Part shown: piece by piece, positions 1 to 64,000 of the stretch | How the letters are laid out: each line of letters starts with the position of its first letter | Numbering within the stretch: the first letter of the stretch is position 1 | Source: Candidatus Latescibacterota bacterium | Lineage (GTDB): Bacteria > Latescibacterota > UBA2968 > GCA-2709665 | NCBI GenBank assembly: GCA_965222075.1 | Contig: OZ244937.1 | Location: 2,048,001 to 2,112,000 of the forward strand | Direction: 5' to 3' | Length of the DNA: 64,000 bases | Made by a program: the position numbers and the translations under genes | The notes under the pieces: generated by a model | What the model was told of the DNA's origin: nothing | Seen by the model: only the letters and a program-made list of their open reading frames with translations | The model's database searches: none

Positions 1-828
1 GACTTCCAGCAAGCCGAACCCCAGTCCCATCGATACGTAGCTGCTAAGGCCAAACCACGCCACGTAGTCCAGAGGTCCGAGCCGTGGCATTGTGATCGTC
101 TCCAGCAGGAACGGCGTGGTCAGTCGATCCGGAACTTCGCTCGACGCGCCAAACAGGAACGGTGTCATCACGATGAGGATCAGGACGCGTCGCCGGCGGA
201 TCACGTGCAGGGCCTGAAGCAATGTGCGCCCCATCGTCCTGAAGGTCTCGCGCTCGTGGGCAGGCAGTGGCCGAAAGCCGTGCTCCGTCATTGCAAGCGC
301 CGAGAACAGGGCCAGGCCGAGGTACATGAAGCCCCCAACGACGAATGGCAGGCTGCGATCCATACTCGCCAGCGCGACGGATAGCGCCGCCCCCGCCAGC
401 CCACCGACGAGACCGGCCTGTGAGCCCCGCAGCAGCGCACGTGGCAGACGCTGGACGCCGATTTCATCGGCCAACCACGCGGTTCGAGCCCCGCTGCCGA
501 ACGTCACCCCGAGTCCCCCCACGACCTGGGCGGCGAGCAGTACGCCAAAAAGCGGGATGGACCCCGCGAGGAGGAAACCGGCGCCTGTAAGCGCCAGTCC
601 GATAACCACCGAGAGACGGCGGCTGTAGACGTCGGCGACGACGCCAGTGGGAAGCTCAAAGACAAAGACGGTTGCTTCCAGGACGGTTCCGACCAACACA
701 AGCTGGAGCGCATTGAGGCCGACGGTCTCGACCTGATAGACGAGGCTCGTTGTGATGACCGTCGCGACGGCGAGCCCCTCGACGGCCGACATGCCGACCG
801 AAAGTGGGTAGGCGGGCAGCCGCTTCAT
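1..828 (-). CDS. MFS transporter, TetA(P)/DHA3-like (3' end runs off window)
   Basis: Not in the ORF track because there is no stop in the window. Manual translation from the ATG at 828 gives MKRLPAYPLSVGMSAVEGLAVATVITTSLVYQVETVGLNALQLVLVGTVLEATVFVFELPTGVVADVYSRRLSVVIGLALTGAGFLL, matching the TetA(P)-type signature E-x-PTG-x-VADVYSR. The start overlaps the upstream gene's stop (ATGA at 825-828). Confidence 0.8.
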   Translation of the reverse strand, partial: MKRLPAYPLSVGMSAVEGLAVATVITTSLVYQVETVGLNALQLVLVGTVLEATVFVFELPTGVVADVYSRRLSVVIGLALTGAGFLLAGSIPLFGVLLAAQVVGGLGVTFGSGARTAWLADEIGVQRLPRALLRGSQAGLVGGLAGAALSVALASMDRSLPFVVGGFMYLGLALFSALAMTEHGFRPLPAHERETFRTMGRTLLQALHVIRRRRVLILIVMTPFLFGASSEVPDRLTTPFLLETITMPRLGPLDYVAWFGLSSYVSMGLGFGLLEV

Positions 829-1778
829 TCGAACAACCCTCGAACCCGATGAATTGCCTCCTCCGACAGCGGCTTTCCGGACGCCTTCACATTCTCCACC
901 ACCTGCGCAGGTGTCTTGGCCCCCGGGATCACCGTTGACACCGCGGGCTGCGCCAGCACGAACCTCAGCGCCGCCTCGGCCAGCGAGTCCGCCTCTTCCA
1001 GGAGAAAATCGAGCTGCGCGACCATCTCGGCCGTCTGCTTCACCTTTTCCGGTGGAAACCGCAGGCTCCGCAGGTCGCTTTGGGGGAACACCGTCTCTGC
1101 GTTGTACTTCCCCGTCAGCCAGCCCGAAGCCAGCGGCACCCGGACGATGATCCCCACCCCCTTCTCCAGGGCGGACGGAAAAAGCATATCCCCCTCCTTC
1201 TGCTGCAGGATATTGTAGACCAGCTGAATCGATGTCGCTCCTCCCTCCATCGCCCGCATCCCCTCCTCCACCACCCGATCCGACGACTCCACCGCGTTGA
1301 TCGATACCCCCCAGGTGCGGATCTTCCCCGAAGCCTTCAACGCTTCCATCAACCCGAACAACTCGTCCGTCATCAGCTCCAGGGGGGGGCCGTGAAGCTG
1401 GTAGAGATCCACATAATCCCGCTCCAGGCGGGTCAGACTCGCGTCCAGCGCCCCCCGGATGTACGGCTCTGAAAAATCCTGTCCCGGAGCGGCCAGGCTG
1501 TTCCCGACCTTGGTATTGATCACCGCCGCCGCCTTGTGCTCGTACAGCCCCATTCCCACCAGCACCTCGCTCTTCCCCCGCCCGTACGCATCAGCCGTAT
1601 CGTAAAACGTCACACCCAGATCCCACGCCCGCCGCACCGTCTCAACCGACGCCATAATATCCGCGCCTGACCAGCCGGTCGGGCTCCCTCCCCGAAACGA
1701 CGCCCCACCAATGGGCCAGCATCCCAGCCCAATCTCCGAGACCTCGATCCCCGTTCTCCCAAGTGTCCGATACTCCAT
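825..1778 (-). CDS. Aldo/keto reductase
   Basis: MEYRTLGRTGIEVSEIGLGCW, FYDTADAYG (catalytic Asp/Tyr), TKVG, DLYQLH, VIPGAKT. Start moved to ATG 1778 because AGGAGA lies just upstream. Confidence 0.92.
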   Translation of the reverse strand: MEYRTLGRTGIEVSEIGLGCWPIGGASFRGGSPTGWSGADIMASVETVRRAWDLGVTFYDTADAYGRGKSEVLVGMGLYEHKAAAVINTKVGNSLAAPGQDFSEPYIRGALDASLTRLERDYVDLYQLHGPPLELMTDELFGLMEALKASGKIRTWGVSINAVESSDRVVEEGMRAMEGGATSIQLVYNILQQKEGDMLFPSALEKGVGIIVRVPLASGWLTGKYNAETVFPQSDLRSLRFPPEKVKQTAEMVAQLDFLLEEADSLAEAALRFVLAQPAVSTVIPGAKTPAQVVENVKASGKPLSEEAIHRVRGLFE

Positions 1779-1795
1779 TCCGGATCTCCTTTCCT

Positions 1796-2575
1796 TTATA
1801 TCCCGACGAATTCTTCTCCTTCGGGATACAGGTGCCGCATTCTTGGAATGTACTTCTTCAACCACCGATCATTCGTTTCGTCGCCCCCCGGAATATTTGT
1901 ACACATCCACATAGGAGGATCGATATTTTCTTCGGCGCAAAGTTCCACAACCCGGATCACCAGCAGCTGTACGATCAAACAGGACGTCATGGTCGACGCG
2001 ACCCCCACCGGCTGTGAAACCCCCGGCACTGCAACAACCTGTTCGTCTGCGGACGTATGCGTGTCAATAACAATATCCACCACCTCCCCAAGATTCTTCC
2101 GGCTGGGGTGCCTCGCCACGAAATCCTCAGGGGTATGCTCACTGAAGGCCTTGCTGGTGATGCCGATCACCACTGCCGCCCGCTTTTTGGCCGCTAAGGC
2201 CATATCGATGGTTGCCGCGTTCATCCCGTAATAATTGCACACAATCACCACATCCTCCGGCCGCACATCGTGATAGGCCATCGTTGCGCCCCCCATCCCC
2301 GCCACCCGTTCCAGGCAGGGCTTCCCGTCGAACAACCCCAGCCCCGGTCCGAACACAATACTCGCATTCGCCAGACCGCCCGCCCGGTAGAACATCTCCA
2401 TCGCGGGAATCTGGGAATGTCCTCCCGCCCCGGCAACGTGGATGATCGCATCCCGCCTGATGGCCTCAACCAGCGCCTGAGCAGCCTCTTCTATCTGGCC
2501 GGAACTCTCCCGCACGATTTTTTCCAACAGATCGTTCACATGGTCCAGAAATTCCCGACAACCCTTGCTGGGCAT
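1796..2575 (-). CDS. SIS (sugar isomerase) domain protein
   Basis: GAGGHSQIPAMEMFYRAGGL, VVIGITS, HPSRKNLGEVVDIVIDT are typical of this SIS-domain family. Confidence 0.85.
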   Translation of the reverse strand: MPSKGCREFLDHVNDLLEKIVRESSGQIEEAAQALVEAIRRDAIIHVAGAGGHSQIPAMEMFYRAGGLANASIVFGPGLGLFDGKPCLERVAGMGGATMAYHDVRPEDVVIVCNYYGMNAATIDMALAAKKRAAVVIGITSKAFSEHTPEDFVARHPSRKNLGEVVDIVIDTHTSADEQVVAVPGVSQPVGVASTMTSCLIVQLLVIRVVELCAEENIDPPMWMCTNIPGGDETNDRWLKKYIPRMRHLYPEGEEFVGI

Positions 2576-2623
2576 CGTTGCCCTCCATAACGTTTAGTGG
2601 TTTGAAAAACCCACGCCAAAAAA

Positions 2624-3841
2624 TCACGAAGCAGATCCCGCCGCCGGGACCCCGTCCGCCAATGCCGCCTCTTCCGCCTCTTTCTCTTTGCTCAACAGGC
2701 CTTCCGGGTCCACCCACTGGCTCACCACCAGGGAAATCAGCGCCAGTGCGGACCCGCTGAAAAAGATCACCTGGTACCCGAAGTAGTGCCACGCCAGCCC
2801 GCCGATCAGGGGCGCGGCCACGGCCGCGAAGTGGTTCATCGTCACCCCCATCGAAAGCGTCGGCTTCAGGTCTTCCTCCGGCGCAATCTTGTGGAGGTAG
2901 GTCGTCAGAGCGATGTCTCCAACGAAAACCAGATTGTCGACGCAGTAGAGCACGTAGAGCGTGGGCCGGTGCAGGACCACCGCGTACCCGAAAAACACGA
3001 ACATCAGACCCAGGTAGCTCGCACTCAGCATCGGCCGCTCCCCGTACCGGTCCACCAGCCGTCCCATCAGCGGCGCAATCGCCGCAACCAGCATCTGGTT
3101 GACCAGCATCAGGACCATCGTCGTTCCAACCGGCATCCCGTGCACCTTCACCAGCGCAAAGATCGCAAATGTAAGAAACATCTGCCTCCGGCAGCCCTGG
3201 AGAAAATGGATCGCATAGTAAAGCCCGTAGCGCCGCTTGAACACAAACCCCTTCCCCCGGACCCGGGATTGCTTTCGGGATGCAAACATCACCGCCACGC
3301 CGCCCAGGATGGGTGCGATTCCGGCCACCACAAAAAGCCCCTCATAGCGGAGCAGGTGAAAGCTTAGAATACAGATCCCGATCGTCAGCAACCACGCCGC
3401 ACTCTGCACGCTTCGGAGCTGCCCCAGCCACCTCCCTTTTTTTCCCTCCGGGGAATACGCCAGCCCCATTGCCTGCTCTAAGGGGATCCAACAGTGGAAC
3501 CCGATGCTCCAGAACACCGAATAAAGCGCCAGGGCAAACACCGTTGTCACCCCGGCATACGCTGCAATCCCCAGCCCCATCACAACCAGGGACACCCCGG
3601 CCACCAGGGGAGGCGCCAGCCGGATCATCACCGCAATAAACAGGGCGTTCAAAAACCCCGGCACCTCCCGCAGCGCCTCCACGTACCCCAGCTCGTGGGG
3701 CTCGATTCCCAGCCGCTCCACGATAAAATTGTTAAACAGCGTCAGCTGAACCCCAAAAAAGACCCCCACGGAAAAGACCGCGCAGGCCAGCAGCCTGAAG
3801 TCCCGGTTCCACTCCGCAAATGGATTCTTGAAACGGTTCAA
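2624..3841 (-). CDS. MFS transporter
   Basis: About 12 hydrophobic segments and MFS motif GRLVDRYGER. The TTG start at 3841 is preferred (GAGGTGGAGG upstream) over the GTG at 3877, which overlaps the upstream gene. Confidence 0.88.
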   Translation of the reverse strand: MNRFKNPFAEWNRDFRLLACAVFSVGVFFGVQLTLFNNFIVERLGIEPHELGYVEALREVPGFLNALFIAVMIRLAPPLVAGVSLVVMGLGIAAYAGVTTVFALALYSVFWSIGFHCWIPLEQAMGLAYSPEGKKGRWLGQLRSVQSAAWLLTIGICILSFHLLRYEGLFVVAGIAPILGGVAVMFASRKQSRVRGKGFVFKRRYGLYYAIHFLQGCRRQMFLTFAIFALVKVHGMPVGTTMVLMLVNQMLVAAIAPLMGRLVDRYGERPMLSASYLGLMFVFFGYAVVLHRPTLYVLYCVDNLVFVGDIALTTYLHKIAPEEDLKPTLSMGVTMNHFAAVAAPLIGGLAWHYFGYQVIFFSGSALALISLVVSQWVDPEGLLSKEKEAEEAALADGVPAAGSAS

Positions 3842-3855
3842 CGTCGGCCTCCACC

Positions 3856-4797
3856 TCAGTTCCCTAAAGGCTCCCACACCTCTCCAAATACCGACCGCAG
3901 CCTGGCCATATCCTCCTCCGGAAGCGGCGGCCCCAGGATCGCCTCGACGTTATCCTCTAAGTGTTTGATATTCGCCGTCCCCGTCAGAACCGTTGACATC
4001 GCCGGGTGGGCCGCCACGTACTTGTACCCGGCCGCCGGAAGCGACGTCACGTGGTCCTTGATCAGCCAGCCAAGCGGGTCGTCGTCCGGCAGCGCATCAG
4101 GCGCAATCAACCCTTGCGCCACCGCATCGGCGATCCGCTCTTTCAGCACCTCCGACCGACTCAAGGCCCGGCGTACCGCCACCATGCAAATCACCCCCAC
4201 GTTCCTCTCCCGGCACATCGGCAGCACCATGTGCTCCGGCGTCGGGCTCAACAGGCTGTAGCCCACCATCGCCGTATCGAACAGGTCGTCCTTCAGCGCC
4301 ATCGGAAACATCTCGTGACGCGGGTCCTGAGAATAGGTCTCCGAGACCCCCAGGAACCGGAACTTTCCCTGATCCTGAAGCCGCTTCATCACCGGCACAA
4401 AGATCTCAATCGTCCGCTGGTAGTCCTCCGGCTTGACCCCGTGGAACTGCATCACATCGATCGTCTCCACTCGCAACCGCTTCAGGCTCCGCTCGACCGA
4501 TTCCACGGCCTCCTCCGGCGTTGCCGTCCACGCGTCCCGCGCCGCCTGGAACTTCGTGGCCACGATGTAGTCCTCCCTCGGCACGCCCTCAAGCGCCCGG
4601 CCCAGGATCACCTCGCTCTCCTTGTATCCGGCCGCCGTATCGAAAAAATTGATCCCCAGGTCCAGCGCCCGGTGCACCAGCCGGGTCACGTCCGGTTCCG
4701 GCACCCCCGTACTCTGCCCAAAATTGCTCGGCCCCCCCGTCCCGATGCCCATCACCGACACGCGAAGCCCGGTCCTGCCAAGCGTACGGTATTCCAT
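3856..4797 (-). CDS. Aldo/keto reductase
   Basis: MEYRTLGRTGLRVSVMGIG, FFDTAAGY, ATKF, DVMQFH, VLTGTAN. Confidence 0.92.
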   Translation of the reverse strand: MEYRTLGRTGLRVSVMGIGTGGPSNFGQSTGVPEPDVTRLVHRALDLGINFFDTAAGYKESEVILGRALEGVPREDYIVATKFQAARDAWTATPEEAVESVERSLKRLRVETIDVMQFHGVKPEDYQRTIEIFVPVMKRLQDQGKFRFLGVSETYSQDPRHEMFPMALKDDLFDTAMVGYSLLSPTPEHMVLPMCRERNVGVICMVAVRRALSRSEVLKERIADAVAQGLIAPDALPDDDPLGWLIKDHVTSLPAAGYKYVAAHPAMSTVLTGTANIKHLEDNVEAILGPPLPEEDMARLRSVFGEVWEPLGN

Positions 4798-5100
4798 TGA
4801 TGATCTCCCTGATCAGCTATCATAAGGATTCCTGTTCTCAACCGATTGGATCTAAGCAGCTTCTAATATACGTCATCCTGCAACCGGGTGCCACCCTTTT
4901 GCCGGTGTGGGCCTCTCTCCCCGATGAAAAGGCGAGAATTTTCTACTTGCATAATTCGGTCTATTGACATACTCATGGGCATTCATAATTGTTCACGGTG
5001 CATCCCCACGCACGTTCAACCCTGGAACGTCTCTACGTTCTATCGTTCTATCGTCGCTAATACGAAGATTTGAGGATCCACCCTTTACCAAGGAGCCATT

Positions 5101-8100
5101 GTGAACCTCGTCACATCCCAAGAGATTCAACTCGCACGCCACCACGTAGCAAATGACGCTTCTGCCCGCAGGATCGCAGACAGCATCTTCGCAAGTGCCG
5201 CCCCCTGGCTCGACCGGGACGACAGCGCCATCCGCGACCTCATGCCCGGGGCCGACGTCCCCCGCACCTGGACCGTCAACTACATCACCGGCTGTCCGGT
5301 CCACGGCAGCGGGCCGGAGGGATACAGGGACTATGCGCAGGGTGGGTGGCATCATGACCCCTTCAATACAAAGTGGAAAGTCACCTGCGCCGTCGGAGGC
5401 GAGACCTACCCCAGCAACGACTTCGAAGCCTTCTATCAGACCCGGGACCGCAGCCTCCTCACCGGTCCCTACCCCGACGACGGATCCGGATGGCGGGCGC
5501 CCGGCGCTCTGTACAAACACTGGTTCGTCGCTTACTGTTGCGGCAGCATCTGGTCTACGGTCACGTCCGGCCTGACCTCCCTTTACCAGGCCTACCTCCT
5601 CAGCGGCGACGCTCGATACGCCCACAAGGCTCTCGTCATCCTGGACCGGCTCGCGGAGGTCTACCCCGACATGGACTACAGCACCCAGTCCATGTACGCC
5701 CTTGAATTCTCCCCAGGGTACGACGGCAAGATCTCCGACCTCATCTCCGAAACCGGCATCGTGCGGACCCTCTGCAAAGCCTTAGATGCGGTCCGGGACG
5801 CACTTCCGGACGACCCGACGTTCGGACAAACCGCAGACGCCACCCTCTCCAAGCTTGAACGCGGCATCCTCGGCGCCAGCCTGGAGGGCGTCTACGGGGG
5901 GAAGGTGCGCAGCAACTACGGCGGGCACCAGGAATCCCTCCTGATTGCAGCGCTGGCTCTGGGAGACCCGAAAGAGATTGACCGGGCAGTGGACTGGACG
6001 CTCAACAACACCGGCGAGGCCACAAGGCATAAAGAGATGCTCACCAGCTTCGACGACTACATCTTCCGCGACAGGGCCGCCCACGCCGAAGGAATCAATT
6101 TCGCCTTAGACAGCCTCATCTTCAGAGAAGGCATCGGCTGGGAGTCCTCGCCCGGCTACAACAGCGGGTGGGTCACCCACCTTACCACCATCGCCGCCCT
6201 CCTGGAGCCGCTGGGCGTCCGGCTCTGGGACCGCCCGAAGTTTCGCCGCATGTACCGCTGGCCCACCGAAATGACCTGCATAGACCGCTTCACCCCCGCC
6301 ATTGCCGACGCCGGAAGCGCCCTCGGCGGCCGGGTCCAGTTCTCCGCCGACGCCCTCCGCACCGCGTATGCCGCCACGGGGGACCCCTTTATCGGCGAAC
6401 TTCTAAGGCGGAACAAAACGCGATTCGACAGCTTCGAATCCCTCTTTGACGACCCCCTCACGCCTTCTCCCGACAAAGGTGGCGCAGCAGAACTCAAACG
6501 CCTCACCGTCCCCAGCCATCTCATGGGAGGCTACGGCCTGGCCCTGCTGAGATCCGGACGCGGGAAGGAACGTACCGCAGTCTCCCTCTACTACGGCCGG
6601 GCCGCTACTGAACACGCCCACTTCGACCGGCTCAACCTGGAACTCTTCGGGTACGGACGGAAGCTGGTCCCCGACCTCGGCTATCCCGAACACGCCGCCG
6701 AAGGGGAGGGCCCCGCCGTGTGGACCAAGAACACGGCTTCTCACGCCACCGTCGTGGTGGACGAGCGCCGCCAGGACACCCAGGCCCCCGGCCGGCTCTC
6801 TCTGTTCACGTCAACAGACGGCCTGAACCTGGTCGAAGTCGACGCCCCCGACACCTACCACCACACCTCGGAATACCGCCGTACCGTCGCCCTCATCGAC
6901 ATCGCGCCCGACGCCCGCTACGTCCTGGACCTCTTCCGGATCGCCGGCGGAGATCAACACGACTACAGCATCCACGGCTTCGAGGGCGGCTTCTGCGCCG
7001 AGGGCATTGCCCTCTCCGATCCCCAGGCGGAAGGCACCCTGGCGGGAGAAGACATTCCCCCTGGCGCCATTTATGACGACGACGGGCTGGCCGACCCGCT
7101 CAAAAAAGGCCGCTCCTACTACACCTATCGCGGCAGCGGCTACTCCTGCCTCTACGACATCCGGAGGGGCCGTCCGGAAGCCCCCTGGTCTGCGGCCTGG
7201 ACCGACCTGCCTGCGCAGTGCCATGCTGCAGGCAGGCGCATCCACCGTCGGACTCCGGACCACCTTTCTCCCCTCAGAAGAAGCCATCGTCGCCCACGGG
7301 GATCCCCCCCGCAAACGGGGCGACAACCCCAGGCAGTTGACCTACATCCTGCTCCGCAACTCGGGAGACGGCATCGCAAGCCAATTTGCTGCCGTGCTGG
7401 AACCCTTTGCTGGCGCGCCTAAAATCCACATTGCCGAACAGATCGAACGCACCGACCGCTCGGTCGCCCTCAAAATCCGCCATCAGCACGGCGAAGACAC
7501 CCTCTCCCATACCGTGAGCCCAACCGGAACCACCTTCAGCCTGGTCCGCCGCGACCCGGACGGCAAGCTCATCCGGCTCGACCAGGTCGGTCCCGGATCT
7601 GTCCGGGCAGACGGACACACGCTCACCATTGAAAAAAGCATCTCCGGGAGCATTGTCTCCGTCGATCCCCACACCTCCACCATCCACATCGAACGCGACG
7701 CGAACAGCCAGCCCCTCAGGCGCGCCCTCATCGGTGAAACCATCCACATCCACAACGGCCGCCGCACCACCGCCTACACCATCTCTTCCGTGGAAGGGAG
7801 AGGCAGGGGCTACCGCATCGGCCTGAACAACGAATCCTTCCGCATCGGCAGGTTCCTCACCACCGGCATCAACGCCGACGGATCGGGCCTATCCACCAAA
7901 ACCTGCCTCTACCTGGCCTCACAGGGCTACTACCGGGGCGCTCGCCTGGTGGATGAAACGCATGCGGTGTGGCTGCCTGTAGAAGACGTGAAGCTCTCGC
8001 CGCACCGTCCCAAATCTCGCCGGGACGGGTCAATTGCTCTGGTGGACAATCACGATCTGCACGCGCACTTCACACCCGGACAGATCGCCTATCTCTACGA

Positions 8101-8209
8101 CTTCGGGCCGGGCGACGCCGTCTCCATCACGCCGCGTGCGACGGCACTCCGCCGGACGGACGGCAGCTTCCGGACAAAAGGAAATTGTCGCGCGGTTCTG
8201 TCAGGGTAG
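5101..8209 (+). pseudogene. Heparinase II/III-like (Hepar_II_III) polysaccharide lyase, frameshifted by a palindromic insertion at 7206-7236
   Basis: Motifs ESSPGY, HAHFDRLNLELFG, PDLGY, TASHATVVVDE. ORF 5101-7422 matches the downstream paralogue up to WTD (7206), and the match continues in the frame of ORF 7007-8209 (GASTVGLRTTFLP...). Confidence 0.85.
7206..7236. repeat. 31 bp palindromic micro-insertion CCTGCCTGC-GCAGTGCCATGCT-GCAGGCAGG
   Basis: 9 bp perfect inverted arms. Absent at the aligned position of the paralogue (10581-10610). Coincides with the +1 frameshift. Confidence 0.88.
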
Positions 8210-8411
8210 GGCACGGAGGGTATTCGGTGCGGGGGGAAGGGGCTTTTCCGCGCAGATCCCCCCAGCACCTGCGCCCAAAAACGCCCCAAAGGTCCGCAGG
8301 GCAGAAACGCCTGCTTCCACCCCAAGGGCAGTTCGCGGAAAAGCAGCCCCGCGGCGTTTGAGCGGCGCCCTTCTTTTTCGGCCTTTTTCTTGGGCGAACA
8401 AGAAAAAGGCC
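8210..8411 (+). ncRNA. Structured intergenic element with predicted loop-loop pseudoknot and 13 bp terminal hairpin (ncRNA or non-autonomous repeat)
   Basis: Complementary segments 8226-8237/8257-8269, 8242-8252/8334-8344 (perfect 11 bp), 8279-8285/8353-8359, 8296-8300/8310-8314 and 8380-8392/8399-8411 (perfect 13 bp, loop GGCGAA). Strand is not established. Confidence 0.5.
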
Positions 8412-8462
8412 AAAAGCAAAAGAAAGGTTACTTTCCAAGCAACTTCTTACCAGGGAGCCATT

Positions 8463-11400
8463 GTGAACCTCTTCACACCCGAACAGGTCCGCCTCGCCCG
8501 ACAACACGTGGCAGACGATCCCGTTGCACGCAAGACCGCAGACGCCATCTTCAAATCCGCTGCTCCCTGGCTCGAACGGGAGAGTGACGCCATTCGGCAT
8601 TTGATGCCCGACGCTTTCATCCCCCGCACCCGGCACATCACGCCCGGCACCTTCACCGTCAACTATGCCACCGGCTGTCCGGTCCACGACAGGCCGCCGG
8701 AAGACTTTGAGGGCTACTCGCAGTGGGAGTGGATCTACGACCCCTTCAAAGACCGCTGGCGCATCACCTGTCCGGTTGGAGGCGAGACCTACCCCAGCAA
8801 TGACTTCGAAGCCTTTTATCAAACCCGGGACCGCAGCCTGCTCACCGGTCCCTATCCCGACGATGGGTACGGCTGGCGCCCGGATGGGTCTCCCTACCGT
8901 TTCTGGTTCATCGGTTACTGCGGAGACGCGATGTGGCGCACGGTGATGGGCGGCCTCACCGCCCTCTCCCGGGCCTACCTCCTGGGCGGCGACGCCCGGT
9001 ACGCGCACAAGGCCCTGGTTATCCTGGACCGGCTCGCCGAAGTCTATCCCGACATGGACCATTCCAAACAGTCCATGTACGCAGTTGACCTCTCTCCCGG
9101 CTACGACGGAAAGATGTTCAACCTCATTGCCGAGACCGGCACCGTTCGCCAGCTCTGCGAAGCCCTGGACGCCGTCCGGGACGCCATCCCGTCAGATCCG
9201 GTATACGGACCGACCGCAGGCGCCACCCTCTCCAAGCTCGAACGGGGCATCATCGGCGCCAGCATCGAAGGCGTGTACACGGGCCAGGTGCGGGGCAACT
9301 ATGGCATGCACCAGGAGGCCCTGCTCTTCGCCGCCATCGCCTCGGGGGATCAGGTGGAAATCCACAAAGCGGTTGAGTGGGTGCTCAACAACACCGGCGA
9401 GGCCACAAGGCACAAAGAGATGCTCACCAGCTTCGACGACTACATCTTCCGCGACAGGGCCGCCCACGCCGAGGGGCTCAACTTCGCCCTGGACAACCTC
9501 CACTTTCGGGAAGGCATCGGCTGGGAGTCCTCGCCTTCCTACAATGGCTCCTGGATCGGCCACCTCACCGTCGTCGCCGCCCTGCTGGACCGCCTGGGCG
9601 TGCGGGTCTGGGACCGTCCCGGGTTCCGCCGCATGTACCGCTGGCCGGTCGAAATGACCTGCTTAGACCGGTTCACCCCCGCCATCGGCGACTCCGGCGG
9701 CATCGGTTCCGGCCTGGCACAGCCGGGCGCGGCCGTTCTCCGCACCGCGTACGCCGCCACGGGCGACCCCCTCATCGGGGAACTCCTGCGAAAGCACAAC
9801 TTCACCTTCAACAGCTTCGATTCGCTCTTTGAAGAGCCCGCAACGCCTCCCTCAGACAAAGGTGGCGCCGCCGAGATCAAACGCCTCACCGCCTCCAGTC
9901 ACCTCCTGGGAGGCTACGGCCTGGCCCTGCTGAGATCCGGACGCGGAAAGGAGCGCACCGCCGTCTCCCTCTACTATGGTCGGGCCGCCACCGAGCACGC
10001 CCATTTCGACAGGCTCACCTTAGAACTCTTCGGCTACAGCAGAAAACTCATCCCCGACTTAGGCTACGGCGACCATGCCTCCGAAGGGGATCCTCCCGCC
10101 GTCTGGACCAAAAACACGGCCTCCCACGCCACCGTCGTCGTGGACGAACGTCGGCAGGACACCCAGGCCCCCGGCCGGCTCTCTCTGTTCACGTCAACAG
10201 ACGGCCTGAACCTGGTCGAGGTCAACGCCCCCGACACCTACCACCACACCTCGGAATACCGCCGTACCGTCGCCCTCATCGACATCGCGCCCGATGCCCG
10301 CTACGTCCTGGACCTCTTCCGGGTCGCCGGCGGAGACCAACACGACTACAGCCTCCACGGCTTCGACGGCGACTTCAGCACCAGCGGCATTGCCCTCTCG
10401 CCGCAGGCAGCAGGCACCCTTGCCGGGGAGGACGTCCCCTTTGGCGACATCTACGACGACGAGGCCCTCAAAGACCCGGTTCGGAAGGGACGCACCTACT
10501 ACACCTATCGCGGCAGCGGCTACTCCTACCTCTATAACGTCCAAAGAGGCCATCCCGACGGCGTCTGGTCGGCGGCCTGGACCGACGCCGAATTGAACAT
10601 TGGTCTGCGGACTACCTTCCTGCCCTCGGACGGCGCCGTGGTCGCTCAGGGCAAAGCCTCCCGCAGAGCGGGCAATCCCGACGCACTGACCTACATCCTT
10701 CTCCGCAACTCGGGAGACGGCATCGCAAGCCAATTTGCTGCCGTGCTGGAACCCTTTGCTGGCGCGCCTAAAGTCCACATTGCCGAACAGGTCGAACGCA
10801 CCGACTGCTCGACCGCCCTCAAGATCCGCCATCAGCACGGCGAAGACACCCTCTCCCATACCGTGAGCCCAACCGGAACCACCTTCAGCCTGGTCCGCCG
10901 CGACCCGGACGGCAAGCTCATCCGGCTCGACCAGGTCGGACCCGGATCTGTCCGGGCAGACGGACACACGCTCACCATTGAAAAAAGCATCTCCGGGAGC
11001 ATTGTCTCCGTCGATCCCCACACCTCCACCATCCACATCGAACGCGACGCGAACAGCCAGCCCCTCAGACGCGCCCTCATCGGTGAAACCATCCACATCC
11101 ACAACGGCCGCCGCACCACCCCCTACACCATCTCCTCCATAGAAGGCAGGCCTGCCTGCAGCGCGGTGCGCCGCGCAGGCAGGGGCTCCCGCATCGGCCT
11201 GAACAACGAATCCTTCCGCATCGGCAGGTTCCTCACCACCGGCATCAACGCCGACGGATCGGGCCTGTCCACCAAAACCTGCCTCTACCTGGCCTCACAG
11301 GGCTACTACCGGGGCGCTCGCCTGGTGGATGAAACGCATGCGGTGTGGCTGCCTGTAGAAGACGTGAAGCTCTCGCCGCACCGTCCCAAATCTCGCCGGG

Positions 11401-11585
11401 ACGGGTCAATCGCTCTGGTGGGCAATCACGATCTGCACGCGCACTTCACACCCGGACAGATCGCCTATCTCTACGACTTCGGGCCGGGCGATGCCGTCTC
11501 CATCACGCCGCGTGCGACGGCACTCCGCCGGACGGACGGGACCTTCCGGATAAAAGGAAATTGTCGCGCGGTTCTCTCAGCGTAG
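8463..11585 (+). CDS. Heparinase II/III-like polysaccharide lyase (intact frame)
   Basis: The GTG at 8463 has the same context (GGAGCCATT-GTGAACCTC) as the paralogue at 5101. Motifs ESSPSY, HAHFDRL, PDLGY, TASHATVVVDE. No signal peptide. Confidence 0.88.
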   Translation: MNLFTPEQVRLARQHVADDPVARKTADAIFKSAAPWLERESDAIRHLMPDAFIPRTRHITPGTFTVNYATGCPVHDRPPEDFEGYSQWEWIYDPFKDRWRITCPVGGETYPSNDFEAFYQTRDRSLLTGPYPDDGYGWRPDGSPYRFWFIGYCGDAMWRTVMGGLTALSRAYLLGGDARYAHKALVILDRLAEVYPDMDHSKQSMYAVDLSPGYDGKMFNLIAETGTVRQLCEALDAVRDAIPSDPVYGPTAGATLSKLERGIIGASIEGVYTGQVRGNYGMHQEALLFAAIASGDQVEIHKAVEWVLNNTGEATRHKEMLTSFDDYIFRDRAAHAEGLNFALDNLHFREGIGWESSPSYNGSWIGHLTVVAALLDRLGVRVWDRPGFRRMYRWPVEMTCLDRFTPAIGDSGGIGSGLAQPGAAVLRTAYAATGDPLIGELLRKHNFTFNSFDSLFEEPATPPSDKGGAAEIKRLTASSHLLGGYGLALLRSGRGKERTAVSLYYGRAATEHAHFDRLTLELFGYSRKLIPDLGYGDHASEGDPPAVWTKNTASHATVVVDERRQDTQAPGRLSLFTSTDGLNLVEVNAPDTYHHTSEYRRTVALIDIAPDARYVLDLFRVAGGDQHDYSLHGFDGDFSTSGIALSPQAAGTLAGEDVPFGDIYDDEALKDPVRKGRTYYTYRGSGYSYLYNVQRGHPDGVWSAAWTDAELNIGLRTTFLPSDGAVVAQGKASRRAGNPDALTYILLRNSGDGIASQFAAVLEPFAGAPKVHIAEQVERTDCSTALKIRHQHGEDTLSHTVSPTGTTFSLVRRDPDGKLIRLDQVGPGSVRADGHTLTIEKSISGSIVSVDPHTSTIHIERDANSQPLRRALIGETIHIHNGRRTTPYTISSIEGRPACSAVRRAGRGSRIGLNNESFRIGRFLTTGINADGSGLSTKTCLYLASQGYYRGARLVDETHAVWLPVEDVKLSPHRPKSRRDGSIALVGNHDLHAHFTPGQIAYLYDFGPGDAVSITPRATALRRTDGTFRIKGNCRAVLSA
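11151..11183. repeat. 33 bp palindromic in-frame micro-insertion CCTGCCTGC-AGCGCGGTGCGCCGC-GCAGGCAGG
   Basis: Same 9 bp arms as 7206-7236. Adds PACSAVRRA relative to the paralogue (EGRGRGYRI vs EGRPACSAVRRAGRGSRI). Confidence 0.88.
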
Positions 11586-11653
11586 GGGACAGATGCCTGC
11601 CCCCGCCTTGTGAACCTGCTTGCAATCGATGCGTCTCCGCGCTGAATTTCTCC

Positions 11654-11712
11654 TTGACAAGAATTAAAACAATCGTATATTTTAAACTATCGTTTTAATC
11701 AAACGTTTAATT
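11654..11712 (+). promoter_or_regulatory. Sigma-70 promoter overlapped by tandem TetR (PsrA-like) operator sites
   Basis: TTGACA 11654-11659, 16 bp spacer, TATATT 11676-11681. AAAC-N4-GT(A/T)T units start at 11667 and 11684, with a third AAAC at 11701 (17 bp period). Confidence 0.7.
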
Positions 11713-11739
11713 AATCTCCCAAAGAAAGAGGGCTTCTTC

Positions 11740-12393
11740 ATGAATCGCGCCGATACCCGCGAGCGGCTCTTAGACGCCGCCGAACGCCTCTTTGCCCACC
11801 ACGGCATCGGGGCCACCTCGTTGCGGGGCATCACCGCCGAGGCCGGGACCAACCTGGCCTCCATCCACTACCACTTCGGCTCCAAGGAAGCCCTCATTCA
11901 CGCGGTCTTCGCCCGGAGGCTGGAGCCCTTGAATCGGGAGCGGCTCCGGCTCTTAGACGCCGCTGAGGCCACCGCCGACGATGCGCCCCCGCCACTGGAG
12001 TCGCTCATCGAGGCCTTTGTGGTCCCGACCCTGCGCTTGAGGCAGGACCCGGCCCACGACGGCCAGAACTTCATGTGCCTCGTCGGGCGGATCTACTTCG
12101 AACCCAGCGAATTGACGCACACCATCCTGGAACAGTTCGACGAAGTGTTTCGCCGGTTCACCGCCGCCTTACACCGCGCCCTGCCCCACCTGCCAAGGCC
12201 CGAACTCCTCTGGAAATTCTTCTTTACAATCGGCTGCATGGTCTTCCCCTTAGTCGGCACAGAGATCATCAGCCACAAAACGGGCGGCCTCTGCAATCCT
12301 GATGATGTGGAAGGGACCATCCGCCGCCTCGTCTCCTTCATTTCTGCCGGCATGCTGGCCCCGGTTCCGGATCAGATTGGAGAAACGCCATGA
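11740..12393 (+). CDS. TetR/AcrR-family regulator (PsrA-like)
   Basis: N-terminal HTH DTRERLLDAAERLFAHHG...TSLRGITAEAGTNLASIHYHFGSKEAL. Confidence 0.93.
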   Translation: MNRADTRERLLDAAERLFAHHGIGATSLRGITAEAGTNLASIHYHFGSKEALIHAVFARRLEPLNRERLRLLDAAEATADDAPPPLESLIEAFVVPTLRLRQDPAHDGQNFMCLVGRIYFEPSELTHTILEQFDEVFRRFTAALHRALPHLPRPELLWKFFFTIGCMVFPLVGTEIISHKTGGLCNPDDVEGTIRRLVSFISAGMLAPVPDQIGETP

Positions 12394-13844
12394 AACCGCA
12401 ATACCTCCTTCTGGTACTCCCGCTCTTAATCACCGCCTGTGCTTCTGCGCCCGGAATGAAGCACCCTGCCCTCAGAGGCGCCACACCCGAAGAATGGACC
12501 GCAGGCGCCACCACACAAGCCCCCGGCGACACCCTCTGGTGGACCCGCTTCGGCGATGCCCGCCTGGACTCCCTCGTCAGGGAAGCCCTCACCCACAACT
12601 TCAACCTCCAGGCCACGGCCGCAAGGCTCCGGGCCGCCGCCGCACAGGCCAAAATCGCAGGCGCGCCGCTCTATCCCCAGATCGGCGCCGGCTTCGGTGC
12701 CTCCCGCCGCAAGCAGAGCTTCATCGGCCTGCCCATCCCCGGCTCCGGAGGGGTGTTATCCTCCACCACCAACAGCTTTGGCGTCTCCGTTGACCTCTCC
12801 TGGGAGGGCGACCTGTGGGGTCGTCTGGGGGCAGGCAAGGCCGCTGCCACAGCCGATTATCAGGCTGCCCAGGCCGACCTTCGAGGCGCCCGTCTCTCGC
12901 TTTCCGCGCAGACGGCCAAGGCCTGGTTTGCGGCCATCGAAGCGCGCCGGCAGGTGGCGTTGGCGCAGGCGAGCGTGGAGAACTATCAAACCAGCTTAGA
13001 GCAGGTGCGCACCCGCTACGAGCGGGGTCTGCGGCCCTCCTTAGACCTTCGGCTGACCGCCTCCAACCTGGCGATTGCGAAAGACCTGTTGGAGCAGCGC
13101 AAGCAGCGGTATGACAGCGTCCTTCGGCAGCTTGAGCTGCTGCTGGGGCGCTATCCGGGGGCGGTGCTCACCCCGGGCGTGTCCCTTCCCTTTGTGCCTG
13201 AGGAGGTCCCTGCCGGCCTGCCGGCAGACCTGGTGGGTCGGCGTCCCGACCTGGTGGGGGCCGAGCGTCGGCTCGCAGCGTCTTACGCACGGGTCAAGCA
13301 AGCTCGCCGGGCGCTCTACCCCAGAATCAGCCTCACCGCGTCTGGGGGCACGGCCAGCAAGGACCTCAACGACCTGCTCAAGGGAGACTTCAGCGTGTGG
13401 AACATCGTGGGCAACATCGTCCAGCCGCTCTTCCAGGGAGGTCGTCTGCGAGGGGGCATCAACCTTGCCAGATCGCAGTCTGATCAGGCCCTGGCGCTGT
13501 ATGCGCAAAGCGTGCTGGCTGCGTTTGCCGACGTGGAAAGCGCGCTTTCCGCCGAGCAGTTCTTGGCGCACCGTCAGGAGGCGCTGAAAGAGGCCACAGA
13601 ACAGGCCCTGGCTGCGCGCCGCCTTGCAGAGGAGCGTTATGCAAGTGGTCTGACGGATCTGATCACCATGCTGGACTCGCAGCGTCGCGCCTATGATGCG
13701 GAGAGCCGGTTGCTGAGCGTGCGCCGTCTGCGGCTGGACGCTCGCATTGACCTTCATCTGGCGCTGGGAGGCGGGTTCTCGAACCGGACAGAAATCCTTT
13801 CTGCTGCCCACCGTTCATCCAACCAGGGAGTAGAAGTGCAATGA
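12390..13844 (+). CDS. RND efflux outer-membrane factor lipoprotein (OprM/NodT family)
   Basis: Lipobox LITAC, WWTRFGD, LYPQI, WEGDLWG, RRPDL, C-terminal LALGGG. ATGA overlap with the upstream gene. Confidence 0.92.
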   Translation: MKPQYLLLVLPLLITACASAPGMKHPALRGATPEEWTAGATTQAPGDTLWWTRFGDARLDSLVREALTHNFNLQATAARLRAAAAQAKIAGAPLYPQIGAGFGASRRKQSFIGLPIPGSGGVLSSTTNSFGVSVDLSWEGDLWGRLGAGKAAATADYQAAQADLRGARLSLSAQTAKAWFAAIEARRQVALAQASVENYQTSLEQVRTRYERGLRPSLDLRLTASNLAIAKDLLEQRKQRYDSVLRQLELLLGRYPGAVLTPGVSLPFVPEEVPAGLPADLVGRRPDLVGAERRLAASYARVKQARRALYPRISLTASGGTASKDLNDLLKGDFSVWNIVGNIVQPLFQGGRLRGGINLARSQSDQALALYAQSVLAAFADVESALSAEQFLAHRQEALKEATEQALAARRLAEERYASGLTDLITMLDSQRRAYDAESRLLSVRRLRLDARIDLHLALGGGFSNRTEILSAAHRSSNQGVEVQ

Positions 13845-15037
13845 GACGAAACCCTAAAGTCCTCTTCCCCATCGCAGTTCTTGCCGTCGGCATCCTGGGG
13901 ACCGTCGCACTCATCAAATCCCGTCCCCAGATCCAGATCCAGCCGCCGGAGGTTCCCCCTCCCCTGGTCCGGGTGATGCACGTCAAACCCCAGAGCCTGC
14001 AGCTGAAAATCCACGCCCAGGGCAACGTCACGCCCCGAACCGAAAGCACCCTCATCTCCCAGGTGCCCGGGCAGGTCGTCGCCGTCTCCCCCGCCTTCGC
14101 CAGCGGCGGATTCTTTGAAGCCGGCGACCTCCTGGCCAGCATCGACCCGCGCGACTACGAACTCGCGCTTGCCCGCGCCAGGTCCCAGGTCGCCCAGGCC
14201 GAAGTCCGCGTTGCCCGCGAAGGTGAAGAGGCCGTCGTCGCCCGGCAGGAGTGGGAACGGATCGGACAGGGCGAACCCACCGACCTGGTCCTGCGCAAAC
14301 CCCAGCTTGCCGAAGCAAAAGCTGCGCTGGAAGCGGCGCAGGCGAGTATGGAACAGGCCAGGCTCAACCTGGAGCGCACACAAATCCGCGCCCCCTATGC
14401 CGGGAGGGTGCGCTCCAAAACCGTGGATGTGGGGCAGTTCGTCAACCCGGGCGTTCCTCTTGCCAGGATCTACTCGGTCGATTACGCCGAAGTCCGGCTA
14501 TCCGTCCCCGACGACCAGCTGGCCTACCTCGACTATTCCCTGAACTTCCGGAACGAAACACAAGCAGGGCCTGAAACCATCCTTCGCACCACATTCGCCG
14601 GCAGGCGATATGCCTGGCCCGGCCGTATTGTGCGGGTAGAGGGTGAGATTGACCCCCGCACCCGCATGGTCACCCTCGTCGCCCGGGTCAAAAACCCCTA
14701 TGCGCGGGGAGGTGACCCGGACCGTCTCCCTCTGGCCGTGGGCCTTTTTGTGGAAGCCGAAATTCTCGGTCGCCAGGTGGAAAACATCGTGGTTCTGCCC
14801 CGTTCCGCGATAAGAGGGCGCAACCGGGTGCTGGTGGTCGATAATGAAAACCGCCTCCGCTTCCGAACCGTGCACATCCTCCGCGCCAATGCCGGAGAGG
14901 TGGTCGTCCGCTCCGGGTTGGACCAGGGCGAACGGGTCTGCACCTCCCCCCTTGATGCCATAGTAGACGGCATGCGGGTCCGCATCCTCACCGACAACGA
15001 TGATGTTGCGTCTGCGGGGCAAGGGGGTGCGGGATGA
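13841..15037 (+). CDS. RND periplasmic adaptor (membrane fusion protein)
   Basis: N-terminal anchor, lipoyl halves (VPGQV...GGFFEAGDLL; IRAPYAGRV...VGQFV) around a helical hairpin, LPRSAI. Confidence 0.92.
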   Translation: MRRNPKVLFPIAVLAVGILGTVALIKSRPQIQIQPPEVPPPLVRVMHVKPQSLQLKIHAQGNVTPRTESTLISQVPGQVVAVSPAFASGGFFEAGDLLASIDPRDYELALARARSQVAQAEVRVAREGEEAVVARQEWERIGQGEPTDLVLRKPQLAEAKAALEAAQASMEQARLNLERTQIRAPYAGRVRSKTVDVGQFVNPGVPLARIYSVDYAEVRLSVPDDQLAYLDYSLNFRNETQAGPETILRTTFAGRRYAWPGRIVRVEGEIDPRTRMVTLVARVKNPYARGGDPDRLPLAVGLFVEAEILGRQVENIVVLPRSAIRGRNRVLVVDNENRLRFRTVHILRANAGEVVVRSGLDQGERVCTSPLDAIVDGMRVRILTDNDDVASAGQGGAG

Positions 15038-18000
15038 ACCGCGCCATTGCCTGGTTCGCCGAAAACAGTGTTGCCGCCAACCTGCTCATGGCCCTTATCC
15101 TGGGCGGCGGCCTGCTGACGGTCTCCAGCCTCACCATGGAAGTTTTTCCCGAGTTTTCTTCAGATGTGATCTCGGTCTCAATGATCTATCGCGGAGCCGC
15201 ACCCGAAGAGGTCGAGGAGGCCGTCTGCGTGCGCATCGAAGAAGCCATCCAGGGCCTGGAAGGCATCAAGCGCGTCAACTCCACGGCCTCCGAAAACGTG
15301 GGCACCGTCATGATTGAGATCGTCCCCGGCACGGATGCTCGAAAGCTCTTGGATGACGTCAAATCGAATATCAATGCGATCGAAACCTTTCCGGACGAAA
15401 CCGAAGAGCCCGTCATCAAGGAGATGGTCCGCCGCCGCCAGGTGATCAACCTGGCCGTCTCCGGAAACGCCGATGAAACGACCCTCAAATACCTGGGCGA
15501 ACAGGTCCGCGACGAAATCACCGCCCTGCCCGGTGTCACTCAGGTCGAGCTGAGCAATGCGCGCCCCTACGAAATCTCCATCGAAGTCTCCGAAGACGCC
15601 CTGAGGCGGTACGCGCTCACAATGGACGAAGTCGCCCGCGCTGTGCGTCGGTCCTCCCTGGACCTGCCCGGTGGCTCCATCAGGACAGACGGCGGAGAAA
15701 TCCTCCTGCGCACCAAGGGACAGGCCTACCGTGGCCCCGATTTTGAAAGCCTCGTCCTGCGCACCCGCCCCGACGGCACCACCCTCACCCTGGGCGATGT
15801 CACAACCGTGATGGACGGCTTTGCGGAAACCGACCAGTTTGCCCGGTTCAACGGCAAACCCACCGTCATTGTGCAGGTCTTCCGGGTGGGCAACCAGAAT
15901 GCCCTGGAAATCACGGAAAAGGTCAAAACCTACATCGCCGAGGCCCGCACCCGCATGCCCGAAGGCATTTCCCTCACCGTCTGGGCGGACTACTCGCGGG
16001 TGCTCGAAGGCCGCCTGGACCTGATGCTGCGCAACGGCCGCCTCGGTTTTATCCTGGTCTTCGTGATCCTGGCCCTCTTCCTCAGACTCCGCCTCGCCTT
16101 CTGGGTTGCTCTGGGCATTCCGATCTCTTTCTTCGGTGCCATCTGGTTGATGCCCGGCATGGGCGCCTCGATCAACGTCATCTCCCTCTTCGCCTTTATC
16201 GTCGTCCTGGGCATCGTGGTGGACGACGCCATTATCGTGGGCGAAAACGTCTACAGCCACTTCCAGCGGGGCAGCAGAGGCCTGCAGGCCGCTATCGAAG
16301 GGGCCCGGGAGGTCTCCGTACCGGTCACCTTCGCCGTCCTCACCTCCATCGCGGCTTTCTCTCCCCTCCTGATGGTCCCCGGGAACATGGGAAAAATCAT
16401 GAAGCTCATCCCCCAGATCGTCATCGCCACCCTCATCTTCTCCCTCATCGAGTCGCTGTTTATCCTCCCGGCCCATCTTGCCCATTCCAGGATGAACCAC
16501 GACGGCCCGTCAAAAAGGGGTGCCTGGTGGCAGCGCTTCCAGGACCGGTTTGCCTCCGGGCTGCGTCGGTTCATCGACGCATATTACCGTCCTGTGCTCG
16601 AATTCGCCCTGCGCTGGCGCTATCTCACCCTTTCCGTGGGAATCACCACGCTCTTCCTCACGGTGGGCCTGGTTTGGGGCGGCTGGATCCGGCTCGTCTT
16701 CTTTCCCGGTATCGACGCGGACAACGTCGTCGCCCTGCTGACCATGCCCCAGGGCACGCCGGTTGAAGTCACCGCCAGAACCGTCCGCCACCTGGAACGA
16801 ACAGCGATAGCGCTCCGGGAGAAACTCGAAGCAGAGAAAGACCGGAAGCTCTTCCAGCACATCCTGGCCTCCGTGGGCGAACAGCCCTTTCGGGCCGCCC
16901 AGAGACCGGGCCAGGGCCCAGGCGTCTCGGTTTCGGCCTCTCACCTGGGGGAAGTCAACATCGAGCTGGTCCCCTCCGAACGCCGGAACCTGGGCAGCGC
17001 CGAAATTGCCAAACACTGGCGTAAAATGACCGGGCCCATCCCCGACGTGGTGGAACTCACCTTCTCATCTTCCCTCTTCTCCGCGGGTGACGCCATCAAT
17101 GTCCAGCTCACCGGTCCCGATTACGTGGAACTGCGCCGGGCCGCGGAAAAACTCAAAGCGAAACTGAGCGAATACCCCGGCGTCACCGACATCGCCGACT
17201 CTTTCCGCCCTGGCAAGCAGGAAGTCAAACTCTCCCTCACCAAAGAGGCCAAAACCCTCGGCCTCACCCTGTTCGACCTGGCCCGGCAGGTCCGGCAGGC
17301 CTTCTATGGCGAAGAGGCCCAGCGCATCCAGCGCGGCCGGGCCGACATCCGGGTCATGGTCCGCTACCCCCCCGATGAACGGCGTTCGCTGGGCAACTTG
17401 GAAGACATGCGCATCCGCACGCCCGACGGCGGCGAAGTCCCCTTCTCCATAGCGGCCGAATCCGAACTCGGCCGCGGGTATGCCGCCATCCAGCGGACCG
17501 ACCGCCAGCGCATCGTCAACGTCACCGCCGACGTGGACCAGACCCGGGCCAATGCCAACGAAATCCTGGCCGATCTCACCGCCCGGGTCCTGCCCGAAAT
17601 GCTTGCCGACCACCCTCGCGTCCGCTACACCCTGGAAGGCGAACAGCGCGAACAGCGCGAAGCCCTGGGTGGACTCCAGAGCAGCTTCGGCATCGCGATC
17701 CTGATGATCTACATCCTGCTTGCCATCCCCTTCAAATCCTACCTCCAGCCTGTCATCATCATGGCCGCCATTCCCTTCGGCGTGGTCGGCGCCATCTGGG
17801 GGCACATCATCATGGGCATAGACCTCAGCATGCTCTCCCTCTTCGGCGTGGTCGCCTTAAGCGGCGTGGTCATCAATGACAGCCTGGTCATGGTCTCCTT
17901 CATCAACCAGGCCCGAACGCAGAAACTCAGCCTGGAAGGTGCCATACGGGAAGCGGGCGTCGCGCGCTTCCGCCCCATCCTGCTCACCTCCCTCACCACA

Positions 18001-18222
18001 TTTGCGGGCCTCTCGCCCCTCCTCTTGGAAAAAAGCCTCCAGGCCCAGCTCCTCATTCCCATGGCCGTCTCGCTGGGCTACGGCATCATCTTCGGCACCT
18101 TCATCACCCTGATGCTGGTCCCCGTCAGCTACGCCATCTTAGAGGACCTCAAAGCCCTGGGCGCGGGCCTCTTCAAACGACAGCGCGAGGATGCCGGACA
18201 GGATTTGGAGCAGGCGGCATAA
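15034..18222 (+). CDS. RND efflux permease (AcrB/AcrD/AcrF family)
   Basis: 1062 aa, GIVVDDAIIVGEN proton-relay motif, RFRPILLTSLTT. Confidence 0.95.
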   Translation: MNRAIAWFAENSVAANLLMALILGGGLLTVSSLTMEVFPEFSSDVISVSMIYRGAAPEEVEEAVCVRIEEAIQGLEGIKRVNSTASENVGTVMIEIVPGTDARKLLDDVKSNINAIETFPDETEEPVIKEMVRRRQVINLAVSGNADETTLKYLGEQVRDEITALPGVTQVELSNARPYEISIEVSEDALRRYALTMDEVARAVRRSSLDLPGGSIRTDGGEILLRTKGQAYRGPDFESLVLRTRPDGTTLTLGDVTTVMDGFAETDQFARFNGKPTVIVQVFRVGNQNALEITEKVKTYIAEARTRMPEGISLTVWADYSRVLEGRLDLMLRNGRLGFILVFVILALFLRLRLAFWVALGIPISFFGAIWLMPGMGASINVISLFAFIVVLGIVVDDAIIVGENVYSHFQRGSRGLQAAIEGAREVSVPVTFAVLTSIAAFSPLLMVPGNMGKIMKLIPQIVIATLIFSLIESLFILPAHLAHSRMNHDGPSKRGAWWQRFQDRFASGLRRFIDAYYRPVLEFALRWRYLTLSVGITTLFLTVGLVWGGWIRLVFFPGIDADNVVALLTMPQGTPVEVTARTVRHLERTAIALREKLEAEKDRKLFQHILASVGEQPFRAAQRPGQGPGVSVSASHLGEVNIELVPSERRNLGSAEIAKHWRKMTGPIPDVVELTFSSSLFSAGDAINVQLTGPDYVELRRAAEKLKAKLSEYPGVTDIADSFRPGKQEVKLSLTKEAKTLGLTLFDLARQVRQAFYGEEAQRIQRGRADIRVMVRYPPDERRSLGNLEDMRIRTPDGGEVPFSIAAESELGRGYAAIQRTDRQRIVNVTADVDQTRANANEILADLTARVLPEMLADHPRVRYTLEGEQREQREALGGLQSSFGIAILMIYILLAIPFKSYLQPVIIMAAIPFGVVGAIWGHIIMGIDLSMLSLFGVVALSGVVINDSLVMVSFINQARTQKLSLEGAIREAGVARFRPILLTSLTTFAGLSPLLLEKSLQAQLLIPMAVSLGYGIIFGTFITLMLVPVSYAILEDLKALGAGLFKRQREDAGQDLEQAA

Positions 18223-18369
18223 CCGCCACCCCTCCATGCTTGCCACCGGAGCGGGGCGGTGATGGATGAATTTAACACCTTGCTGATATGCCCAACTTTA
18301 TTTATCTTTATCTTGAATAAGTATAGAGTTCACACGCGATGGCAGTACTGGCAAGGAGGCATCACCCCG

Positions 18370-19419
18370 ATGGCTATAGAAGCAGCAACGCTCCAGGAAA
18401 CCTTCGAAGAGATGGAGCGGAAACTCCACAGGATCGTCCCTGGTATAGAACTCCGTTACAAGGCGGAACTCGTCTACGAAATCAACCGCCTCAAAAAGGA
18501 GCGCGGGGCGATCATCCTGGGGCACAACTACATGGAACCGGCGCTCTTTCACACTGTTCCCGACGTGGTCGGCGACTCTTTGGAACTCAGCCGGAAGGCC
18601 GCGGAAACCGACTGCGATCCCATCGTCTTCTGCGGCGTCCGGTTCATGGCCGAAACGGCCAAAATCCTGAACCCGGACAAAACCGTTCTGCTGCCGGCCA
18701 AAGTGGCGGGCTGTTCTTTAGCCGCAAGCATCACCGCAGAAGACGTCCGCACCCTGCGAAAACGGTATCCCGGCGTCCCCGTCGTCACCTACATCAACAC
18801 CTATGCGGACGTCAAAGCCGAATGCGACATCTGCTGCACCTCCAGCAACGCGGCAAAAGTCGTGGCATCCTTAAATGGCGACGCGGTCATTTTCCTGCCC
18901 GATGAATACTTAGCGGCGAACGTCGCTCAAGAAACGGGCAAGCGGATCATCTTCCCCACCAAAGTCGGTCTGGACCAGCCTCAGAAGGGGCTGGAGTACG
19001 AAATGATCGGTTGGCACGGCAGGTGCGAAGTCCACGACAAATTCACCGTGGAAGACGTTGAAAACGTCCGCGCGCAGTTCCCCGGCGTGCTCGTGCTTGC
19101 CCATCCGGAGTGCAGCCCGGAAGTCGTCGCGGCCGCCAATTTCTCCAGCAGCACCTCAAAAATGACCCGATACGTCCGGGAGACCGACGCGCCCAGCTAC
19201 CTGCTCCTGACCGAGTGCAGCATGGGCGACAACATCATGGCCGAAAATCCCGAAAAGGAGATGGTCCGGCTCTGCAGCATCCGCTGCCCTCACATGAACG
19301 AAATCACCCTCGAAGACACCTTAAACGCCTTACAAAACGACGAACAGGTCATCGATATACCCGAAGAGATTCGCATTCGGGCCAAACGCGCCGTGGACCG
19401 GATGCTGGAAATCGGGTAA
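18370..19419 (+). CDS. nadA: Quinolinate synthase A
   Basis: ILGHNY, GDSLELS, FCGVRFMAETAKILNP, GCSLA, YINT, LAHPEC, CPHMNEITL. AAGGAGG precedes ATG 18370. Confidence 0.96.
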   Translation: MAIEAATLQETFEEMERKLHRIVPGIELRYKAELVYEINRLKKERGAIILGHNYMEPALFHTVPDVVGDSLELSRKAAETDCDPIVFCGVRFMAETAKILNPDKTVLLPAKVAGCSLAASITAEDVRTLRKRYPGVPVVTYINTYADVKAECDICCTSSNAAKVVASLNGDAVIFLPDEYLAANVAQETGKRIIFPTKVGLDQPQKGLEYEMIGWHGRCEVHDKFTVEDVENVRAQFPGVLVLAHPECSPEVVAAANFSSSTSKMTRYVRETDAPSYLLLTECSMGDNIMAENPEKEMVRLCSIRCPHMNEITLEDTLNALQNDEQVIDIPEEIRIRAKRAVDRMLEIG

Positions 19420-19440
19420 AACGATGGGCAATAAACAAAC

Positions 19441-19472
19441 GCAGGGGCGGGTTTTTAATCCGCCCCTGTTTT
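19441..19472 (+). terminator. Rho-independent terminator after nadA
   Basis: CAGGGGCGG (19442-19450) / CCGCCCCTG (19460-19468) followed by TTTT. Confidence 0.7.
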
Positions 19473-19489
19473 CATAGGGAATCCAACAC

Positions 19490-20722
19490 ATGGCCCTGGA
19501 CATCTGGATGTTTATGGGAAAAATCGACGCTTTCGAAAACGAAGGCGCAGACGCCATCCTGGATCGCCTGCAGGGAGTCGGCATCAACACCCTCGTCCTG
19601 GGCGACCTCATCTTCGACGCGCAGCCGGCCTATCCGTTCACACCAAAACTTTATACCGACTGTGAAACCTCGCCCCCGGAAATGCCTCCGGAGAACGCTC
19701 CCCGGTTCGAGATCCTCAGGGAAGCCGTCCGGAAAGCAAAGGAACGGGGATTTGGAATCTACCTGCACGACTGGGGGCAGGGCGCGCCGGGGTGCATCAA
19801 CAACCCGGAAAAACTCCGCTACGGGCCGTCCAGAACCCGGGACGTGGTCCGGAGCCTGCCCCAGGTCGACGGCTTTATTTTAGACGGACCCGAATGGGGC
19901 TATGAAATCGCCCCGGAGCATCGCAGCGACCTGTTCCGGTGCGACTGCGACTGCTGCCGGGACAGGGCAGCCGCCTGGGGCTACGACTTCGACGCCCTCT
20001 TAGGCGCCCGTGACCGGTTGAAATCCCGCTTGCAGAACCTGGACCACCTGCCCAAAGGTCGACGGGAGCGGGGACTAATGGACGGGCTTGACCTCCTGAT
20101 CGGCGACCCGAACCTCTTCGACTGGTTCCGGTTTAAAACCGACTCGGTTGAGCGCTACGTCCGAACATTCGCCGAAACCGCCCGGCAACTGGACCCGCCC
20201 AGAGCCATGGCCTGCGGCCCCAGATTGCCGGCCTTTGCCCCCTTTACAGGTTACAACTTCCGGCGGCTGTCTGAAATCGTCGACTTCCAGTGCCCCAAGC
20301 TCTACTTCTGGCAGCACGGCATCGACGGCCTGAAAGGCACGCTCTACCGCTACGCCGAAACCCTCTGCGCCTGGAACCCGGGCCTCACCGAGCCCGAGGC
20401 CTTAGACCGCGTGCGGGAACTGTTCGCCCTGTGGGTGCCGGGCACATCCGGACTGGACGGCCTGAACGATCCCCTGCCGCCCGAATTTTTCCAGACCGTG
20501 GTCACGGCCGAAATCGCGAAAATTCGGGAACGCATCGGAGACATCGCCCGCATCCGCCCCTGGATGGGCCTGCACCACGGCGGAGTGAGAATGGACAGCG
20601 ACGAATTGGAACAACTGCTAAGCGTGATCGCAGCGGGCGGACTGGTCACCTTCATCTACTGGCACTACAGCGACATGACCGGGGCCGATTGGGAGGTGGT
20701 CAAAAGCATCACCGGGCAGTAG
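19490..20722 (+). CDS. Hypothetical protein, possible glycoside-hydrolase-like TIM barrel
   Basis: 410 aa ORF with alternating beta/alpha pattern, DGFILDGPEW and a CDCDCC Cys cluster. Function not recognisable. Confidence 0.6.
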   Translation: MALDIWMFMGKIDAFENEGADAILDRLQGVGINTLVLGDLIFDAQPAYPFTPKLYTDCETSPPEMPPENAPRFEILREAVRKAKERGFGIYLHDWGQGAPGCINNPEKLRYGPSRTRDVVRSLPQVDGFILDGPEWGYEIAPEHRSDLFRCDCDCCRDRAAAWGYDFDALLGARDRLKSRLQNLDHLPKGRRERGLMDGLDLLIGDPNLFDWFRFKTDSVERYVRTFAETARQLDPPRAMACGPRLPAFAPFTGYNFRRLSEIVDFQCPKLYFWQHGIDGLKGTLYRYAETLCAWNPGLTEPEALDRVRELFALWVPGTSGLDGLNDPLPPEFFQTVVTAEIAKIRERIGDIARIRPWMGLHHGGVRMDSDELEQLLSVIAAGGLVTFIYWHYSDMTGADWEVVKSITGQ

Positions 20723-20756
20723 CGCCCGGTGATGGAAAATGCAAAGGCCGAAAGAC

Positions 20757-20800
20757 GACGGACGACGGAAGTAGCGATATGCTTTCATCCGTGGTCCGTC
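20757..20800. repeat. Heptamer-based inverted repeat between convergent genes (possible bidirectional terminator)
   Basis: GACGGACGACGGA (20757-20769) vs TCCGTGGTCCGTC (20788-20800), one mismatch. Confidence 0.5.
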
Positions 20801-20807
20801 ATTTTCC

Positions 20808-22160
20808 TCACCCCACCTTGCTCTCCCCGGTCTCCCCGTCGAACACCTCCGTCTGGAACACCCGGTTCTGAAACCGCACGTACTCCGCCATCGCCATCGC
20901 AGGCTGGTAGTCCTTCAAAACCGCCTTCGCTTTTTCAGCCTTTCCGTAAAGCAGGTCCACCGCCGCCAGCGCTAAGGACTTGGCCGGCGAGACATACCCC
21001 ATCTCCTTATCCGAAATATGCCACTCGGCGCTGTGCCCAGGTCCGCTTGCTCCCGCCATATAGGGATGGATCGCAGGCATGAGATGCGACAGATCGCCCA
21101 TGTCGGTCGACCCCGTCCGGTGCCCGACCTCGCAATATTCGTCCACCCCGAACAACAACTCCGAATTTGTCTTGAAAACCTCCTGCAGCCCCGGATCGTT
21201 CCTCATTGGCATATACCCCGGAAGCGTCTCGATCTCCACCTTTGCCCCCAACGCCATCGCCCCTGCCCGAAGCGCCCGGTCCACCTTTTGATTGGCTTCT
21301 AAGATCGCCTCATTCGTCTTTCCCCGCACATAGGTCTCCATCCGCACCTCGGCCGGGACCACATTCACAATATCCCCGCCTTTGGTAATAATCGGGTGCA
21401 CCCGAATCGTATCTCGATCCCGAAACGTCTCTCGCTGAGCGTGAATAGCCGCTATGGCCACATGCGCCGCATTCAGCGCGTTAATCCCTTCATGCGGAGC
21501 GCCTCCGGCGTGGGCCGCCCGTCCCAGGAACCGGATCATCTTCACCACACACCCGTTGCAGGAAGGCGCCACCGCAACCTTCCTCATCTCCGGATCGCTG
21601 TGCGTATGAATCATCAACGCCATGTCGATATCGTCGAAACATCCCAGCCGGACCAGCTCGGACTTCCCTCCCAGAAAGCCCAGCCTCTCCTCCTTCACCA
21701 GCCCCAGCCGGTACTCCACCTCCACGTACTCCTCTGCCGGCACCGCAAAAAAGACCACCGTTCCGGCCAGCGCTTCGGCCGCCCGGCCGTCCACCATCCC
21801 CATCATCGCCCCCATCAGCCCTGCAATCTGCGCGTTGTGACCACACGCATGGGCCGCCCCCGTGTCGGCATCCGCCATTGGATGGTCCGACACAACCAGA
21901 GAATCCAGTTCCCCGATCAACGCCACCGTGGGCCCGGGCGCCTTCCCCTTCAGCACCCCCTTTACCCCCGTAATGGCAAGCCCCACCTCGTGGAAAATCC
22001 CGAACTCCTCCATCGTATTGGACACCAGCTTAGCCGTCTCAAACTCCTTGAATCCCGTCTCCGGGTGCGCCATAATATGATCGCCGATCCGTTCGATCTG
22101 CGCCTTCCGCCGATCGATCGCCTCACAGATTTTCTGTTTCAATTCCTTCTTCGTAGCCAT
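20808..22160 (-). CDS. M20-family amidohydrolase (AbgB-like)
   Basis: HPETGFKE, GELD, HACGHN, PAEE, GRAAHAG, GSTDMG. Confidence 0.92.
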   Translation of the reverse strand: MATKKELKQKICEAIDRRKAQIERIGDHIMAHPETGFKEFETAKLVSNTMEEFGIFHEVGLAITGVKGVLKGKAPGPTVALIGELDSLVVSDHPMADADTGAAHACGHNAQIAGLMGAMMGMVDGRAAEALAGTVVFFAVPAEEYVEVEYRLGLVKEERLGFLGGKSELVRLGCFDDIDMALMIHTHSDPEMRKVAVAPSCNGCVVKMIRFLGRAAHAGGAPHEGINALNAAHVAIAAIHAQRETFRDRDTIRVHPIITKGGDIVNVVPAEVRMETYVRGKTNEAILEANQKVDRALRAGAMALGAKVEIETLPGYMPMRNDPGLQEVFKTNSELLFGVDEYCEVGHRTGSTDMGDLSHLMPAIHPYMAGASGPGHSAEWHISDKEMGYVSPAKSLALAAVDLLYGKAEKAKAVLKDYQPAMAMAEYVRFQNRVFQTEVFDGETGESKVG

Positions 22161-22170
22161 AAACCTCCCC

Positions 22171-23220
22171 TTACCTGATCTTCAGCAACAGCACGAGCAA
22201 AATCGGCGTTCCCACCGCCTGCAGCAGCATAAACCGCACCAGCACCTGAGTATTGGACCACCCGTCTCTCTGTCGGAAATGGTCGTGCAGCGGATAGCGC
22301 ACCGTCTTGAAAACCCCGATCTTGAAAAACCGGAGCAGCGCCACTTTCAACAGCCCCGTGGCTCCGTTCACCAGCACCACCCCCGCGACGACAAAAATCA
22401 GAAACGGGTTGCCACAGGCCAGCACGAGCATCCCCAACAGCAGCCCCACAGCACGAGACCCCGCATCCCCCATCATAACCGCACTTGGAAGGGCATTGTG
22501 CCACAGATACCCGGCCAGACACCCCACCATCAAAAACGCCAGCATGGCCCAGCCAGCGCCGTAGTCGTAGTACGGCACCAGCAAATAGTCGGCAATCACA
22601 CTGTGGCCTACAATCCCGTACAAAAATCCTCCCAGATAGAGGAAGGCCAGCGCACAGAGGCTTCCCGACAGCCCGTCCACTCCATCGGTGCAGTTCGTTG
22701 CATTAATCGCCAGCCAGATCAGCACGGCGCCGATTGGAACGAACACCGGTGGTGAAACAGCAATGGGAGTCTTGATGAGCGGCAGCCACAGCTCGAACGT
22801 ATCGAGTTGGCAGATCACCATCGCCGCCAGCAGGGAAATCCCCAGATCGATGGCTGCCATCCGGTACTCTCCCCACCCCTTCTCGCTTCTGTCGTCCATA
22901 AACCCCACGAGCATCGCCACCAAAATACACCCCAGCGCCTGCAAAAACCGCATCTCCAGCGGAAGAATGAGCAGACAGACCACCAGGTAGACCGGGATAA
23001 AAACAACCCCCGCGCCTGACGGCTTCCCCTGGCTCTGCTCCCCCTCAACCGCGTGGGCCCGCCCCCGGTCCATGGGAAGGCGCATCCAGAGCCGGGGCAG
23101 GAGCAGCCAGGTAAAAATCGTGGCCAGCGCCGTCCCCAGCCCCGCCAAAAAGAGATAGGAGGTCAGCAGCCGAAACGGCCCGTAGACCTCGGATAATTGA
23201 TGCCCCAGCCAGTAAAGCAC
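22171..23220 (-). CDS. mraY: Phospho-N-acetylmuramoyl-pentapeptide transferase (MraY family), stand-alone copy
   Basis: KPSGAG, GFMDD, NATNCTDGVDGL, MMGDAGS, PLHDHF and C-terminal LKIR. About 10 transmembrane segments. Confidence 0.82.
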   Translation of the reverse strand: MLYWLGHQLSEVYGPFRLLTSYLFLAGLGTALATIFTWLLLPRLWMRLPMDRGRAHAVEGEQSQGKPSGAGVVFIPVYLVVCLLILPLEMRFLQALGCILVAMLVGFMDDRSEKGWGEYRMAAIDLGISLLAAMVICQLDTFELWLPLIKTPIAVSPPVFVPIGAVLIWLAINATNCTDGVDGLSGSLCALAFLYLGGFLYGIVGHSVIADYLLVPYYDYGAGWAMLAFLMVGCLAGYLWHNALPSAVMMGDAGSRAVGLLLGMLVLACGNPFLIFVVAGVVLVNGATGLLKVALLRFFKIGVFKTVRYPLHDHFRQRDGWSNTQVLVRFMLLQAVGTPILLVLLLKIR

Positions 23221-23370
23221 AACCTCCGTCCTTTCATTATTTTAAGGATAATGCGCCACAATCCTGCGCCCTTTCAAGAAATGTAATACCATCCCCCAAA
23301 AAGGGCAAGGAGAAACAGCGGCCTCGGAGGAGCACGGTGCCTCTTAGAATACGACATCCGGACAAAAGAC

Positions 23371-23399
23371 TTGACAATCCCCGGCTGACACCTTATTTT
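23371..23399 (+). promoter_or_regulatory. Sigma-70 promoter of the thrS leader
   Basis: TTGACA 23371-23376, 17 bp spacer, TATTTT 23394-23399. Confidence 0.6.
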
Positions 23400-23403
23400 T
23401 TCC

Positions 23404-23598
23404 ATGTCACGAACCGAAACTCCGGAGAATGCCATGACGTCTGCTTTGTTTCAACAAAGCCCCCCCATCTTCAACCGGAGCGCCAAAGCCGCTCTAACAG
23501 GGGAGACGTCTACCCGGTCCACCGGCCATATGCATCACCATATAACCTTAACCACGTCGCATACCAGCCCCTCGGCGGTGGACCCCTCGGAGACCTGA
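23404..23598 (+). CDS. Thr-rich leader peptide (alternative in-frame starts at 23434 and 23530)
   Basis: 12 Thr in 64 codons, 8 of them in TGETSTRSTGHMHHHITLTTSHT. Ends 36 nt before a terminator located upstream of thrS. Confidence 0.65.
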   Translation: MSRTETPENAMTSALFQQSPPIFNRSAKAALTGETSTRSTGHMHHHITLTTSHTSPSAVDPSET

Positions 23599-23663
23599 TC
23601 CAACAAAAATCATAAACTTCCCACCTTTCTGAGCCCACTGCCAACCCGGCAGCGGGTTTTTTT
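23574..23663 (+). promoter_or_regulatory. Transcription attenuator (antiterminator/terminator pair)
   Basis: Terminator CCCACTGCC-AACCC-GGCAGCGGG-T7 (23634-23663). GGCGGTGG (23574-23581) can alternatively pair with CCACTGCC (23635-23642): 8 bp including one G-U. Confidence 0.72.
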
Positions 23664-23849
23664 ATTTCGCCCTTTTCACAAGGAGAGCTTCAACAATGAA
23701 ATCTTTAAGAAAGACCAGCGAATTTACGCGCTTTGTCATCGTCGATACAGGTGGCAACGCATTCGACGTAACACCGGAGAACTTTGCACAATGCCCGATC
23801 TTTTTAAAATCCGAATCCGTGTATAACCTGTTGCGACAATTCGTCTCCA

Positions 23850-24452
23850 GTGAATCTCCCCGCCCAAAGGGCGGGGCTTCTAACTGCTAAAACCAAACAG
23901 ATCAAGCTGTTGAGGACCTTTCTTCTCTTGCCGATGATATCGGATATATTTCTTGATCACCTCAGAGGTCACTTTGTCGCCCACACTACGAGCAAAATAA
24001 CCATCTTCCCAGAACTCGCCACCCCATAGCTCTTTCTTGACTTCTGGGTGGTCTGGAAAAATCCGACTTGCAGAAATGCTCTTCAAAATACCAACTACCT
24101 TTGCTATCGAATAGCGGGGGGGAAACGACAAGAAAATGTGAACATGATCTTCTGCAATTTCCATCTCTTCAATCTCAAAATCGAAATCCTCAGCAATCTG
24201 ATAAAATAGCTCTCGAACATGGTCCCGAATATCGCCTCTCAGAATCCACTTCCGATATTTCGGTGCCCACACCAAGTGATACTGAGTATCGTAGACCGCA
24301 TGACTGGTTCGTCGGAGTCCCATCGTATGCCTCCTGAGTCGATATCTGCCTCAGTGGTCTGCATACGATAAGACAACATCTTAGCTTGCCTTCGGCAAGC
24401 AGAACTTTTCCTCCCCTTCCAAAGGAAGGGGTATCCAAGTTCAAAACCTTTC
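23850..24452 (-). mobile_element. IS200/IS605-family element (tnpA only)
   Basis: Subterminal hairpins CCCCGCCC-AAA-GGGCGGGG (23858-23876) and CCCCTTCC-AAA-GGAAGGGG (24413-24431). TGAA at both junctions. Removal restores the thrS frame. Ends uncertain by a few bp. Confidence 0.9.
23880..24323 (-). CDS. tnpA: IS200/IS605 Y1 transposase
   Basis: YHLVWAPKYR, HUH motif EDHVHI, FWEDGYF, catalytic Tyr in KKYI. Confidence 0.96.
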   Translation of the reverse strand: MGLRRTSHAVYDTQYHLVWAPKYRKWILRGDIRDHVRELFYQIAEDFDFEIEEMEIAEDHVHIFLSFPPRYSIAKVVGILKSISASRIFPDHPEVKKELWGGEFWEDGYFARSVGDKVTSEVIKKYIRYHRQEKKGPQQLDLFGFSS

Positions 24453-24786
24453 ATGAACTGGCGCAGGGCGTGGGATCGGAAACGCCCCCCAAGCACATCG
24501 ATTACATGCGCCAGCACGAACTGGTGGACTACTGCGAAGTCTCCGAAAAAGGACACTACAAATGGTATCCCAACGGCGTAATGGTTCAAAAACTCATTCT
24601 GGATTATGCGTCTCGGCTGGCCCACGCGTGGGGCGCTGTTGAAATGAAAAATCCCATCGTCATCCGAGGAGACCACAACGTCGTGGGCGAATTGATGGGA
24701 GAATTTCACGAACGGGACTACCAGGTCGACGGCGGCAGGGGCGTCTGCTACCTCCGGTATGCGTCGGACCCCCTCGCCTTTCCCTT

Positions 24787-26346
24787 GGGTGTAGCCTCGT
24801 TTTTACGCTGCGATTCTGTGAATTGTTATAGGTGTGGTTTGCTGCAGGTACCAGTTCCAGAAAGCATCCCATCGTTTCGATTGAACGAGGACTCGTAGGT
24901 TGAGGATCCGCTGGCCGCCTTCTCGAGTCCAGCGCATGCCGCTTCTTTTAAGCCGGTGGCCAACGATGGTCTTGGCAGCGGCCTCCACAGGGCCACTGGC
25001 AATGATCAACCCCAAGGCGTGATAGCGAGCGTATTCCATTTTGTCCCGGTTGTTGCGGAAGTAGCCCAGTTCGACGCTCGCTTGGCGATAGCGTTTTGAT
25101 CCGCTTGGCAGTTTGCGGCGGTGGTAGGATAGGGAGCGGATCAGGCCCTTTATGGCATTGGGTTCATGGCGCAATTTGTGCCGCCAAGATCGGTACCAGC
25201 GATCTGCTTTCGCCGAGGCCTTGCCGAAAAGATGCTCGGCGGCCTTGGACAGGTGGTGCGCTGCGTGATAGAAGTCCAGAATGCGGGTGAACCCGTCGAA
25301 CACACTTTGCTGGTCTACAGTATGCCAGATCGCTCGTTTGCCGTCGGCCAACACGACCCGGTGGTCATAGCTTCCCTGCTGCAAGGCCTTTGCCGTCTGG
25401 TCCACCAAGCCGTTGACCAGGGTCTCCATCTTCGTCTCGGGCATACGCGCGGCATAGCGCACGTCAACGCGTTGGGGCTCTTCCGTCTCCGGATGCAGCG
25501 GCGTCAGGTAGGTGGCGACCATGCCCACACCCGCCTCCTTCCAGGCCGTGGGCGCGCTGTTGGTGTCCCTATCCATCGGTCGTTGGGGTGGACGCCCGCG
25601 CTTGGGCGCTGGTTCCCGCAAGGGCACGGTGACCCCGTCCCAACTCACCACCAGGGTGTCGGCTTGGGCATTTAGGGGCGCCGCCTCTTGCAAGGCCAAC
25701 TCGAGCTGTTGGGTACCGTCCTCGGCACACTGCCCGACGGTGGTCAACAGGTGCTGAATCGCGGTGCGGGAAGGCGGCTCGGGCAGCACTTCAGCCAAGC
25801 TGTCCTCCACTTCGGCCGGGACCAGGCGGGCACTTAGAAACGCCGTCACGCGCTCCAGCGCCGGTACCATGAAACGATTCACCATGCCGCAGCGCTCATC
25901 CAAAGGCACCCGGCTTGCCCCGCCCCGGTCGTGCTGATACAGCCGTCGTGGCATCACAACCTTGCCCCACAGGGTCATCCACTCCTTGTTGACCACTTGC
26001 TTGAATCGGTATACCCGATCCTCACTTACCACCGTCTCGTCCGCGATCTCACAGGCCTGCGCCAGGTGTTGGAACCCAGCCCGACCGATGTCGTCCAAAG
26101 AGGCTCGAAGCTCGTCCATCACCTCGCCGAATGCCTCTGGTCCTGATTGCTCCGACTGCAGGTGTTGCTCCCACTGGAGGACATTTTCTTGCAATTTCGC
26201 TATACAAGCACTCAGATTCTGTGTATCTTCCATCTGGGACCCCCTTCCGGGTTTTGGGCTTAAGTGTATACACCCAAAAATACATTCGTACCCGGATTTG
26301 GGGGCCCTCTTTTTGAAAAAAGCTGCGTAAATCAAAACCTACACCC
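24787..26346 (-). mobile_element. ISKra4-like (UPF0236-type DDE) insertion sequence, 1560 bp
   Basis: Terminal IRs GGGTGTAG...TTTACGC-GC (18/25 match) and an 8 bp target duplication TTTCCCTT at 24779-24786 and 26347-26354. Confidence 0.9.
24803..26233 (-). CDS. ISKra4-family transposase
   Basis: WDG, LADG, ILDFYHAAHHL, SGPVEAAAKTIVGHRLKRSGMRW. Start placed at the ATG 26233 after GGAAGGGG. Confidence 0.88.
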   Translation of the reverse strand: MEDTQNLSACIAKLQENVLQWEQHLQSEQSGPEAFGEVMDELRASLDDIGRAGFQHLAQACEIADETVVSEDRVYRFKQVVNKEWMTLWGKVVMPRRLYQHDRGGASRVPLDERCGMVNRFMVPALERVTAFLSARLVPAEVEDSLAEVLPEPPSRTAIQHLLTTVGQCAEDGTQQLELALQEAAPLNAQADTLVVSWDGVTVPLREPAPKRGRPPQRPMDRDTNSAPTAWKEAGVGMVATYLTPLHPETEEPQRVDVRYAARMPETKMETLVNGLVDQTAKALQQGSYDHRVVLADGKRAIWHTVDQQSVFDGFTRILDFYHAAHHLSKAAEHLFGKASAKADRWYRSWRHKLRHEPNAIKGLIRSLSYHRRKLPSGSKRYRQASVELGYFRNNRDKMEYARYHALGLIIASGPVEAAAKTIVGHRLKRSGMRWTREGGQRILNLRVLVQSKRWDAFWNWYLQQTTPITIHRIAA

Positions 26347-27370
26347 TTTCCCTTTATGCAGAACGTCCGCTTCAGCCACAGGCAATCGCCCCTGAAAGTG
26401 TACGAGGAAGCCACCTGTTTCCGCAACGAACAGGAAGGAGAGGTGAGCGGCCTCAAGCGGGTGCGAAACTTCATGATAACGGATATGCACGCCGCCTGCG
26501 CCACCCAGGCCGAAGCGCGCGGTGAGTTTGAAATCCTGTGCCTCAAATTCGCCGACCTCATGAACGACATCATTGCAAAAGGGCGCTGGGTTCTCGGCTG
26601 GGAAGGCACCGTGGATTTCTTCGAAGCCAACAGAGCGTGGCTGATCGACATCGGAAAAAAGATGAACGTGCCGGCATTTTTCAAGCTCATGCCGCACATG
26701 AGCCACTACTATGCCATCAAAAACGAATATCAATTCATCACCGAAGACCGGTCCAATATCCAGATCAGCACGGTACAGTGGGACGTAAAGGACGGCGAGC
26801 GATTCAATATCGGCTTTACCGACGGACAGGGCCGCAAGCACCCCTGTCCCGTGATCGTCCACGCGTCCAGTTTTGGAAGCATCGAAAGAACGCTCTGCGC
26901 AATTCTGGAAAATATCGCGGTTGATGTATCCAGAGGCGTTCCACCCCTGTTCCCCCTCTGGCTGGCGCCCACACAGGTGAGAGTCATCCCCGTTGCCGAC
27001 GAACACCTGCCCTTTGCCACGGACATCTGCGACACCCTATCCTCCCGAAACATCCGGGTAGACGTAGACGACCGGGGGGATACCGTGGGCAAAAAGATCC
27101 GGAATGGAGAGAAGGCGTGGATCCCCTACCTGCTGGTCGTCGGGAAAAAAGAACAAACCTCGGGCCGACTGAACATAAGATCGCGCGAGAACAGAGCGCA
27201 GATAGAGATGGGAATTGACGATTTCATACAGATGGTCTGTCAAAAGACCGGGGGAATGCCTTTCCGCCCTCTGCCTGTGCCCCAACGAATAAGCCGGCGA
27301 CCGCTATTTTACGGTTGAGCGAAAAAATGGACGGGCGAATAGCTCACACCTCGCCAAAAAACCATCGCCA

Positions 27371-27430
27371 TAAGGGACAGGCCCCTGTGCCTTGCCCGGA
27401 TTCAGGCACCCACAGGCAGGCGCCCCTGCA
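27371..27430. repeat. Degenerate REP-like palindromic doublet
   Basis: GGGACAGGCCCCTGTGCCTTGCCC ... AGGCACCCACAGGCAGGCGCCCCTGCA, with CCTGTG/CACAGG and GTGCCT/AGGCAC complementarity. Confidence 0.35.
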
Positions 27431-27571
27431 AACCGGATGAGGGCCACATGACCAAATACACCCTGCTATTCTCCCACAGCGTCGGCGGCATCGGCGCCAT
27501 GCGCACGTCCTCTTCTATGCGAAATCACACCGTTTTTACCATCTCTAATACGCAAATAGAAAGGACATGCC

Positions 27572-29005
27572 ATGAACACCTCCTATGTGTCTACCTCCAT
27601 CCCTTACGTCAACGCCCGCCCCCACATCGGTTTTGCGCTGGAACTCGTGCAGGCCGACGCGGTTGCCCGCTGGTGCCGGCTTCGGGGCGACAACACCTTC
27701 TTCTTGAGCGGAACCGACGAGAACGCGCTCAAAAACGTGCAGGCCGCTGCCCGGGAAGGGCTCACCCCCCGCCGGCTCTGCGACCGGAACGCCGTCGTCT
27801 TCCAGGATCTGATCAAGGGCCTCAACATCTCCACGGACGGCTTCATCCGCTCCTCCGGCGAGGCCCACTTCCGGGGCGCCTCCCGATTCTGGACGGCCTG
27901 CCGGAAGGCGGACATCTTACGCAAGCGCTACCGGGGCCTCTACTGCGTGGGCTGTGAGGACTTCTACCTGGAACGGGACCTGGCGGACGGACGGTGTCCG
28001 GTCCACGGAATCGAACCCGAGACCGTGGAAGAAGAGAACTATTTCTTCCGTCTCTCCGCCTATCAGAAGCCGCTGGAGGGCCTGATCGAATCCGGAAAAC
28101 TCCGCATCCTCCCCGAAACCCGGCGAAACGAAGCCCTCGGATTCATCCGGCAGGGCCTGCAAGACTTCAGCATTTCCCGCATCCGGGAGCGCTCGGGCGG
28201 CTGGGGAGTGCCGGTGCCGGGAGACCCCTCGCAGGTCCTCTACGTCTGGTTCGACGCCCTCACCAACTACCTCACCGGCCTGGGCTACGGATCGGACGGA
28301 GAGCATTTCGAACGCTACTGGCTCAGCAGTCCCAACAAGGTCCATGTGATCGGCAAAGACATCCTCAAATTCCACGCCGTGTACTGGCCGGCCCTGCTGC
28401 TCTCCGCAGGCCTTCCCCTGCCCCGGACCATCTTCGTCCACGGCCACCTGACCGTGGAGGGCCGGAAAATCGGCAAATCGCTCGGCAACGCCGTCAACCC
28501 CTTCCCACTGATCGAGCGATACGGCGCAGACGCTCTCCGGTACTACCTGCTCCGCGCGGTTCCCTCCGGAGCGGACGGGGACGTCTCCGAAGCCCGGCTC
28601 CGGGAAGTCTACACCGCGGACTTGGCCAACGGACTCGGCAACCTGGTGCGGCGGCTCGAAACCCTCTGCGAACGCGCGGATTACGGCGTCCGGGACCCAT
28701 ATCCGCCTGCGCTCCCCGAAGGAGTTGTCGAAGCCGCAGGCAACTTCCAGTTCCACAAGGCCCTCCGGATCCTCTGGGATCGCGTCCGGGACCTCAACCG
28801 GGAAATCGAGTCAACCCGCCCCTGGGACCTCCTGAATCAGGGAGACACGAAACTTCTGAACCGCCACCTCTCGACCTGGATAGCGAACATCCGCGCCATC
28901 GCCCACGGCCTGACGCCCTTTCTCCCGGAAACCGCGCAGAAGATTCAAACGCAATTTTCGCAGGATCGAATCACACGGAGCGACCCCCTGTTTCCACGAT
29001 TGTGA
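27572..29005 (+). CDS. metG: Methionyl-tRNA synthetase, short form without C-terminal tRNA-binding domain
   Basis: PYVNARPHIGF, GTDEN, single Zn knuckle CVGC...CPVH, YVWFDAL, IGKDILKFH, KIGKSLGN, LGNLVRR, RPW. Confidence 0.95.
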   Translation: MNTSYVSTSIPYVNARPHIGFALELVQADAVARWCRLRGDNTFFLSGTDENALKNVQAAAREGLTPRRLCDRNAVVFQDLIKGLNISTDGFIRSSGEAHFRGASRFWTACRKADILRKRYRGLYCVGCEDFYLERDLADGRCPVHGIEPETVEEENYFFRLSAYQKPLEGLIESGKLRILPETRRNEALGFIRQGLQDFSISRIRERSGGWGVPVPGDPSQVLYVWFDALTNYLTGLGYGSDGEHFERYWLSSPNKVHVIGKDILKFHAVYWPALLLSAGLPLPRTIFVHGHLTVEGRKIGKSLGNAVNPFPLIERYGADALRYYLLRAVPSGADGDVSEARLREVYTADLANGLGNLVRRLETLCERADYGVRDPYPPALPEGVVEAAGNFQFHKALRILWDRVRDLNREIESTRPWDLLNQGDTKLLNRHLSTWIANIRAIAHGLTPFLPETAQKIQTQFSQDRITRSDPLFPRL

Positions 29006-29144
29006 ATCCCGGTGCCGGAGGGTCATCGCGGGGCTTGAAATCTCTATTGCTCCTTTCCGTCTCTCACCATATATTATCCCATCTTCTCAGACCTGATCTC
29101 TCCTCTGAATACCACACGTCCGTTTCCCAAAGGAGGGCCCTGGC

Positions 29145-30113
29145 GTGGCATACGATCTCCAGATCTTTTCCGGCAACGTCAACACGCTTCTCGCAGATGA
29201 AATCTGTTCTATCCTTGAAATCCAGCGGGGCGCTGCTCAGGTCGGCCGGTTTCCCGGCGGAGAGACAAGCGTACAAATCTGTGAAAATGTCCGCGGGAAA
29301 GACGTTTATATCATCCAGTCCGTCTGCGCCACCGAAGGACTTTCGCCCAACGATGCCCTGATGGAACTCCTCATCCTGATCGACGCTGCCCGGCGGGCCT
29401 CGGCGCGGCGTATTACAGCCGTCCTCCCCTACTACGGCTATGCCCGGCAGGACCGAAAAGACCGTCCCAGGGTGCCCATCACGGCCAAACTGATCGGCAA
29501 CCTGATCGTCACCGCGGGCGCCAGACGCGTTCTTTCTCTGGACCTCCACTCCAACCAGATCCAGGGCTTCTTCGACATCCCGATGGACCACCTCTATTCC
29601 GTCAACATCTTTGGAAAATACCTCCTCGAGAAAAAGCTGGAAAACCTGGTGGCGGTAACACCGGACGTTGGCAACATCAAAATGACCCGGGCCTATGCCG
29701 AACTCCTGGAGGCACCCCTCGCCATCATCGACAAAAGGCGCGTCAGCGATCAGGAAACCGAGGTCATGACCATCATCGGAGACGTGGAAGGGAAGAACGC
29801 GGTCATCATCGACGACCTGATCTCCACGGGCGGATCACTCGTCGAAGCGGCTTCGGCCCTGGAACAAAAAGGCGCCCTCGACATCTGCGCGGCCATCGTC
29901 CATCCCGTGCTGGCCGGCCCGGCGGTCGAGCGCGTGGAAAGCTCCTGCCTCGCCGAACTCGTCGTTTCCAACTCCATCCCCGTGCCGGAAAAGGTCCAGA
30001 ACGGCAAAATTAAAGTCCTCTCGGTGGCCCCCATCCTGGCAGAGGCCATCCGCCGCATCCACAACGATGAGTCGGTCAGCACCCTCTTTGCCGATGCCCA
30101 CGTGGAGGGATAG
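29145..30113 (+). CDS. prs: Ribose-phosphate pyrophosphokinase
   Basis: ENVRGKDV, PYYGYARQDRKD, DLHSNQIQGFFD, IIDDLISTGGS. AAGGAGG RBS. Confidence 0.97.
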   Translation: MAYDLQIFSGNVNTLLADEICSILEIQRGAAQVGRFPGGETSVQICENVRGKDVYIIQSVCATEGLSPNDALMELLILIDAARRASARRITAVLPYYGYARQDRKDRPRVPITAKLIGNLIVTAGARRVLSLDLHSNQIQGFFDIPMDHLYSVNIFGKYLLEKKLENLVAVTPDVGNIKMTRAYAELLEAPLAIIDKRRVSDQETEVMTIIGDVEGKNAVIIDDLISTGGSLVEAASALEQKGALDICAAIVHPVLAGPAVERVESSCLAELVVSNSIPVPEKVQNGKIKVLSVAPILAEAIRRIHNDESVSTLFADAHVEG

Positions 30114-30182
30114 GGCGACAGAAGCGTCCCCAGGCATCGAGATTTTGCCATAGCTGTCGCCAAAATACGAAAGGGTTCACCT

Positions 30183-30968
30183 GTGGTCAATGAAGCGCAG
30201 TGGCAGCAGTTCCAGGAAGAAGGCTACCTTCATCTGGGAAAGGTCAGGGAGGATGGGGAGCTGGAGGCGATGCAGCAACGCATGGACGACATTATGCTGG
30301 GGAAAGCCCCTCTCGACTACGATCGCATGCTCATGCAGCTGGACTACAAATCCGAAACCGACACCAGCCCGGGGCCTCAGACGAAGGGTCACAAAGGGGC
30401 TACCCTGAACTATCGCAAAATCCAGGACCTGGAGTTCGATCCCCTCTTCCTCACGTACATGCAAACCCCTCTCTTCCGGGACATCTGCGCAAAAGCCTAC
30501 GGTCCCGATACGCCGGTCGCCTGCTTTCGGGCCATGTTTATGAACAAACCTGCTCGAAAAGGCAACCATCTGCCATGGCATCAGGACCGGTGGACCGACC
30601 TGGACCGCGACCCCCTGATCACTATCTGGACGGCCCTTGATCCGGCGACCGTTGCCAACGGCTGCGTCAAAATTATCCCCCAATCTCACCGGTGGGGTCT
30701 CATCAATCCGGAAAGCCCATCCGGGTTTCTCAGCCAGGAACAGATCAACGATCTTGCAGCCAGGTCGGAGCCTGCCTACGTAGAGCTGCAGGCGGGCGAA
30801 GTCGCCCTGCTGCACAACTGGCTGCTCCACAGCTCCGAGGTAAATCAGACCGACATCCCCCGGCGTGCGTTCAGTATTTGCTATATGGACGCCGCTACGG
30901 AATCCAGAAGCGGGAAGACCTTTTCCGTTATTTTTGGGGAAGGCGCTCTGGGTCCGGTGGGGGTTTAA
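30183..30968 (+). CDS. Phytanoyl-CoA dioxygenase-family Fe(II)/2-oxoglutarate oxygenase
   Basis: MNKP, PWHQD (HxD), WTALD...NGC...IPQSH, LLHSS, PRR. Confidence 0.9.
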   Translation: MVNEAQWQQFQEEGYLHLGKVREDGELEAMQQRMDDIMLGKAPLDYDRMLMQLDYKSETDTSPGPQTKGHKGATLNYRKIQDLEFDPLFLTYMQTPLFRDICAKAYGPDTPVACFRAMFMNKPARKGNHLPWHQDRWTDLDRDPLITIWTALDPATVANGCVKIIPQSHRWGLINPESPSGFLSQEQINDLAARSEPAYVELQAGEVALLHNWLLHSSEVNQTDIPRRAFSICYMDAATESRSGKTFSVIFGEGALGPVGV

Positions 30969-31020
30969 ATCGCCCCGCCACCCCCCGTTGTCGCCGAGTC
31001 ACTCCAGTGGCGCTTCCTCT

Positions 31021-32136
31021 TCACCACTGCCGCGAATCCGGCACCGCCATCCACGCCCCGCCTTCTAAAATCGACTTCTGACTGATCAACCCCGGAAGGG
31101 TCATATCCATCGCCTCGTGGATGCCGATCGGACAGGGCGTCCCGTCCACAATACTCCCCACAAAATCGAGTACCTCAAAGTAGTCCCCTCCGCCGTGCCC
31201 GGCCCTCTTCGCCTCCTCTGGTGGACTGCGCCACATCTCGGGCATATACTCCTCTTCCAGGTCCGCCAGGTCCACCCAGGCGTTCTTATCCTCGTGCAGA
31301 TCGGCCAGCCAGATCCTGTGGTGCTCTCCCCGGCTTCGCGCCGACTCGTAACACCCCCTGGTTCCCTGGAGTGAATAATTCGTCATCGCGTGCGGCCGCT
31401 CCGACAGCATATCCACCCGGATCTTGATCAGCCCCCCCGCCGCCGTCTTGGCCAGCATCACACAGGTGTCCTGGTTCTCGTAAAACGCTTCCCTGGGGTC
31501 CACATAGTGGTGCCCGCTCCCCTCGCAGCAGATACGCACCACCCGGTTGTCTCCCATCCACTGCAGAATCGGTCCCAGGCTGTGCGTCCCATACGTAATC
31601 CCGTCGATTCCCGTCTGCCACGTTCGACGCCACTTTGTCATCTCGTTCAACCCCTTCAACTCGTGGATATACTCCCCCTCCGCATAGTAAACCACCCCGA
31701 ACAGCCCCTGCCGGACCAGTTCCTTTACCAGCACATTCGGCTTCATATAGGTAAAATTTTCCGCCATCATATACACCGCCTTCGACCGCTTCACTGCCGC
31801 CACCAGTGCCCGGCACTCCGCCACAGACACCGCCGCCGTTACCTCGCTCAGCACGTGGATATTTTGATCCAGGGCCAGAATCGCCTGCGGCGCGTGAAAG
31901 TGCATCGGCGTCCCGATGACCACCGCATCCACCTCCGATTGCGCCAGCATCTCCCCATAATCCGTGTACCTCTCCACCGCCCCCAGCTTCTCCGCAGCCT
32001 CCTCAAGCAGCGCCTCCCGGATATCGCACACCGCATGGATCCGCGCCAGCGGGTGCACGTCGAACGCCGCTCGGAAACTCCCCCCTCGTCCAACCGCTCC
32101 CACAACGCCCACGTTCAGCCTCTCCAGAACCCCCAT
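31021..32136 (-). CDS. Gfo/Idh/MocA-family oxidoreductase
   Basis: VGVVGAVGRG Rossmann start, TPMHFHA, VLSEV, YMMAEN, GHGGGDY. Confidence 0.9.
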   Translation of the reverse strand: MGVLERLNVGVVGAVGRGGSFRAAFDVHPLARIHAVCDIREALLEEAAEKLGAVERYTDYGEMLAQSEVDAVVIGTPMHFHAPQAILALDQNIHVLSEVTAAVSVAECRALVAAVKRSKAVYMMAENFTYMKPNVLVKELVRQGLFGVVYYAEGEYIHELKGLNEMTKWRRTWQTGIDGITYGTHSLGPILQWMGDNRVVRICCEGSGHHYVDPREAFYENQDTCVMLAKTAAGGLIKIRVDMLSERPHAMTNYSLQGTRGCYESARSRGEHHRIWLADLHEDKNAWVDLADLEEEYMPEMWRSPPEEAKRAGHGGGDYFEVLDFVGSIVDGTPCPIGIHEAMDMTLPGLISQKSILEGGAWMAVPDSRQW

Positions 32137-32149
32137 GTCGCATCTCCTC

Positions 32150-32521
32150 TCAAACCGCGCGCCAGACCTGCCACACCAGACAGAGCCATCCCCCCAAAAA
32201 GGCCAGCCCCCCCAGCGGGGTTATCGCACCCAGCCAGCGGATGTCGCTCAGGCTCAATGCGTACAGACTTCCCGAAAAGATCACCGTCCCCGCCACAAAC
32301 AGCCACCCGCCCGCAACCCCCACCGACCCCGGCCAGCGAGACATCGCCCAGGCCACCCCCAGCAGGGCCAGGGCGTGATACATCTGGTAGCGCACCCCCA
32401 CCTCGAATACGTTCAACATCTCCGGCTCCAGCCTCTCCTTCAGCCCGTGCGCCCCAAACGCGCCAGCCGCAACACCCACAAATGCCGAAACCGCTCCAAT
32501 GCAGAAAAACACACGGTCCAT
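32150..32521 (-). CDS. DUF423 (YgdD/TMEM256) small membrane protein
   Basis: GAFGAHGL, YQMYHAL, FSGSLY, GAITPLGG. Confidence 0.92.
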   Translation of the reverse strand: MDRVFFCIGAVSAFVGVAAGAFGAHGLKERLEPEMLNVFEVGVRYQMYHALALLGVAWAMSRWPGSVGVAGGWLFVAGTVIFSGSLYALSLSDIRWLGAITPLGGLAFLGGWLCLVWQVWRAV

Positions 32522-32548
32522 ATCTCACCTCCGAAGAAATTGAATATT

Positions 32549-34504
32549 TCAAAAATAGAGACTGTGTCCCTGTCCCTGGAACCAGATCGCATCGATCACG
32601 AAAGAGATCCCCGCCCCCGTAAAGTGTCCCACAACCAGCCCGATAAAAAAAGGTTTCGCCCGCTCGAAAAGAACCAGGCCTCCAAACCGGATAATCAGCA
32701 CCTTCACCATCCAGGTCACAAACAGAGACAGCGCTGTCCACCGGACCTGACCCACCGAAGCAATCGAAAACCCGATCGGATGCAGCCGCCACCAGGTAAA
32801 CCGATGGCGCAAATAGGTCATTACCACCGTGGCCAGCACCCCGATGCCCAGAAAGTGCACCCGGCCGGCCGTAAACTCCTCTGCGGATTTCATCTTGCTC
32901 ACAACCGTATCAAAAGGCACCTGTCCTCCCCGCCGGAACACCCACTCTCCGAAATTGTAGCCCCCCGTACCGTAAGCCAGCTTCAGGGAGAACCAGAAGG
33001 AAATCAGCAGGCTGACCCCCAGCGCCAGCGCAACGGCCGTCACATACGTCCCCCGGGGGAACCGCCGGTCGCTGTGCACCCGGGCCGCATTGGCCCCAAA
33101 CGGCATAAAAATGGCAATCGGATCGCAGGCCCACGCATAGGAAAGCGCCAGCCCCGCCATCGTAGATCCGCTCAGTGTTGCCGGTCCCACCATATGCATG
33201 GGAAAAGCCTGGGGCACCAGCGGCCCTCGAACGAACACCAGCCCCCCCTCAATCACGATCCGGGTCAACCCCAGGTAGAGCGTGACCACCGCAAACAGCA
33301 GCAGGATCGCAACGTGCAGCGCGATTCCAACCGCGTGCAACCAGAGCAGGATATAGACGGCCGCCCCCAGAACCCCGAAAACCGCCGCCCGGTAAGAGAG
33401 GATCTCCCCCGTATCGTCCACGGAGGCATCCTTCCGAAACGCCTTGCGCAGCACATCCCGCAGATGCCCCCGCGCCACCCAGATCCCACCCAGTACAATC
33501 GCCGCAAACGCCCCGAACCCCTGCCAGGCCAGCGCCGAAGGATAGATCGAGTAGGTCTCGGAAGCCCCGATGCTGAACCCCGTCCGGTTGAAAAGCGCGA
33601 TCTCCACCAGATTAAAGAGGTTGAACACCCAGACGCTGAAAATCACGTCCACGTTTACAAAGTACGTAATCCCCATCAGCGGAAAGGAGAAATTCGTTGA
33701 AATACCGGGCAAAAGGTGGCTCCCCGGAATACTCAGCCGGATGGGCGGAATGGCCGGCCATCCGTGGGGGAAAAAGTAGCCCGGGATATTCCAGGCAATC
33801 TTGAACGCCGCCACGCCAAACCCGATCCAGAACAGCCGGCTGCGCATAAACCGGGGCAGCGCCCGCTTATCCTCCGCCCCCTCCATCATCGCCAGGGGCA
33901 CATCCACCAACGGAAAATTGAGACGTTCCACTTCCACCCACTGTTTTCTAAAAATCGCAATCAGGCAGACACAGAGCGTCAACGTGGCCGCAATCAGCGA
34001 TCCCCACCAGAAGAGGGGCACAACCCAGATGTGCCAGGGGATCGACACCCCCGCGGGCAGCCCCTCAAAAAACCAGGCCACCTCGGGCCCACCCCCCGGC
34101 ACGGCCCAGCGGGGGATATGGTGGTGCAGATAGTCCGCCCATCCGTTCTCCGTCGTCGCATAATAAAAAGGCGATGCCGAAACCGAAATCACGTACCCCG
34201 TAATCCCGTACGTGGGCACGGACACCGCCGCCAGCAGCATAATATAGATCACACCCAGTTCATCGCTCCGCAGCCCGAAGCGGCGGCGGACCAGCTTCAA
34301 CAGAGGATTGAGGACAACCACCACCAGGATAAACGAAAAAGCCAGTCCCAGCGGGAAATAGTTCGTCGTCATATAGGTCGAACGCACGACCCACTCGGAG
34401 TAGGGCGCGCTCATCGTCACGGCCACCACCCCGATCAGCCCGACCACCGCAGAACGAAGCGTCAGAATGCGCTTCGTCCGGGGCGCTGCTGCACACAGGG
34501 GCAT
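32549..34504 (-). CDS. Multi-pass membrane protein, DUF6785/DUF6784-type (putative transporter)
   Basis: 651 aa, highly hydrophobic. Motifs PFYYATTEN-W, W-VPLFWW, QWVEVERLNFPL, LSYRAA, WW-LHPIGF are shared with the 57323 paralogue. Confidence 0.75.
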   Translation of the reverse strand: MPLCAAAPRTKRILTLRSAVVGLIGVVAVTMSAPYSEWVVRSTYMTTNYFPLGLAFSFILVVVVLNPLLKLVRRRFGLRSDELGVIYIMLLAAVSVPTYGITGYVISVSASPFYYATTENGWADYLHHHIPRWAVPGGGPEVAWFFEGLPAGVSIPWHIWVVPLFWWGSLIAATLTLCVCLIAIFRKQWVEVERLNFPLVDVPLAMMEGAEDKRALPRFMRSRLFWIGFGVAAFKIAWNIPGYFFPHGWPAIPPIRLSIPGSHLLPGISTNFSFPLMGITYFVNVDVIFSVWVFNLFNLVEIALFNRTGFSIGASETYSIYPSALAWQGFGAFAAIVLGGIWVARGHLRDVLRKAFRKDASVDDTGEILSYRAAVFGVLGAAVYILLWLHAVGIALHVAILLLFAVVTLYLGLTRIVIEGGLVFVRGPLVPQAFPMHMVGPATLSGSTMAGLALSYAWACDPIAIFMPFGANAARVHSDRRFPRGTYVTAVALALGVSLLISFWFSLKLAYGTGGYNFGEWVFRRGGQVPFDTVVSKMKSAEEFTAGRVHFLGIGVLATVVMTYLRHRFTWWRLHPIGFSIASVGQVRWTALSLFVTWMVKVLIIRFGGLVLFERAKPFFIGLVVGHFTGAGISFVIDAIWFQGQGHSLYF

Positions 34505-34507
34505 GAC

Positions 34508-37456
34508 CTAACCCCCTGAAATGGACATCCAGCGGTCCGTGCGCTCAATCTTGTGTTGACCAATGGAAACGGCGTTCGTTGTCCTCACCTGCCATCCCTC
34601 TCCATGCGACCGCAACCACACCCGGCTGGGCAACCTCACCTCCGCCTTTCCCTCCAGGGTCTGGAAAGGCGTGAACAGCTCCTTCAGAACGCCCGATTGC
34701 CGGTCATACGCAAAACCCGGATGGCGGGTACAGTGCAGCAGGGTCCGGCCGCCCGCCGTCTCCACCGCCTCAACCGGAAACGCCCGGTGATGGCTCCCCT
34801 CCTGAGACAGAATAACCGGCTCAGGATCTGTAAACACAAGCGGCTTATTTTCCGGGATATCCGCCCACGTACCATCCAAAACCACGGCAAGCCGGCCCTC
34901 GCCCCGGCTCGTCACCCCTTCCACCGCCAGCGGAGGGCGCGCAGAGACCTGGACCTCCAGCGCGCCATTTTGGAAATACGTACAATCGTAAAGGGACACC
35001 TGCGTGCCTTCCCCGCCGGCAATCACCGTTGCGTACCGCCCCTGCATCCGGGCCACTCCGTCCACCGTGTGCCGCCGGGAAGGATCGGACGCATAGAACA
35101 CCTGCGCTGTCCGTTCGCCGGTCTGTGTAACCGCCCGCACATCCAGCGCCACCACCCCGGCATCGTCCCGCGTTACATGTCGAACCCCAACGACCCTGTC
35201 GGTTCCATACATCGGCTCCCACAGCGCCACAAACCGGCTGCGCAGATCCTCACCCTCGCGGCGCATCACCACCCTGGGCATCCGGAACTTCTCCACCAGC
35301 GAGTGGTCCTCATCGCCCAGAGACTTCTGCCAGCAGCGCCGGATACTCGGCACCGTGCAGGTATAAAGATCCCCCTCCACGGGCTCCAGCATATGCAGAC
35401 GCACACCGGCCATCTCCCGGTCGATGGCTCGAAACTCCGCGCCAAACGGCCCCTCCACCCGACCTTTATGCACGTCTCGAAATACCCCATACCAGGGGTT
35501 CACATCGCGCGGTTTGAGCCCCCGTGCGTGCAGTTCCTTCTCCCATTCGCTGTGGGCCGGCGGCGTAAACGGCTTCCCATCGTCTGCGTAACTCTCGGCG
35601 AAAAACTGCGTCGGAACCGAAACGCTCAGGGTCTGATCCGTAGAACAGCTTCCCTGCGCCATCCACTCGTGAACCTCTCCCCCTTCTACCTGAAAAATAT
35701 CCACCACCACGTTGTCCGCCTCGCCAAGCGGAATCAGAAACAGCGCCCGCTGGTAGGTCCTGCACTGGGGATACGCCATTGCCCCGGAGGCCTCCACTAC
35801 CTGCACCCCGTTCTCAGCCGGGTGCCAGCCTATCAGATCTCCCGCCACGGAAACGCGTTTCTGCGTTTCCCGGTCCACCACCACCAGATTGTGCCCGGAG
35901 GCAACCGTAGCGAACATTCGGTACGTCCACGTATACCCGATATCTGCAATCAGTTCGTCCGTGTACGCCCAGAGCGCAAAATTCAGCATATCGTGGTGGT
36001 CGTGACCCCAGTTGCCCGAATAGTGGAGGTGCGCCTGAATCGGATGGCCCTTCTCCAGCACTCCCCGCCCCAGAACCGCGTGCCCGAACGCAGGGTATAT
36101 CAGCGGCCGCCCGTCCTGGGGGTCCGGGTGCCCGCCTCCCGTGAGCTTGCTGTACGTATCGTGCACCATCATATAGGTACCGTCGGGATAGCCCATCGTA
36201 TCCAGCGTCTCTATTGCACGGTAAAGCTGAGGGAGTTCTGTCCGATTGTCCAGCCCGTCGAACCGCCTGCCGTCGATGCTCGAGGCAAAACCGGGGGGAT
36301 CGGAGTATCCCTCTCCGTACTCTGCCGCCCGCTTTATGCCGTAGATGTGCTGACGGGCATAAGACATACTCTCCGGAAACACGTAATCCGCCATCAGCGT
36401 CTTCAGCACCATCTCCCGGAGCTTCCAGTAGGAATAATGGATCAACTCGGGCATACCCGCGCCCCGTCCGATCAAAATCAGTCCCTGCGCCTGGTAAGGA
36501 ATATAATTGCTCAACGCCTCGTCGGGATGGGAATAGTAAACATCGTACAGAATCGCATCCTGTACCGAATAGAGGAACAGATCCGCCTCGACCACACACC
36601 GGGCATCCCCACCCGCTGCCAGCCGGTCCAGCGCCTCCCACACCGGCGCGTTCACCACAAAATCGTAGCCCTGGGCCAGGTCGCCCACATGCCGGATGCC
36701 CGTGTGGTACTTATCGTACCAGATACCGGCGTACACCGGATATTCCCTAACCGGCCGCAGCCGATCACCTTCCGCAATCCCCGGGCGGCCCCGATGCGTC
36801 TTCGGCCAGTGTGGAACCGCACACCCAAAATCATACAGAATCGCCGCCGCACGCGCCGCATACTGCTCATCTCCCGTTATCCGATACAGCATCCCCAGCG
36901 TCTTCGCCGCCTCGATCAGATAATACACCCGCAGCGAATCCATATACTCTCCATACAGGTAGATCCGCTTCCCGTCGGGCGCGTCGTGATAAGGATATTC
37001 CTGTGTATCCCCCCTGGGGCCGGTAATCTCAATCGTCCCGGTCCGCGGATAAAGCGCAAACGGATCCACCGTGTGTCCTCTGGGGCACCAGATCCGGTCC
37101 GGATCGTCCGGGCGCCACACCAGCCTGGCCTCGTCTCCGGTGGGACACATCGCGATTCGTGTGGTCGGCATCACCCGGCTGTTTCCGGCAATACGATTTC
37201 GCAGCGGCGCCATGCCGATGAGCTCCTCCGGAGCCACCTTCAAATACGGCTCGGCCTTCTTCTTGAGGTCTCCAATTTCCTCACCCGTCAGCGCCTCGGT
37301 CAGATCTGTTAGTTGTGGGTTGCCGCGCATATCCGGCATCTGCACACGCGGGACCGGTCTCAGCGTGTCTACCCACTGCTCGGTCGGATAGAACCCGCCG
37401 TAGTATTCCCGCAACGCTGCGTCCGTCTCAGCCTCAAACTTGCCAAACTTGGACAT
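34508..37456 (-). CDS. Heparinase II/III-like polysaccharide lyase (second subfamily)
   Basis: FPESMSY, WGHDHHDMLNFALW, ADIGY, SGHNLVVVD. Start placed at MSKFG (37456), which matches the paralogue start at 48804 and lies downstream of a promoter. No signal peptide. Confidence 0.85.
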   Translation of the reverse strand: MSKFGKFEAETDAALREYYGGFYPTEQWVDTLRPVPRVQMPDMRGNPQLTDLTEALTGEEIGDLKKKAEPYLKVAPEELIGMAPLRNRIAGNSRVMPTTRIAMCPTGDEARLVWRPDDPDRIWCPRGHTVDPFALYPRTGTIEITGPRGDTQEYPYHDAPDGKRIYLYGEYMDSLRVYYLIEAAKTLGMLYRITGDEQYAARAAAILYDFGCAVPHWPKTHRGRPGIAEGDRLRPVREYPVYAGIWYDKYHTGIRHVGDLAQGYDFVVNAPVWEALDRLAAGGDARCVVEADLFLYSVQDAILYDVYYSHPDEALSNYIPYQAQGLILIGRGAGMPELIHYSYWKLREMVLKTLMADYVFPESMSYARQHIYGIKRAAEYGEGYSDPPGFASSIDGRRFDGLDNRTELPQLYRAIETLDTMGYPDGTYMMVHDTYSKLTGGGHPDPQDGRPLIYPAFGHAVLGRGVLEKGHPIQAHLHYSGNWGHDHHDMLNFALWAYTDELIADIGYTWTYRMFATVASGHNLVVVDRETQKRVSVAGDLIGWHPAENGVQVVEASGAMAYPQCRTYQRALFLIPLGEADNVVVDIFQVEGGEVHEWMAQGSCSTDQTLSVSVPTQFFAESYADDGKPFTPPAHSEWEKELHARGLKPRDVNPWYGVFRDVHKGRVEGPFGAEFRAIDREMAGVRLHMLEPVEGDLYTCTVPSIRRCWQKSLGDEDHSLVEKFRMPRVVMRREGEDLRSRFVALWEPMYGTDRVVGVRHVTRDDAGVVALDVRAVTQTGERTAQVFYASDPSRRHTVDGVARMQGRYATVIAGGEGTQVSLYDCTYFQNGALEVQVSARPPLAVEGVTSRGEGRLAVVLDGTWADIPENKPLVFTDPEPVILSQEGSHHRAFPVEAVETAGGRTLLHCTRHPGFAYDRQSGVLKELFTPFQTLEGKAEVRLPSRVWLRSHGEGWQVRTTNAVSIGQHKIERTDRWMSISGG

Positions 37457-37500
37457 AAGGTTTATCCCCCCGTAAGCGCAAGGGTTGTACTTTGCTCGTA

Positions 37501-37530
37501 AGCATAATCCCCCGGACCGGGGGTTGTCAA
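37501..37530 (-). promoter_or_regulatory. Sigma-70 promoter of the lyase/DUF6785 operon
   Basis: Minus strand TTGACA (37530-37525), 18 bp spacer containing the palindrome CCCCCGG-A-CCGGGGG, TATGCT (37506-37501). Repeated at 61939-61968. Confidence 0.55.
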
Positions 37531-37651
37531 GCGCAATCGGCTCCCTCTGCTTCGGCAGGGACCTGCACATTCGCTGGATTTTTCAAAAGAGGAAGAGTAT
37601 ATTGGTTTTCGGATATGGATCTGGTAATGTACGGTTCTGGAGGTACTGACC

Positions 37652-40600
37652 ATGCAACCATCCGACACAACCCGGCTTCGAGCCTCCGCGCCTGCGCTCG
37701 CCCGGCTGTCCTTTTGGGTGCCCCCGGAACGGATGGCCGAATTTGAGATGGCCTACGTGGAGAAAGTGGCTCCCATTCTGGAACGCCTCGGCCTGGTGGC
37801 ATCCTCTTGTCAGGCCCGAACGGCCCTGGAGGGGATCTTCAGCCGGCTGTTCGAGATACAAACACCATCTCATATAGCAGAAATAGAGACAGCGCTTCAG
37901 AGAGACGGAAATTGGCAGGAAACGGTGCAGAGTCTCTCAACGGCCTTTACAGCAGACGGCATACCGGACGTGTTTCGGCACCGCCTCGGAATTTACAGTG
38001 CCCCTGCAGGACCTGGCAGGGTGGTGCCTGCTGGATGCGGTCGGGGGCACTGGCGAACCTACGATGGAGTGGACGGATTGCCGGAAAACCATGTGCGGGC
38101 AGTCCTCCAGGATCGGGACGGAAACCTCTGGTTCGGCACCGAAGTCGGGGCCTGCCGATATGACGGTCGAACCTGGGCTACGTTCGCTATGCAGGACGGT
38201 CTGGGAGACAATTATGTGCAGGCGATTTTCCAGGATCGAGACGGACAGCTCTGGTTCGGCACCAGAGGCGGCGTGAGTTGTTATGACGGACAGACATTTA
38301 CCTCCTTCACGGTTCAGGATGGCCTGGCCGACAACAGTGTGTTTTCAATCCTTCAGGACCGGGAGGGAACCCTCTGGTTCGGCACCGGCAGTTTTCGCGC
38401 CGATGGCCGTGGTGTAAGTCGGTATAACGAACAGGGCTTTACTACTTTTTCCGCACAAGATGGTCTGACGGACGACACGGTGCTTTCGATTTTTCAGGAT
38501 CGGGAGGGGCGCCTCTGGTTTGGTACGAACGGCGGTGTAAATCGATATGACGGTCGAAGCTTTGCCGCTTTTTCCGCACAAGATGGTCTGGCGGGTGACA
38601 CGGTGCTTTCGATTTTTCAGGATCGGGAGGAGCGCCTCTGGTTTGGTACGAACGGCGGTGTAAGTCGATATGACGGACGATGTTTTATCACCTTCACAAC
38701 GGACGATGGGCTGGCGGAGAATGTGGTGCGGTCAATCTACCAGGACCAGGAGGGAATCCTCTGGTTCTGTACCCAAGGCGGTGTGAGCCGCTACGATGGA
38801 CAGAAATTCACGACCTTTACTTCTCAGAACGGCCTGGCCGACAATGTGGTGCGGTCGGTCTGCCAGGATCGGGAGGGGCACCTCTGGTTCGGCACGATGG
38901 GCGGCGGTGTCAGCCGATATGACGGGCAGCGGTTTATCACCTTTACAACAGACGATGGCCTGGCGGGCAATTGGGTGCGATCGATCCTTCAGGACCGGGA
39001 GGGGCGCCTCTGGTTCGGCATCTGCGGGGGCGGTGTGTGCCGTTATGATGGAGAGACCTTTTCTACCTTTTCCACACAAGACGGACTGTTAGACGTGGAC
39101 GTGCGGTTGATTTTTCAGGATCGGGAGGGGCACGTCTGGGTCGGCACTGAATACGGTTTGAGCCGGTATGATGGAGAGGCCTGGACCAGTTTCACGCCTG
39201 AAGATGGACTGCCCGAAAACCCGGTTTTTTCGATCTTTCAAGACCGGGAGGGGAGTCTCTGGATCGGCACGATATCCGGTGTGAGCCGGTATGATGGACG
39301 GCGTTTTACGAGCTTTACAACGGATGATGGATTGATCGATAACCATGTAAGGTCGATCTTCCAGGGCCGGGAGGGGGACCTCTTAATCGGTACAATATCC
39401 GGTGTGAGCCGGTATGATGGACGGCATTTTACGAGTTTTACAGCGGGTGATGGACTGATCGATAACAATGTAAGGTCGATCTTCCAGGACCGGGAGGGAG
39501 ACCTCTGGTTCGGGACCATGGGCGGCGGTGTGAGCCGGTATGACGGACAGGCCTGGACCACCTTTACCACGGGTGACGGGCTGGCGCACAACGTGGTGAC
39601 ATCGATCTTTCAGGACCGTGAAGGGCATCTCTGGTTTGGCACGGATGGCGGTGTGAGCCGGTACGATGGACAGGTCTTCCAGACGCTGACCGACCGGGAT
39701 GGTCTGCCGAGCAATTCGATGTGGTCGATCTTCCAGGATCGGGATGGATATATCTGGATCGGCACCGTCAACGGTGTGACGCGCTATCATCCCCCCGCGC
39801 CGTCGCCTCCTTCAGCGTTCATCGACGGGGTGGTGGCCGATCAACGCTATGAAGGGACAACCGCGCTTGAGATTCCCTCCAGCGTGCGGCTGACCGCCTT
39901 TGAGTTTCACGGGATCAGCTTTAAGACCCGTCCGGAGGCAGTGGTCTATCAATATCGGCTGGAGGGGTATGAAGCAGGCTGGAAGACGACAGATAGCGGC
40001 CGGGCGGAATACCAGGACCTGCCGCCGGGCGATTATACCTTTCATGTGAGGGCCATAGATCGAGATCTGAACTACTCCGATCCTGCGACTGTACGGTTAG
40101 CCGTTGTGCTGGACCCACGAATTCAGGCATTGACCGAGGCCCTGAGCGAGAGTGGGGCATCGAGTGAGTTTGTGGGGAAGAGCGATGCGCTGCACCGGGT
40201 GCAGACGCAGCTTTCGGAGATCGCCCAGACGGATGTGACGGTGTTGATTTTGGGAGAGACCGGAACGGGCAAGGGGCTGGCCGCCCGGGCGGTACACGCA
40301 CTGAGCAATCGAAAAATGGGGCCGTTTATACAGGTGAACTGCGGGGCGATTCCGGAAGGGTTGGTGGAAAGCGAACTGTTCGGACACGAAAAGGGGGCGT
40401 TTACGGGTGCGGATACCCGCAAGCTGGGGAAGGTAGAGCTGGCGAAGGGGGGAACGCTATTGTTAGATGAGATCGGGGATCTGGCCCGGGACACCCAGGT
40501 GAAGCTGTTGCAGCTTTTAGAGGAGCGGACCTTCTATCGGGTGGGAGGCACGCAGTCCCTGCAGGTCGAGGTGCGCGTAATCACAGCAACCAACCGGGAT

Positions 40601-41101
40601 CTGGCGCAAATGGTGGCAGAAGAGAGGTTCAGAGAGGACCTGTACTTCCGACTCCATGCGTTTCCGGTGCGGATGCCGCCTTTGCGAGAGCGCAGAGAGG
40701 ATATTTTGCTGCTTGCCGCCTACTTTATGGAAAGAATGGCGATGCGTATGAACAAGAAGATTACGCATTTGACGCTCGAGGCGCAGGCTATTCTGATGGC
40801 CTACAGTTGGCCGGGAAACGTGCGGGAGCTGGAGCACGCAGTACAGCGTGGAGTGATCCTGTGCAAGGGACCGACAATCGGTGTGGAGGAGATCGCGCTG
40901 GAGATTCAGAAGGATCCTGGGGGTCCGGCAGAGGAAGTTGTGACATTAGCGGAGCACGAACGACAGTATATACGGGAGGTTTTGGAGAAGACCGCCTGGA
41001 GGATCAGGGGGCCTCACGGTGCAGCGGTGCTTTTAGGACTGCCCGAGTCCACGCTGCGCAGCCGGATGAAGAAACTGGGCATTGTGCGACCACAACAGTA
41101 G
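37652..41101 (+). CDS. Sigma-54-dependent activator with N-terminal 14-blade Reg_prop propeller and Y_Y_Y sensor
   Basis: 14 repeats of QDRxGxLWxGTxxGxxRYDG, YQYRLEGY...YQDLPPGDYTFHVRA, Walker A GETGTGK, ESELFGHEKGAFTGA, LLLDEIG, WPGNVREL and C-terminal HTH GAAVLLGLPESTLRSRMKKLGI. Confidence 0.95.
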   Translation: MQPSDTTRLRASAPALARLSFWVPPERMAEFEMAYVEKVAPILERLGLVASSCQARTALEGIFSRLFEIQTPSHIAEIETALQRDGNWQETVQSLSTAFTADGIPDVFRHRLGIYSAPAGPGRVVPAGCGRGHWRTYDGVDGLPENHVRAVLQDRDGNLWFGTEVGACRYDGRTWATFAMQDGLGDNYVQAIFQDRDGQLWFGTRGGVSCYDGQTFTSFTVQDGLADNSVFSILQDREGTLWFGTGSFRADGRGVSRYNEQGFTTFSAQDGLTDDTVLSIFQDREGRLWFGTNGGVNRYDGRSFAAFSAQDGLAGDTVLSIFQDREERLWFGTNGGVSRYDGRCFITFTTDDGLAENVVRSIYQDQEGILWFCTQGGVSRYDGQKFTTFTSQNGLADNVVRSVCQDREGHLWFGTMGGGVSRYDGQRFITFTTDDGLAGNWVRSILQDREGRLWFGICGGGVCRYDGETFSTFSTQDGLLDVDVRLIFQDREGHVWVGTEYGLSRYDGEAWTSFTPEDGLPENPVFSIFQDREGSLWIGTISGVSRYDGRRFTSFTTDDGLIDNHVRSIFQGREGDLLIGTISGVSRYDGRHFTSFTAGDGLIDNNVRSIFQDREGDLWFGTMGGGVSRYDGQAWTTFTTGDGLAHNVVTSIFQDREGHLWFGTDGGVSRYDGQVFQTLTDRDGLPSNSMWSIFQDRDGYIWIGTVNGVTRYHPPAPSPPSAFIDGVVADQRYEGTTALEIPSSVRLTAFEFHGISFKTRPEAVVYQYRLEGYEAGWKTTDSGRAEYQDLPPGDYTFHVRAIDRDLNYSDPATVRLAVVLDPRIQALTEALSESGASSEFVGKSDALHRVQTQLSEIAQTDVTVLILGETGTGKGLAARAVHALSNRKMGPFIQVNCGAIPEGLVESELFGHEKGAFTGADTRKLGKVELAKGGTLLLDEIGDLARDTQVKLLQLLEERTFYRVGGTQSLQVEVRVITATNRDLAQMVAEERFREDLYFRLHAFPVRMPPLRERREDILLLAAYFMERMAMRMNKKITHLTLEAQAILMAYSWPGNVRELEHAVQRGVILCKGPTIGVEEIALEIQKDPGGPAEEVVTLAEHERQYIREVLEKTAWRIRGPHGAAVLLGLPESTLRSRMKKLGIVRPQQ

Positions 41102-41214
41102 CGCTATATATCACGCAATGCGCTATATATCACGCAGCATTCTTTTTTTATAATTAACTGTAAATAAATAAAATATAAAATTTATGGAGAAATTGTTAAG
41201 CGATATATCGCGCA
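41101..41214. promoter_or_regulatory. Putative upstream activator sequences
   Basis: Exact 17 bp direct repeat GCGCTATATATCACGCA at 41101 and 41120. Related perfect palindrome GCGATATATCGC at 41200-41211. AT-rich spacers between them. Confidence 0.7.
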
Positions 41215-41333
41215 TTCGCAATACTGTTCAAAGACTCTAAACATAGATATAACCTGAAATAATAAATAAAATTAGATATAAGACCGTTATAAACAGCCAC
41301 CTGAAGCTATATGCGTCAGATGGCTGTTTTTTC

Positions 41334-41350
41334 TTGGCACAGATTTTGCT
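41334..41350 (+). promoter_or_regulatory. Sigma-54 (-24/-12) promoter
   Basis: TTGGCAC-AGATT-TTGCT matches the TGGCAC-N5-TTGC(A/T) consensus. Confidence 0.9.
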
Positions 41351-41381
41351 ATATTCCAAGGCGTTGTCCGGGGAGGCTCCG

Positions 41382-41651
41382 ATGTTGCGCATCACAGTGG
41401 TATCACAGACGCCAGATGAGGTGGTGTTGAGGATGGAGGGCTGGGTGTCCGGAACGAATGTGGAGCTGCTGAAACAGGAAGTCACGCATTGGTTTCGGGA
41501 GGCCAAGTATGTGGTGCTGGACCTGACCAACATTCGGTTCATCGACGAAGCAGGCATCACGTTATTGCAGGGCTGGTCGAAGAAGCGTTTGATGCTGCGC
41601 GGCGGATCGCTGTTTGTTCACACACTGTTGGAGGCCCACGGGTTGGCTTAG
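41382..41651 (+). CDS. Small STAS-domain protein
   Basis: MLRIT...LRMEG...VVLDLTNIRFIDEAGITLL. GGGGAGG precedes ATG 41382. The usual phospho-Ser of DSSG is replaced (DEAG). Confidence 0.82.
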   Translation: MLRITVVSQTPDEVVLRMEGWVSGTNVELLKQEVTHWFREAKYVVLDLTNIRFIDEAGITLLQGWSKKRLMLRGGSLFVHTLLEAHGLA

Positions 41652-41815
41652 GGAAATAAAGACGAGGAATATAACCTGTCAGACGGGTGTATTATTGCGT
41701 ATAGATAAGGGGGAATGCTTAAAAGATGAATGATTTCGGGTGGCTGTCGGATGTCTTTGCGTGAACGTCATGCGCTTGAAGCTAAGTCGCTGGAGTTAAA
41801 GGAGGAGACCTGAAC

Positions 41816-44800
41816 ATGAGATCGACCAAGACTCTATATATGCTCACCGGGATTCTGACTCTCGTGTTGGCCCTGCCCCTGTCGGGCGCCTTTGCGGGCT
41901 CAACAGGTAAGATTTCCGGGCGGATCACCGATGCCCAGGGGGCGCCCCTGCCGGGGTCCAGCGTGGTCATCGAAGGCACTCAGCGGGGCGCCATCACCGA
42001 CGCGGACGGCTTTTACGTGATCGTGGCGGTAGACCCAGGCACCTACGATTTGACCGCGTCGTTGGTTGGGTTTGCGAATGTGACGAAACGGAATGTGAAC
42101 GTCACGGTCGATTACACGACGACGCTGAGTTTCACGCTGAAGGAGCAGGCGATTGAGGCGGCCGAGATCGTGGTGACCGCGGAGCGCTCGCCGGTGGAGG
42201 CGGACAAGACGTCGACCCGGTACGTGCTGTCGGTCGAGGATATCGAGCAGACGCCGATTGTCAAGACCACGGGCGAGTTTATCTCCCTGCAGCCGGGTGT
42301 GGACCAGGCCGGCACGTTCTCCGTCCGGGGGTCGAAACCCACGCAGGGCACCCACCCCTCCATAGCCAGAGGGTGGAATAAATATTCGGGGGGCGATGTC
42401 AACGTGATGGTTGATGGGGTTCGCATACCCCACAACGATGGGAACAGCGCCCTTCTGTTTACCGGCGTCAATAAAAGCGCGATCCAGCAAATCTCTGTGG
42501 AAACGGGTGTGACACCTGCCGAATATGGGGACGCGCAGGCCGGCACGGTCAACATTGTGATGAAGGATGGGGGAAGGGCGGTCCACGGGTGGACGGAGGT
42601 CAACCTCGAGCCTGGGGGACAGAAGCACTGGGGTACGAACGTCTACGATGCACCTTCGAACCGCGACCACATGAAGTGGGACGATCCCGAATGGCTGAAG
42701 GAAACGGACCCGCAGACGGGCCGAATCATCCACGTGCGGGAGGACTACACGAGCTACCAGGGGGTGAGGCTGGAGGGCAGCCTGTCCGGTCCGATCGGGC
42801 CGAAGGCATCGTTCATCGTCTCGGCCAAGCACGACCGCCGCGCCGCGACCTATCCGTCGGCGACGAGCCACGGGTTCTACAACGATCGGGGGCAGTATAT
42901 CAACGCGCCGGACAACTTTCAGGGGTCGGCCAGCCTGACCTTTAAGCCGACAGGCGGCATAAAGGTGAAGGCAGGGTTGATCCTGCAGCGGTACACGGCG
43001 TTTAACAACGAGTACAACCATGGCAACCAGGCGAATCACGGCTTCATCCGGGGTGTTGGCCGGGCCAGCGGCCGAAATATCTTTCTGCCGAGCGATTGGG
43101 CGTCGTCAGGCAAGTACCGCCACCAGGAAAACCTGGCGTACGTAACATTCACGCATACGATCTCGTCCAAAACGTTTTACGAGGTACGCCTTGCGCGCAG
43201 CCAGACCGTGAACGATACCATGGATACCCATCCCTGGTCGGAGAATCCGCGCAATGACAGGGCCGGGTGGTTCTATATCGACCGGGAGGTCGCGTCCTGG
43301 GTGGATACGGACCGCAAGCGGTACAGCATCAAGGCCGACCTGTCCAGCCAACTCACCAGGGGAAACTTTGTGAAGACCGGCTTTGAGATCATCCGCTACA
43401 ATACCTATTACACCTTCTGGTCATCGGGTTCCAAGACGGCGAACCGCTTCACGATGTCCGCCGGCGGCGATACGCCGTGGATCATGGACACGCCGGCCAA
43501 GCCGATCAGGGGGGCCTTCTACGTGCAGGACAAGATGGAGTTCGAGGGGCTGATCGCGAACCTGGGTGTGCGCCTGGACTTCAACAAGCACACGCACAAG
43601 GAGTTGATGTTCTCGGGGATGCACACGGCGCCCATGTGGAAGTTCTACACGCACAGGCACTACGCCTACGGCGTGGGGACGGGCGACGGGGTGAACGTGA
43701 CAGGCGACATGGCGCGGACGCCGCCGACGCAGTTCTACATCAGTCCGAGGTTGGGCGTCTCGCACCCGGTCACGGACCGCATGAAGCTGCATTTCTCGCT
43801 GGGGCGATTCCTCAAGTGGCTTTCCGTCTACGACAGCTATTCCAAGTCCTACCGGAATGCGGGTAAGGTCGGCCCGGACGGGGACCCGTCGTGGAAGGAC
43901 GTGAACGGCAACGGCGTGAAGGACCCGGCCGAGGCGCTCAACGTGATGCAGCACCCCAAGAAGGGCAACGGGGGAGATCCCTGGGCCCATCCGGAGCAGA
44001 CGATGACGTTTGAGGTGGGCGCAGACTGGAACTTCGTCTCCGACTATACCGCGTCTCTGGCGATCTGGTATCGCAGCGAGACGGACAAGATCACCGGTGA
44101 GGCGAACAGGTGGGAGGGTCCGAAGGTTGCGACGACGATTCGAGGCCAGGCCAACGGACGGGGGGCGTACGTGAAAGGCTTTGATATTATGATCAGAAAG
44201 CGGCTGAGCAACTACTTCTCGTTCCGCCTGGCGTGGACGTCAAGCTGGTCGGCGGCCGGCGACATAGGCCTCACGCAGTACAGGGCGCGCATGCACCCGG
44301 ACTCCTCCTTTGTGGTCAGCCCGGAATTCTGGTATAAGTTCAAACCTATGCCGGACGGGTCGGAGGTGGCAATCGCGCTCACAGAGGCGGAAAAGGTCAA
44401 ATTCGGCAGCGAGGCGGAGAGATATGTGCGGAACAGCAAGAGGTGGTACAAGGATGCGGCACGCACGCACTACGGCAGAATGCCGGAGTTCCCCCGACAA
44501 GGGAATGTACATGAAGTACATGTCGCTGGGTGGGTTTAACTGGGGCCCTCTGGCACTAACGGGACAGGAGAGAACCGGCGGCCGTTTGGGCCAGGCGAAC
44601 GCGCAGTTTGTGGTGCACACGCCGCCGGACGTCCGGTTCGGTCCCCGGTGGATGAACTGGCTGGCCAGCGATCTGAATGCGAACCTGCTCTGGCGGCTTC
44701 GCACCGGAATCCGGATCAAATGGAAGCCGCCGGGGGGAGGCACGGTGTTTGACCGAGGCCCGATCGTCACGCTGACGGACCTGGGTGTGGAGAAGGTCTT

Positions 44801-45020
44801 CAACTCGAAGGGGCGCGTGCGCCCGTCGTTCTTCGTCGAGGTCCGCAATCTCTTCGACCAGAAGACGGACATTACCAATCCTGGGGCCAAGTACATGCAG
44901 CGGGGCCAGCTGATGCCCGACCCGGACAATAAGGACTTTTTGACCTACGGGGACATGGGAGACCGCGATTTTGCCCACGCACCCAGACAGACCAACCTGG
45001 GCATCCGCGTCTCCTTCTGA
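41816..45020 (+). CDS. TonB-dependent receptor with carboxypeptidase-regulatory-like N-domain; one +1 frameshift at C5 run 44491-44495
   Basis: Signal peptide, TGKISGRITD, EIVVTAER, plug motifs (SVRG, MVDGV, PAEYGDAQAGTVNIV), FYVQDKMEF, ISPRLGVSHP. ORF 44310-45020 supplies the barrel end NLFD...PRQTNLGIRVSF with a terminal Phe. Confidence 0.88.
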
Positions 45021-45029
45021 CAGATGCCG

Positions 45030-45057
45030 GGAGGGCGCGGGTACTATCGCGCCCTCC
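45030..45057 (+). terminator. Intercistronic stem-loop after the TonB-dependent receptor
   Basis: GGAGGGCGCG / CGCGCCCTCC 10 bp stem with only a weak U-tract. Confidence 0.55.
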
Positions 45058-45121
45058 TACCTTACACTTTACGTGTTTTATCAATGACTGTTCGTATGAG
45101 ATCAGAAGGAAGGATAAGATC

Positions 45122-47530
45122 ATGAGAGTCCGAACGCCTACCTTGGCCGTTCCAATCACAGCGGCGATGGTCCTGCTCCTGCTCACCGTCGCTTCCAGTC
45201 CTCGGGCGCAGTTGGTGGGGGGAGAGGGGGACGTCGAGTCGGCACGGCTCAATCGTCCGCTTCTCTCGCCCTCTGTCACCAACGCGGGGACCCACGATCA
45301 CTTCTTCCTTGCCGGCTACGGCACGAATGCCGGGATGGCCTACCCCCGCCACAACAAGGGAGGCGGCGCCTACGGCGACAACATCCTCGGCACCATAGGC
45401 TCGTCCGGCAACAGGGATGCCTCCTTTACGGCCGTGCGCAACGGCCACGGGGTCTGGACCCTGACGTCGGACACCCGCGTGGTTTACACCGGCATCCGGC
45501 TGGGCATGCAGGAGCAGCACATCGTGCCCATGCAGTACGACGTGAGCGCCGATCCGGACCTGTCAAAGCTGGGCAAGGAAATCCACCTCCACCGCGTGCC
45601 CACGGTGAAGATGGGCAACGGAGCGGGGAGCCCCTCCGGGATATCGGAGACGAGCCTGCAGGGGAACTGGTGGCCGGGATCTGACCTGATCGAAGTGGGC
45701 AAGACCCTACCTCCCGGCACCAAGCCGCCGGTCCACATTCTCAATCTGAACCTGTCCGCCTATCCGGATGACGACACCTGGCCCGAGCAGATCATCATCA
45801 CAAAATGGACAAATTCTCAGGGCCTCACGATCACGGAACGGGTTTCCGGCTGGAGCCACCCCGACTTCGACGAGTTCTTCATCGACGAGTACGTGATCGA
45901 AAACACGGGCGATACGGATGGGGACGGGGAGCGGGACCTGCCGGCGGTCGCCCAGAACGACCTCTTCATCGGGTTTGAGGACCGGTTCAAGACCAACGCG
46001 GCCGGATCCGCGCCGTACCGCACGGCAGGGGGAGGCTACGCCTCCTGGCGGCGGGAAGAGCAAGTCACCCTGGACGACTGGTACGCCTACGACCAGAATC
46101 TCAAACTGCTGTACAACTGGGATGGCGACCAACCTCTCTTTATAGACTGGGATGATACGGGCGATCCCTACAGAGACGCCCAGGCAGAAGGGACGCTAGT
46201 CTCCGGCGCAAAGCTCGGCCAGCCTGAGGGCCAGCTGATGTCCCCCGGGCATCACGGAGTGACCGTGATCGCTTACACGGACGATTCCACGAGTCCCTAC
46301 GCGTACAATGCGCGGGACATAGGCCAGGGCTACGTCGTGCCCGAAGGCGATCAGCCCTACGCCGTGCGAATGTGGGAGTCCTTCGGTCCTCAGGTGCAGA
46401 GCGACCCGAACACCACCACGATGACGGAATTAGACATGTACTCCGAGGTGCTTTCGGGCCGCCAGATCGATCCGAACCCGGACCATGTAAGCGGCCAGAT
46501 CTCCATGCTGGTCTTCGGGCCGTACGACCTGCCCGCCGACGGAAAGACGAAGATCGTGCTGGCCTATGTGTCCGGACAGCCCGGCCAGATGCTGGGGAAC
46601 ATCGGCCCGATCGAGTGGGCGGTCAAAGGGAATCAGAACGAACTGCCCAAGGGCCACGACGCGCAGAAGCAGAATTTGGAGGCCGCACAGTTTGCTTACG
46701 ATAACGCCTTCGACCTCCCGGACGCGCCGCCCGATGTGAATTTCCGGACGGGCAGCAGCGCCACGGCGACCATGACGGTGGACTGGCCGGACGTGATCGA
46801 GAATGCGGCACACCCGGACTACGGGTCTGCGGATATTGCGGGCTACCGGGTCTATCGCACCTCCTGGTTCGACATCGGCCCCTACGAGTTGGTTGCGGAT
46901 ATCCCCGCGGGAACGACGAGCTTAGAGGCGCCTGCCTACAGGGTGACGCGCGAGGGCGGGCTGTACAAGGTCACGGACCTGCGCTCGGCGGCCGGATTCT
47001 TTTATCACTACAGCGTGCGCGCCTACGCAAAGCCCCACGCGGACTGGACCCCGGGGAGCAGCGATCCGGCGGTGCACCCGCTTTCGATGGCAGACCTGCC
47101 CGGCCACATCACCAGCCACGTGCAGGTGGGCCAGGAGGGGGGCTGGTCCGCGTCGACACAGCGGATTTATGCGGCCGAATCGCCCTTCTCGGTGCCGTCG
47201 CCGGAGACGGAGTCCCTCAGCGAAAAGATCCGGGTGGTGCCCAACCCCTACTTTGCCCTCGAACAGGGGCGATTCTACCCCGGTTCTACGAAACTCCGGT
47301 TTGTGGGCATCCCATCGCACTGCAGAATCCGCGTCTTCTCGGCATCCGGAGACATGGTCTCCGATTACCTTCACGACAATCCGACCAAGGGGGAGTCCGA
47401 CTACATCCAGGAGACGTGGAACCTGAGCGGGTCGATCGCTTCGGGGGTCTACTTCTGGGTGGTGGAGAATCTGATCGACGGTCCGAATAAAGGGAAGATT
47501 CAGAAGGGCCACCTCGTGGTTATCCGATAA
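45122..47530 (+). CDS. Secreted protein with Fn3-like domain and T9SS type-A-like C-terminal domain
   Basis: Sec signal peptide, DIAGYRVYR, and C-terminus IRVVPNPY...IRVFSASGDMV...WNL...IASGVYFWVVE...GHLVVIR. Confidence 0.8.
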   Translation: MRVRTPTLAVPITAAMVLLLLTVASSPRAQLVGGEGDVESARLNRPLLSPSVTNAGTHDHFFLAGYGTNAGMAYPRHNKGGGAYGDNILGTIGSSGNRDASFTAVRNGHGVWTLTSDTRVVYTGIRLGMQEQHIVPMQYDVSADPDLSKLGKEIHLHRVPTVKMGNGAGSPSGISETSLQGNWWPGSDLIEVGKTLPPGTKPPVHILNLNLSAYPDDDTWPEQIIITKWTNSQGLTITERVSGWSHPDFDEFFIDEYVIENTGDTDGDGERDLPAVAQNDLFIGFEDRFKTNAAGSAPYRTAGGGYASWRREEQVTLDDWYAYDQNLKLLYNWDGDQPLFIDWDDTGDPYRDAQAEGTLVSGAKLGQPEGQLMSPGHHGVTVIAYTDDSTSPYAYNARDIGQGYVVPEGDQPYAVRMWESFGPQVQSDPNTTTMTELDMYSEVLSGRQIDPNPDHVSGQISMLVFGPYDLPADGKTKIVLAYVSGQPGQMLGNIGPIEWAVKGNQNELPKGHDAQKQNLEAAQFAYDNAFDLPDAPPDVNFRTGSSATATMTVDWPDVIENAAHPDYGSADIAGYRVYRTSWFDIGPYELVADIPAGTTSLEAPAYRVTREGGLYKVTDLRSAAGFFYHYSVRAYAKPHADWTPGSSDPAVHPLSMADLPGHITSHVQVGQEGGWSASTQRIYAAESPFSVPSPETESLSEKIRVVPNPYFALEQGRFYPGSTKLRFVGIPSHCRIRVFSASGDMVSDYLHDNPTKGESDYIQETWNLSGSIASGVYFWVVENLIDGPNKGKIQKGHLVVIR

Positions 47531-47551
47531 TGCGAAGAAAGGGGTAAGACC

Positions 47552-48538
47552 GTGAAACAGCTTAGATTCACGATACTGCTCGCCGCGATGGGGGTGCTCC
47601 TGTTTGCGCCTCCCGGCGACGCGGTTATCAAGGATGAAGTCGAGCGGCTCTTTGGCACACAAAAGTGGCTCGGCCTGGCCGGGTTTCAGTTCCTCAAGAT
47701 CGGGCAGGGTGCCCGGCCCGTGGCCATGGGCGATGCCTATACGGCCGTGGCGGACGATATCAACGCGATCTTCTGGAATCCGGCGGGGCTGACGGCCATC
47801 CGGGGCACGGCCTGGACGGCCTCCTACACGAAGTGGCTGGTGGACTCCTACCTCTACTCCGCGGCGGTGGCCTGGAACACGGGCACGGCCAGGGGCGGGG
47901 TGCTGGGCGGCAGCGTGGTGGCCTTGAGGTTCCCGCATATCGAGGAAACAACGACCTTCCAGCCGCAAGGTACGGGTGCCGGTGTGTCCACCGGGGATGT
48001 GGCCATCGGCGTGGTCTACGCGCTGAAGCTGACGGACAAATTTTCGTTCGCCTCCCGGGTGTCGTGGGTCAGCCAGACCCTCCATACCGAAAGCGTCAGC
48101 ACCATCAGTGTGGACGTGGGCACGCTCTTCTATACGGGCTTTAAGAGCCTGCGTCTGGCCATGGCGCTGAAGAACTACGGCCCGGACAAGAAGATTGTGG
48201 AGAACAAATTCTTCATGCCCCTTTATTACCACGTAGCTGCGGCAGGGGAGATCTACGGGGAGAAGGGAGACCCCGCTTATCTGACCGTGTCGGGGGAATC
48301 CGCGTTTGCGGCGGACTACGAGCTGCGCGCGCACCTGGGGGCCGAGATGTGGTTTCAGAACATGGTTGCCCTGCGGGCAGGCTACAAGTTCAACTACGAC
48401 ACGGATACCTACAGTGCAGGGGTAGGCCTGAACTACGAAATCGCCGGTGACCGGGCAGTGACGGTGGACCTCTCCTACACGGATATGGGCAGGTACTTCG
48501 ACGGTCCCATACGGGTGACGGTTGGGGGGATGTTTTAG
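47552..48538 (+). CDS. PorV/PorQ-family (UPF0164) outer-membrane beta-barrel
   Basis: Signal peptide, FLKIGQGARPVAMGDAYTAVADDINAIFWNPAGL, LRAGY, terminal Phe. Confidence 0.88.
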   Translation: MKQLRFTILLAAMGVLLFAPPGDAVIKDEVERLFGTQKWLGLAGFQFLKIGQGARPVAMGDAYTAVADDINAIFWNPAGLTAIRGTAWTASYTKWLVDSYLYSAAVAWNTGTARGGVLGGSVVALRFPHIEETTTFQPQGTGAGVSTGDVAIGVVYALKLTDKFSFASRVSWVSQTLHTESVSTISVDVGTLFYTGFKSLRLAMALKNYGPDKKIVENKFFMPLYYHVAAAGEIYGEKGDPAYLTVSGESAFAADYELRAHLGAEMWFQNMVALRAGYKFNYDTDTYSAGVGLNYEIAGDRAVTVDLSYTDMGRYFDGPIRVTVGGMF

Positions 48539-48803
48539 GGAAAAAGACGGCGCCTTAGAGAGGGGATGGAGACCGGAACCGATCTCCTGGACTTGAGCCT
48601 GCCGTTGGGCAGATTTGCACCCCCGTCTTTTTGACTTTGGATGGGGGTGCACCTATTTTTCCCGGAACGTCTACATCATTTATGTGGCCTGCGTGGAAAG
48701 TCTGGTACAGGCCGCAAAGCTGCTCGGAGACTTCGGTCGAGGAGCGGCTGGCCATCTACGTTGGCGAAGGCCGCGGCGTTGCGTGTTGGGAAGGAACTGT
48801 TTC

Positions 48804-51800
48804 ATGTCCAAGTTTGGCGTGTTTATCCCGAAATCCGCTCGGTCGAAAGCACCCACCTCGACGGGCTCACCCGGCCCTCCTGCGCTGGACGCCACATCGG
48901 GCCTGAGTTCCGACCGGCTCTCGGAGAGACCCTTTTCACAGGCAGACCTGGAACGATACTACGGGGGATTTTTCCCCACGCCGGAGTGGACCAACGCCCT
49001 CCAGCCCGTGCCGCGCGACCGTCGCGCCAACCCTCAGTTGACGGACATATTGATCAAGCCGCTTACCCAGGATCAAATCGAGCGCCTGAAACAGGACGCC
49101 GAACCCTACCTGCGTGTCTCGCCGAATGACCTGATCGGAATGGCCCCGGTGCGCAACCGCATCGCAGGCAACGCCCGCGTGATGCCCTCCACGCGAATCG
49201 CCCGGTGTCCCGACGGCGACGGCGAAACGCTCACCTGGCGGCCCGACGACCCGGATAAGATCTGGTGTCCGCAGGGCCACACAGTAGACCCCTTCGCACG
49301 CTACCCCCAGACCGGCAGCATCCGGATCACGGGTCCCAAAGGGGACGAGCAGGACTACCCCTACCACGACGCGCCGGATGGAAAGCGGATCTACCTCTAC
49401 GGCGAGTTTATGGATTCGCTGCGCGTGTACTATCTGATCGAAGCCTCAAAAACCCTGGGAATGCTGTACCACCTCACCGGCGACATTGCATACGCCGAAC
49501 GCGCTGCGGCCATCCTCCACGGCTTCGCCCGCGCGGTGCCCCACTGGCCCAAGACCCATCGGGGGCTTCCGGGAATTGCGGAAGAAGACCGGCTTTGCCC
49601 GGTAACCGAATTTTCCGATTGCGCCGGAATCTGGTACGACAGATACCACACGGGCACGATACACCTCAGCATACTTGGGGAAGCGTACGACTTCATTGTC
49701 AATGCCCACGTCTGGGAACCGCTGGACAGCTCGGCGCCCGGCAAAGACACACGGGTCTGGATCGAGAACGACCTCTTTCTTTACTGCGTGAAAGACGCGA
49801 TCCGGTACGACATCCAGTACCCCCATCCCGACGCCGCCCTGAGCAATTATATACCCTCCCAGGCCGCAGGCTTTACCCTCATCGGGCGGGGCGTGGGCAT
49901 TCCCGAACTGGTCCACTACGCCTACTGGAAGCTCAAACAACTGGCCGAAAAGACGATCATGGCCGACTACGTATTCCCCGAGAGCATGTCCTACGGATCC
50001 ATGCACATCCACGGTATCGCCAGCGCCTCGGAAAAAGGGCAGGGATACGCCGATCCGCCCGGCTTTGTTTCGAGTATCGACGGCGGGCGGTTCGACAGCT
50101 TAGATAACGAGCAGGAACTCCCCGTTCTCCAGCGGGCGGTCGATACCCTGGCGACGATGGTCTATCCGGACGGCAACTACATCCAGGCCCACGATACCCA
50201 CCACACCATGAGGCGGAGGAAGGATGTTACTCCCGGGGAGACCCGGCCGTCCAACCTGGCCCCCAAAAAGACACGACCGCTGATCTATCCCGCTTTCGGA
50301 CATGCCTTTTTAGCAAGGGGGGAAGCAGAGAAAGGAAACCAGATCCAGGCCCACCTCCACTACTCGGGCAACTGGGGACACGACCACGACGACATGCTCA
50401 ACACCATCCTCTGGTCGTACAGCGAAGAGATGATATCCGACATCGGCTACCAGCTCACGTACGCCGGCTTCTCCAAAATCGCCGCCGGACACAACTTAGT
50501 GGTTGTAGACCGTAACACCCAGGCCAGAGTATCTTTGCCGGGGCGCCTGCTCGGGTGGCATCCGGCGGAGAATGGGGTGCAGGTGGTTGAGGCCTCGGCG
50601 CCGGAGGTCTACCCTCAGTGCAGCACGTACCGCCGGACATTATTCCTCATTCCCATTGGCGAAATGGACAACCTGGTCCTGGACATCTTCGACGTGGAAG
50701 GCGGCAGCATCCACGAATGGATGGCCCAGGGAAGCTGCATGGTCGAGCAGGCCCTGGACGTCCCGGTTCCCACCCGGTACCATGCGGACAGCTATGCGGA
50801 CGACGGGGTGCCCTTCACCCCGCCTGCCCACCGCGAATGGGAAAAGCAGCTGCACGCCCAGGGGCTCAAACCGCGCGATGTGAACCCCTGGTACGGCGTG
50901 TTTCGAAACGTCCACAAAGGACGTGTGGAAGGGCCGTTTACGGCCACCTTTCGCGCTGAGAACCCGGACATGCCCGATGTACGCCTGCACATGCTCCTGC
51001 CCACAGACGGCGACCTCTACACCTGCACCGTGCCCACCCTTCGACAGTGCTGGAGCAACGCCCTGCAAATAGAAGACCATTCCCTGGTGGAAAAATTCCG
51101 AATGCCCAAGCTCGTCATTCGACGCGAGGGAGAAAATCTGCGCAGCCGGTTTGTTGGATTGTGGGAACCCGCACGCGGCTCCATGGTCGTCAAAGAGGTG
51201 AAAAATCTCGCCCCCGGGCACTCCGAACTCGTGGCCGTAGAAATTCGTACCACCGGCGGGCACACGGTTCAACTTTTCTATTCGTCCGACCCTTCAAAGC
51301 GCCACGAGATCAGCAATGGAATGGAGTTTCAGGGCCGCTATGCGTCGGTCATCTCCCAAAACGAGAGCAAGCAGATAACACTTTACGACTGCGCATCCTT
51401 CCATAACGGCGACCTGGAACTGGCCCTGTCGCCTCGCCCGCCCCTGCCGGTGGAAGAAGTGCGCGAACAGGAGGGAGACAACGCCCTGCTGGTCCTGAAT
51501 GGCGTGTGGACGGACATACCCGAAGACCGCCCGCTTCAATTTGAAGAGCCCGAGCTGGTCATTCTGACTCAAAACGGCGGCCACCAGAGGGCCTTCCCCA
51601 TCCAGGCGGTGGAGAGAGAGGGCAGCAAGACCCTGCTGCGGTGCAGCCGCCATCCGGGATTTGATTACGACCGCGAATCGGGCGTACTCAGAGAGATCAC
51701 CACGCCGTTTCAGGTCGTGGAAGGCAGGGCGGAGGTGACGCTGCCCAACCGTACGTGGGTTCGCTCGCGTGTGGCTCGGCCCGACGTGTGGAAGGTCCGG

Positions 51801-51890
51801 TCGACGAACGCAGTCAGCATCGGCGCACACCGGGTTGAATGGAGCGGCAACTGGATAACTGTTGGGCGGAAGTGTTCCGAGGAATCATGA
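48804..51890 (+). CDS. Heparinase II/III-like polysaccharide lyase (paralogue of 34508-37456)
   Basis: Shares long identical peptides with the 34508 gene (YPYHDAPDGKRIYLYGE, QAHLHYSGNWGHDH, GLKPRDVNPWYGVFR). ATG 48804 follows GAAGGA. Confidence 0.85.
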   Translation: MSKFGVFIPKSARSKAPTSTGSPGPPALDATSGLSSDRLSERPFSQADLERYYGGFFPTPEWTNALQPVPRDRRANPQLTDILIKPLTQDQIERLKQDAEPYLRVSPNDLIGMAPVRNRIAGNARVMPSTRIARCPDGDGETLTWRPDDPDKIWCPQGHTVDPFARYPQTGSIRITGPKGDEQDYPYHDAPDGKRIYLYGEFMDSLRVYYLIEASKTLGMLYHLTGDIAYAERAAAILHGFARAVPHWPKTHRGLPGIAEEDRLCPVTEFSDCAGIWYDRYHTGTIHLSILGEAYDFIVNAHVWEPLDSSAPGKDTRVWIENDLFLYCVKDAIRYDIQYPHPDAALSNYIPSQAAGFTLIGRGVGIPELVHYAYWKLKQLAEKTIMADYVFPESMSYGSMHIHGIASASEKGQGYADPPGFVSSIDGGRFDSLDNEQELPVLQRAVDTLATMVYPDGNYIQAHDTHHTMRRRKDVTPGETRPSNLAPKKTRPLIYPAFGHAFLARGEAEKGNQIQAHLHYSGNWGHDHDDMLNTILWSYSEEMISDIGYQLTYAGFSKIAAGHNLVVVDRNTQARVSLPGRLLGWHPAENGVQVVEASAPEVYPQCSTYRRTLFLIPIGEMDNLVLDIFDVEGGSIHEWMAQGSCMVEQALDVPVPTRYHADSYADDGVPFTPPAHREWEKQLHAQGLKPRDVNPWYGVFRNVHKGRVEGPFTATFRAENPDMPDVRLHMLLPTDGDLYTCTVPTLRQCWSNALQIEDHSLVEKFRMPKLVIRREGENLRSRFVGLWEPARGSMVVKEVKNLAPGHSELVAVEIRTTGGHTVQLFYSSDPSKRHEISNGMEFQGRYASVISQNESKQITLYDCASFHNGDLELALSPRPPLPVEEVREQEGDNALLVLNGVWTDIPEDRPLQFEEPELVILTQNGGHQRAFPIQAVEREGSKTLLRCSRHPGFDYDRESGVLREITTPFQVVEGRAEVTLPNRTWVRSRVARPDVWKVRSTNAVSIGAHRVEWSGNWITVGRKCSEES

Positions 51891-51947
51891 ACAATATCGC
51901 GGCAACGTAATACAATAAATGCTGAAAAAACAGAGAGGAAGAACGGA

Positions 51948-54314
51948 ATGGAGCTTGCCGTCACAGACGGAATCTACTCGAAGGACAACTACGAACCGAG
52001 TCTCTGCGCCCTGTCGAACGGCCGGGCGTGCTGGATGGCGTGGGCGGCCTACGAGAGGGATGGGTCCAGGGCTTTTGTGCGACGGTTCGACGGAGAGGAT
52101 GCAGGGGAAGTGACGCCGATTTCTCCCAGCAAGAGGATGCAGACGAGGCCGATTTGTGTGCCGATGGATACGGGGGTACGGTTCGTCTGGTTCGAGAAGG
52201 AGGGGCAGACCTATTCCATCTGGAGCCGTGAACACGGGGGGGATGCGTTTACCGGGTGCGAGGAGCTGGCTGTGTTGCCGGAGTCGGCGAAGCCGTGGGA
52301 GCTGCAGGCGCTCTGCGATGAGAGCGGGACCCTTTGGGTAACCTGGGCGCAGTCCGTTAAGAATAACAGCAGCATCGAGGTTTTCGGGTTTCTACAGGGG
52401 AGTGAGCCGGTGCACTTCTCGTTGGGAAATGAGAGCCGATACAATTATCGACCCAGAATGGTTGCGTGGAAAGCAGAGGGAATCTATCTGATCTGGGACA
52501 GTTATGTGGATGAGGCGTACGACATTTACGGCTGTCCCGTGCTGCCGTCCGGCCCTTCGGAGGTGGTGAAGATCAGTTGCGATGCTGCGTGGGAGAACAA
52601 GTCGGCCATCTGCCGGGATCGGGACGGTGCGCTCTGGGCGGTGTGGGTGCGGTGGCAGGATGTGATGTATCGCCAGAGTACGATTCAGCAGAAGTTTTCG
52701 GTTCGAGGGGCACGGCTTGAGGGCGATTCGTGGGAACCTCTGTTGGGCGCGGACGGGGGATCGGACATTGCGCCGCTCCATTACGGGTTGCTGACCGATT
52801 TTCCGCGCCTGCCCAATCTGGGACATATAGGCAGGCGGCTTTTTCCGATTCTGAAGGGGGCCGAAGACGGCGGAGTCTGGCTCTTTTACGAGGTGAAGGC
52901 GGACCAGGATCACCATACGCTTCTTTCAAAAGGGCGGATGTTTGCCCATCGGTGCGTCGATGGGACCTGGTCGGGGCCTTACACTGTGAGGGAGGGTCGC
53001 GTTTTCTACGAGTTGCCCCACAATAACTCCCTCAGCACCGGGACCTTCCTGATCTCACGGGACTTCGATTCCGATGAGCTTTACCTGGAAAAAGTCGATC
53101 TGTCGGCGGATTTTCCGGTTGTCCCGGAGGAGAAGCGCAGCGTCAATTTGGAGCAATGGGAGGAGATCCGACTGCCGTTCAAGGAGCGACGAGAAACAGA
53201 CAGGGCTTCCAACGAATTGCCCGGCGAAACAAATGGAAAGTACCAACTTTTCTGGGCAGACCTGCACTGCCACTCGGCGGTGTCGATCGAGATGGAGGGA
53301 GAGCCGGACGAGCTGGGACACTTTGCGCGGGACAAGGCGCAGATCGACGCGCTGACAGTGTCTGACAACGACAATTTCTGGGACCGGTTCAGACGCAATC
53401 AGGTACGCCATCTGAAGGATTACGAGTGGGACTACGTGAAGGGCAACGCCCTTCTGCTCAATGAGCCGGGGCGGTTTGCGATGTTTCCAGGCTACGAGAT
53501 GGGGACTGGTGGCGACAACAGCAAACCGGGCGCGAAGTGGAAGCACAACCACCGCTCGGTGATGTCGGACGACGACGAGATGGAGATGGATCTGCTCAAC
53601 TTCAAGTACATAGACGCCTATATGAGAGAAGAGCGGGAGACCCACAAGGAGATCCAGGAGTGCATTGCCTGGTGCAGGGAAAGGGAATACCTCCCGCTGC
53701 CTCATCCACACGACGGACACTGGAATCTGGTTGATACGGACGTGGAATGGGGCATCGACGTGTGCGCCGCCTGGATGATCAATATGGATCTTTTCGATAT
53801 CTACTTCAAGTATCTGGACGCAGGCCACAAATTCGCATTCACCGGCAGCGGAGACAGCCATCACCGGAACCCCGGATTGAGCGGCGCCATCACCGGAATC
53901 TGGGCCGACAGGCTGGATCGCGCCTCCCTCCTTGAAGCCATCAAGGCGCGGCGCTGCTTCGCCACTGCTGGGCAACGAATCCTCATCGAATTCACCATCA
54001 ACGACCACATGATGGGCAGCTCGCTGGTGATGGAGGAAGACCCCGTGCTCAAGTGGCGGGTCGTGGGCGAAGAAAACCAGGACTACATCCTGCGCATCCA
54101 CCGGGACGGGCGCCTGATGCACGAAGACCGGTTCGTCGGACAGACCCGGGGAGAACTGGAAGAATACCGGCTGTGCCAGTATCGTCCGGGAAAGCACTAC
54201 TACTACCTCGAAGTCCTCTCCCCCGATCCGATTCCCCAGTATCCGGCCAACGTTGCGCATGCCCTGGGCGCAAAGGGATGGAGTACCCCGATCTGGATCG
54301 AGACAACGAATTGA
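51948..54314 (+). CDS. PHP-like / DUF3604-type metallohydrolase with N-terminal beta-rich domain
   Basis: WADLHCHS, PGYE, HNHR, PHPH, GSGDSH, LLEAIKARRCFAT. Confidence 0.75.
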   Translation: MELAVTDGIYSKDNYEPSLCALSNGRACWMAWAAYERDGSRAFVRRFDGEDAGEVTPISPSKRMQTRPICVPMDTGVRFVWFEKEGQTYSIWSREHGGDAFTGCEELAVLPESAKPWELQALCDESGTLWVTWAQSVKNNSSIEVFGFLQGSEPVHFSLGNESRYNYRPRMVAWKAEGIYLIWDSYVDEAYDIYGCPVLPSGPSEVVKISCDAAWENKSAICRDRDGALWAVWVRWQDVMYRQSTIQQKFSVRGARLEGDSWEPLLGADGGSDIAPLHYGLLTDFPRLPNLGHIGRRLFPILKGAEDGGVWLFYEVKADQDHHTLLSKGRMFAHRCVDGTWSGPYTVREGRVFYELPHNNSLSTGTFLISRDFDSDELYLEKVDLSADFPVVPEEKRSVNLEQWEEIRLPFKERRETDRASNELPGETNGKYQLFWADLHCHSAVSIEMEGEPDELGHFARDKAQIDALTVSDNDNFWDRFRRNQVRHLKDYEWDYVKGNALLLNEPGRFAMFPGYEMGTGGDNSKPGAKWKHNHRSVMSDDDEMEMDLLNFKYIDAYMREERETHKEIQECIAWCREREYLPLPHPHDGHWNLVDTDVEWGIDVCAAWMINMDLFDIYFKYLDAGHKFAFTGSGDSHHRNPGLSGAITGIWADRLDRASLLEAIKARRCFATAGQRILIEFTINDHMMGSSLVMEEDPVLKWRVVGEENQDYILRIHRDGRLMHEDRFVGQTRGELEEYRLCQYRPGKHYYYLEVLSPDPIPQYPANVAHALGAKGWSTPIWIETTN

Positions 54315-54333
54315 CCCCAGACTTACCCCGATT

Positions 54334-54424
54334 GAGTTCCGAGTTCCACCTCACCTCCACACCACCCCTGTTCCGAGTTCCGAGTTAAAACCTGAAGCAT
54401 CGGGAGAAGCGTGGAACTCGGAAC
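54334..54424. repeat. Heptamer (GTTCCGA) tandem and inverted repeat cluster
   Basis: GAGTTCCGAGTTCC at 54334, GTTCCGAGTTCCGAGTT at 54370, inverted GGAACTCGGAAC at 54413-54424. Confidence 0.65.
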
Positions 54425-54484
54425 TTCTGTAAACCAATATCAGGCGAAAGGGAATAGCAAACAGGGAGTCCGGAGGATATCGCT

Positions 54485-55843
54485 ATGAGTGCTGAATTCC
54501 AGGCGGGAGCCGCAACGGCCAATATTACCCCCTGCCTGGGGACTTCGATCCCGGGGAGTTTTCAGCCCCGGTTTGCGGAGGACGTGCACGACGAGCTGCT
54601 GGCAAAAGCTCTGGTGATTGACAACGGTGACACGCGTCTGGCGATGGTGACGTGCGACCTGGTGGTTGTGACGCAAAAGATGGTGGATGCGGCCAAGGCG
54701 CGGATTGCAGAGCGGTGTGAGATCCCGCCCGAGCATGTGATGGTGAACGCGACGCATACGCACACCGGCCCGGGGGTGGTAGACCTAGTGATTATCGAGG
54801 AGGATCGGGAGTATACCGCGTGGGCGCCGTTGAAGATTGCGGACGCAGTGGAGCTGGCGGTGCAACGGCTGCGCCCGGCGCGGATCGGCTTTGCCAGCGT
54901 GGAAGAGGGCCGGATCGCGTTTCACCGGAGGTGGCATATGAAAGACGGCACGGTCCGGATGAATCCGGGGGCCAACAATCCGGATCTGGTCCGGCCGGCT
55001 GGACCGATCGATCCGGAGCTTGCGATGATATACGTGGAGGGAACGGACGGGACGCCGATTTCGGCAGTGGCCAATTTTTCACTCCATTACGTGGGTACAG
55101 ACAACCGGCAGGCGATTTCGGCGGACTATTTCGGTCACTTCTTCCGGCTGATGCGGCATTACCTGGGGGCCAATTGTGTGCCGATGCTGTGGAATGCGGC
55201 TTCGGGACAGATCAACAATATCGATTACAGCGGGCGCACGGCGTGGAAAGACCGGGGCCATCGGCAGGCGGTGAGGATGGCGAACGTGCTGGCGGGGCAC
55301 ATGATTACGGAGATCCAGTTGATGGAGATGCACGAGACGCTGGAACTGGCGGGAATGGTGGACACATTTGAGTTTCCGCGCAAAGGGATTACGGCAGGCG
55401 ATCTGGAGGTGGCGGAGAAGGTGCTTGCCGTGCCCGAGGGGACGTATGAGGATTACGAGACCGGTCCGTTTAGCTGGGTGGTGGGCCAGCCGATCCCCAA
55501 GAACCTATTGCACGCCTACGCCCTCCAGTGCCGGCACATGGCTGACCTGCCGGAAAAAATGACCGCGCCCGTACAGGTCTTGAAGCTGGGGAAGGCGGCG
55601 ATCGTGGCCCTGCCGGGTGAGGTGTTCGTCGAGACTGGACTCAGCATCAAATCCCAGGCATCCGCCGCGCCGCTGTTCCTGGTAAGCCTGGCCAACGGGT
55701 ATATCGGATATATCTGTACGGACACGGCGCTTACGGAACAAGGAGGGTATGAGACGTGGGCGGGGACATGGTCCCTGGGGGGCGTGGAAACGGAGCCGGC
55801 GATGGAAAATACGGCGCTTTCTCTTTTAGGTGAACTGGAGTAG
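54485..55843 (+). CDS. Neutral/alkaline ceramidase-like metal-dependent hydrolase
   Basis: VHDELLAKAL, NATHTHTGP, NFSLHY, SADYFG, LPGEVF, LANGYIGY, GGYE. Confidence 0.8.
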   Translation: MSAEFQAGAATANITPCLGTSIPGSFQPRFAEDVHDELLAKALVIDNGDTRLAMVTCDLVVVTQKMVDAAKARIAERCEIPPEHVMVNATHTHTGPGVVDLVIIEEDREYTAWAPLKIADAVELAVQRLRPARIGFASVEEGRIAFHRRWHMKDGTVRMNPGANNPDLVRPAGPIDPELAMIYVEGTDGTPISAVANFSLHYVGTDNRQAISADYFGHFFRLMRHYLGANCVPMLWNAASGQINNIDYSGRTAWKDRGHRQAVRMANVLAGHMITEIQLMEMHETLELAGMVDTFEFPRKGITAGDLEVAEKVLAVPEGTYEDYETGPFSWVVGQPIPKNLLHAYALQCRHMADLPEKMTAPVQVLKLGKAAIVALPGEVFVETGLSIKSQASAAPLFLVSLANGYIGYICTDTALTEQGGYETWAGTWSLGGVETEPAMENTALSLLGELE

Positions 55844-56018
55844 AAAGTAATGGTACTCGGCAGAAATTCCTGACCGGTTGCACACTCTTTTGAACCATAG
55901 AGATCACGGAGACCACAGCGCGGCCGTTGGCCGCAACCAAAGTGGAAATCGGTAGGCATCGTTCCGATATTAGGCGTGTACTGACACATACAACGCCACG
56001 ATATGGAGGATGCCTACC

Positions 56019-56870
56019 ATGGAACAGTTTACGTCAAAGCATGCCCAAGGTGTTATTGGTTTGTTGAGTGGTTGGGATCGGATCGTGTTTCGTGGAACCT
56101 ATCGTATTCTTAGCGTTACGAAGGGGATGATGGAGTATCTGTGGCGCACAAGCGTCCGGCTGTGTGATTTCACTGAGCATGCCAAGGCCATGACGGCTAC
56201 GCTCCTTGAGGCTTCGCTTGCTCAGGCAGAAAGGGAAGGGCGTCCCATCCAGTATCTTCCCTCCAGTGCGACAGACAAGGAAGCGGAGGCACGGAAGATC
56301 CTGGAAGAGCATCCGGTGGATCGAGGGCTGGTCGGTCTCTTGACCTGCGTTGAGCCGTGCTTGACCTTCGAGGTCCATCGCAACCGGGCAGCGAAGAAGC
56401 TAGAACTGCGCGCGAAATGGGGGAAGTGTCTCCATCTGTATCACTACTACTTGGATCCATGCTTCGGTTTGATGAACGCCCGCATCGAGACCACCATCAA
56501 CCAGTCTCGTGAGTTCAAGGTATACCGCACCTCTGAGAGGAATCCAGGAGGCGATAAGAAGTGGCTCCCGATGCGCAAGGGAATCGCGGATTTACACCGA
56601 CGTGCCCAGGTCTCCCAAAAGGCAAACGAACGATATCTGGATGCCCTTGCCCAGTTGGACTCCACAGTACGGCTGGAAGAACTACTTGCTCCTGTATCTC
56701 GGCCCACCAGGCGCAACGGCAAGACCGTCCGTGCCCTGCGCCTATGGACCGCCGAAGACCAGGCCCTGCTGGAGGCCATCAACCGACCTGAGTTCCTCCT
56801 GGCTGGCTTCCGCAATCGCGATCTAGCGCAGATCCTTTACCCCGGCGCTCAAACCAACCCATTGATCTGA
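56019..56870 (+). pseudogene. Truncated and probably internally deleted transposase-like gene of an unclassified family
   Basis: GLLSGWDRIVFRGT, KCLHLYHYY, RIETTINQ, MRKGIADLHRRAQVSQKANERYLDAL, GFRNRDL, then an abrupt end in AT-rich sequence. The family is recalled from memory and was not searched. Confidence 0.55.
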
Positions 56871-56876
56871 TCGTAC

Positions 56877-57059
56877 TTGAAATCTGATGGTTTTAGACCC
56901 ATGATGGGTTTTCATACCGTGTGCCGGCGCGAGAATCCCGAACTTGGACTCGCCAGATCCATTTACAAGCAATGCCACCTGACTTTGAGAGTTACACTGT
57001 TCAGTGTAGAAGGTTCTCAAAAACCGCGCCAAATCAGGCTTTTCGATTTTCCTTTATAA
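56877..57059 (+). mobile_element. Possible remnant of an IS4-like transposase C-terminus
   Basis: Degenerate SIY...LRVTLF...QIRLFDF resembles IS4-type C-terminal ends. AT-rich context. Confidence 0.25.
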
Positions 57060-57322
57060 AGACTACAGAGAGCAATTTGGTGGGCGACGGCTAAGATGCC
57101 GGCAGATTCACTGCCCTGAGCCCAAGAGTAAAATTCAGCCTAACGATTTGTTTATAAGAACTTTGTATGAGTTTTTTCGAAATGCTCATTCAACGCTAGG
57201 AGTGGCCGGATAGCCTTCAAAATCTTTCTAAACACACAGATCAGAGTGGGCATAAGTCGATATTAGACAACTGGATATGCTATAAAAACTTTCTGTTCGC
57301 TAACTCTTGAACTTGGGATGCC

Positions 57323-59341
57323 ATGTCACCCTTTCGCGATCCTGCCACTTTGGGCCGGTCAGTTGTTTCCTCTGAGGATCGACCTTTTAGAGGAGTCACC
57401 CTTCGTGCCATCGGTGTGGGACTGCTGGTCGCTGTCGCGGCGGCTCTGTGGTCCATCCATTCCGAGACGATTGCCCGGACCTCCCGTCTCAATCTCACGC
57501 AATTTCCCCTCTCCCTGGCCGCGGTCTTTTTCGTCCTGGTCCTGGTGCTGAATCCCGCCCTTGCCCTCCTTCGCCGCGGGTGGGAGCTCACTCGATCCGA
57601 GTTACTCGTCGCCCTGGGGATGGGCCTGGTCGCTGCCACCATCCCCACCGCCGGACTGACCAGCCTTCTCCTTGGCATGCTGGCCATTCCCTTCTACCAC
57701 GCCACTCCGGAAAACCAGTGGGATCTCTACTTCCTCGGTCACATCCCGGAATGGCTTGCTCCCCGCGACACTGGCCTTGCGCTCACCCACCTCTTCGAGG
57801 GGCTCCCTCACGGGGCCTCCATCCCCTGGGGGGTATGGCTCCTCCCCCTCTTCTGGTGGGGGTCTTTGATCGCCGCCGTCGCGGCCTTCTGCTTTGGCGT
57901 TGCGGTCATCCTTCGCCGACCGTGGGTCGAAGAGCAGCGTCTCGCCTATCCGCTGCTCACGCCCACGGTCACATTAACCGAGGGCCTTACGCCCGGCTCT
58001 TTCTGGTCTGACACAGTCCGGTCCCGCCTGTTCTGGGGGGGCTTCGCCATCGCCTTCGCGATCGGTACCTGGAACTACTTCTCCTTTGCCTTTCCCACAG
58101 TTCCCCGCCTCCCCAGCTTCCTGTTGGGCCGGTGGTTCCCCCTGGGCCGATACGCCCCCCCGCTTTGGACCAAGCTCAACCTCTACACGGTCGGCTTCGG
58201 CTACTTTGTCGACCTGGACATCCTCCTGGGCTTCCTGGTATTCAACGCATTCTTCACCGCGGAGATCGCCCTTTTCCGCCGTGTGGGGTACCAGATCGGA
58301 AGGGATGTGGGGGTTTTCGGCTACCTGTGGAAGCGGGGCGGCTGGGGTAACCCGGAGACAGCCTGGCAGTGCTTTGGCGCCCTGACCTTCCTGGTGCTGT
58401 GGGGCTTCTATGTAGCACGGAGGCACCTGGCCGGCGTGCTGCGCAAGGCCCTCGACACCAGTCACCCTGTTGATGATGCCGGGGAGATGCTCTCCTATCG
58501 CGCTGCCGTGGGCTGTAGCATTGCAGGGCTGGCCTACACGCTTTTCTGGTTGCACGCTGCCGGTCTGGAGCTCCGCGTGCTCCTGCCTTTCCTCTTTGCC
58601 CTTCTGATCGTTTACGTCGGCCTGGCACGTTTTGTGGCAGAAGGCGGCATCCTCTACGCCTACAGCCCTATGAGCCCTCAGGAATTCGCGGTGCGGCTTA
58701 ACGGCACTGCGTCTGTCTCGGGCTCAAGCATGACGCTCCTCACCTTCGCTTTCGTACTCCGGGGCAACGGTCCAGGGTTACTCCTCCCGTCCCTGACCCA
58801 AATCGTACGTCTGGGTGATCTGGTGAAGGAGCCGGGACGAAGGTTCGTCGGGGCAACGATTCTGGCTCTATTTGTGGCCTTCCTGACTTCGGTATCCACC
58901 ACGCTCTATTTCGGGTACACAGAGGGAGCTGCTAACCATTGGGATCTGGTCTTCAAGAATTACCCAACCAGGTTCTTCAACCGGGCCCTGAGCCACATCC
59001 GGAATCCCTCGGACATCGAATGGGCGCACTTTGCGTTTTTTGGAGTCGGCGCAGGGATTATGGCCGTCCTCACTTATCTCCGCTTCCGGTTCCCCTGGTG
59101 GCCCCTTCACCCTATTGGTTTTCCGGTTGCGGGTACCGATTGCCGGAGCTCGATCGTCAGTCTGTTCCTGATTTGGGGAATCAAATCGATTGTCCTGCGG
59201 GTTGGTGGGGCACGGTTTTACCGTCGGGGTGTCCCACTCTTCATCGGCATCCTTGTGGGGCACGCAGCGGCAGTCTTCCTCTACCACTGGATGGATCAGA
59301 TCTGGTTCCCTCGGGGCGGACACCACTTGCACGGATGGTAA
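57323..59341 (+). CDS. Multi-pass membrane protein, DUF6785/DUF6784-type (second paralogue)
   Basis: PFYHATPENQW, WLLPLFWW, PWVEEQRLAYPL, LSYRAA, WWPLHPIGF. AT-rich flanks. Confidence 0.75.
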   Translation: MSPFRDPATLGRSVVSSEDRPFRGVTLRAIGVGLLVAVAAALWSIHSETIARTSRLNLTQFPLSLAAVFFVLVLVLNPALALLRRGWELTRSELLVALGMGLVAATIPTAGLTSLLLGMLAIPFYHATPENQWDLYFLGHIPEWLAPRDTGLALTHLFEGLPHGASIPWGVWLLPLFWWGSLIAAVAAFCFGVAVILRRPWVEEQRLAYPLLTPTVTLTEGLTPGSFWSDTVRSRLFWGGFAIAFAIGTWNYFSFAFPTVPRLPSFLLGRWFPLGRYAPPLWTKLNLYTVGFGYFVDLDILLGFLVFNAFFTAEIALFRRVGYQIGRDVGVFGYLWKRGGWGNPETAWQCFGALTFLVLWGFYVARRHLAGVLRKALDTSHPVDDAGEMLSYRAAVGCSIAGLAYTLFWLHAAGLELRVLLPFLFALLIVYVGLARFVAEGGILYAYSPMSPQEFAVRLNGTASVSGSSMTLLTFAFVLRGNGPGLLLPSLTQIVRLGDLVKEPGRRFVGATILALFVAFLTSVSTTLYFGYTEGAANHWDLVFKNYPTRFFNRALSHIRNPSDIEWAHFAFFGVGAGIMAVLTYLRFRFPWWPLHPIGFPVAGTDCRSSIVSLFLIWGIKSIVLRVGGARFYRRGVPLFIGILVGHAAAVFLYHWMDQIWFPRGGHHLHGW

Positions 59342-59626
59342 AGGCGGTATGTGATCAGCGAGTGGGCTGATATCTACCTTTGCATTTTTGCATCATAGAA
59401 ACTGATCTTTCGCTCATTTCAGAAGGCAAATCCGAGATTTGACCAGCTAAGGTTATTATGGATAGTAATTTATATTTATATATAGGCCTTCAGATAATTG
59501 TTCTGAGTCATAAGGTGATGTTACCCCGAAAAAGTGGACAAGGAGTTAAGTCGCATGTAGCAGCTCGTAGTTGTGTGGGCTTTTATGGCCCAGGGTAGAG
59601 TGCCTCCGCTTCAGGAGGGTGTTCCC

Positions 59627-60607
59627 ATGCCAGAATCGATTCTGGAGAGGCTGAAGGAAGGCGTGGTACTGGGGGATGGAGGGTATCTGCTTGCCCTGGA
59701 GAAACGGGGCTACGTGCAGGCGGGGCCGTTCACGCCGGAGGTGACGATCGAGCACCCCAATGCTCTCCGCGCCCTGCACGAGGAGTTCCTGCACGCCGGG
59801 TCGGAAGTGCTCCAGGTGCTTACCTTTTATGCGAGTGAGAACAAGCTGGCGCAGATCGGCTATGCAGGCAAACTGGGTGAGATCAACCGCGCAGCGGTCA
59901 GGATCGCGCGGGAGGCCGCCGGGGATGAGGCCCTCGTTTCGGGCAATGTGTGCCTGACCTGGAAGTACCAGGAGGGGGACGCCGCTGCGGCCGATGAGTG
60001 CCGCCGCTTGTTCGACGCGCAGATCGGGTATCAGATGGAGGTGGGGGTCGATTTCTTTGTCGGCGAGACGTTTCTGTGGGTGGGGGAGGCCCTGATCGCC
60101 CTGGAGCGTATCCAGAAGACGGGTCTTCCAAGTATGGTGACGCTGGCTTTTGAAGGTCCAAAGACGCGAGACGGCAACACGCCGGGAGAAGCGGCCAGGA
60201 TGCTTGAAGGCGCCGGGGCGGATATCGTGGGTGTCAGCTGCTGGCAGGACCCGACGTTTATGCTTCCCGTGGTGGAGGAGATGCGCCAGGCCGTGAGCTG
60301 CTACGTTGCCGCCCAACCGGTTGCCTACCGATGCACGCCTGAGGAGCCTTTCTTTACCCGGTCAAAGGGGTTTCCGGACAGGCTCGATCCCTACCAGATT
60401 ACCCGCTACGAGATGGGCGAGTTTGCCAAACGGGCGCTGGACCTGGGGGTGAACTACATCGGGGGCTGCTGCGGGTGCGAGGGTTCGCACATCCGCCAGA
60501 TGGCCCGGGCGGTTGGTAAGATGCCGGTTGAAGAACGGGAGTGGGGGATCGACTACGAGCGACCCCAGTCGGCGACCGAGACGTATAAAGATCTGCGGGA
60601 AGGGTAA
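59627..60607 (+). CDS. Homocysteine S-methyltransferase, betaine-homocysteine methyltransferase-like
   Basis: GDGGYLLALEKRGYVQAGPFTPE, Zn ligands GVSC and GGCCG. AGGAGG precedes ATG 59627. Confidence 0.9.
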   Translation: MPESILERLKEGVVLGDGGYLLALEKRGYVQAGPFTPEVTIEHPNALRALHEEFLHAGSEVLQVLTFYASENKLAQIGYAGKLGEINRAAVRIAREAAGDEALVSGNVCLTWKYQEGDAAAADECRRLFDAQIGYQMEVGVDFFVGETFLWVGEALIALERIQKTGLPSMVTLAFEGPKTRDGNTPGEAARMLEGAGADIVGVSCWQDPTFMLPVVEEMRQAVSCYVAAQPVAYRCTPEEPFFTRSKGFPDRLDPYQITRYEMGEFAKRALDLGVNYIGGCCGCEGSHIRQMARAVGKMPVEEREWGIDYERPQSATETYKDLREG

Positions 60608-60700
60608 AGCCCCATTCGGTATGAACGGCGCAACGGTCTGGAGCGGTGCGGGGTTCGGATAGGCCGAGTTGCGGGAGCAACAGGAGCGCCAAAAAAGGGC

Positions 60701-60749
60701 TTGACAGAAGGATGGGAATGGAGATATCTTAGTTATGGTCGGACCATAA
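60701..60749 (+). promoter_or_regulatory. Sigma-70 promoter with FadR/GntR-type operator, no downstream gene
   Basis: TTGACA 60701-60706, 18 bp spacer, TATCTT 60725-60730. Perfect palindrome TTATGGTC-G-GACCATAA at 60733-60749. Confidence 0.65.
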
Positions 60750-60810
60750 TACCATAAATCTCTCTATGAGTTAAGGTTCAAGTTGAAAGTATTTGTTTTG
60801 TAGAAACTTA

Positions 60811-60934
60811 TACGCAATGTGTGACTTCTTTTCGTAACTCCTTGATTTTCAACAGCACCGATTTCTTCCCAAATAAGGCATTGGAAATAACCTGTTGAAA
60901 ATATAGTGGTTTAAAAAAAGTCACACATGACGTA
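60811..60934. mobile_element. MITE-like palindromic element (~120 bp) at a rearrangement junction
   Basis: Terminal IR TACGCAATGTGTGACTTCTTT vs reverse complement TACGTCATGTGTGACTTTTTT (18/21). Inner perfect IR ATTTTCAACAG (60845-60855) / CTGTTGAAAAT (60892-60902). TA at both ends. Confidence 0.7.
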
Positions 60935-61894
60935 AGGGATATAATTGCTCAACGCCGCATCGGGATGGGAATAGTAAACATCGTACAGAATCGCATCCTG
61001 TACCGAATAGAGAAACAGGTCCGCTTCAACCACGCTTCGAGCATCCCCACCCGCTGCCAGCCGGTCCAGCGCCTCCCACACCGGCGCGTTCACCACAAAA
61101 TCGTAGCCCTGGGCCAGGTCGCCCACGTGCCGGATGCCCGTGTGGTACTTATCGTACCAGATACCGGCGTACACCGGATATTCCCTAACCGGCCGCAGCC
61201 GATCACCTTCCGCAATCCCCGGGCGGCCCCGGTGCGTCTTCGGCCAGTGTGGAACCGCACACCCAAAATCATACAGAATCGCCGCCGCACGCGCCGCATA
61301 CTGCTCATCTCCCGTTATCCGATACAGCATCCCCAGCGTCTTCGCCGCCTCGATCAGATAATACACCCGCAGCGAATCCATATACTCTCCATACAGGTAG
61401 ATCCGCTTCCCGTCGGGCGCGTCGTGATAAGGATATTCCTGTGTATCCCCCCTGGGGCCGGTAATCTCAATCGTCCCGGTCCGCGGATAAAGCGCAAACG
61501 GATCCACCGTGTGTCCTCTGGGGCACCAGATCCGGTCCGGATCGTCCGGGCGCCACACCAGCCTGGCCTCGTCTCCGGTGGGACACATCGCGATTCGTGT
61601 GGTCGGCATCACCCGGCTGTTTCCGGCAATACGATTTCGCAGCGGCGCCATGCCGATGAGCTCCTCCGGAGCCACCTTCAAATACGGCTCGGCCTTCACC
61701 TTGAGGTCTTCAATCTCCTCATCCGTCAGCGCCTCGGCCAGATCTGTTAGTTGCGGGTTGCCGCGCATATCCGGCATCTGCACACGCGGGACCGGTTTCA
61801 GCCTGTCCACCCACTGCTCGGTCGGATAGAACCCGCCGTAGTATTCCCGCAACGCTGCGTCCGTCTCAGCCTCAAACTTGCCAAACTTGGACAT
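60911..61894 (-). pseudogene. 5' third of a duplicated heparinase II/III-like gene, truncated at the MITE
   Basis: Near-identical to 36494-37456 (offset 24438). Similarity stops at NYIPY, and the frame reads into the MITE (VMCDFF*). Confidence 0.9.
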
Positions 61895-62830
61895 AAGGTT
61901 TATCCCCCCGTAAGCGCAAGGGTTGTACTTTGCTCGTAAGCATAATCCCCCGGACCGGGGGTTGTCAAGCGCAATCGGCTCCCTCTGCTTCGGCAGGGAC
62001 CTGCACATTCGCTGGATTTTTCAAAAGAGGAAGAGTATATTGGTTTTCGGATATGGATCTGGTAATGTACGGTTCTGGAGGTACTGACCATGCAACCATC
62101 CGACACAACCCGGCTTCGAGCCTCCGCGCCTGCGCTCGCCCGGCTGTCCTTTTGGGTGCCCCCGGAACGGATGGCCGAATTTGAGATGGCCTACGTGGAG
62201 AAAGTGGCTCCCATTCTGGAACGCCTCGGCCTGGTGGCATCCTCTTGTCAGGCCCGAACGGCCCTGGAGGGGATCTTCAGCCGGCTGTTCGAGATACAAA
62301 CACCATCTCATATAGCAGAAATAGAGACAGCGCTTCAGAGAGACGGAAATTGGCAGGAAACGGTGCAGAGTCTCTCAACGGCCTTTACAGCAGACGGCAT
62401 ACCGGACGTGTTTCGGCACCGCCTCGGAATTTACAGTGCCCCTGCAGGACCTGGCAGGGTGGTGCCTGCCGGACGAGGACAGGGGCACTGGCGAACCTAC
62501 GACGGGGCGGACGGATTGTTGGAAAATCATGTGCGGGCAGTCCTCCAGGATCGGGACGGAAACCTCTGGTTCGGCACCGAAGTCGGGGCCTGCCGATATG
62601 ACGGTCGAACCTGGGCTACGTTCACTATGCAGGACGGCCTGGGAGACAATTATGTGCAGGCGATTTTCCAGGATCGAGACGGACAGCTCTGGTTCGGCAC
62701 CAGAGGCGGCGTGAGTTGTTATGACGGACAGACATTTACCTCCTTCACGGTTCAGGACGGTCTGGCCGACAACAGCGTATTTTCAATTTTCCAGGACCGG
62801 GACGGAATCCTCTGGTTCGGCACCGGCAGT
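60932..62830 (+). repeat. Near-identical direct duplication of ~36494-38390, with patchy similarity continuing to ~63530
   Basis: Constant 24438 bp offset, checked at 36494/60932, 37652/62090 and 38803/63241. Confidence 0.92.
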
Positions 62831-64000
62831 TTTCGCGCCAGCGGCCGTGGCGTCAGTCGATACGATGGACAGCGCTTTACCACGCTCACGACAAACGATG
62901 GCCTGGCGGACGACACAGTGCTTTCGATCTTCCAGGACCGGGACGGAATCCTCTGGTTCGGCACCCGAGACGGCGTGAGCTGTTATGACGGGCAAACCTT
63001 TACTTCGTTTACCGTTCAGGACGGTCTGGCCGACAACAGCGTATTTTCAATTTTCCAGGACCGGGACGGAATCCTCTGGTTTGGCACCAACGGGGGGGCC
63101 AGTCGATACGATGGACAGCGCTTTGCCACGCTCACGACAAACGATGGCCTGGCGGACAATGTGGTGCGCTCGGTCTGCCAGGATCGGGAGGGACTCCTCT
63201 GGTTCTGTACCCACGGGGGTGTGAACTGCTACGATGGACAGAAGTTTACGACCTTTACTTCTCAGAACGGCCTGGCGGACAGTGTGGTGCGCTCGGTCTG
63301 CCAGGATCGGGAGGGACACCTCTGGTTCGGCACGATGGGCGGCGGTGTCAGTCGATATGACCAGCAGCGATTTATCACCTTCACAACAGACGATGGCCTG
63401 GCAGGCAATTGGGTGCGATCGATCCTTCAGGACCGCAAGGGACACCTCTGGTTCGGCATCTGCGGGGGCGGGGTGTGCCGGTACGATGGAGAGACCTTTT
63501 CTACCTTTTCCACACAAGACGGACTGTTAGACGTGGGCGTGCGGTCGATCCTTCAGGACCGCAAGGGACACCTCTGGGTCGGCGCCGAAATCGGTTTAAG
63601 CCGGTATGATGGAGAAAACTGGATCAACTACACGCCGGAGGACGGTCTGCCGGAAAATCCGGTCTTTTCCATCTTCCAGGACCGGGAAGAAAACCTCTGG
63701 ATCGGCATGATGTCCGGCGTGTGCCGGTACGATGGGCAGCATTTTACGACCTACACAACGGACGATGGACTGGCAAGTAACGATGTGCGGACGCTCTACC
63801 AGGATAGTGAGGGAACGCTCTGGGCCGGCACCGAGGGCGGCATCAGCCGGTACGATGGGCAGACCTGGACGACGGTTACCACACAGGATGGTTTGAGTAC
63901 CAACCGGACCTGGGTGATCTTCCAGGACCGGGAAGAAAACCTCTGGTTTGGAACCGTGGGGGATGGCGTATGCCGGTACGATGGGCAGACCTGGACATCG
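62090..64000 (+). CDS. Second Reg_prop propeller sensor protein (paralogue of 37652; 3' end off window)
   Basis: Same MQPSDTTRL start followed by QDRxGxLWxGT...RYDG repeats, in frame to the window edge. The output domain is not visible. Confidence 0.9.
   Translation, partial: MQPSDTTRLRASAPALARLSFWVPPERMAEFEMAYVEKVAPILERLGLVASSCQARTALEGIFSRLFEIQTPSHIAEIETALQRDGNWQETVQSLSTAFTADGIPDVFRHRLGIYSAPAGPGRVVPAGRGQGHWRTYDGADGLLENHVRAVLQDRDGNLWFGTEVGACRYDGRTWATFTMQDGLGDNYVQAIFQDRDGQLWFGTRGGVSCYDGQTFTSFTVQDGLADNSVFSIFQDRDGILWFGTGSFRASGRGVSRYDGQRFTTLTTNDGLADDTVLSIFQDRDGILWFGTRDGVSCYDGQTFTSFTVQDGLADNSVFSIFQDRDGILWFGTNGGASRYDGQRFATLTTNDGLADNVVRSVCQDREGLLWFCTHGGVNCYDGQKFTTFTSQNGLADSVVRSVCQDREGHLWFGTMGGGVSRYDQQRFITFTTDDGLAGNWVRSILQDRKGHLWFGICGGGVCRYDGETFSTFSTQDGLLDVGVRSILQDRKGHLWVGAEIGLSRYDGENWINYTPEDGLPENPVFSIFQDREENLWIGMMSGVCRYDGQHFTTYTTDDGLASNDVRTLYQDSEGTLWAGTEGGISRYDGQTWTTVTTQDGLSTNRTWVIFQDREENLWFGTVGDGVCRYDGQTWTS

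Follow-up and report, generated by a model that had tools for sequence, protein, structure and literature searches.

A conserved trio of TonB-dependent receptor, secreted beta-supersandwich protein and PorV/PorQ-family barrel as a candidate uptake unit in a sponge-dwelling Latescibacterota bacterium

Introduction

The prediction of glycan-utilisation loci usually relies on SusC/SusD pairs, and lineages such as Latescibacterota, Marinisomatota and KSB1 would therefore be missed or undercounted. Outer-membrane barrels that retain a surface protein are described for type IX secretion systems (T9SS). In the PorQ-PorZ pair, a CTD-type protein is held by such a barrel (PMC10947112), and the PorP-type B cargo is another precedent for barrel-held cargo (PMC9143113). 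In the alginate locus of Rhodothermus marinus, the printed gene order tonB - hypA - hypB stands beside PL6, PL17 and PL39 lyases (PMC9530828). There, hypA (2,181 nt) is a protein with a T9SS type A sorting domain and hypB belongs to the PorV/PorQ family, and in the section on the alginate locus both are annotated merely as hypothetical and left uninterpreted (PMC9530828).

Results

Layout of the locus

The window, a stretch of 64,000 nucleotides, comes from the genome of a sponge-dwelling Candidatus Latescibacterota bacterium (5.36 Mb, 97.6% complete). All genes that an earlier, sequence-only reading had listed for 31021..55843 were recovered at the same positions with Pfam and NCBIfam (Table 1), and both collections agreed with it that SusD, kinase, ECF sigma and ABC transporter are absent from the called window ORFs. 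Gfo/Idh/MocA, DUF423, DUF6785+DUF6784 and heparinase II/III-like genes lie to the left on the minus strand. The centre is occupied by an activator composed of Reg_prop x13, Y_Y_Y, sigma-54 AAA+ and HTH_8, followed to the right by STAS, the receptor, an 802-aa protein, a PorV/PorQ-family gene and heparinase II/III-like, PHP-like and ceramidase-like genes. The segment 36494-48659 has a second copy at 92% nucleotide identity, which runs from about window position 60900 past the window end; neither this duplication nor the receptor frameshift described below had been noticed in the earlier reading.

The 25-kb region is not conserved as a single unit. At its core stands a trio consisting of a TonB-dependent receptor, a secreted protein of about 800 aa (the partner) and a PorV/PorQ-family barrel, to which the sigma-54 control and the enzymes for sugar cleavage appear to be local add-ons.

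Table 1. Features of the locus, in window coordinates
Feature	Position	Strand	Basis or remark
Gfo/Idh/MocA oxidoreductase with GH109-like C-terminal domain	31021..32136	-	Pfam, NCBIfam
DUF423 small membrane protein	32150..32521	-	Pfam; single copy in genome
Polytopic membrane protein with DUF6785/DUF6784, putative importer at the inner membrane	32549..34504	-	Pfam, membrane segments
Left PL17-like lyase, 63% identical to right one	34508..37456	-	First gene of left operon
Sigma-70-type promoter match, 10/12	37501..37530	-	Upstream of left operon
Soluble sigma-54 activator	37652..41101	+	N-domain of ~130 aa, Reg_prop propellers, Y_Y_Y, AAA+, HTH
Enhancer-like repeats	41101..41216		Two identical 17-mers and one related, inverted-complementary copy
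Sigma-54 -24/-12 promoter motif	41334..41350	+	Strict motif match
Small STAS-domain protein	41382..41651	+	Pfam; part of portable activator cassette
TonB-dependent receptor, trio gene 1	41816..45020	+	CarboxypepD_reg N-domain, plug, 22-strand barrel (Pfam, model)
802-aa secreted partner, trio gene 2	45122..47530	+	Signal peptide, supersandwich, Fn3-like, variant T9SS CTD
PorV/PorQ-family outer-membrane barrel, trio gene 3	47552..48538	+	NF033709, profile match to solved PorV
Strong hairpin, then T-rich tract, after PorV-like gene	48616..48651	+	RNA folding; terminator scan made no call
Right PL17-like (heparinase II/III clan) lyase	48804..51890	+	Pfam; without signal peptide
PHP-like (CehA/McbA, DUF3604) metallohydrolase	51948..54314	+	62 bits, below cut-off 80
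Neutral-ceramidase-like hydrolase	54485..55843	+	Pfam, NCBIfam

The three proteins of the trio

In the window, the receptor gene is split into 41816-44539 and 44310-45020 by a frameshift near 44491-44494. A frame-restoring indel was present at this site in 4/4 sequencing runs compared, and the frameshift is therefore probably an assembly or consensus error; the reading of the receptor as a pseudogene was rejected. An intact paralogue with 90% identity was modelled at pLDDT 85.6, the secondary structure of this model contains 22 barrel strands, and in Foldseek it matched Cir, PirA and SusC BT1763 at E~1e-24. A plug combined with a 22-stranded barrel, in a genome that encodes TonB, is characteristic of TonB-dependent transporters. 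The cut-off of the SusC/RagA-type model TIGR04056 was not reached (66 bits vs 368, over residues 32-228 of the 907-aa frameshifted ORF).

The partner has no Pfam match, and a search of its profile against solved structures by sequence found nothing (best E 0.35). The AlphaFold model (pLDDT 91.4, pTM 0.92) predicts a mutarotase-like beta-supersandwich, an Fn3 domain and a C-terminal beta-sandwich, and the supersandwich aligned at Z 18.8 and 18.6 with the supersandwich domains of a glucan synthase and a glucoamylase. A fold of the predicted kind is typical for proteins active on carbohydrates; sharing it demonstrates no function for the partner. SusD does not occur in the lists of fold matches, an absence that excludes nothing, and in the predicted structure no catalytic (alpha/alpha)6 barrel follows the supersandwich. 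The partner has no lipobox, and a loose lipobox pattern was detected in only 4/130 homologues. The tail gave a weak NCBIfam T9SS-family match (residues 722-794, E 0.015) and remained below the type A model TIGR04183, which has 16 matches in the genome and 0 on the trio. Por_Secre_tail is found on 17% of the members of the Atlas cluster of the partner, some homologues are named T9SS cargo by NCBI, and the partner aligned with PorZ in Foldseek at E 1.1e-4 (rmsd 5.8). At E<=1e-10, the partner family comprises 1,934 clusters at 50% identity.

The third protein scored 168 bits with NF033709 (cut-off 90) and remained below the PorV/PorQ equivalog cut-offs (61 vs 250 bits for NF033710, 70 vs 220 bits for NF033711); its profile matched the solved PorV 6h3i at E 1e-21. 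The SprA translocon, a PorU-type sortase, TonB and rpoN are all encoded in the genome. The motor/ring proteins GldM and GldN gave 0 matches in the genome, in a search without positive control.

Conservation and neighbours of the trio

The trio is present 20 times in the host genome with constant gene order, and the SusD families PF07980 and PF14322 gave 0 matches there, in a search whose positive control worked. Some trio-bearing genomes, however, also retain one SusD-like gene (26/121 in the phylum and 4/5 others). Among 78 related loci, which were retrieved using the partner protein alone, the receptor-partner-barrel order was kept in 71 and the partner-barrel order in 76; the three-gene order was also kept in 18/20 loci of the phylum to which the KSB1 genome belongs. 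The trees of the three trio genes share the same main clades (18 paralogous sets), with rho of 0.51-0.66 reached in 0/2000 permutations, a concordance that adjacency alone can yield. Pairing is not obligatory, because one partner gene stands alone and arrays made up of partners only also exist (L099, L147).

DUF6785, with 49 blast rows in the genome, is enriched near trios. It lies within 20 kb of a trio in 23/46 cases, where 5.0 would be expected and 300 draws reached at most 11; the grouping of the trios in one region of the chromosome can inflate this test. Of the 78 related loci, 35 carry DUF6785. Its Atlas cluster carries the OPT domain PF03169 on 11% of members, which is a lead only; with Pfam, 0/29 DUF6785 members matched OPT, and no PDB sequence match was found. 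Beside many trios lie genes without a clear relation to glycans, such as those of the homocysteine-methyltransferase-like, PhyH, aminotransferase and peptidase kinds, and the regulators upstream of other trios are LacI, GntR or none visible.

RNA-library contigs span STAS to PorV in 2/2 runs of one study, the runs having been chosen for containing this stretch. No contigs covered the activator and the left operon, and coverage beyond the barrel gene was low; this missing cover was not counted as evidence, because the contigs were selected on the trio.

The sigma-54 cassette

The activator carries Walker A (868), GAFTGA (915) and Walker B (939) motifs and an HTH, and together with the -24/-12 motif and rpoN these are the features of a sigma-54 enhancer-binding protein. 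Neither kinase, receiver or AraC domain (Pfam) nor a membrane segment was found in it, and 0/120 of its homologues, whose family has at least 120 clusters, showed a signal peptide or a membrane helix. The 17-nt repeats begin at 41101 and 41120, with the related copy at 41198, and in the whole genome recur solely at the duplicate locus; the activator would presumably bind them. The promoter motif is one of only 10 strict sigma-54 matches in 5.36 Mb, and about 0.0003 would be expected in the 280-nt gap. The hairpin behind the barrel gene may mark the end of the sigma-54 transcript.

The cassette was nevertheless rejected as a defining part of the system. The sigma-54 motif stands upstream of only 2/20 trios, which are the 92%-identical duplicate pair, propeller and STAS occur in 0/78 related trio loci, and in L166 STAS comes after the propeller activator without a trio, with a degraded cassette in L128. 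With this STAS query, the protein was not found in 40/40 relatives. In a metagenome scan with the activator, 2/67 loci had both propeller and AAA+ domains and 0/67 contained the trio partner or barrel, which makes it a weak test; in a further genome (G004), 0/11 proteins with the activator N-domain lay near the five partner positions listed, out of up to 10 matches.

Lyases, accessory hydrolases and the left operon

A profile of 21 lyase paralogues matched PL17 at E 2e-37, ulvan lyase at 6e-28 and heparinase III at 3e-12, and all its matches are uronate-glycan lyases, including other alginate and chondroitin lyases. The His-x-His-x-Asp and Tyr positions are aligned, and the catalytic residues are partly conserved. 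Lyases as a general cargo of the trio were rejected, since genome-wide they are not enriched near trios (6/30 vs 3.2 expected) and the family lies within 8 kb in only 2/78 related loci. The trio subfamily of this locus travels with PL17-like lyases: in the closest members (G000, G004, L033) these are joined by ceramidase-like and/or PHP-like genes. The ceramidase-like gene gave 18 blast rows in the genome, itself included. At the left operon, no strict sigma-54 motif was found on the minus strand, and the sigma-70-type match is weak alone, because 12 such sites were found in the region against 6.7 expected.

Discussion

The reading we favour, with a probability of about 0.58, is that the trio is a SusC/D-like uptake unit whose surface partner is held by its own barrel, and which here serves the breakdown of a uronate glycan. 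The partner would leave the cell through Sec and then, by means of its variant CTD, through the SprA translocon, whose gene is present. The co-encoded barrel would collect it and hold it at the surface, as PorQ does with PorZ. There, the predicted beta-supersandwich may bind substrate in contact with the TonB-dependent receptor, which would import it. The DUF6785 protein, whose linkage to the trio was observed, is a candidate for carrying the fragments into the cytoplasm, where the signal-less PL17-like lyases and the accessory hydrolases would degrade a putative uronic-acid-containing glycan. Here and at the recent duplicate, the trio would be driven by the portable cassette, in which the soluble propeller activator is combined with enhancer, sigma-54 promoter and STAS. 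Substrate, DUF6785 import and ligand sensing at the locus are what we infer from these parts.

The barrel could instead be only a dedicated export shuttle, with the partner processed by PorU, then attached or released, and with no lasting contact to barrel or receptor. Such a route would be compatible with the encoded PorU-type sortase, with the homology of the trio barrel to the shuttle PorV and with KSB1-group loci where several partners share a barrel or have none nearby (L146, L147, L154). It is considered unlikely, however, as each of the 20/20 trios has its own barrel despite three further PorV-like genes in the genome, the ordinary type A cargo forms a set distinct from the trio partners, and the published dedicated barrels PorQ, PorP and SprF hold their cargo (PMC10947112, PMC9143113). 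The partner may also be a surface enzyme with an epimerase- or lyase-type supersandwich, or an adhesin, beside a receptor that works alone as in proteobacterial SusD-less loci; the same fold occurs in aldose epimerases (Z 12-13) and the GH174 fucanase (Z 14.0), and several acidic residues are retained among the partner paralogues. Across 138 homologues, however, the supersandwich domain contains no conserved acidic residue, and the conserved positions are Gly, Pro or aromatic, mostly in Fn3 and tail. Moreover, the partner aligns best with supersandwich domains that stand N-terminally in larger enzymes and that we take to be non-catalytic, and one enzyme family could hardly serve 20 loci with differing cargo, which makes this alternative quite improbable.

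An import of a different kind of substance in place of an anionic glycan, for instance a host metabolite in modified form, with the lyase-like proteins acting on an unusual substrate, would account for the distance of the lyases from solved members (single-sequence E 0.047), for the lack of a recognised uronate-catabolism gene among the scanned window ORFs (Pfam) and for the poorly explained ceramidase-like, PHP-like and methyltransferase-like genes. The exclusively uronate-directed profile matches, the kept His-x-His-x-Asp and Tyr positions and the sulfatases present in sister loci make it very unlikely. The version given by the sequence-only reading, in which the two arms of the 25 kb together make up a single sigma-54 regulon and a conserved system for anionic glycans, agrees with the presence of all parts, with the solubility of the activator and with the duplicate, which retains activator, STAS, trio, lyases and DUF6785. 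It is nonetheless highly improbable, given the rarity of the cassette at other trios and its occurrence without one, the nearest paralogous lyase-bearing trio located behind GntR, the strong hairpin between barrel gene and right lyase, and the sigma-70-type match at the left operon. The SusD-less core, its link to DUF6785, the solubility of the activator and the cytoplasmic-type lyases (PL17/heparinase II-III clan, without signal peptides) all held from that reading; sigma-54 control, STAS and lyases as system-defining parts, and sigma-54 control of the left operon, did not. Of the co-occurrence that it had expected elsewhere, the 78 loci showed the trio in 71 cases and DUF6785 in 35, and lacked STAS and propeller and, in all but two, the lyases.

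The uptake-unit reading can be extended, tentatively and with some doubt, to a second, so far unrecognised type of utilisome in several FCB phyla. A T9SS-exported supersandwich lid would sit permanently on its own PorV-family barrel and cap the TonB-dependent receptor, possibly joined by another small barrel as a fourth component; the complex would feed an OPT-fold importer in the inner membrane and cytoplasmic lyases, possibly with a motor-less SprA, and here the products would be read by a cytoplasmic counterpart of the periplasmic glycan sensor known from Bacteroides, fused to a sigma-54 activator.

If the trio is equivalent to SusC/SusD, it would provide a marker for the diets of uncultured sponge, marine and sediment bacteria, a new role for the type IX machinery in assembling nutrient-uptake complexes, and a job for a large unnamed protein family. 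The idea would be directly testable in the cultured Rhodothermus marinus, in which the same gene order is printed. A literature search, limited to papers outside subscription and without supplements, found no description of the trio, and none on DUF6785; for the propeller activator, titles and the beginnings of abstracts pointed to no paper on this protein. A 2026 review of glycoside transporters contains 0 mentions of PorV, T9SS, Latescibacter or Marinimicrobia (PMC13543919).

Comparison with known systems

Like SusC/SusD (RagA/RagB), the trio pairs a CarboxypepD-type TonB receptor with a surface protein in many copies per genome, with varied catabolic cargo, local regulators and, at this locus, co-located glycan-degrading enzymes, the PL17-like lyases. 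Unlike SusD, the partner is a predominantly beta protein and no lipoprotein, and the third gene encodes a PorV-family barrel; the receptor is far below the SusC cut-off, regulation is by LacI, GntR or the soluble sigma-54 activator, and the lyases lack signal peptides. With the PorQ-PorZ type it shares a tail-bearing surface protein and a dedicated outer-membrane barrel that would hold it, but in this genome a TonB receptor goes with the pair and the set occurs 20 times, the barrel is neither a PorV nor a PorQ equivalog, and the tail fails the type A model. The Rhodothermus marinus alginate locus has the same gene order, a likeness drawn from printed order and annotation, whereas it encodes exported lyases and also contains genes for Kdg catabolism (PMC9530828). 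The activator resembles one-component activators of the FhlA, NifA and XylR type in having a GAFTGA AAA+ domain and an HTH, with repeats upstream and a -24/-12 promoter; in Reg_prop and Y_Y_Y it resembles the sensor domain found in hybrid two-component systems of Bacteroides. Unlike both, it has the propeller fused straight to the activator, without membrane helix, kinase or receiver, and must therefore sense in the cytoplasm.

Results

In the host genome, searched with each protein, 20 copies of a trio were found, consisting of a TonB-dependent receptor, an 802-aa secreted partner and a PorV/PorQ-family barrel, always adjacent and in constant order. Of 40 relatives, 39 carry the partner, usually as several copies. 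The full receptor-partner-barrel order is kept in 71, and partner followed by barrel in 76, of 78 related loci, which are the best 78 of 171 confirmed stretches, retrieved by partner alignment alone; the exceptions are mostly contig ends or an additional partner standing on its own. The related loci come mostly from Candidatus Latescibacterota, with Marinisomatota and KSB1 records among them. Within the phylum to which the KSB1 genome belongs, matches were obtained in 21 of 31 genomes, and 18 of 20 retrieved loci keep the trio order (one is swapped, one is a partner-only array). The trees of the three genes have their main clades in common (18 of 20 paralogous sets; the two excluded were the frameshifted set of the window and another whose partner gene is split). 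The host trios and the related loci uphold the core claim of the sequence-only reading, namely a receptor, a CTD protein and a PorV-like barrel without SusD.

The SusD family had no match in the host genome, and the control genome did give matches. SusD is scarce in the lineage but not missing from it: one match each was seen in 26 of 121 phylum genomes and in four of five other trio-bearing genomes; the 17 genomes of the host family gave none.

A small outer-membrane barrel (OMP_b-brl) stands directly 5' of the receptor in 7 of the 20 host trios (L011, L017, L018, L022, L025-L027) and before it in 56 of the 78 related loci; it is absent at the window locus and may be a fourth core component. 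The KSB1-group loci L146, L147 and L154 have several partner genes to a receptor; they include an array of six partner genes that lacks both receptor and barrel across 19 kb. TPR proteins of 820-1310 aa, some with a GWxTD domain, lie beside many trios (L014, L016, L017, L018, L022-L025, L028, L029) and in 23 of the 78 related loci.

All genes named in the sequence-only reading were found in the window, annotated as described. Two features had escaped that reading, the break in the receptor gene and the duplication of the segment 36494-48659. The receptor break is probably a consensus error, since a frame-restoring indel was present at full depth in each of the four sequencing runs aligned. The locus stretch is also present in four sponge metatranscriptome runs, all from one study.

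Features of the window and of other loci
Feature	Position	Strand	Remark
Heparinase II/III-like paralogues	5101-11585		two further, tandem; first frameshift-split (5101-7422 / 7007-8209)
TetR regulator, three-part RND efflux pump	11740-18222		ordinary
Transposase-like ORFs	23880-26335; 56010-56870		presumably IS200-like and others; Pfam scan of 24803-26335 and 56010-56870 without match
DUF6785	32549-34504	-	about 12 hydrophobic segments
PL17-like lyase, left	34508-37456	-	no signal peptide
Duplicated segment	36494-48659		second copy, 92% identity, from about 60900
Propeller activator	37652-41101	+
Activator N-terminal domain	37688-38059		~125 aa; no Pfam match; on up to 11 proteins of varied lengths in one relative
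Repeats	41101-41216
Sigma-54 motif	41334-41350		strict matches genome-wide (5.36 Mb): 10, this one included
STAS	41382-41651	+
Receptor	41816-45020	+	broken near 44491-44494
Partner	45122-47530	+
Barrel	47552-48538	+	strong hairpin 3'
PL17-like lyase, right	48804-51890		no signal peptide
PHP-like metallohydrolase	51948-54314
Ceramidase-like	54485-55843
Homocysteine S-methyltransferase-like	59573-60607		stand-alone; also L012, L013, L020; often within trio loci
Duplicate	60911-64000 and L019		recent; activator, repeats, promoter, STAS, trio, truncated left-lyase copy; downstream two lyases and a DUF6785
Third cassette copy	L128:6485-9440		degraded: truncated activator, different repeats, sigma-54-like motif, broken STAS
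Split partner gene	L021:10715-13119		split in the host genome, intact in 97%-identical orthologue of relative G001; probably another consensus error

The receptor model, made from an intact paralogue, has a plug and a barrel of 22 strands, and its similarity to siderophore receptors is about the same as to SusC. The window receptor, scanned as its frameshifted 907-aa ORF, scored 66 against the SusC model, below the cut-off of 368. In the mature partner model (pLDDT 91.4), the region of residues 3-557 resembles beta-supersandwiches of the galactose-mutarotase-like type (Z 18.8, rmsd 3.2, 254 aligned; second match Z 18.6, rmsd 3.4, 242 aligned). In the matched enzymes this fold is succeeded by a catalytic helical barrel, which is missing here; the partner continues with an Fn3-like domain and ends in a beta-sandwich. 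This tail fails the standard type A signal test, and weak matches hint at the T9SS tail family. The trio's barrel scores above the cut-off of the PorV/PorQ family model and below those of the PorV and PorQ equivalogs. SprA, PorU and TonB were found in the host genome; GldM and GldN gave no match there in a search run without a positive control, and the type IX system is possibly motor-less.

Regulation by sigma-54 and STAS, read earlier as part of the general system, proved local. The motif precedes 2 of the 20 trios, the duplicate pair, to which the repeats are also restricted genome-wide. Immediately 5' of the other 18 receptors lie the small barrel (7), LacI (2), GntR (1), DUF6785 (2), unknown genes (3), a CTD protein, a deacetylase and a cupin (1 each). 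Propeller and STAS occur in none of the 78 related loci, and the window STAS had no match in the 40 relatives searched. The activator family is wide, and a hydrophobicity scan of the at least 120 clusters listed showed no membrane helix or signal peptide. Since the activator-repeats-promoter-STAS layout occurs without a trio in L166 and degraded in L128, the cassette is regarded as a portable switch. The likeliest sigma-54 transcript is STAS-receptor-partner-barrel, because a hairpin follows the barrel gene and a sigma-70-type match lies upstream of the left operon. RNA contigs span exactly STAS to barrel in both RNA runs, which were selected for containing that span.

Among about 30 heparinase II/III-like genes in the host genome, lyases are not enriched near trios, but the nearest trio subfamily does carry them. 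A profile built from 21 of these paralogues matched PL17 best, then ulvan lyase, heparinase III and chondroitinase. In that subfamily, lyases, ceramidase-like genes and sulfatases occur in the host L020 region (behind GntR), in the relative G004 and in L033, which supports a uronate-glycan role; PHP-like and DUF6785 genes are also found in the L020 region and G004. DUF6785 is enriched near trios, and its relation to OPT is only a lead. The homocysteine S-methyltransferase-like genes account for 21 blast rows in the host genome and perhaps serve to demethylate imported substrates.

Discussion

The core idea of the sequence-only reading stands, and its regulatory and enzymatic surroundings are particular to the window locus. 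Gene content, order and conservation, the predicted folds, the export and energy machinery genes and the promoter motif are observed. From these, a mechanism can be proposed in which the partner would be exported via SprA and kept on its own barrel, substrate would be captured beside the receptor, imported by DUF6785 and cleaved in the cytoplasm, and the soluble propeller would act as sensor.

In the open papers searched, PMC13543919 included, nothing was found that describes the trio as a system; this uptake architecture is real and seems to be undescribed. Passages of PMC4454575 mention lyases and TonB receptors in Latescibacteria, without SusD, and part of PMC8163846 discusses sponge symbionts and the use of glycosaminoglycans. 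The same gene order is printed for a Rhodothermus marinus alginate locus, where partner and barrel are given as hypothetical genes (in a section of PMC9530828). For the anchoring step there are precedents in PorQ-PorZ (PMC10947112) and in the type B cargo of PorP/SprF (PMC9143113). Although it falls outside both the SusC and the SusD family, the trio locus probably works like a SusC/SusD locus.
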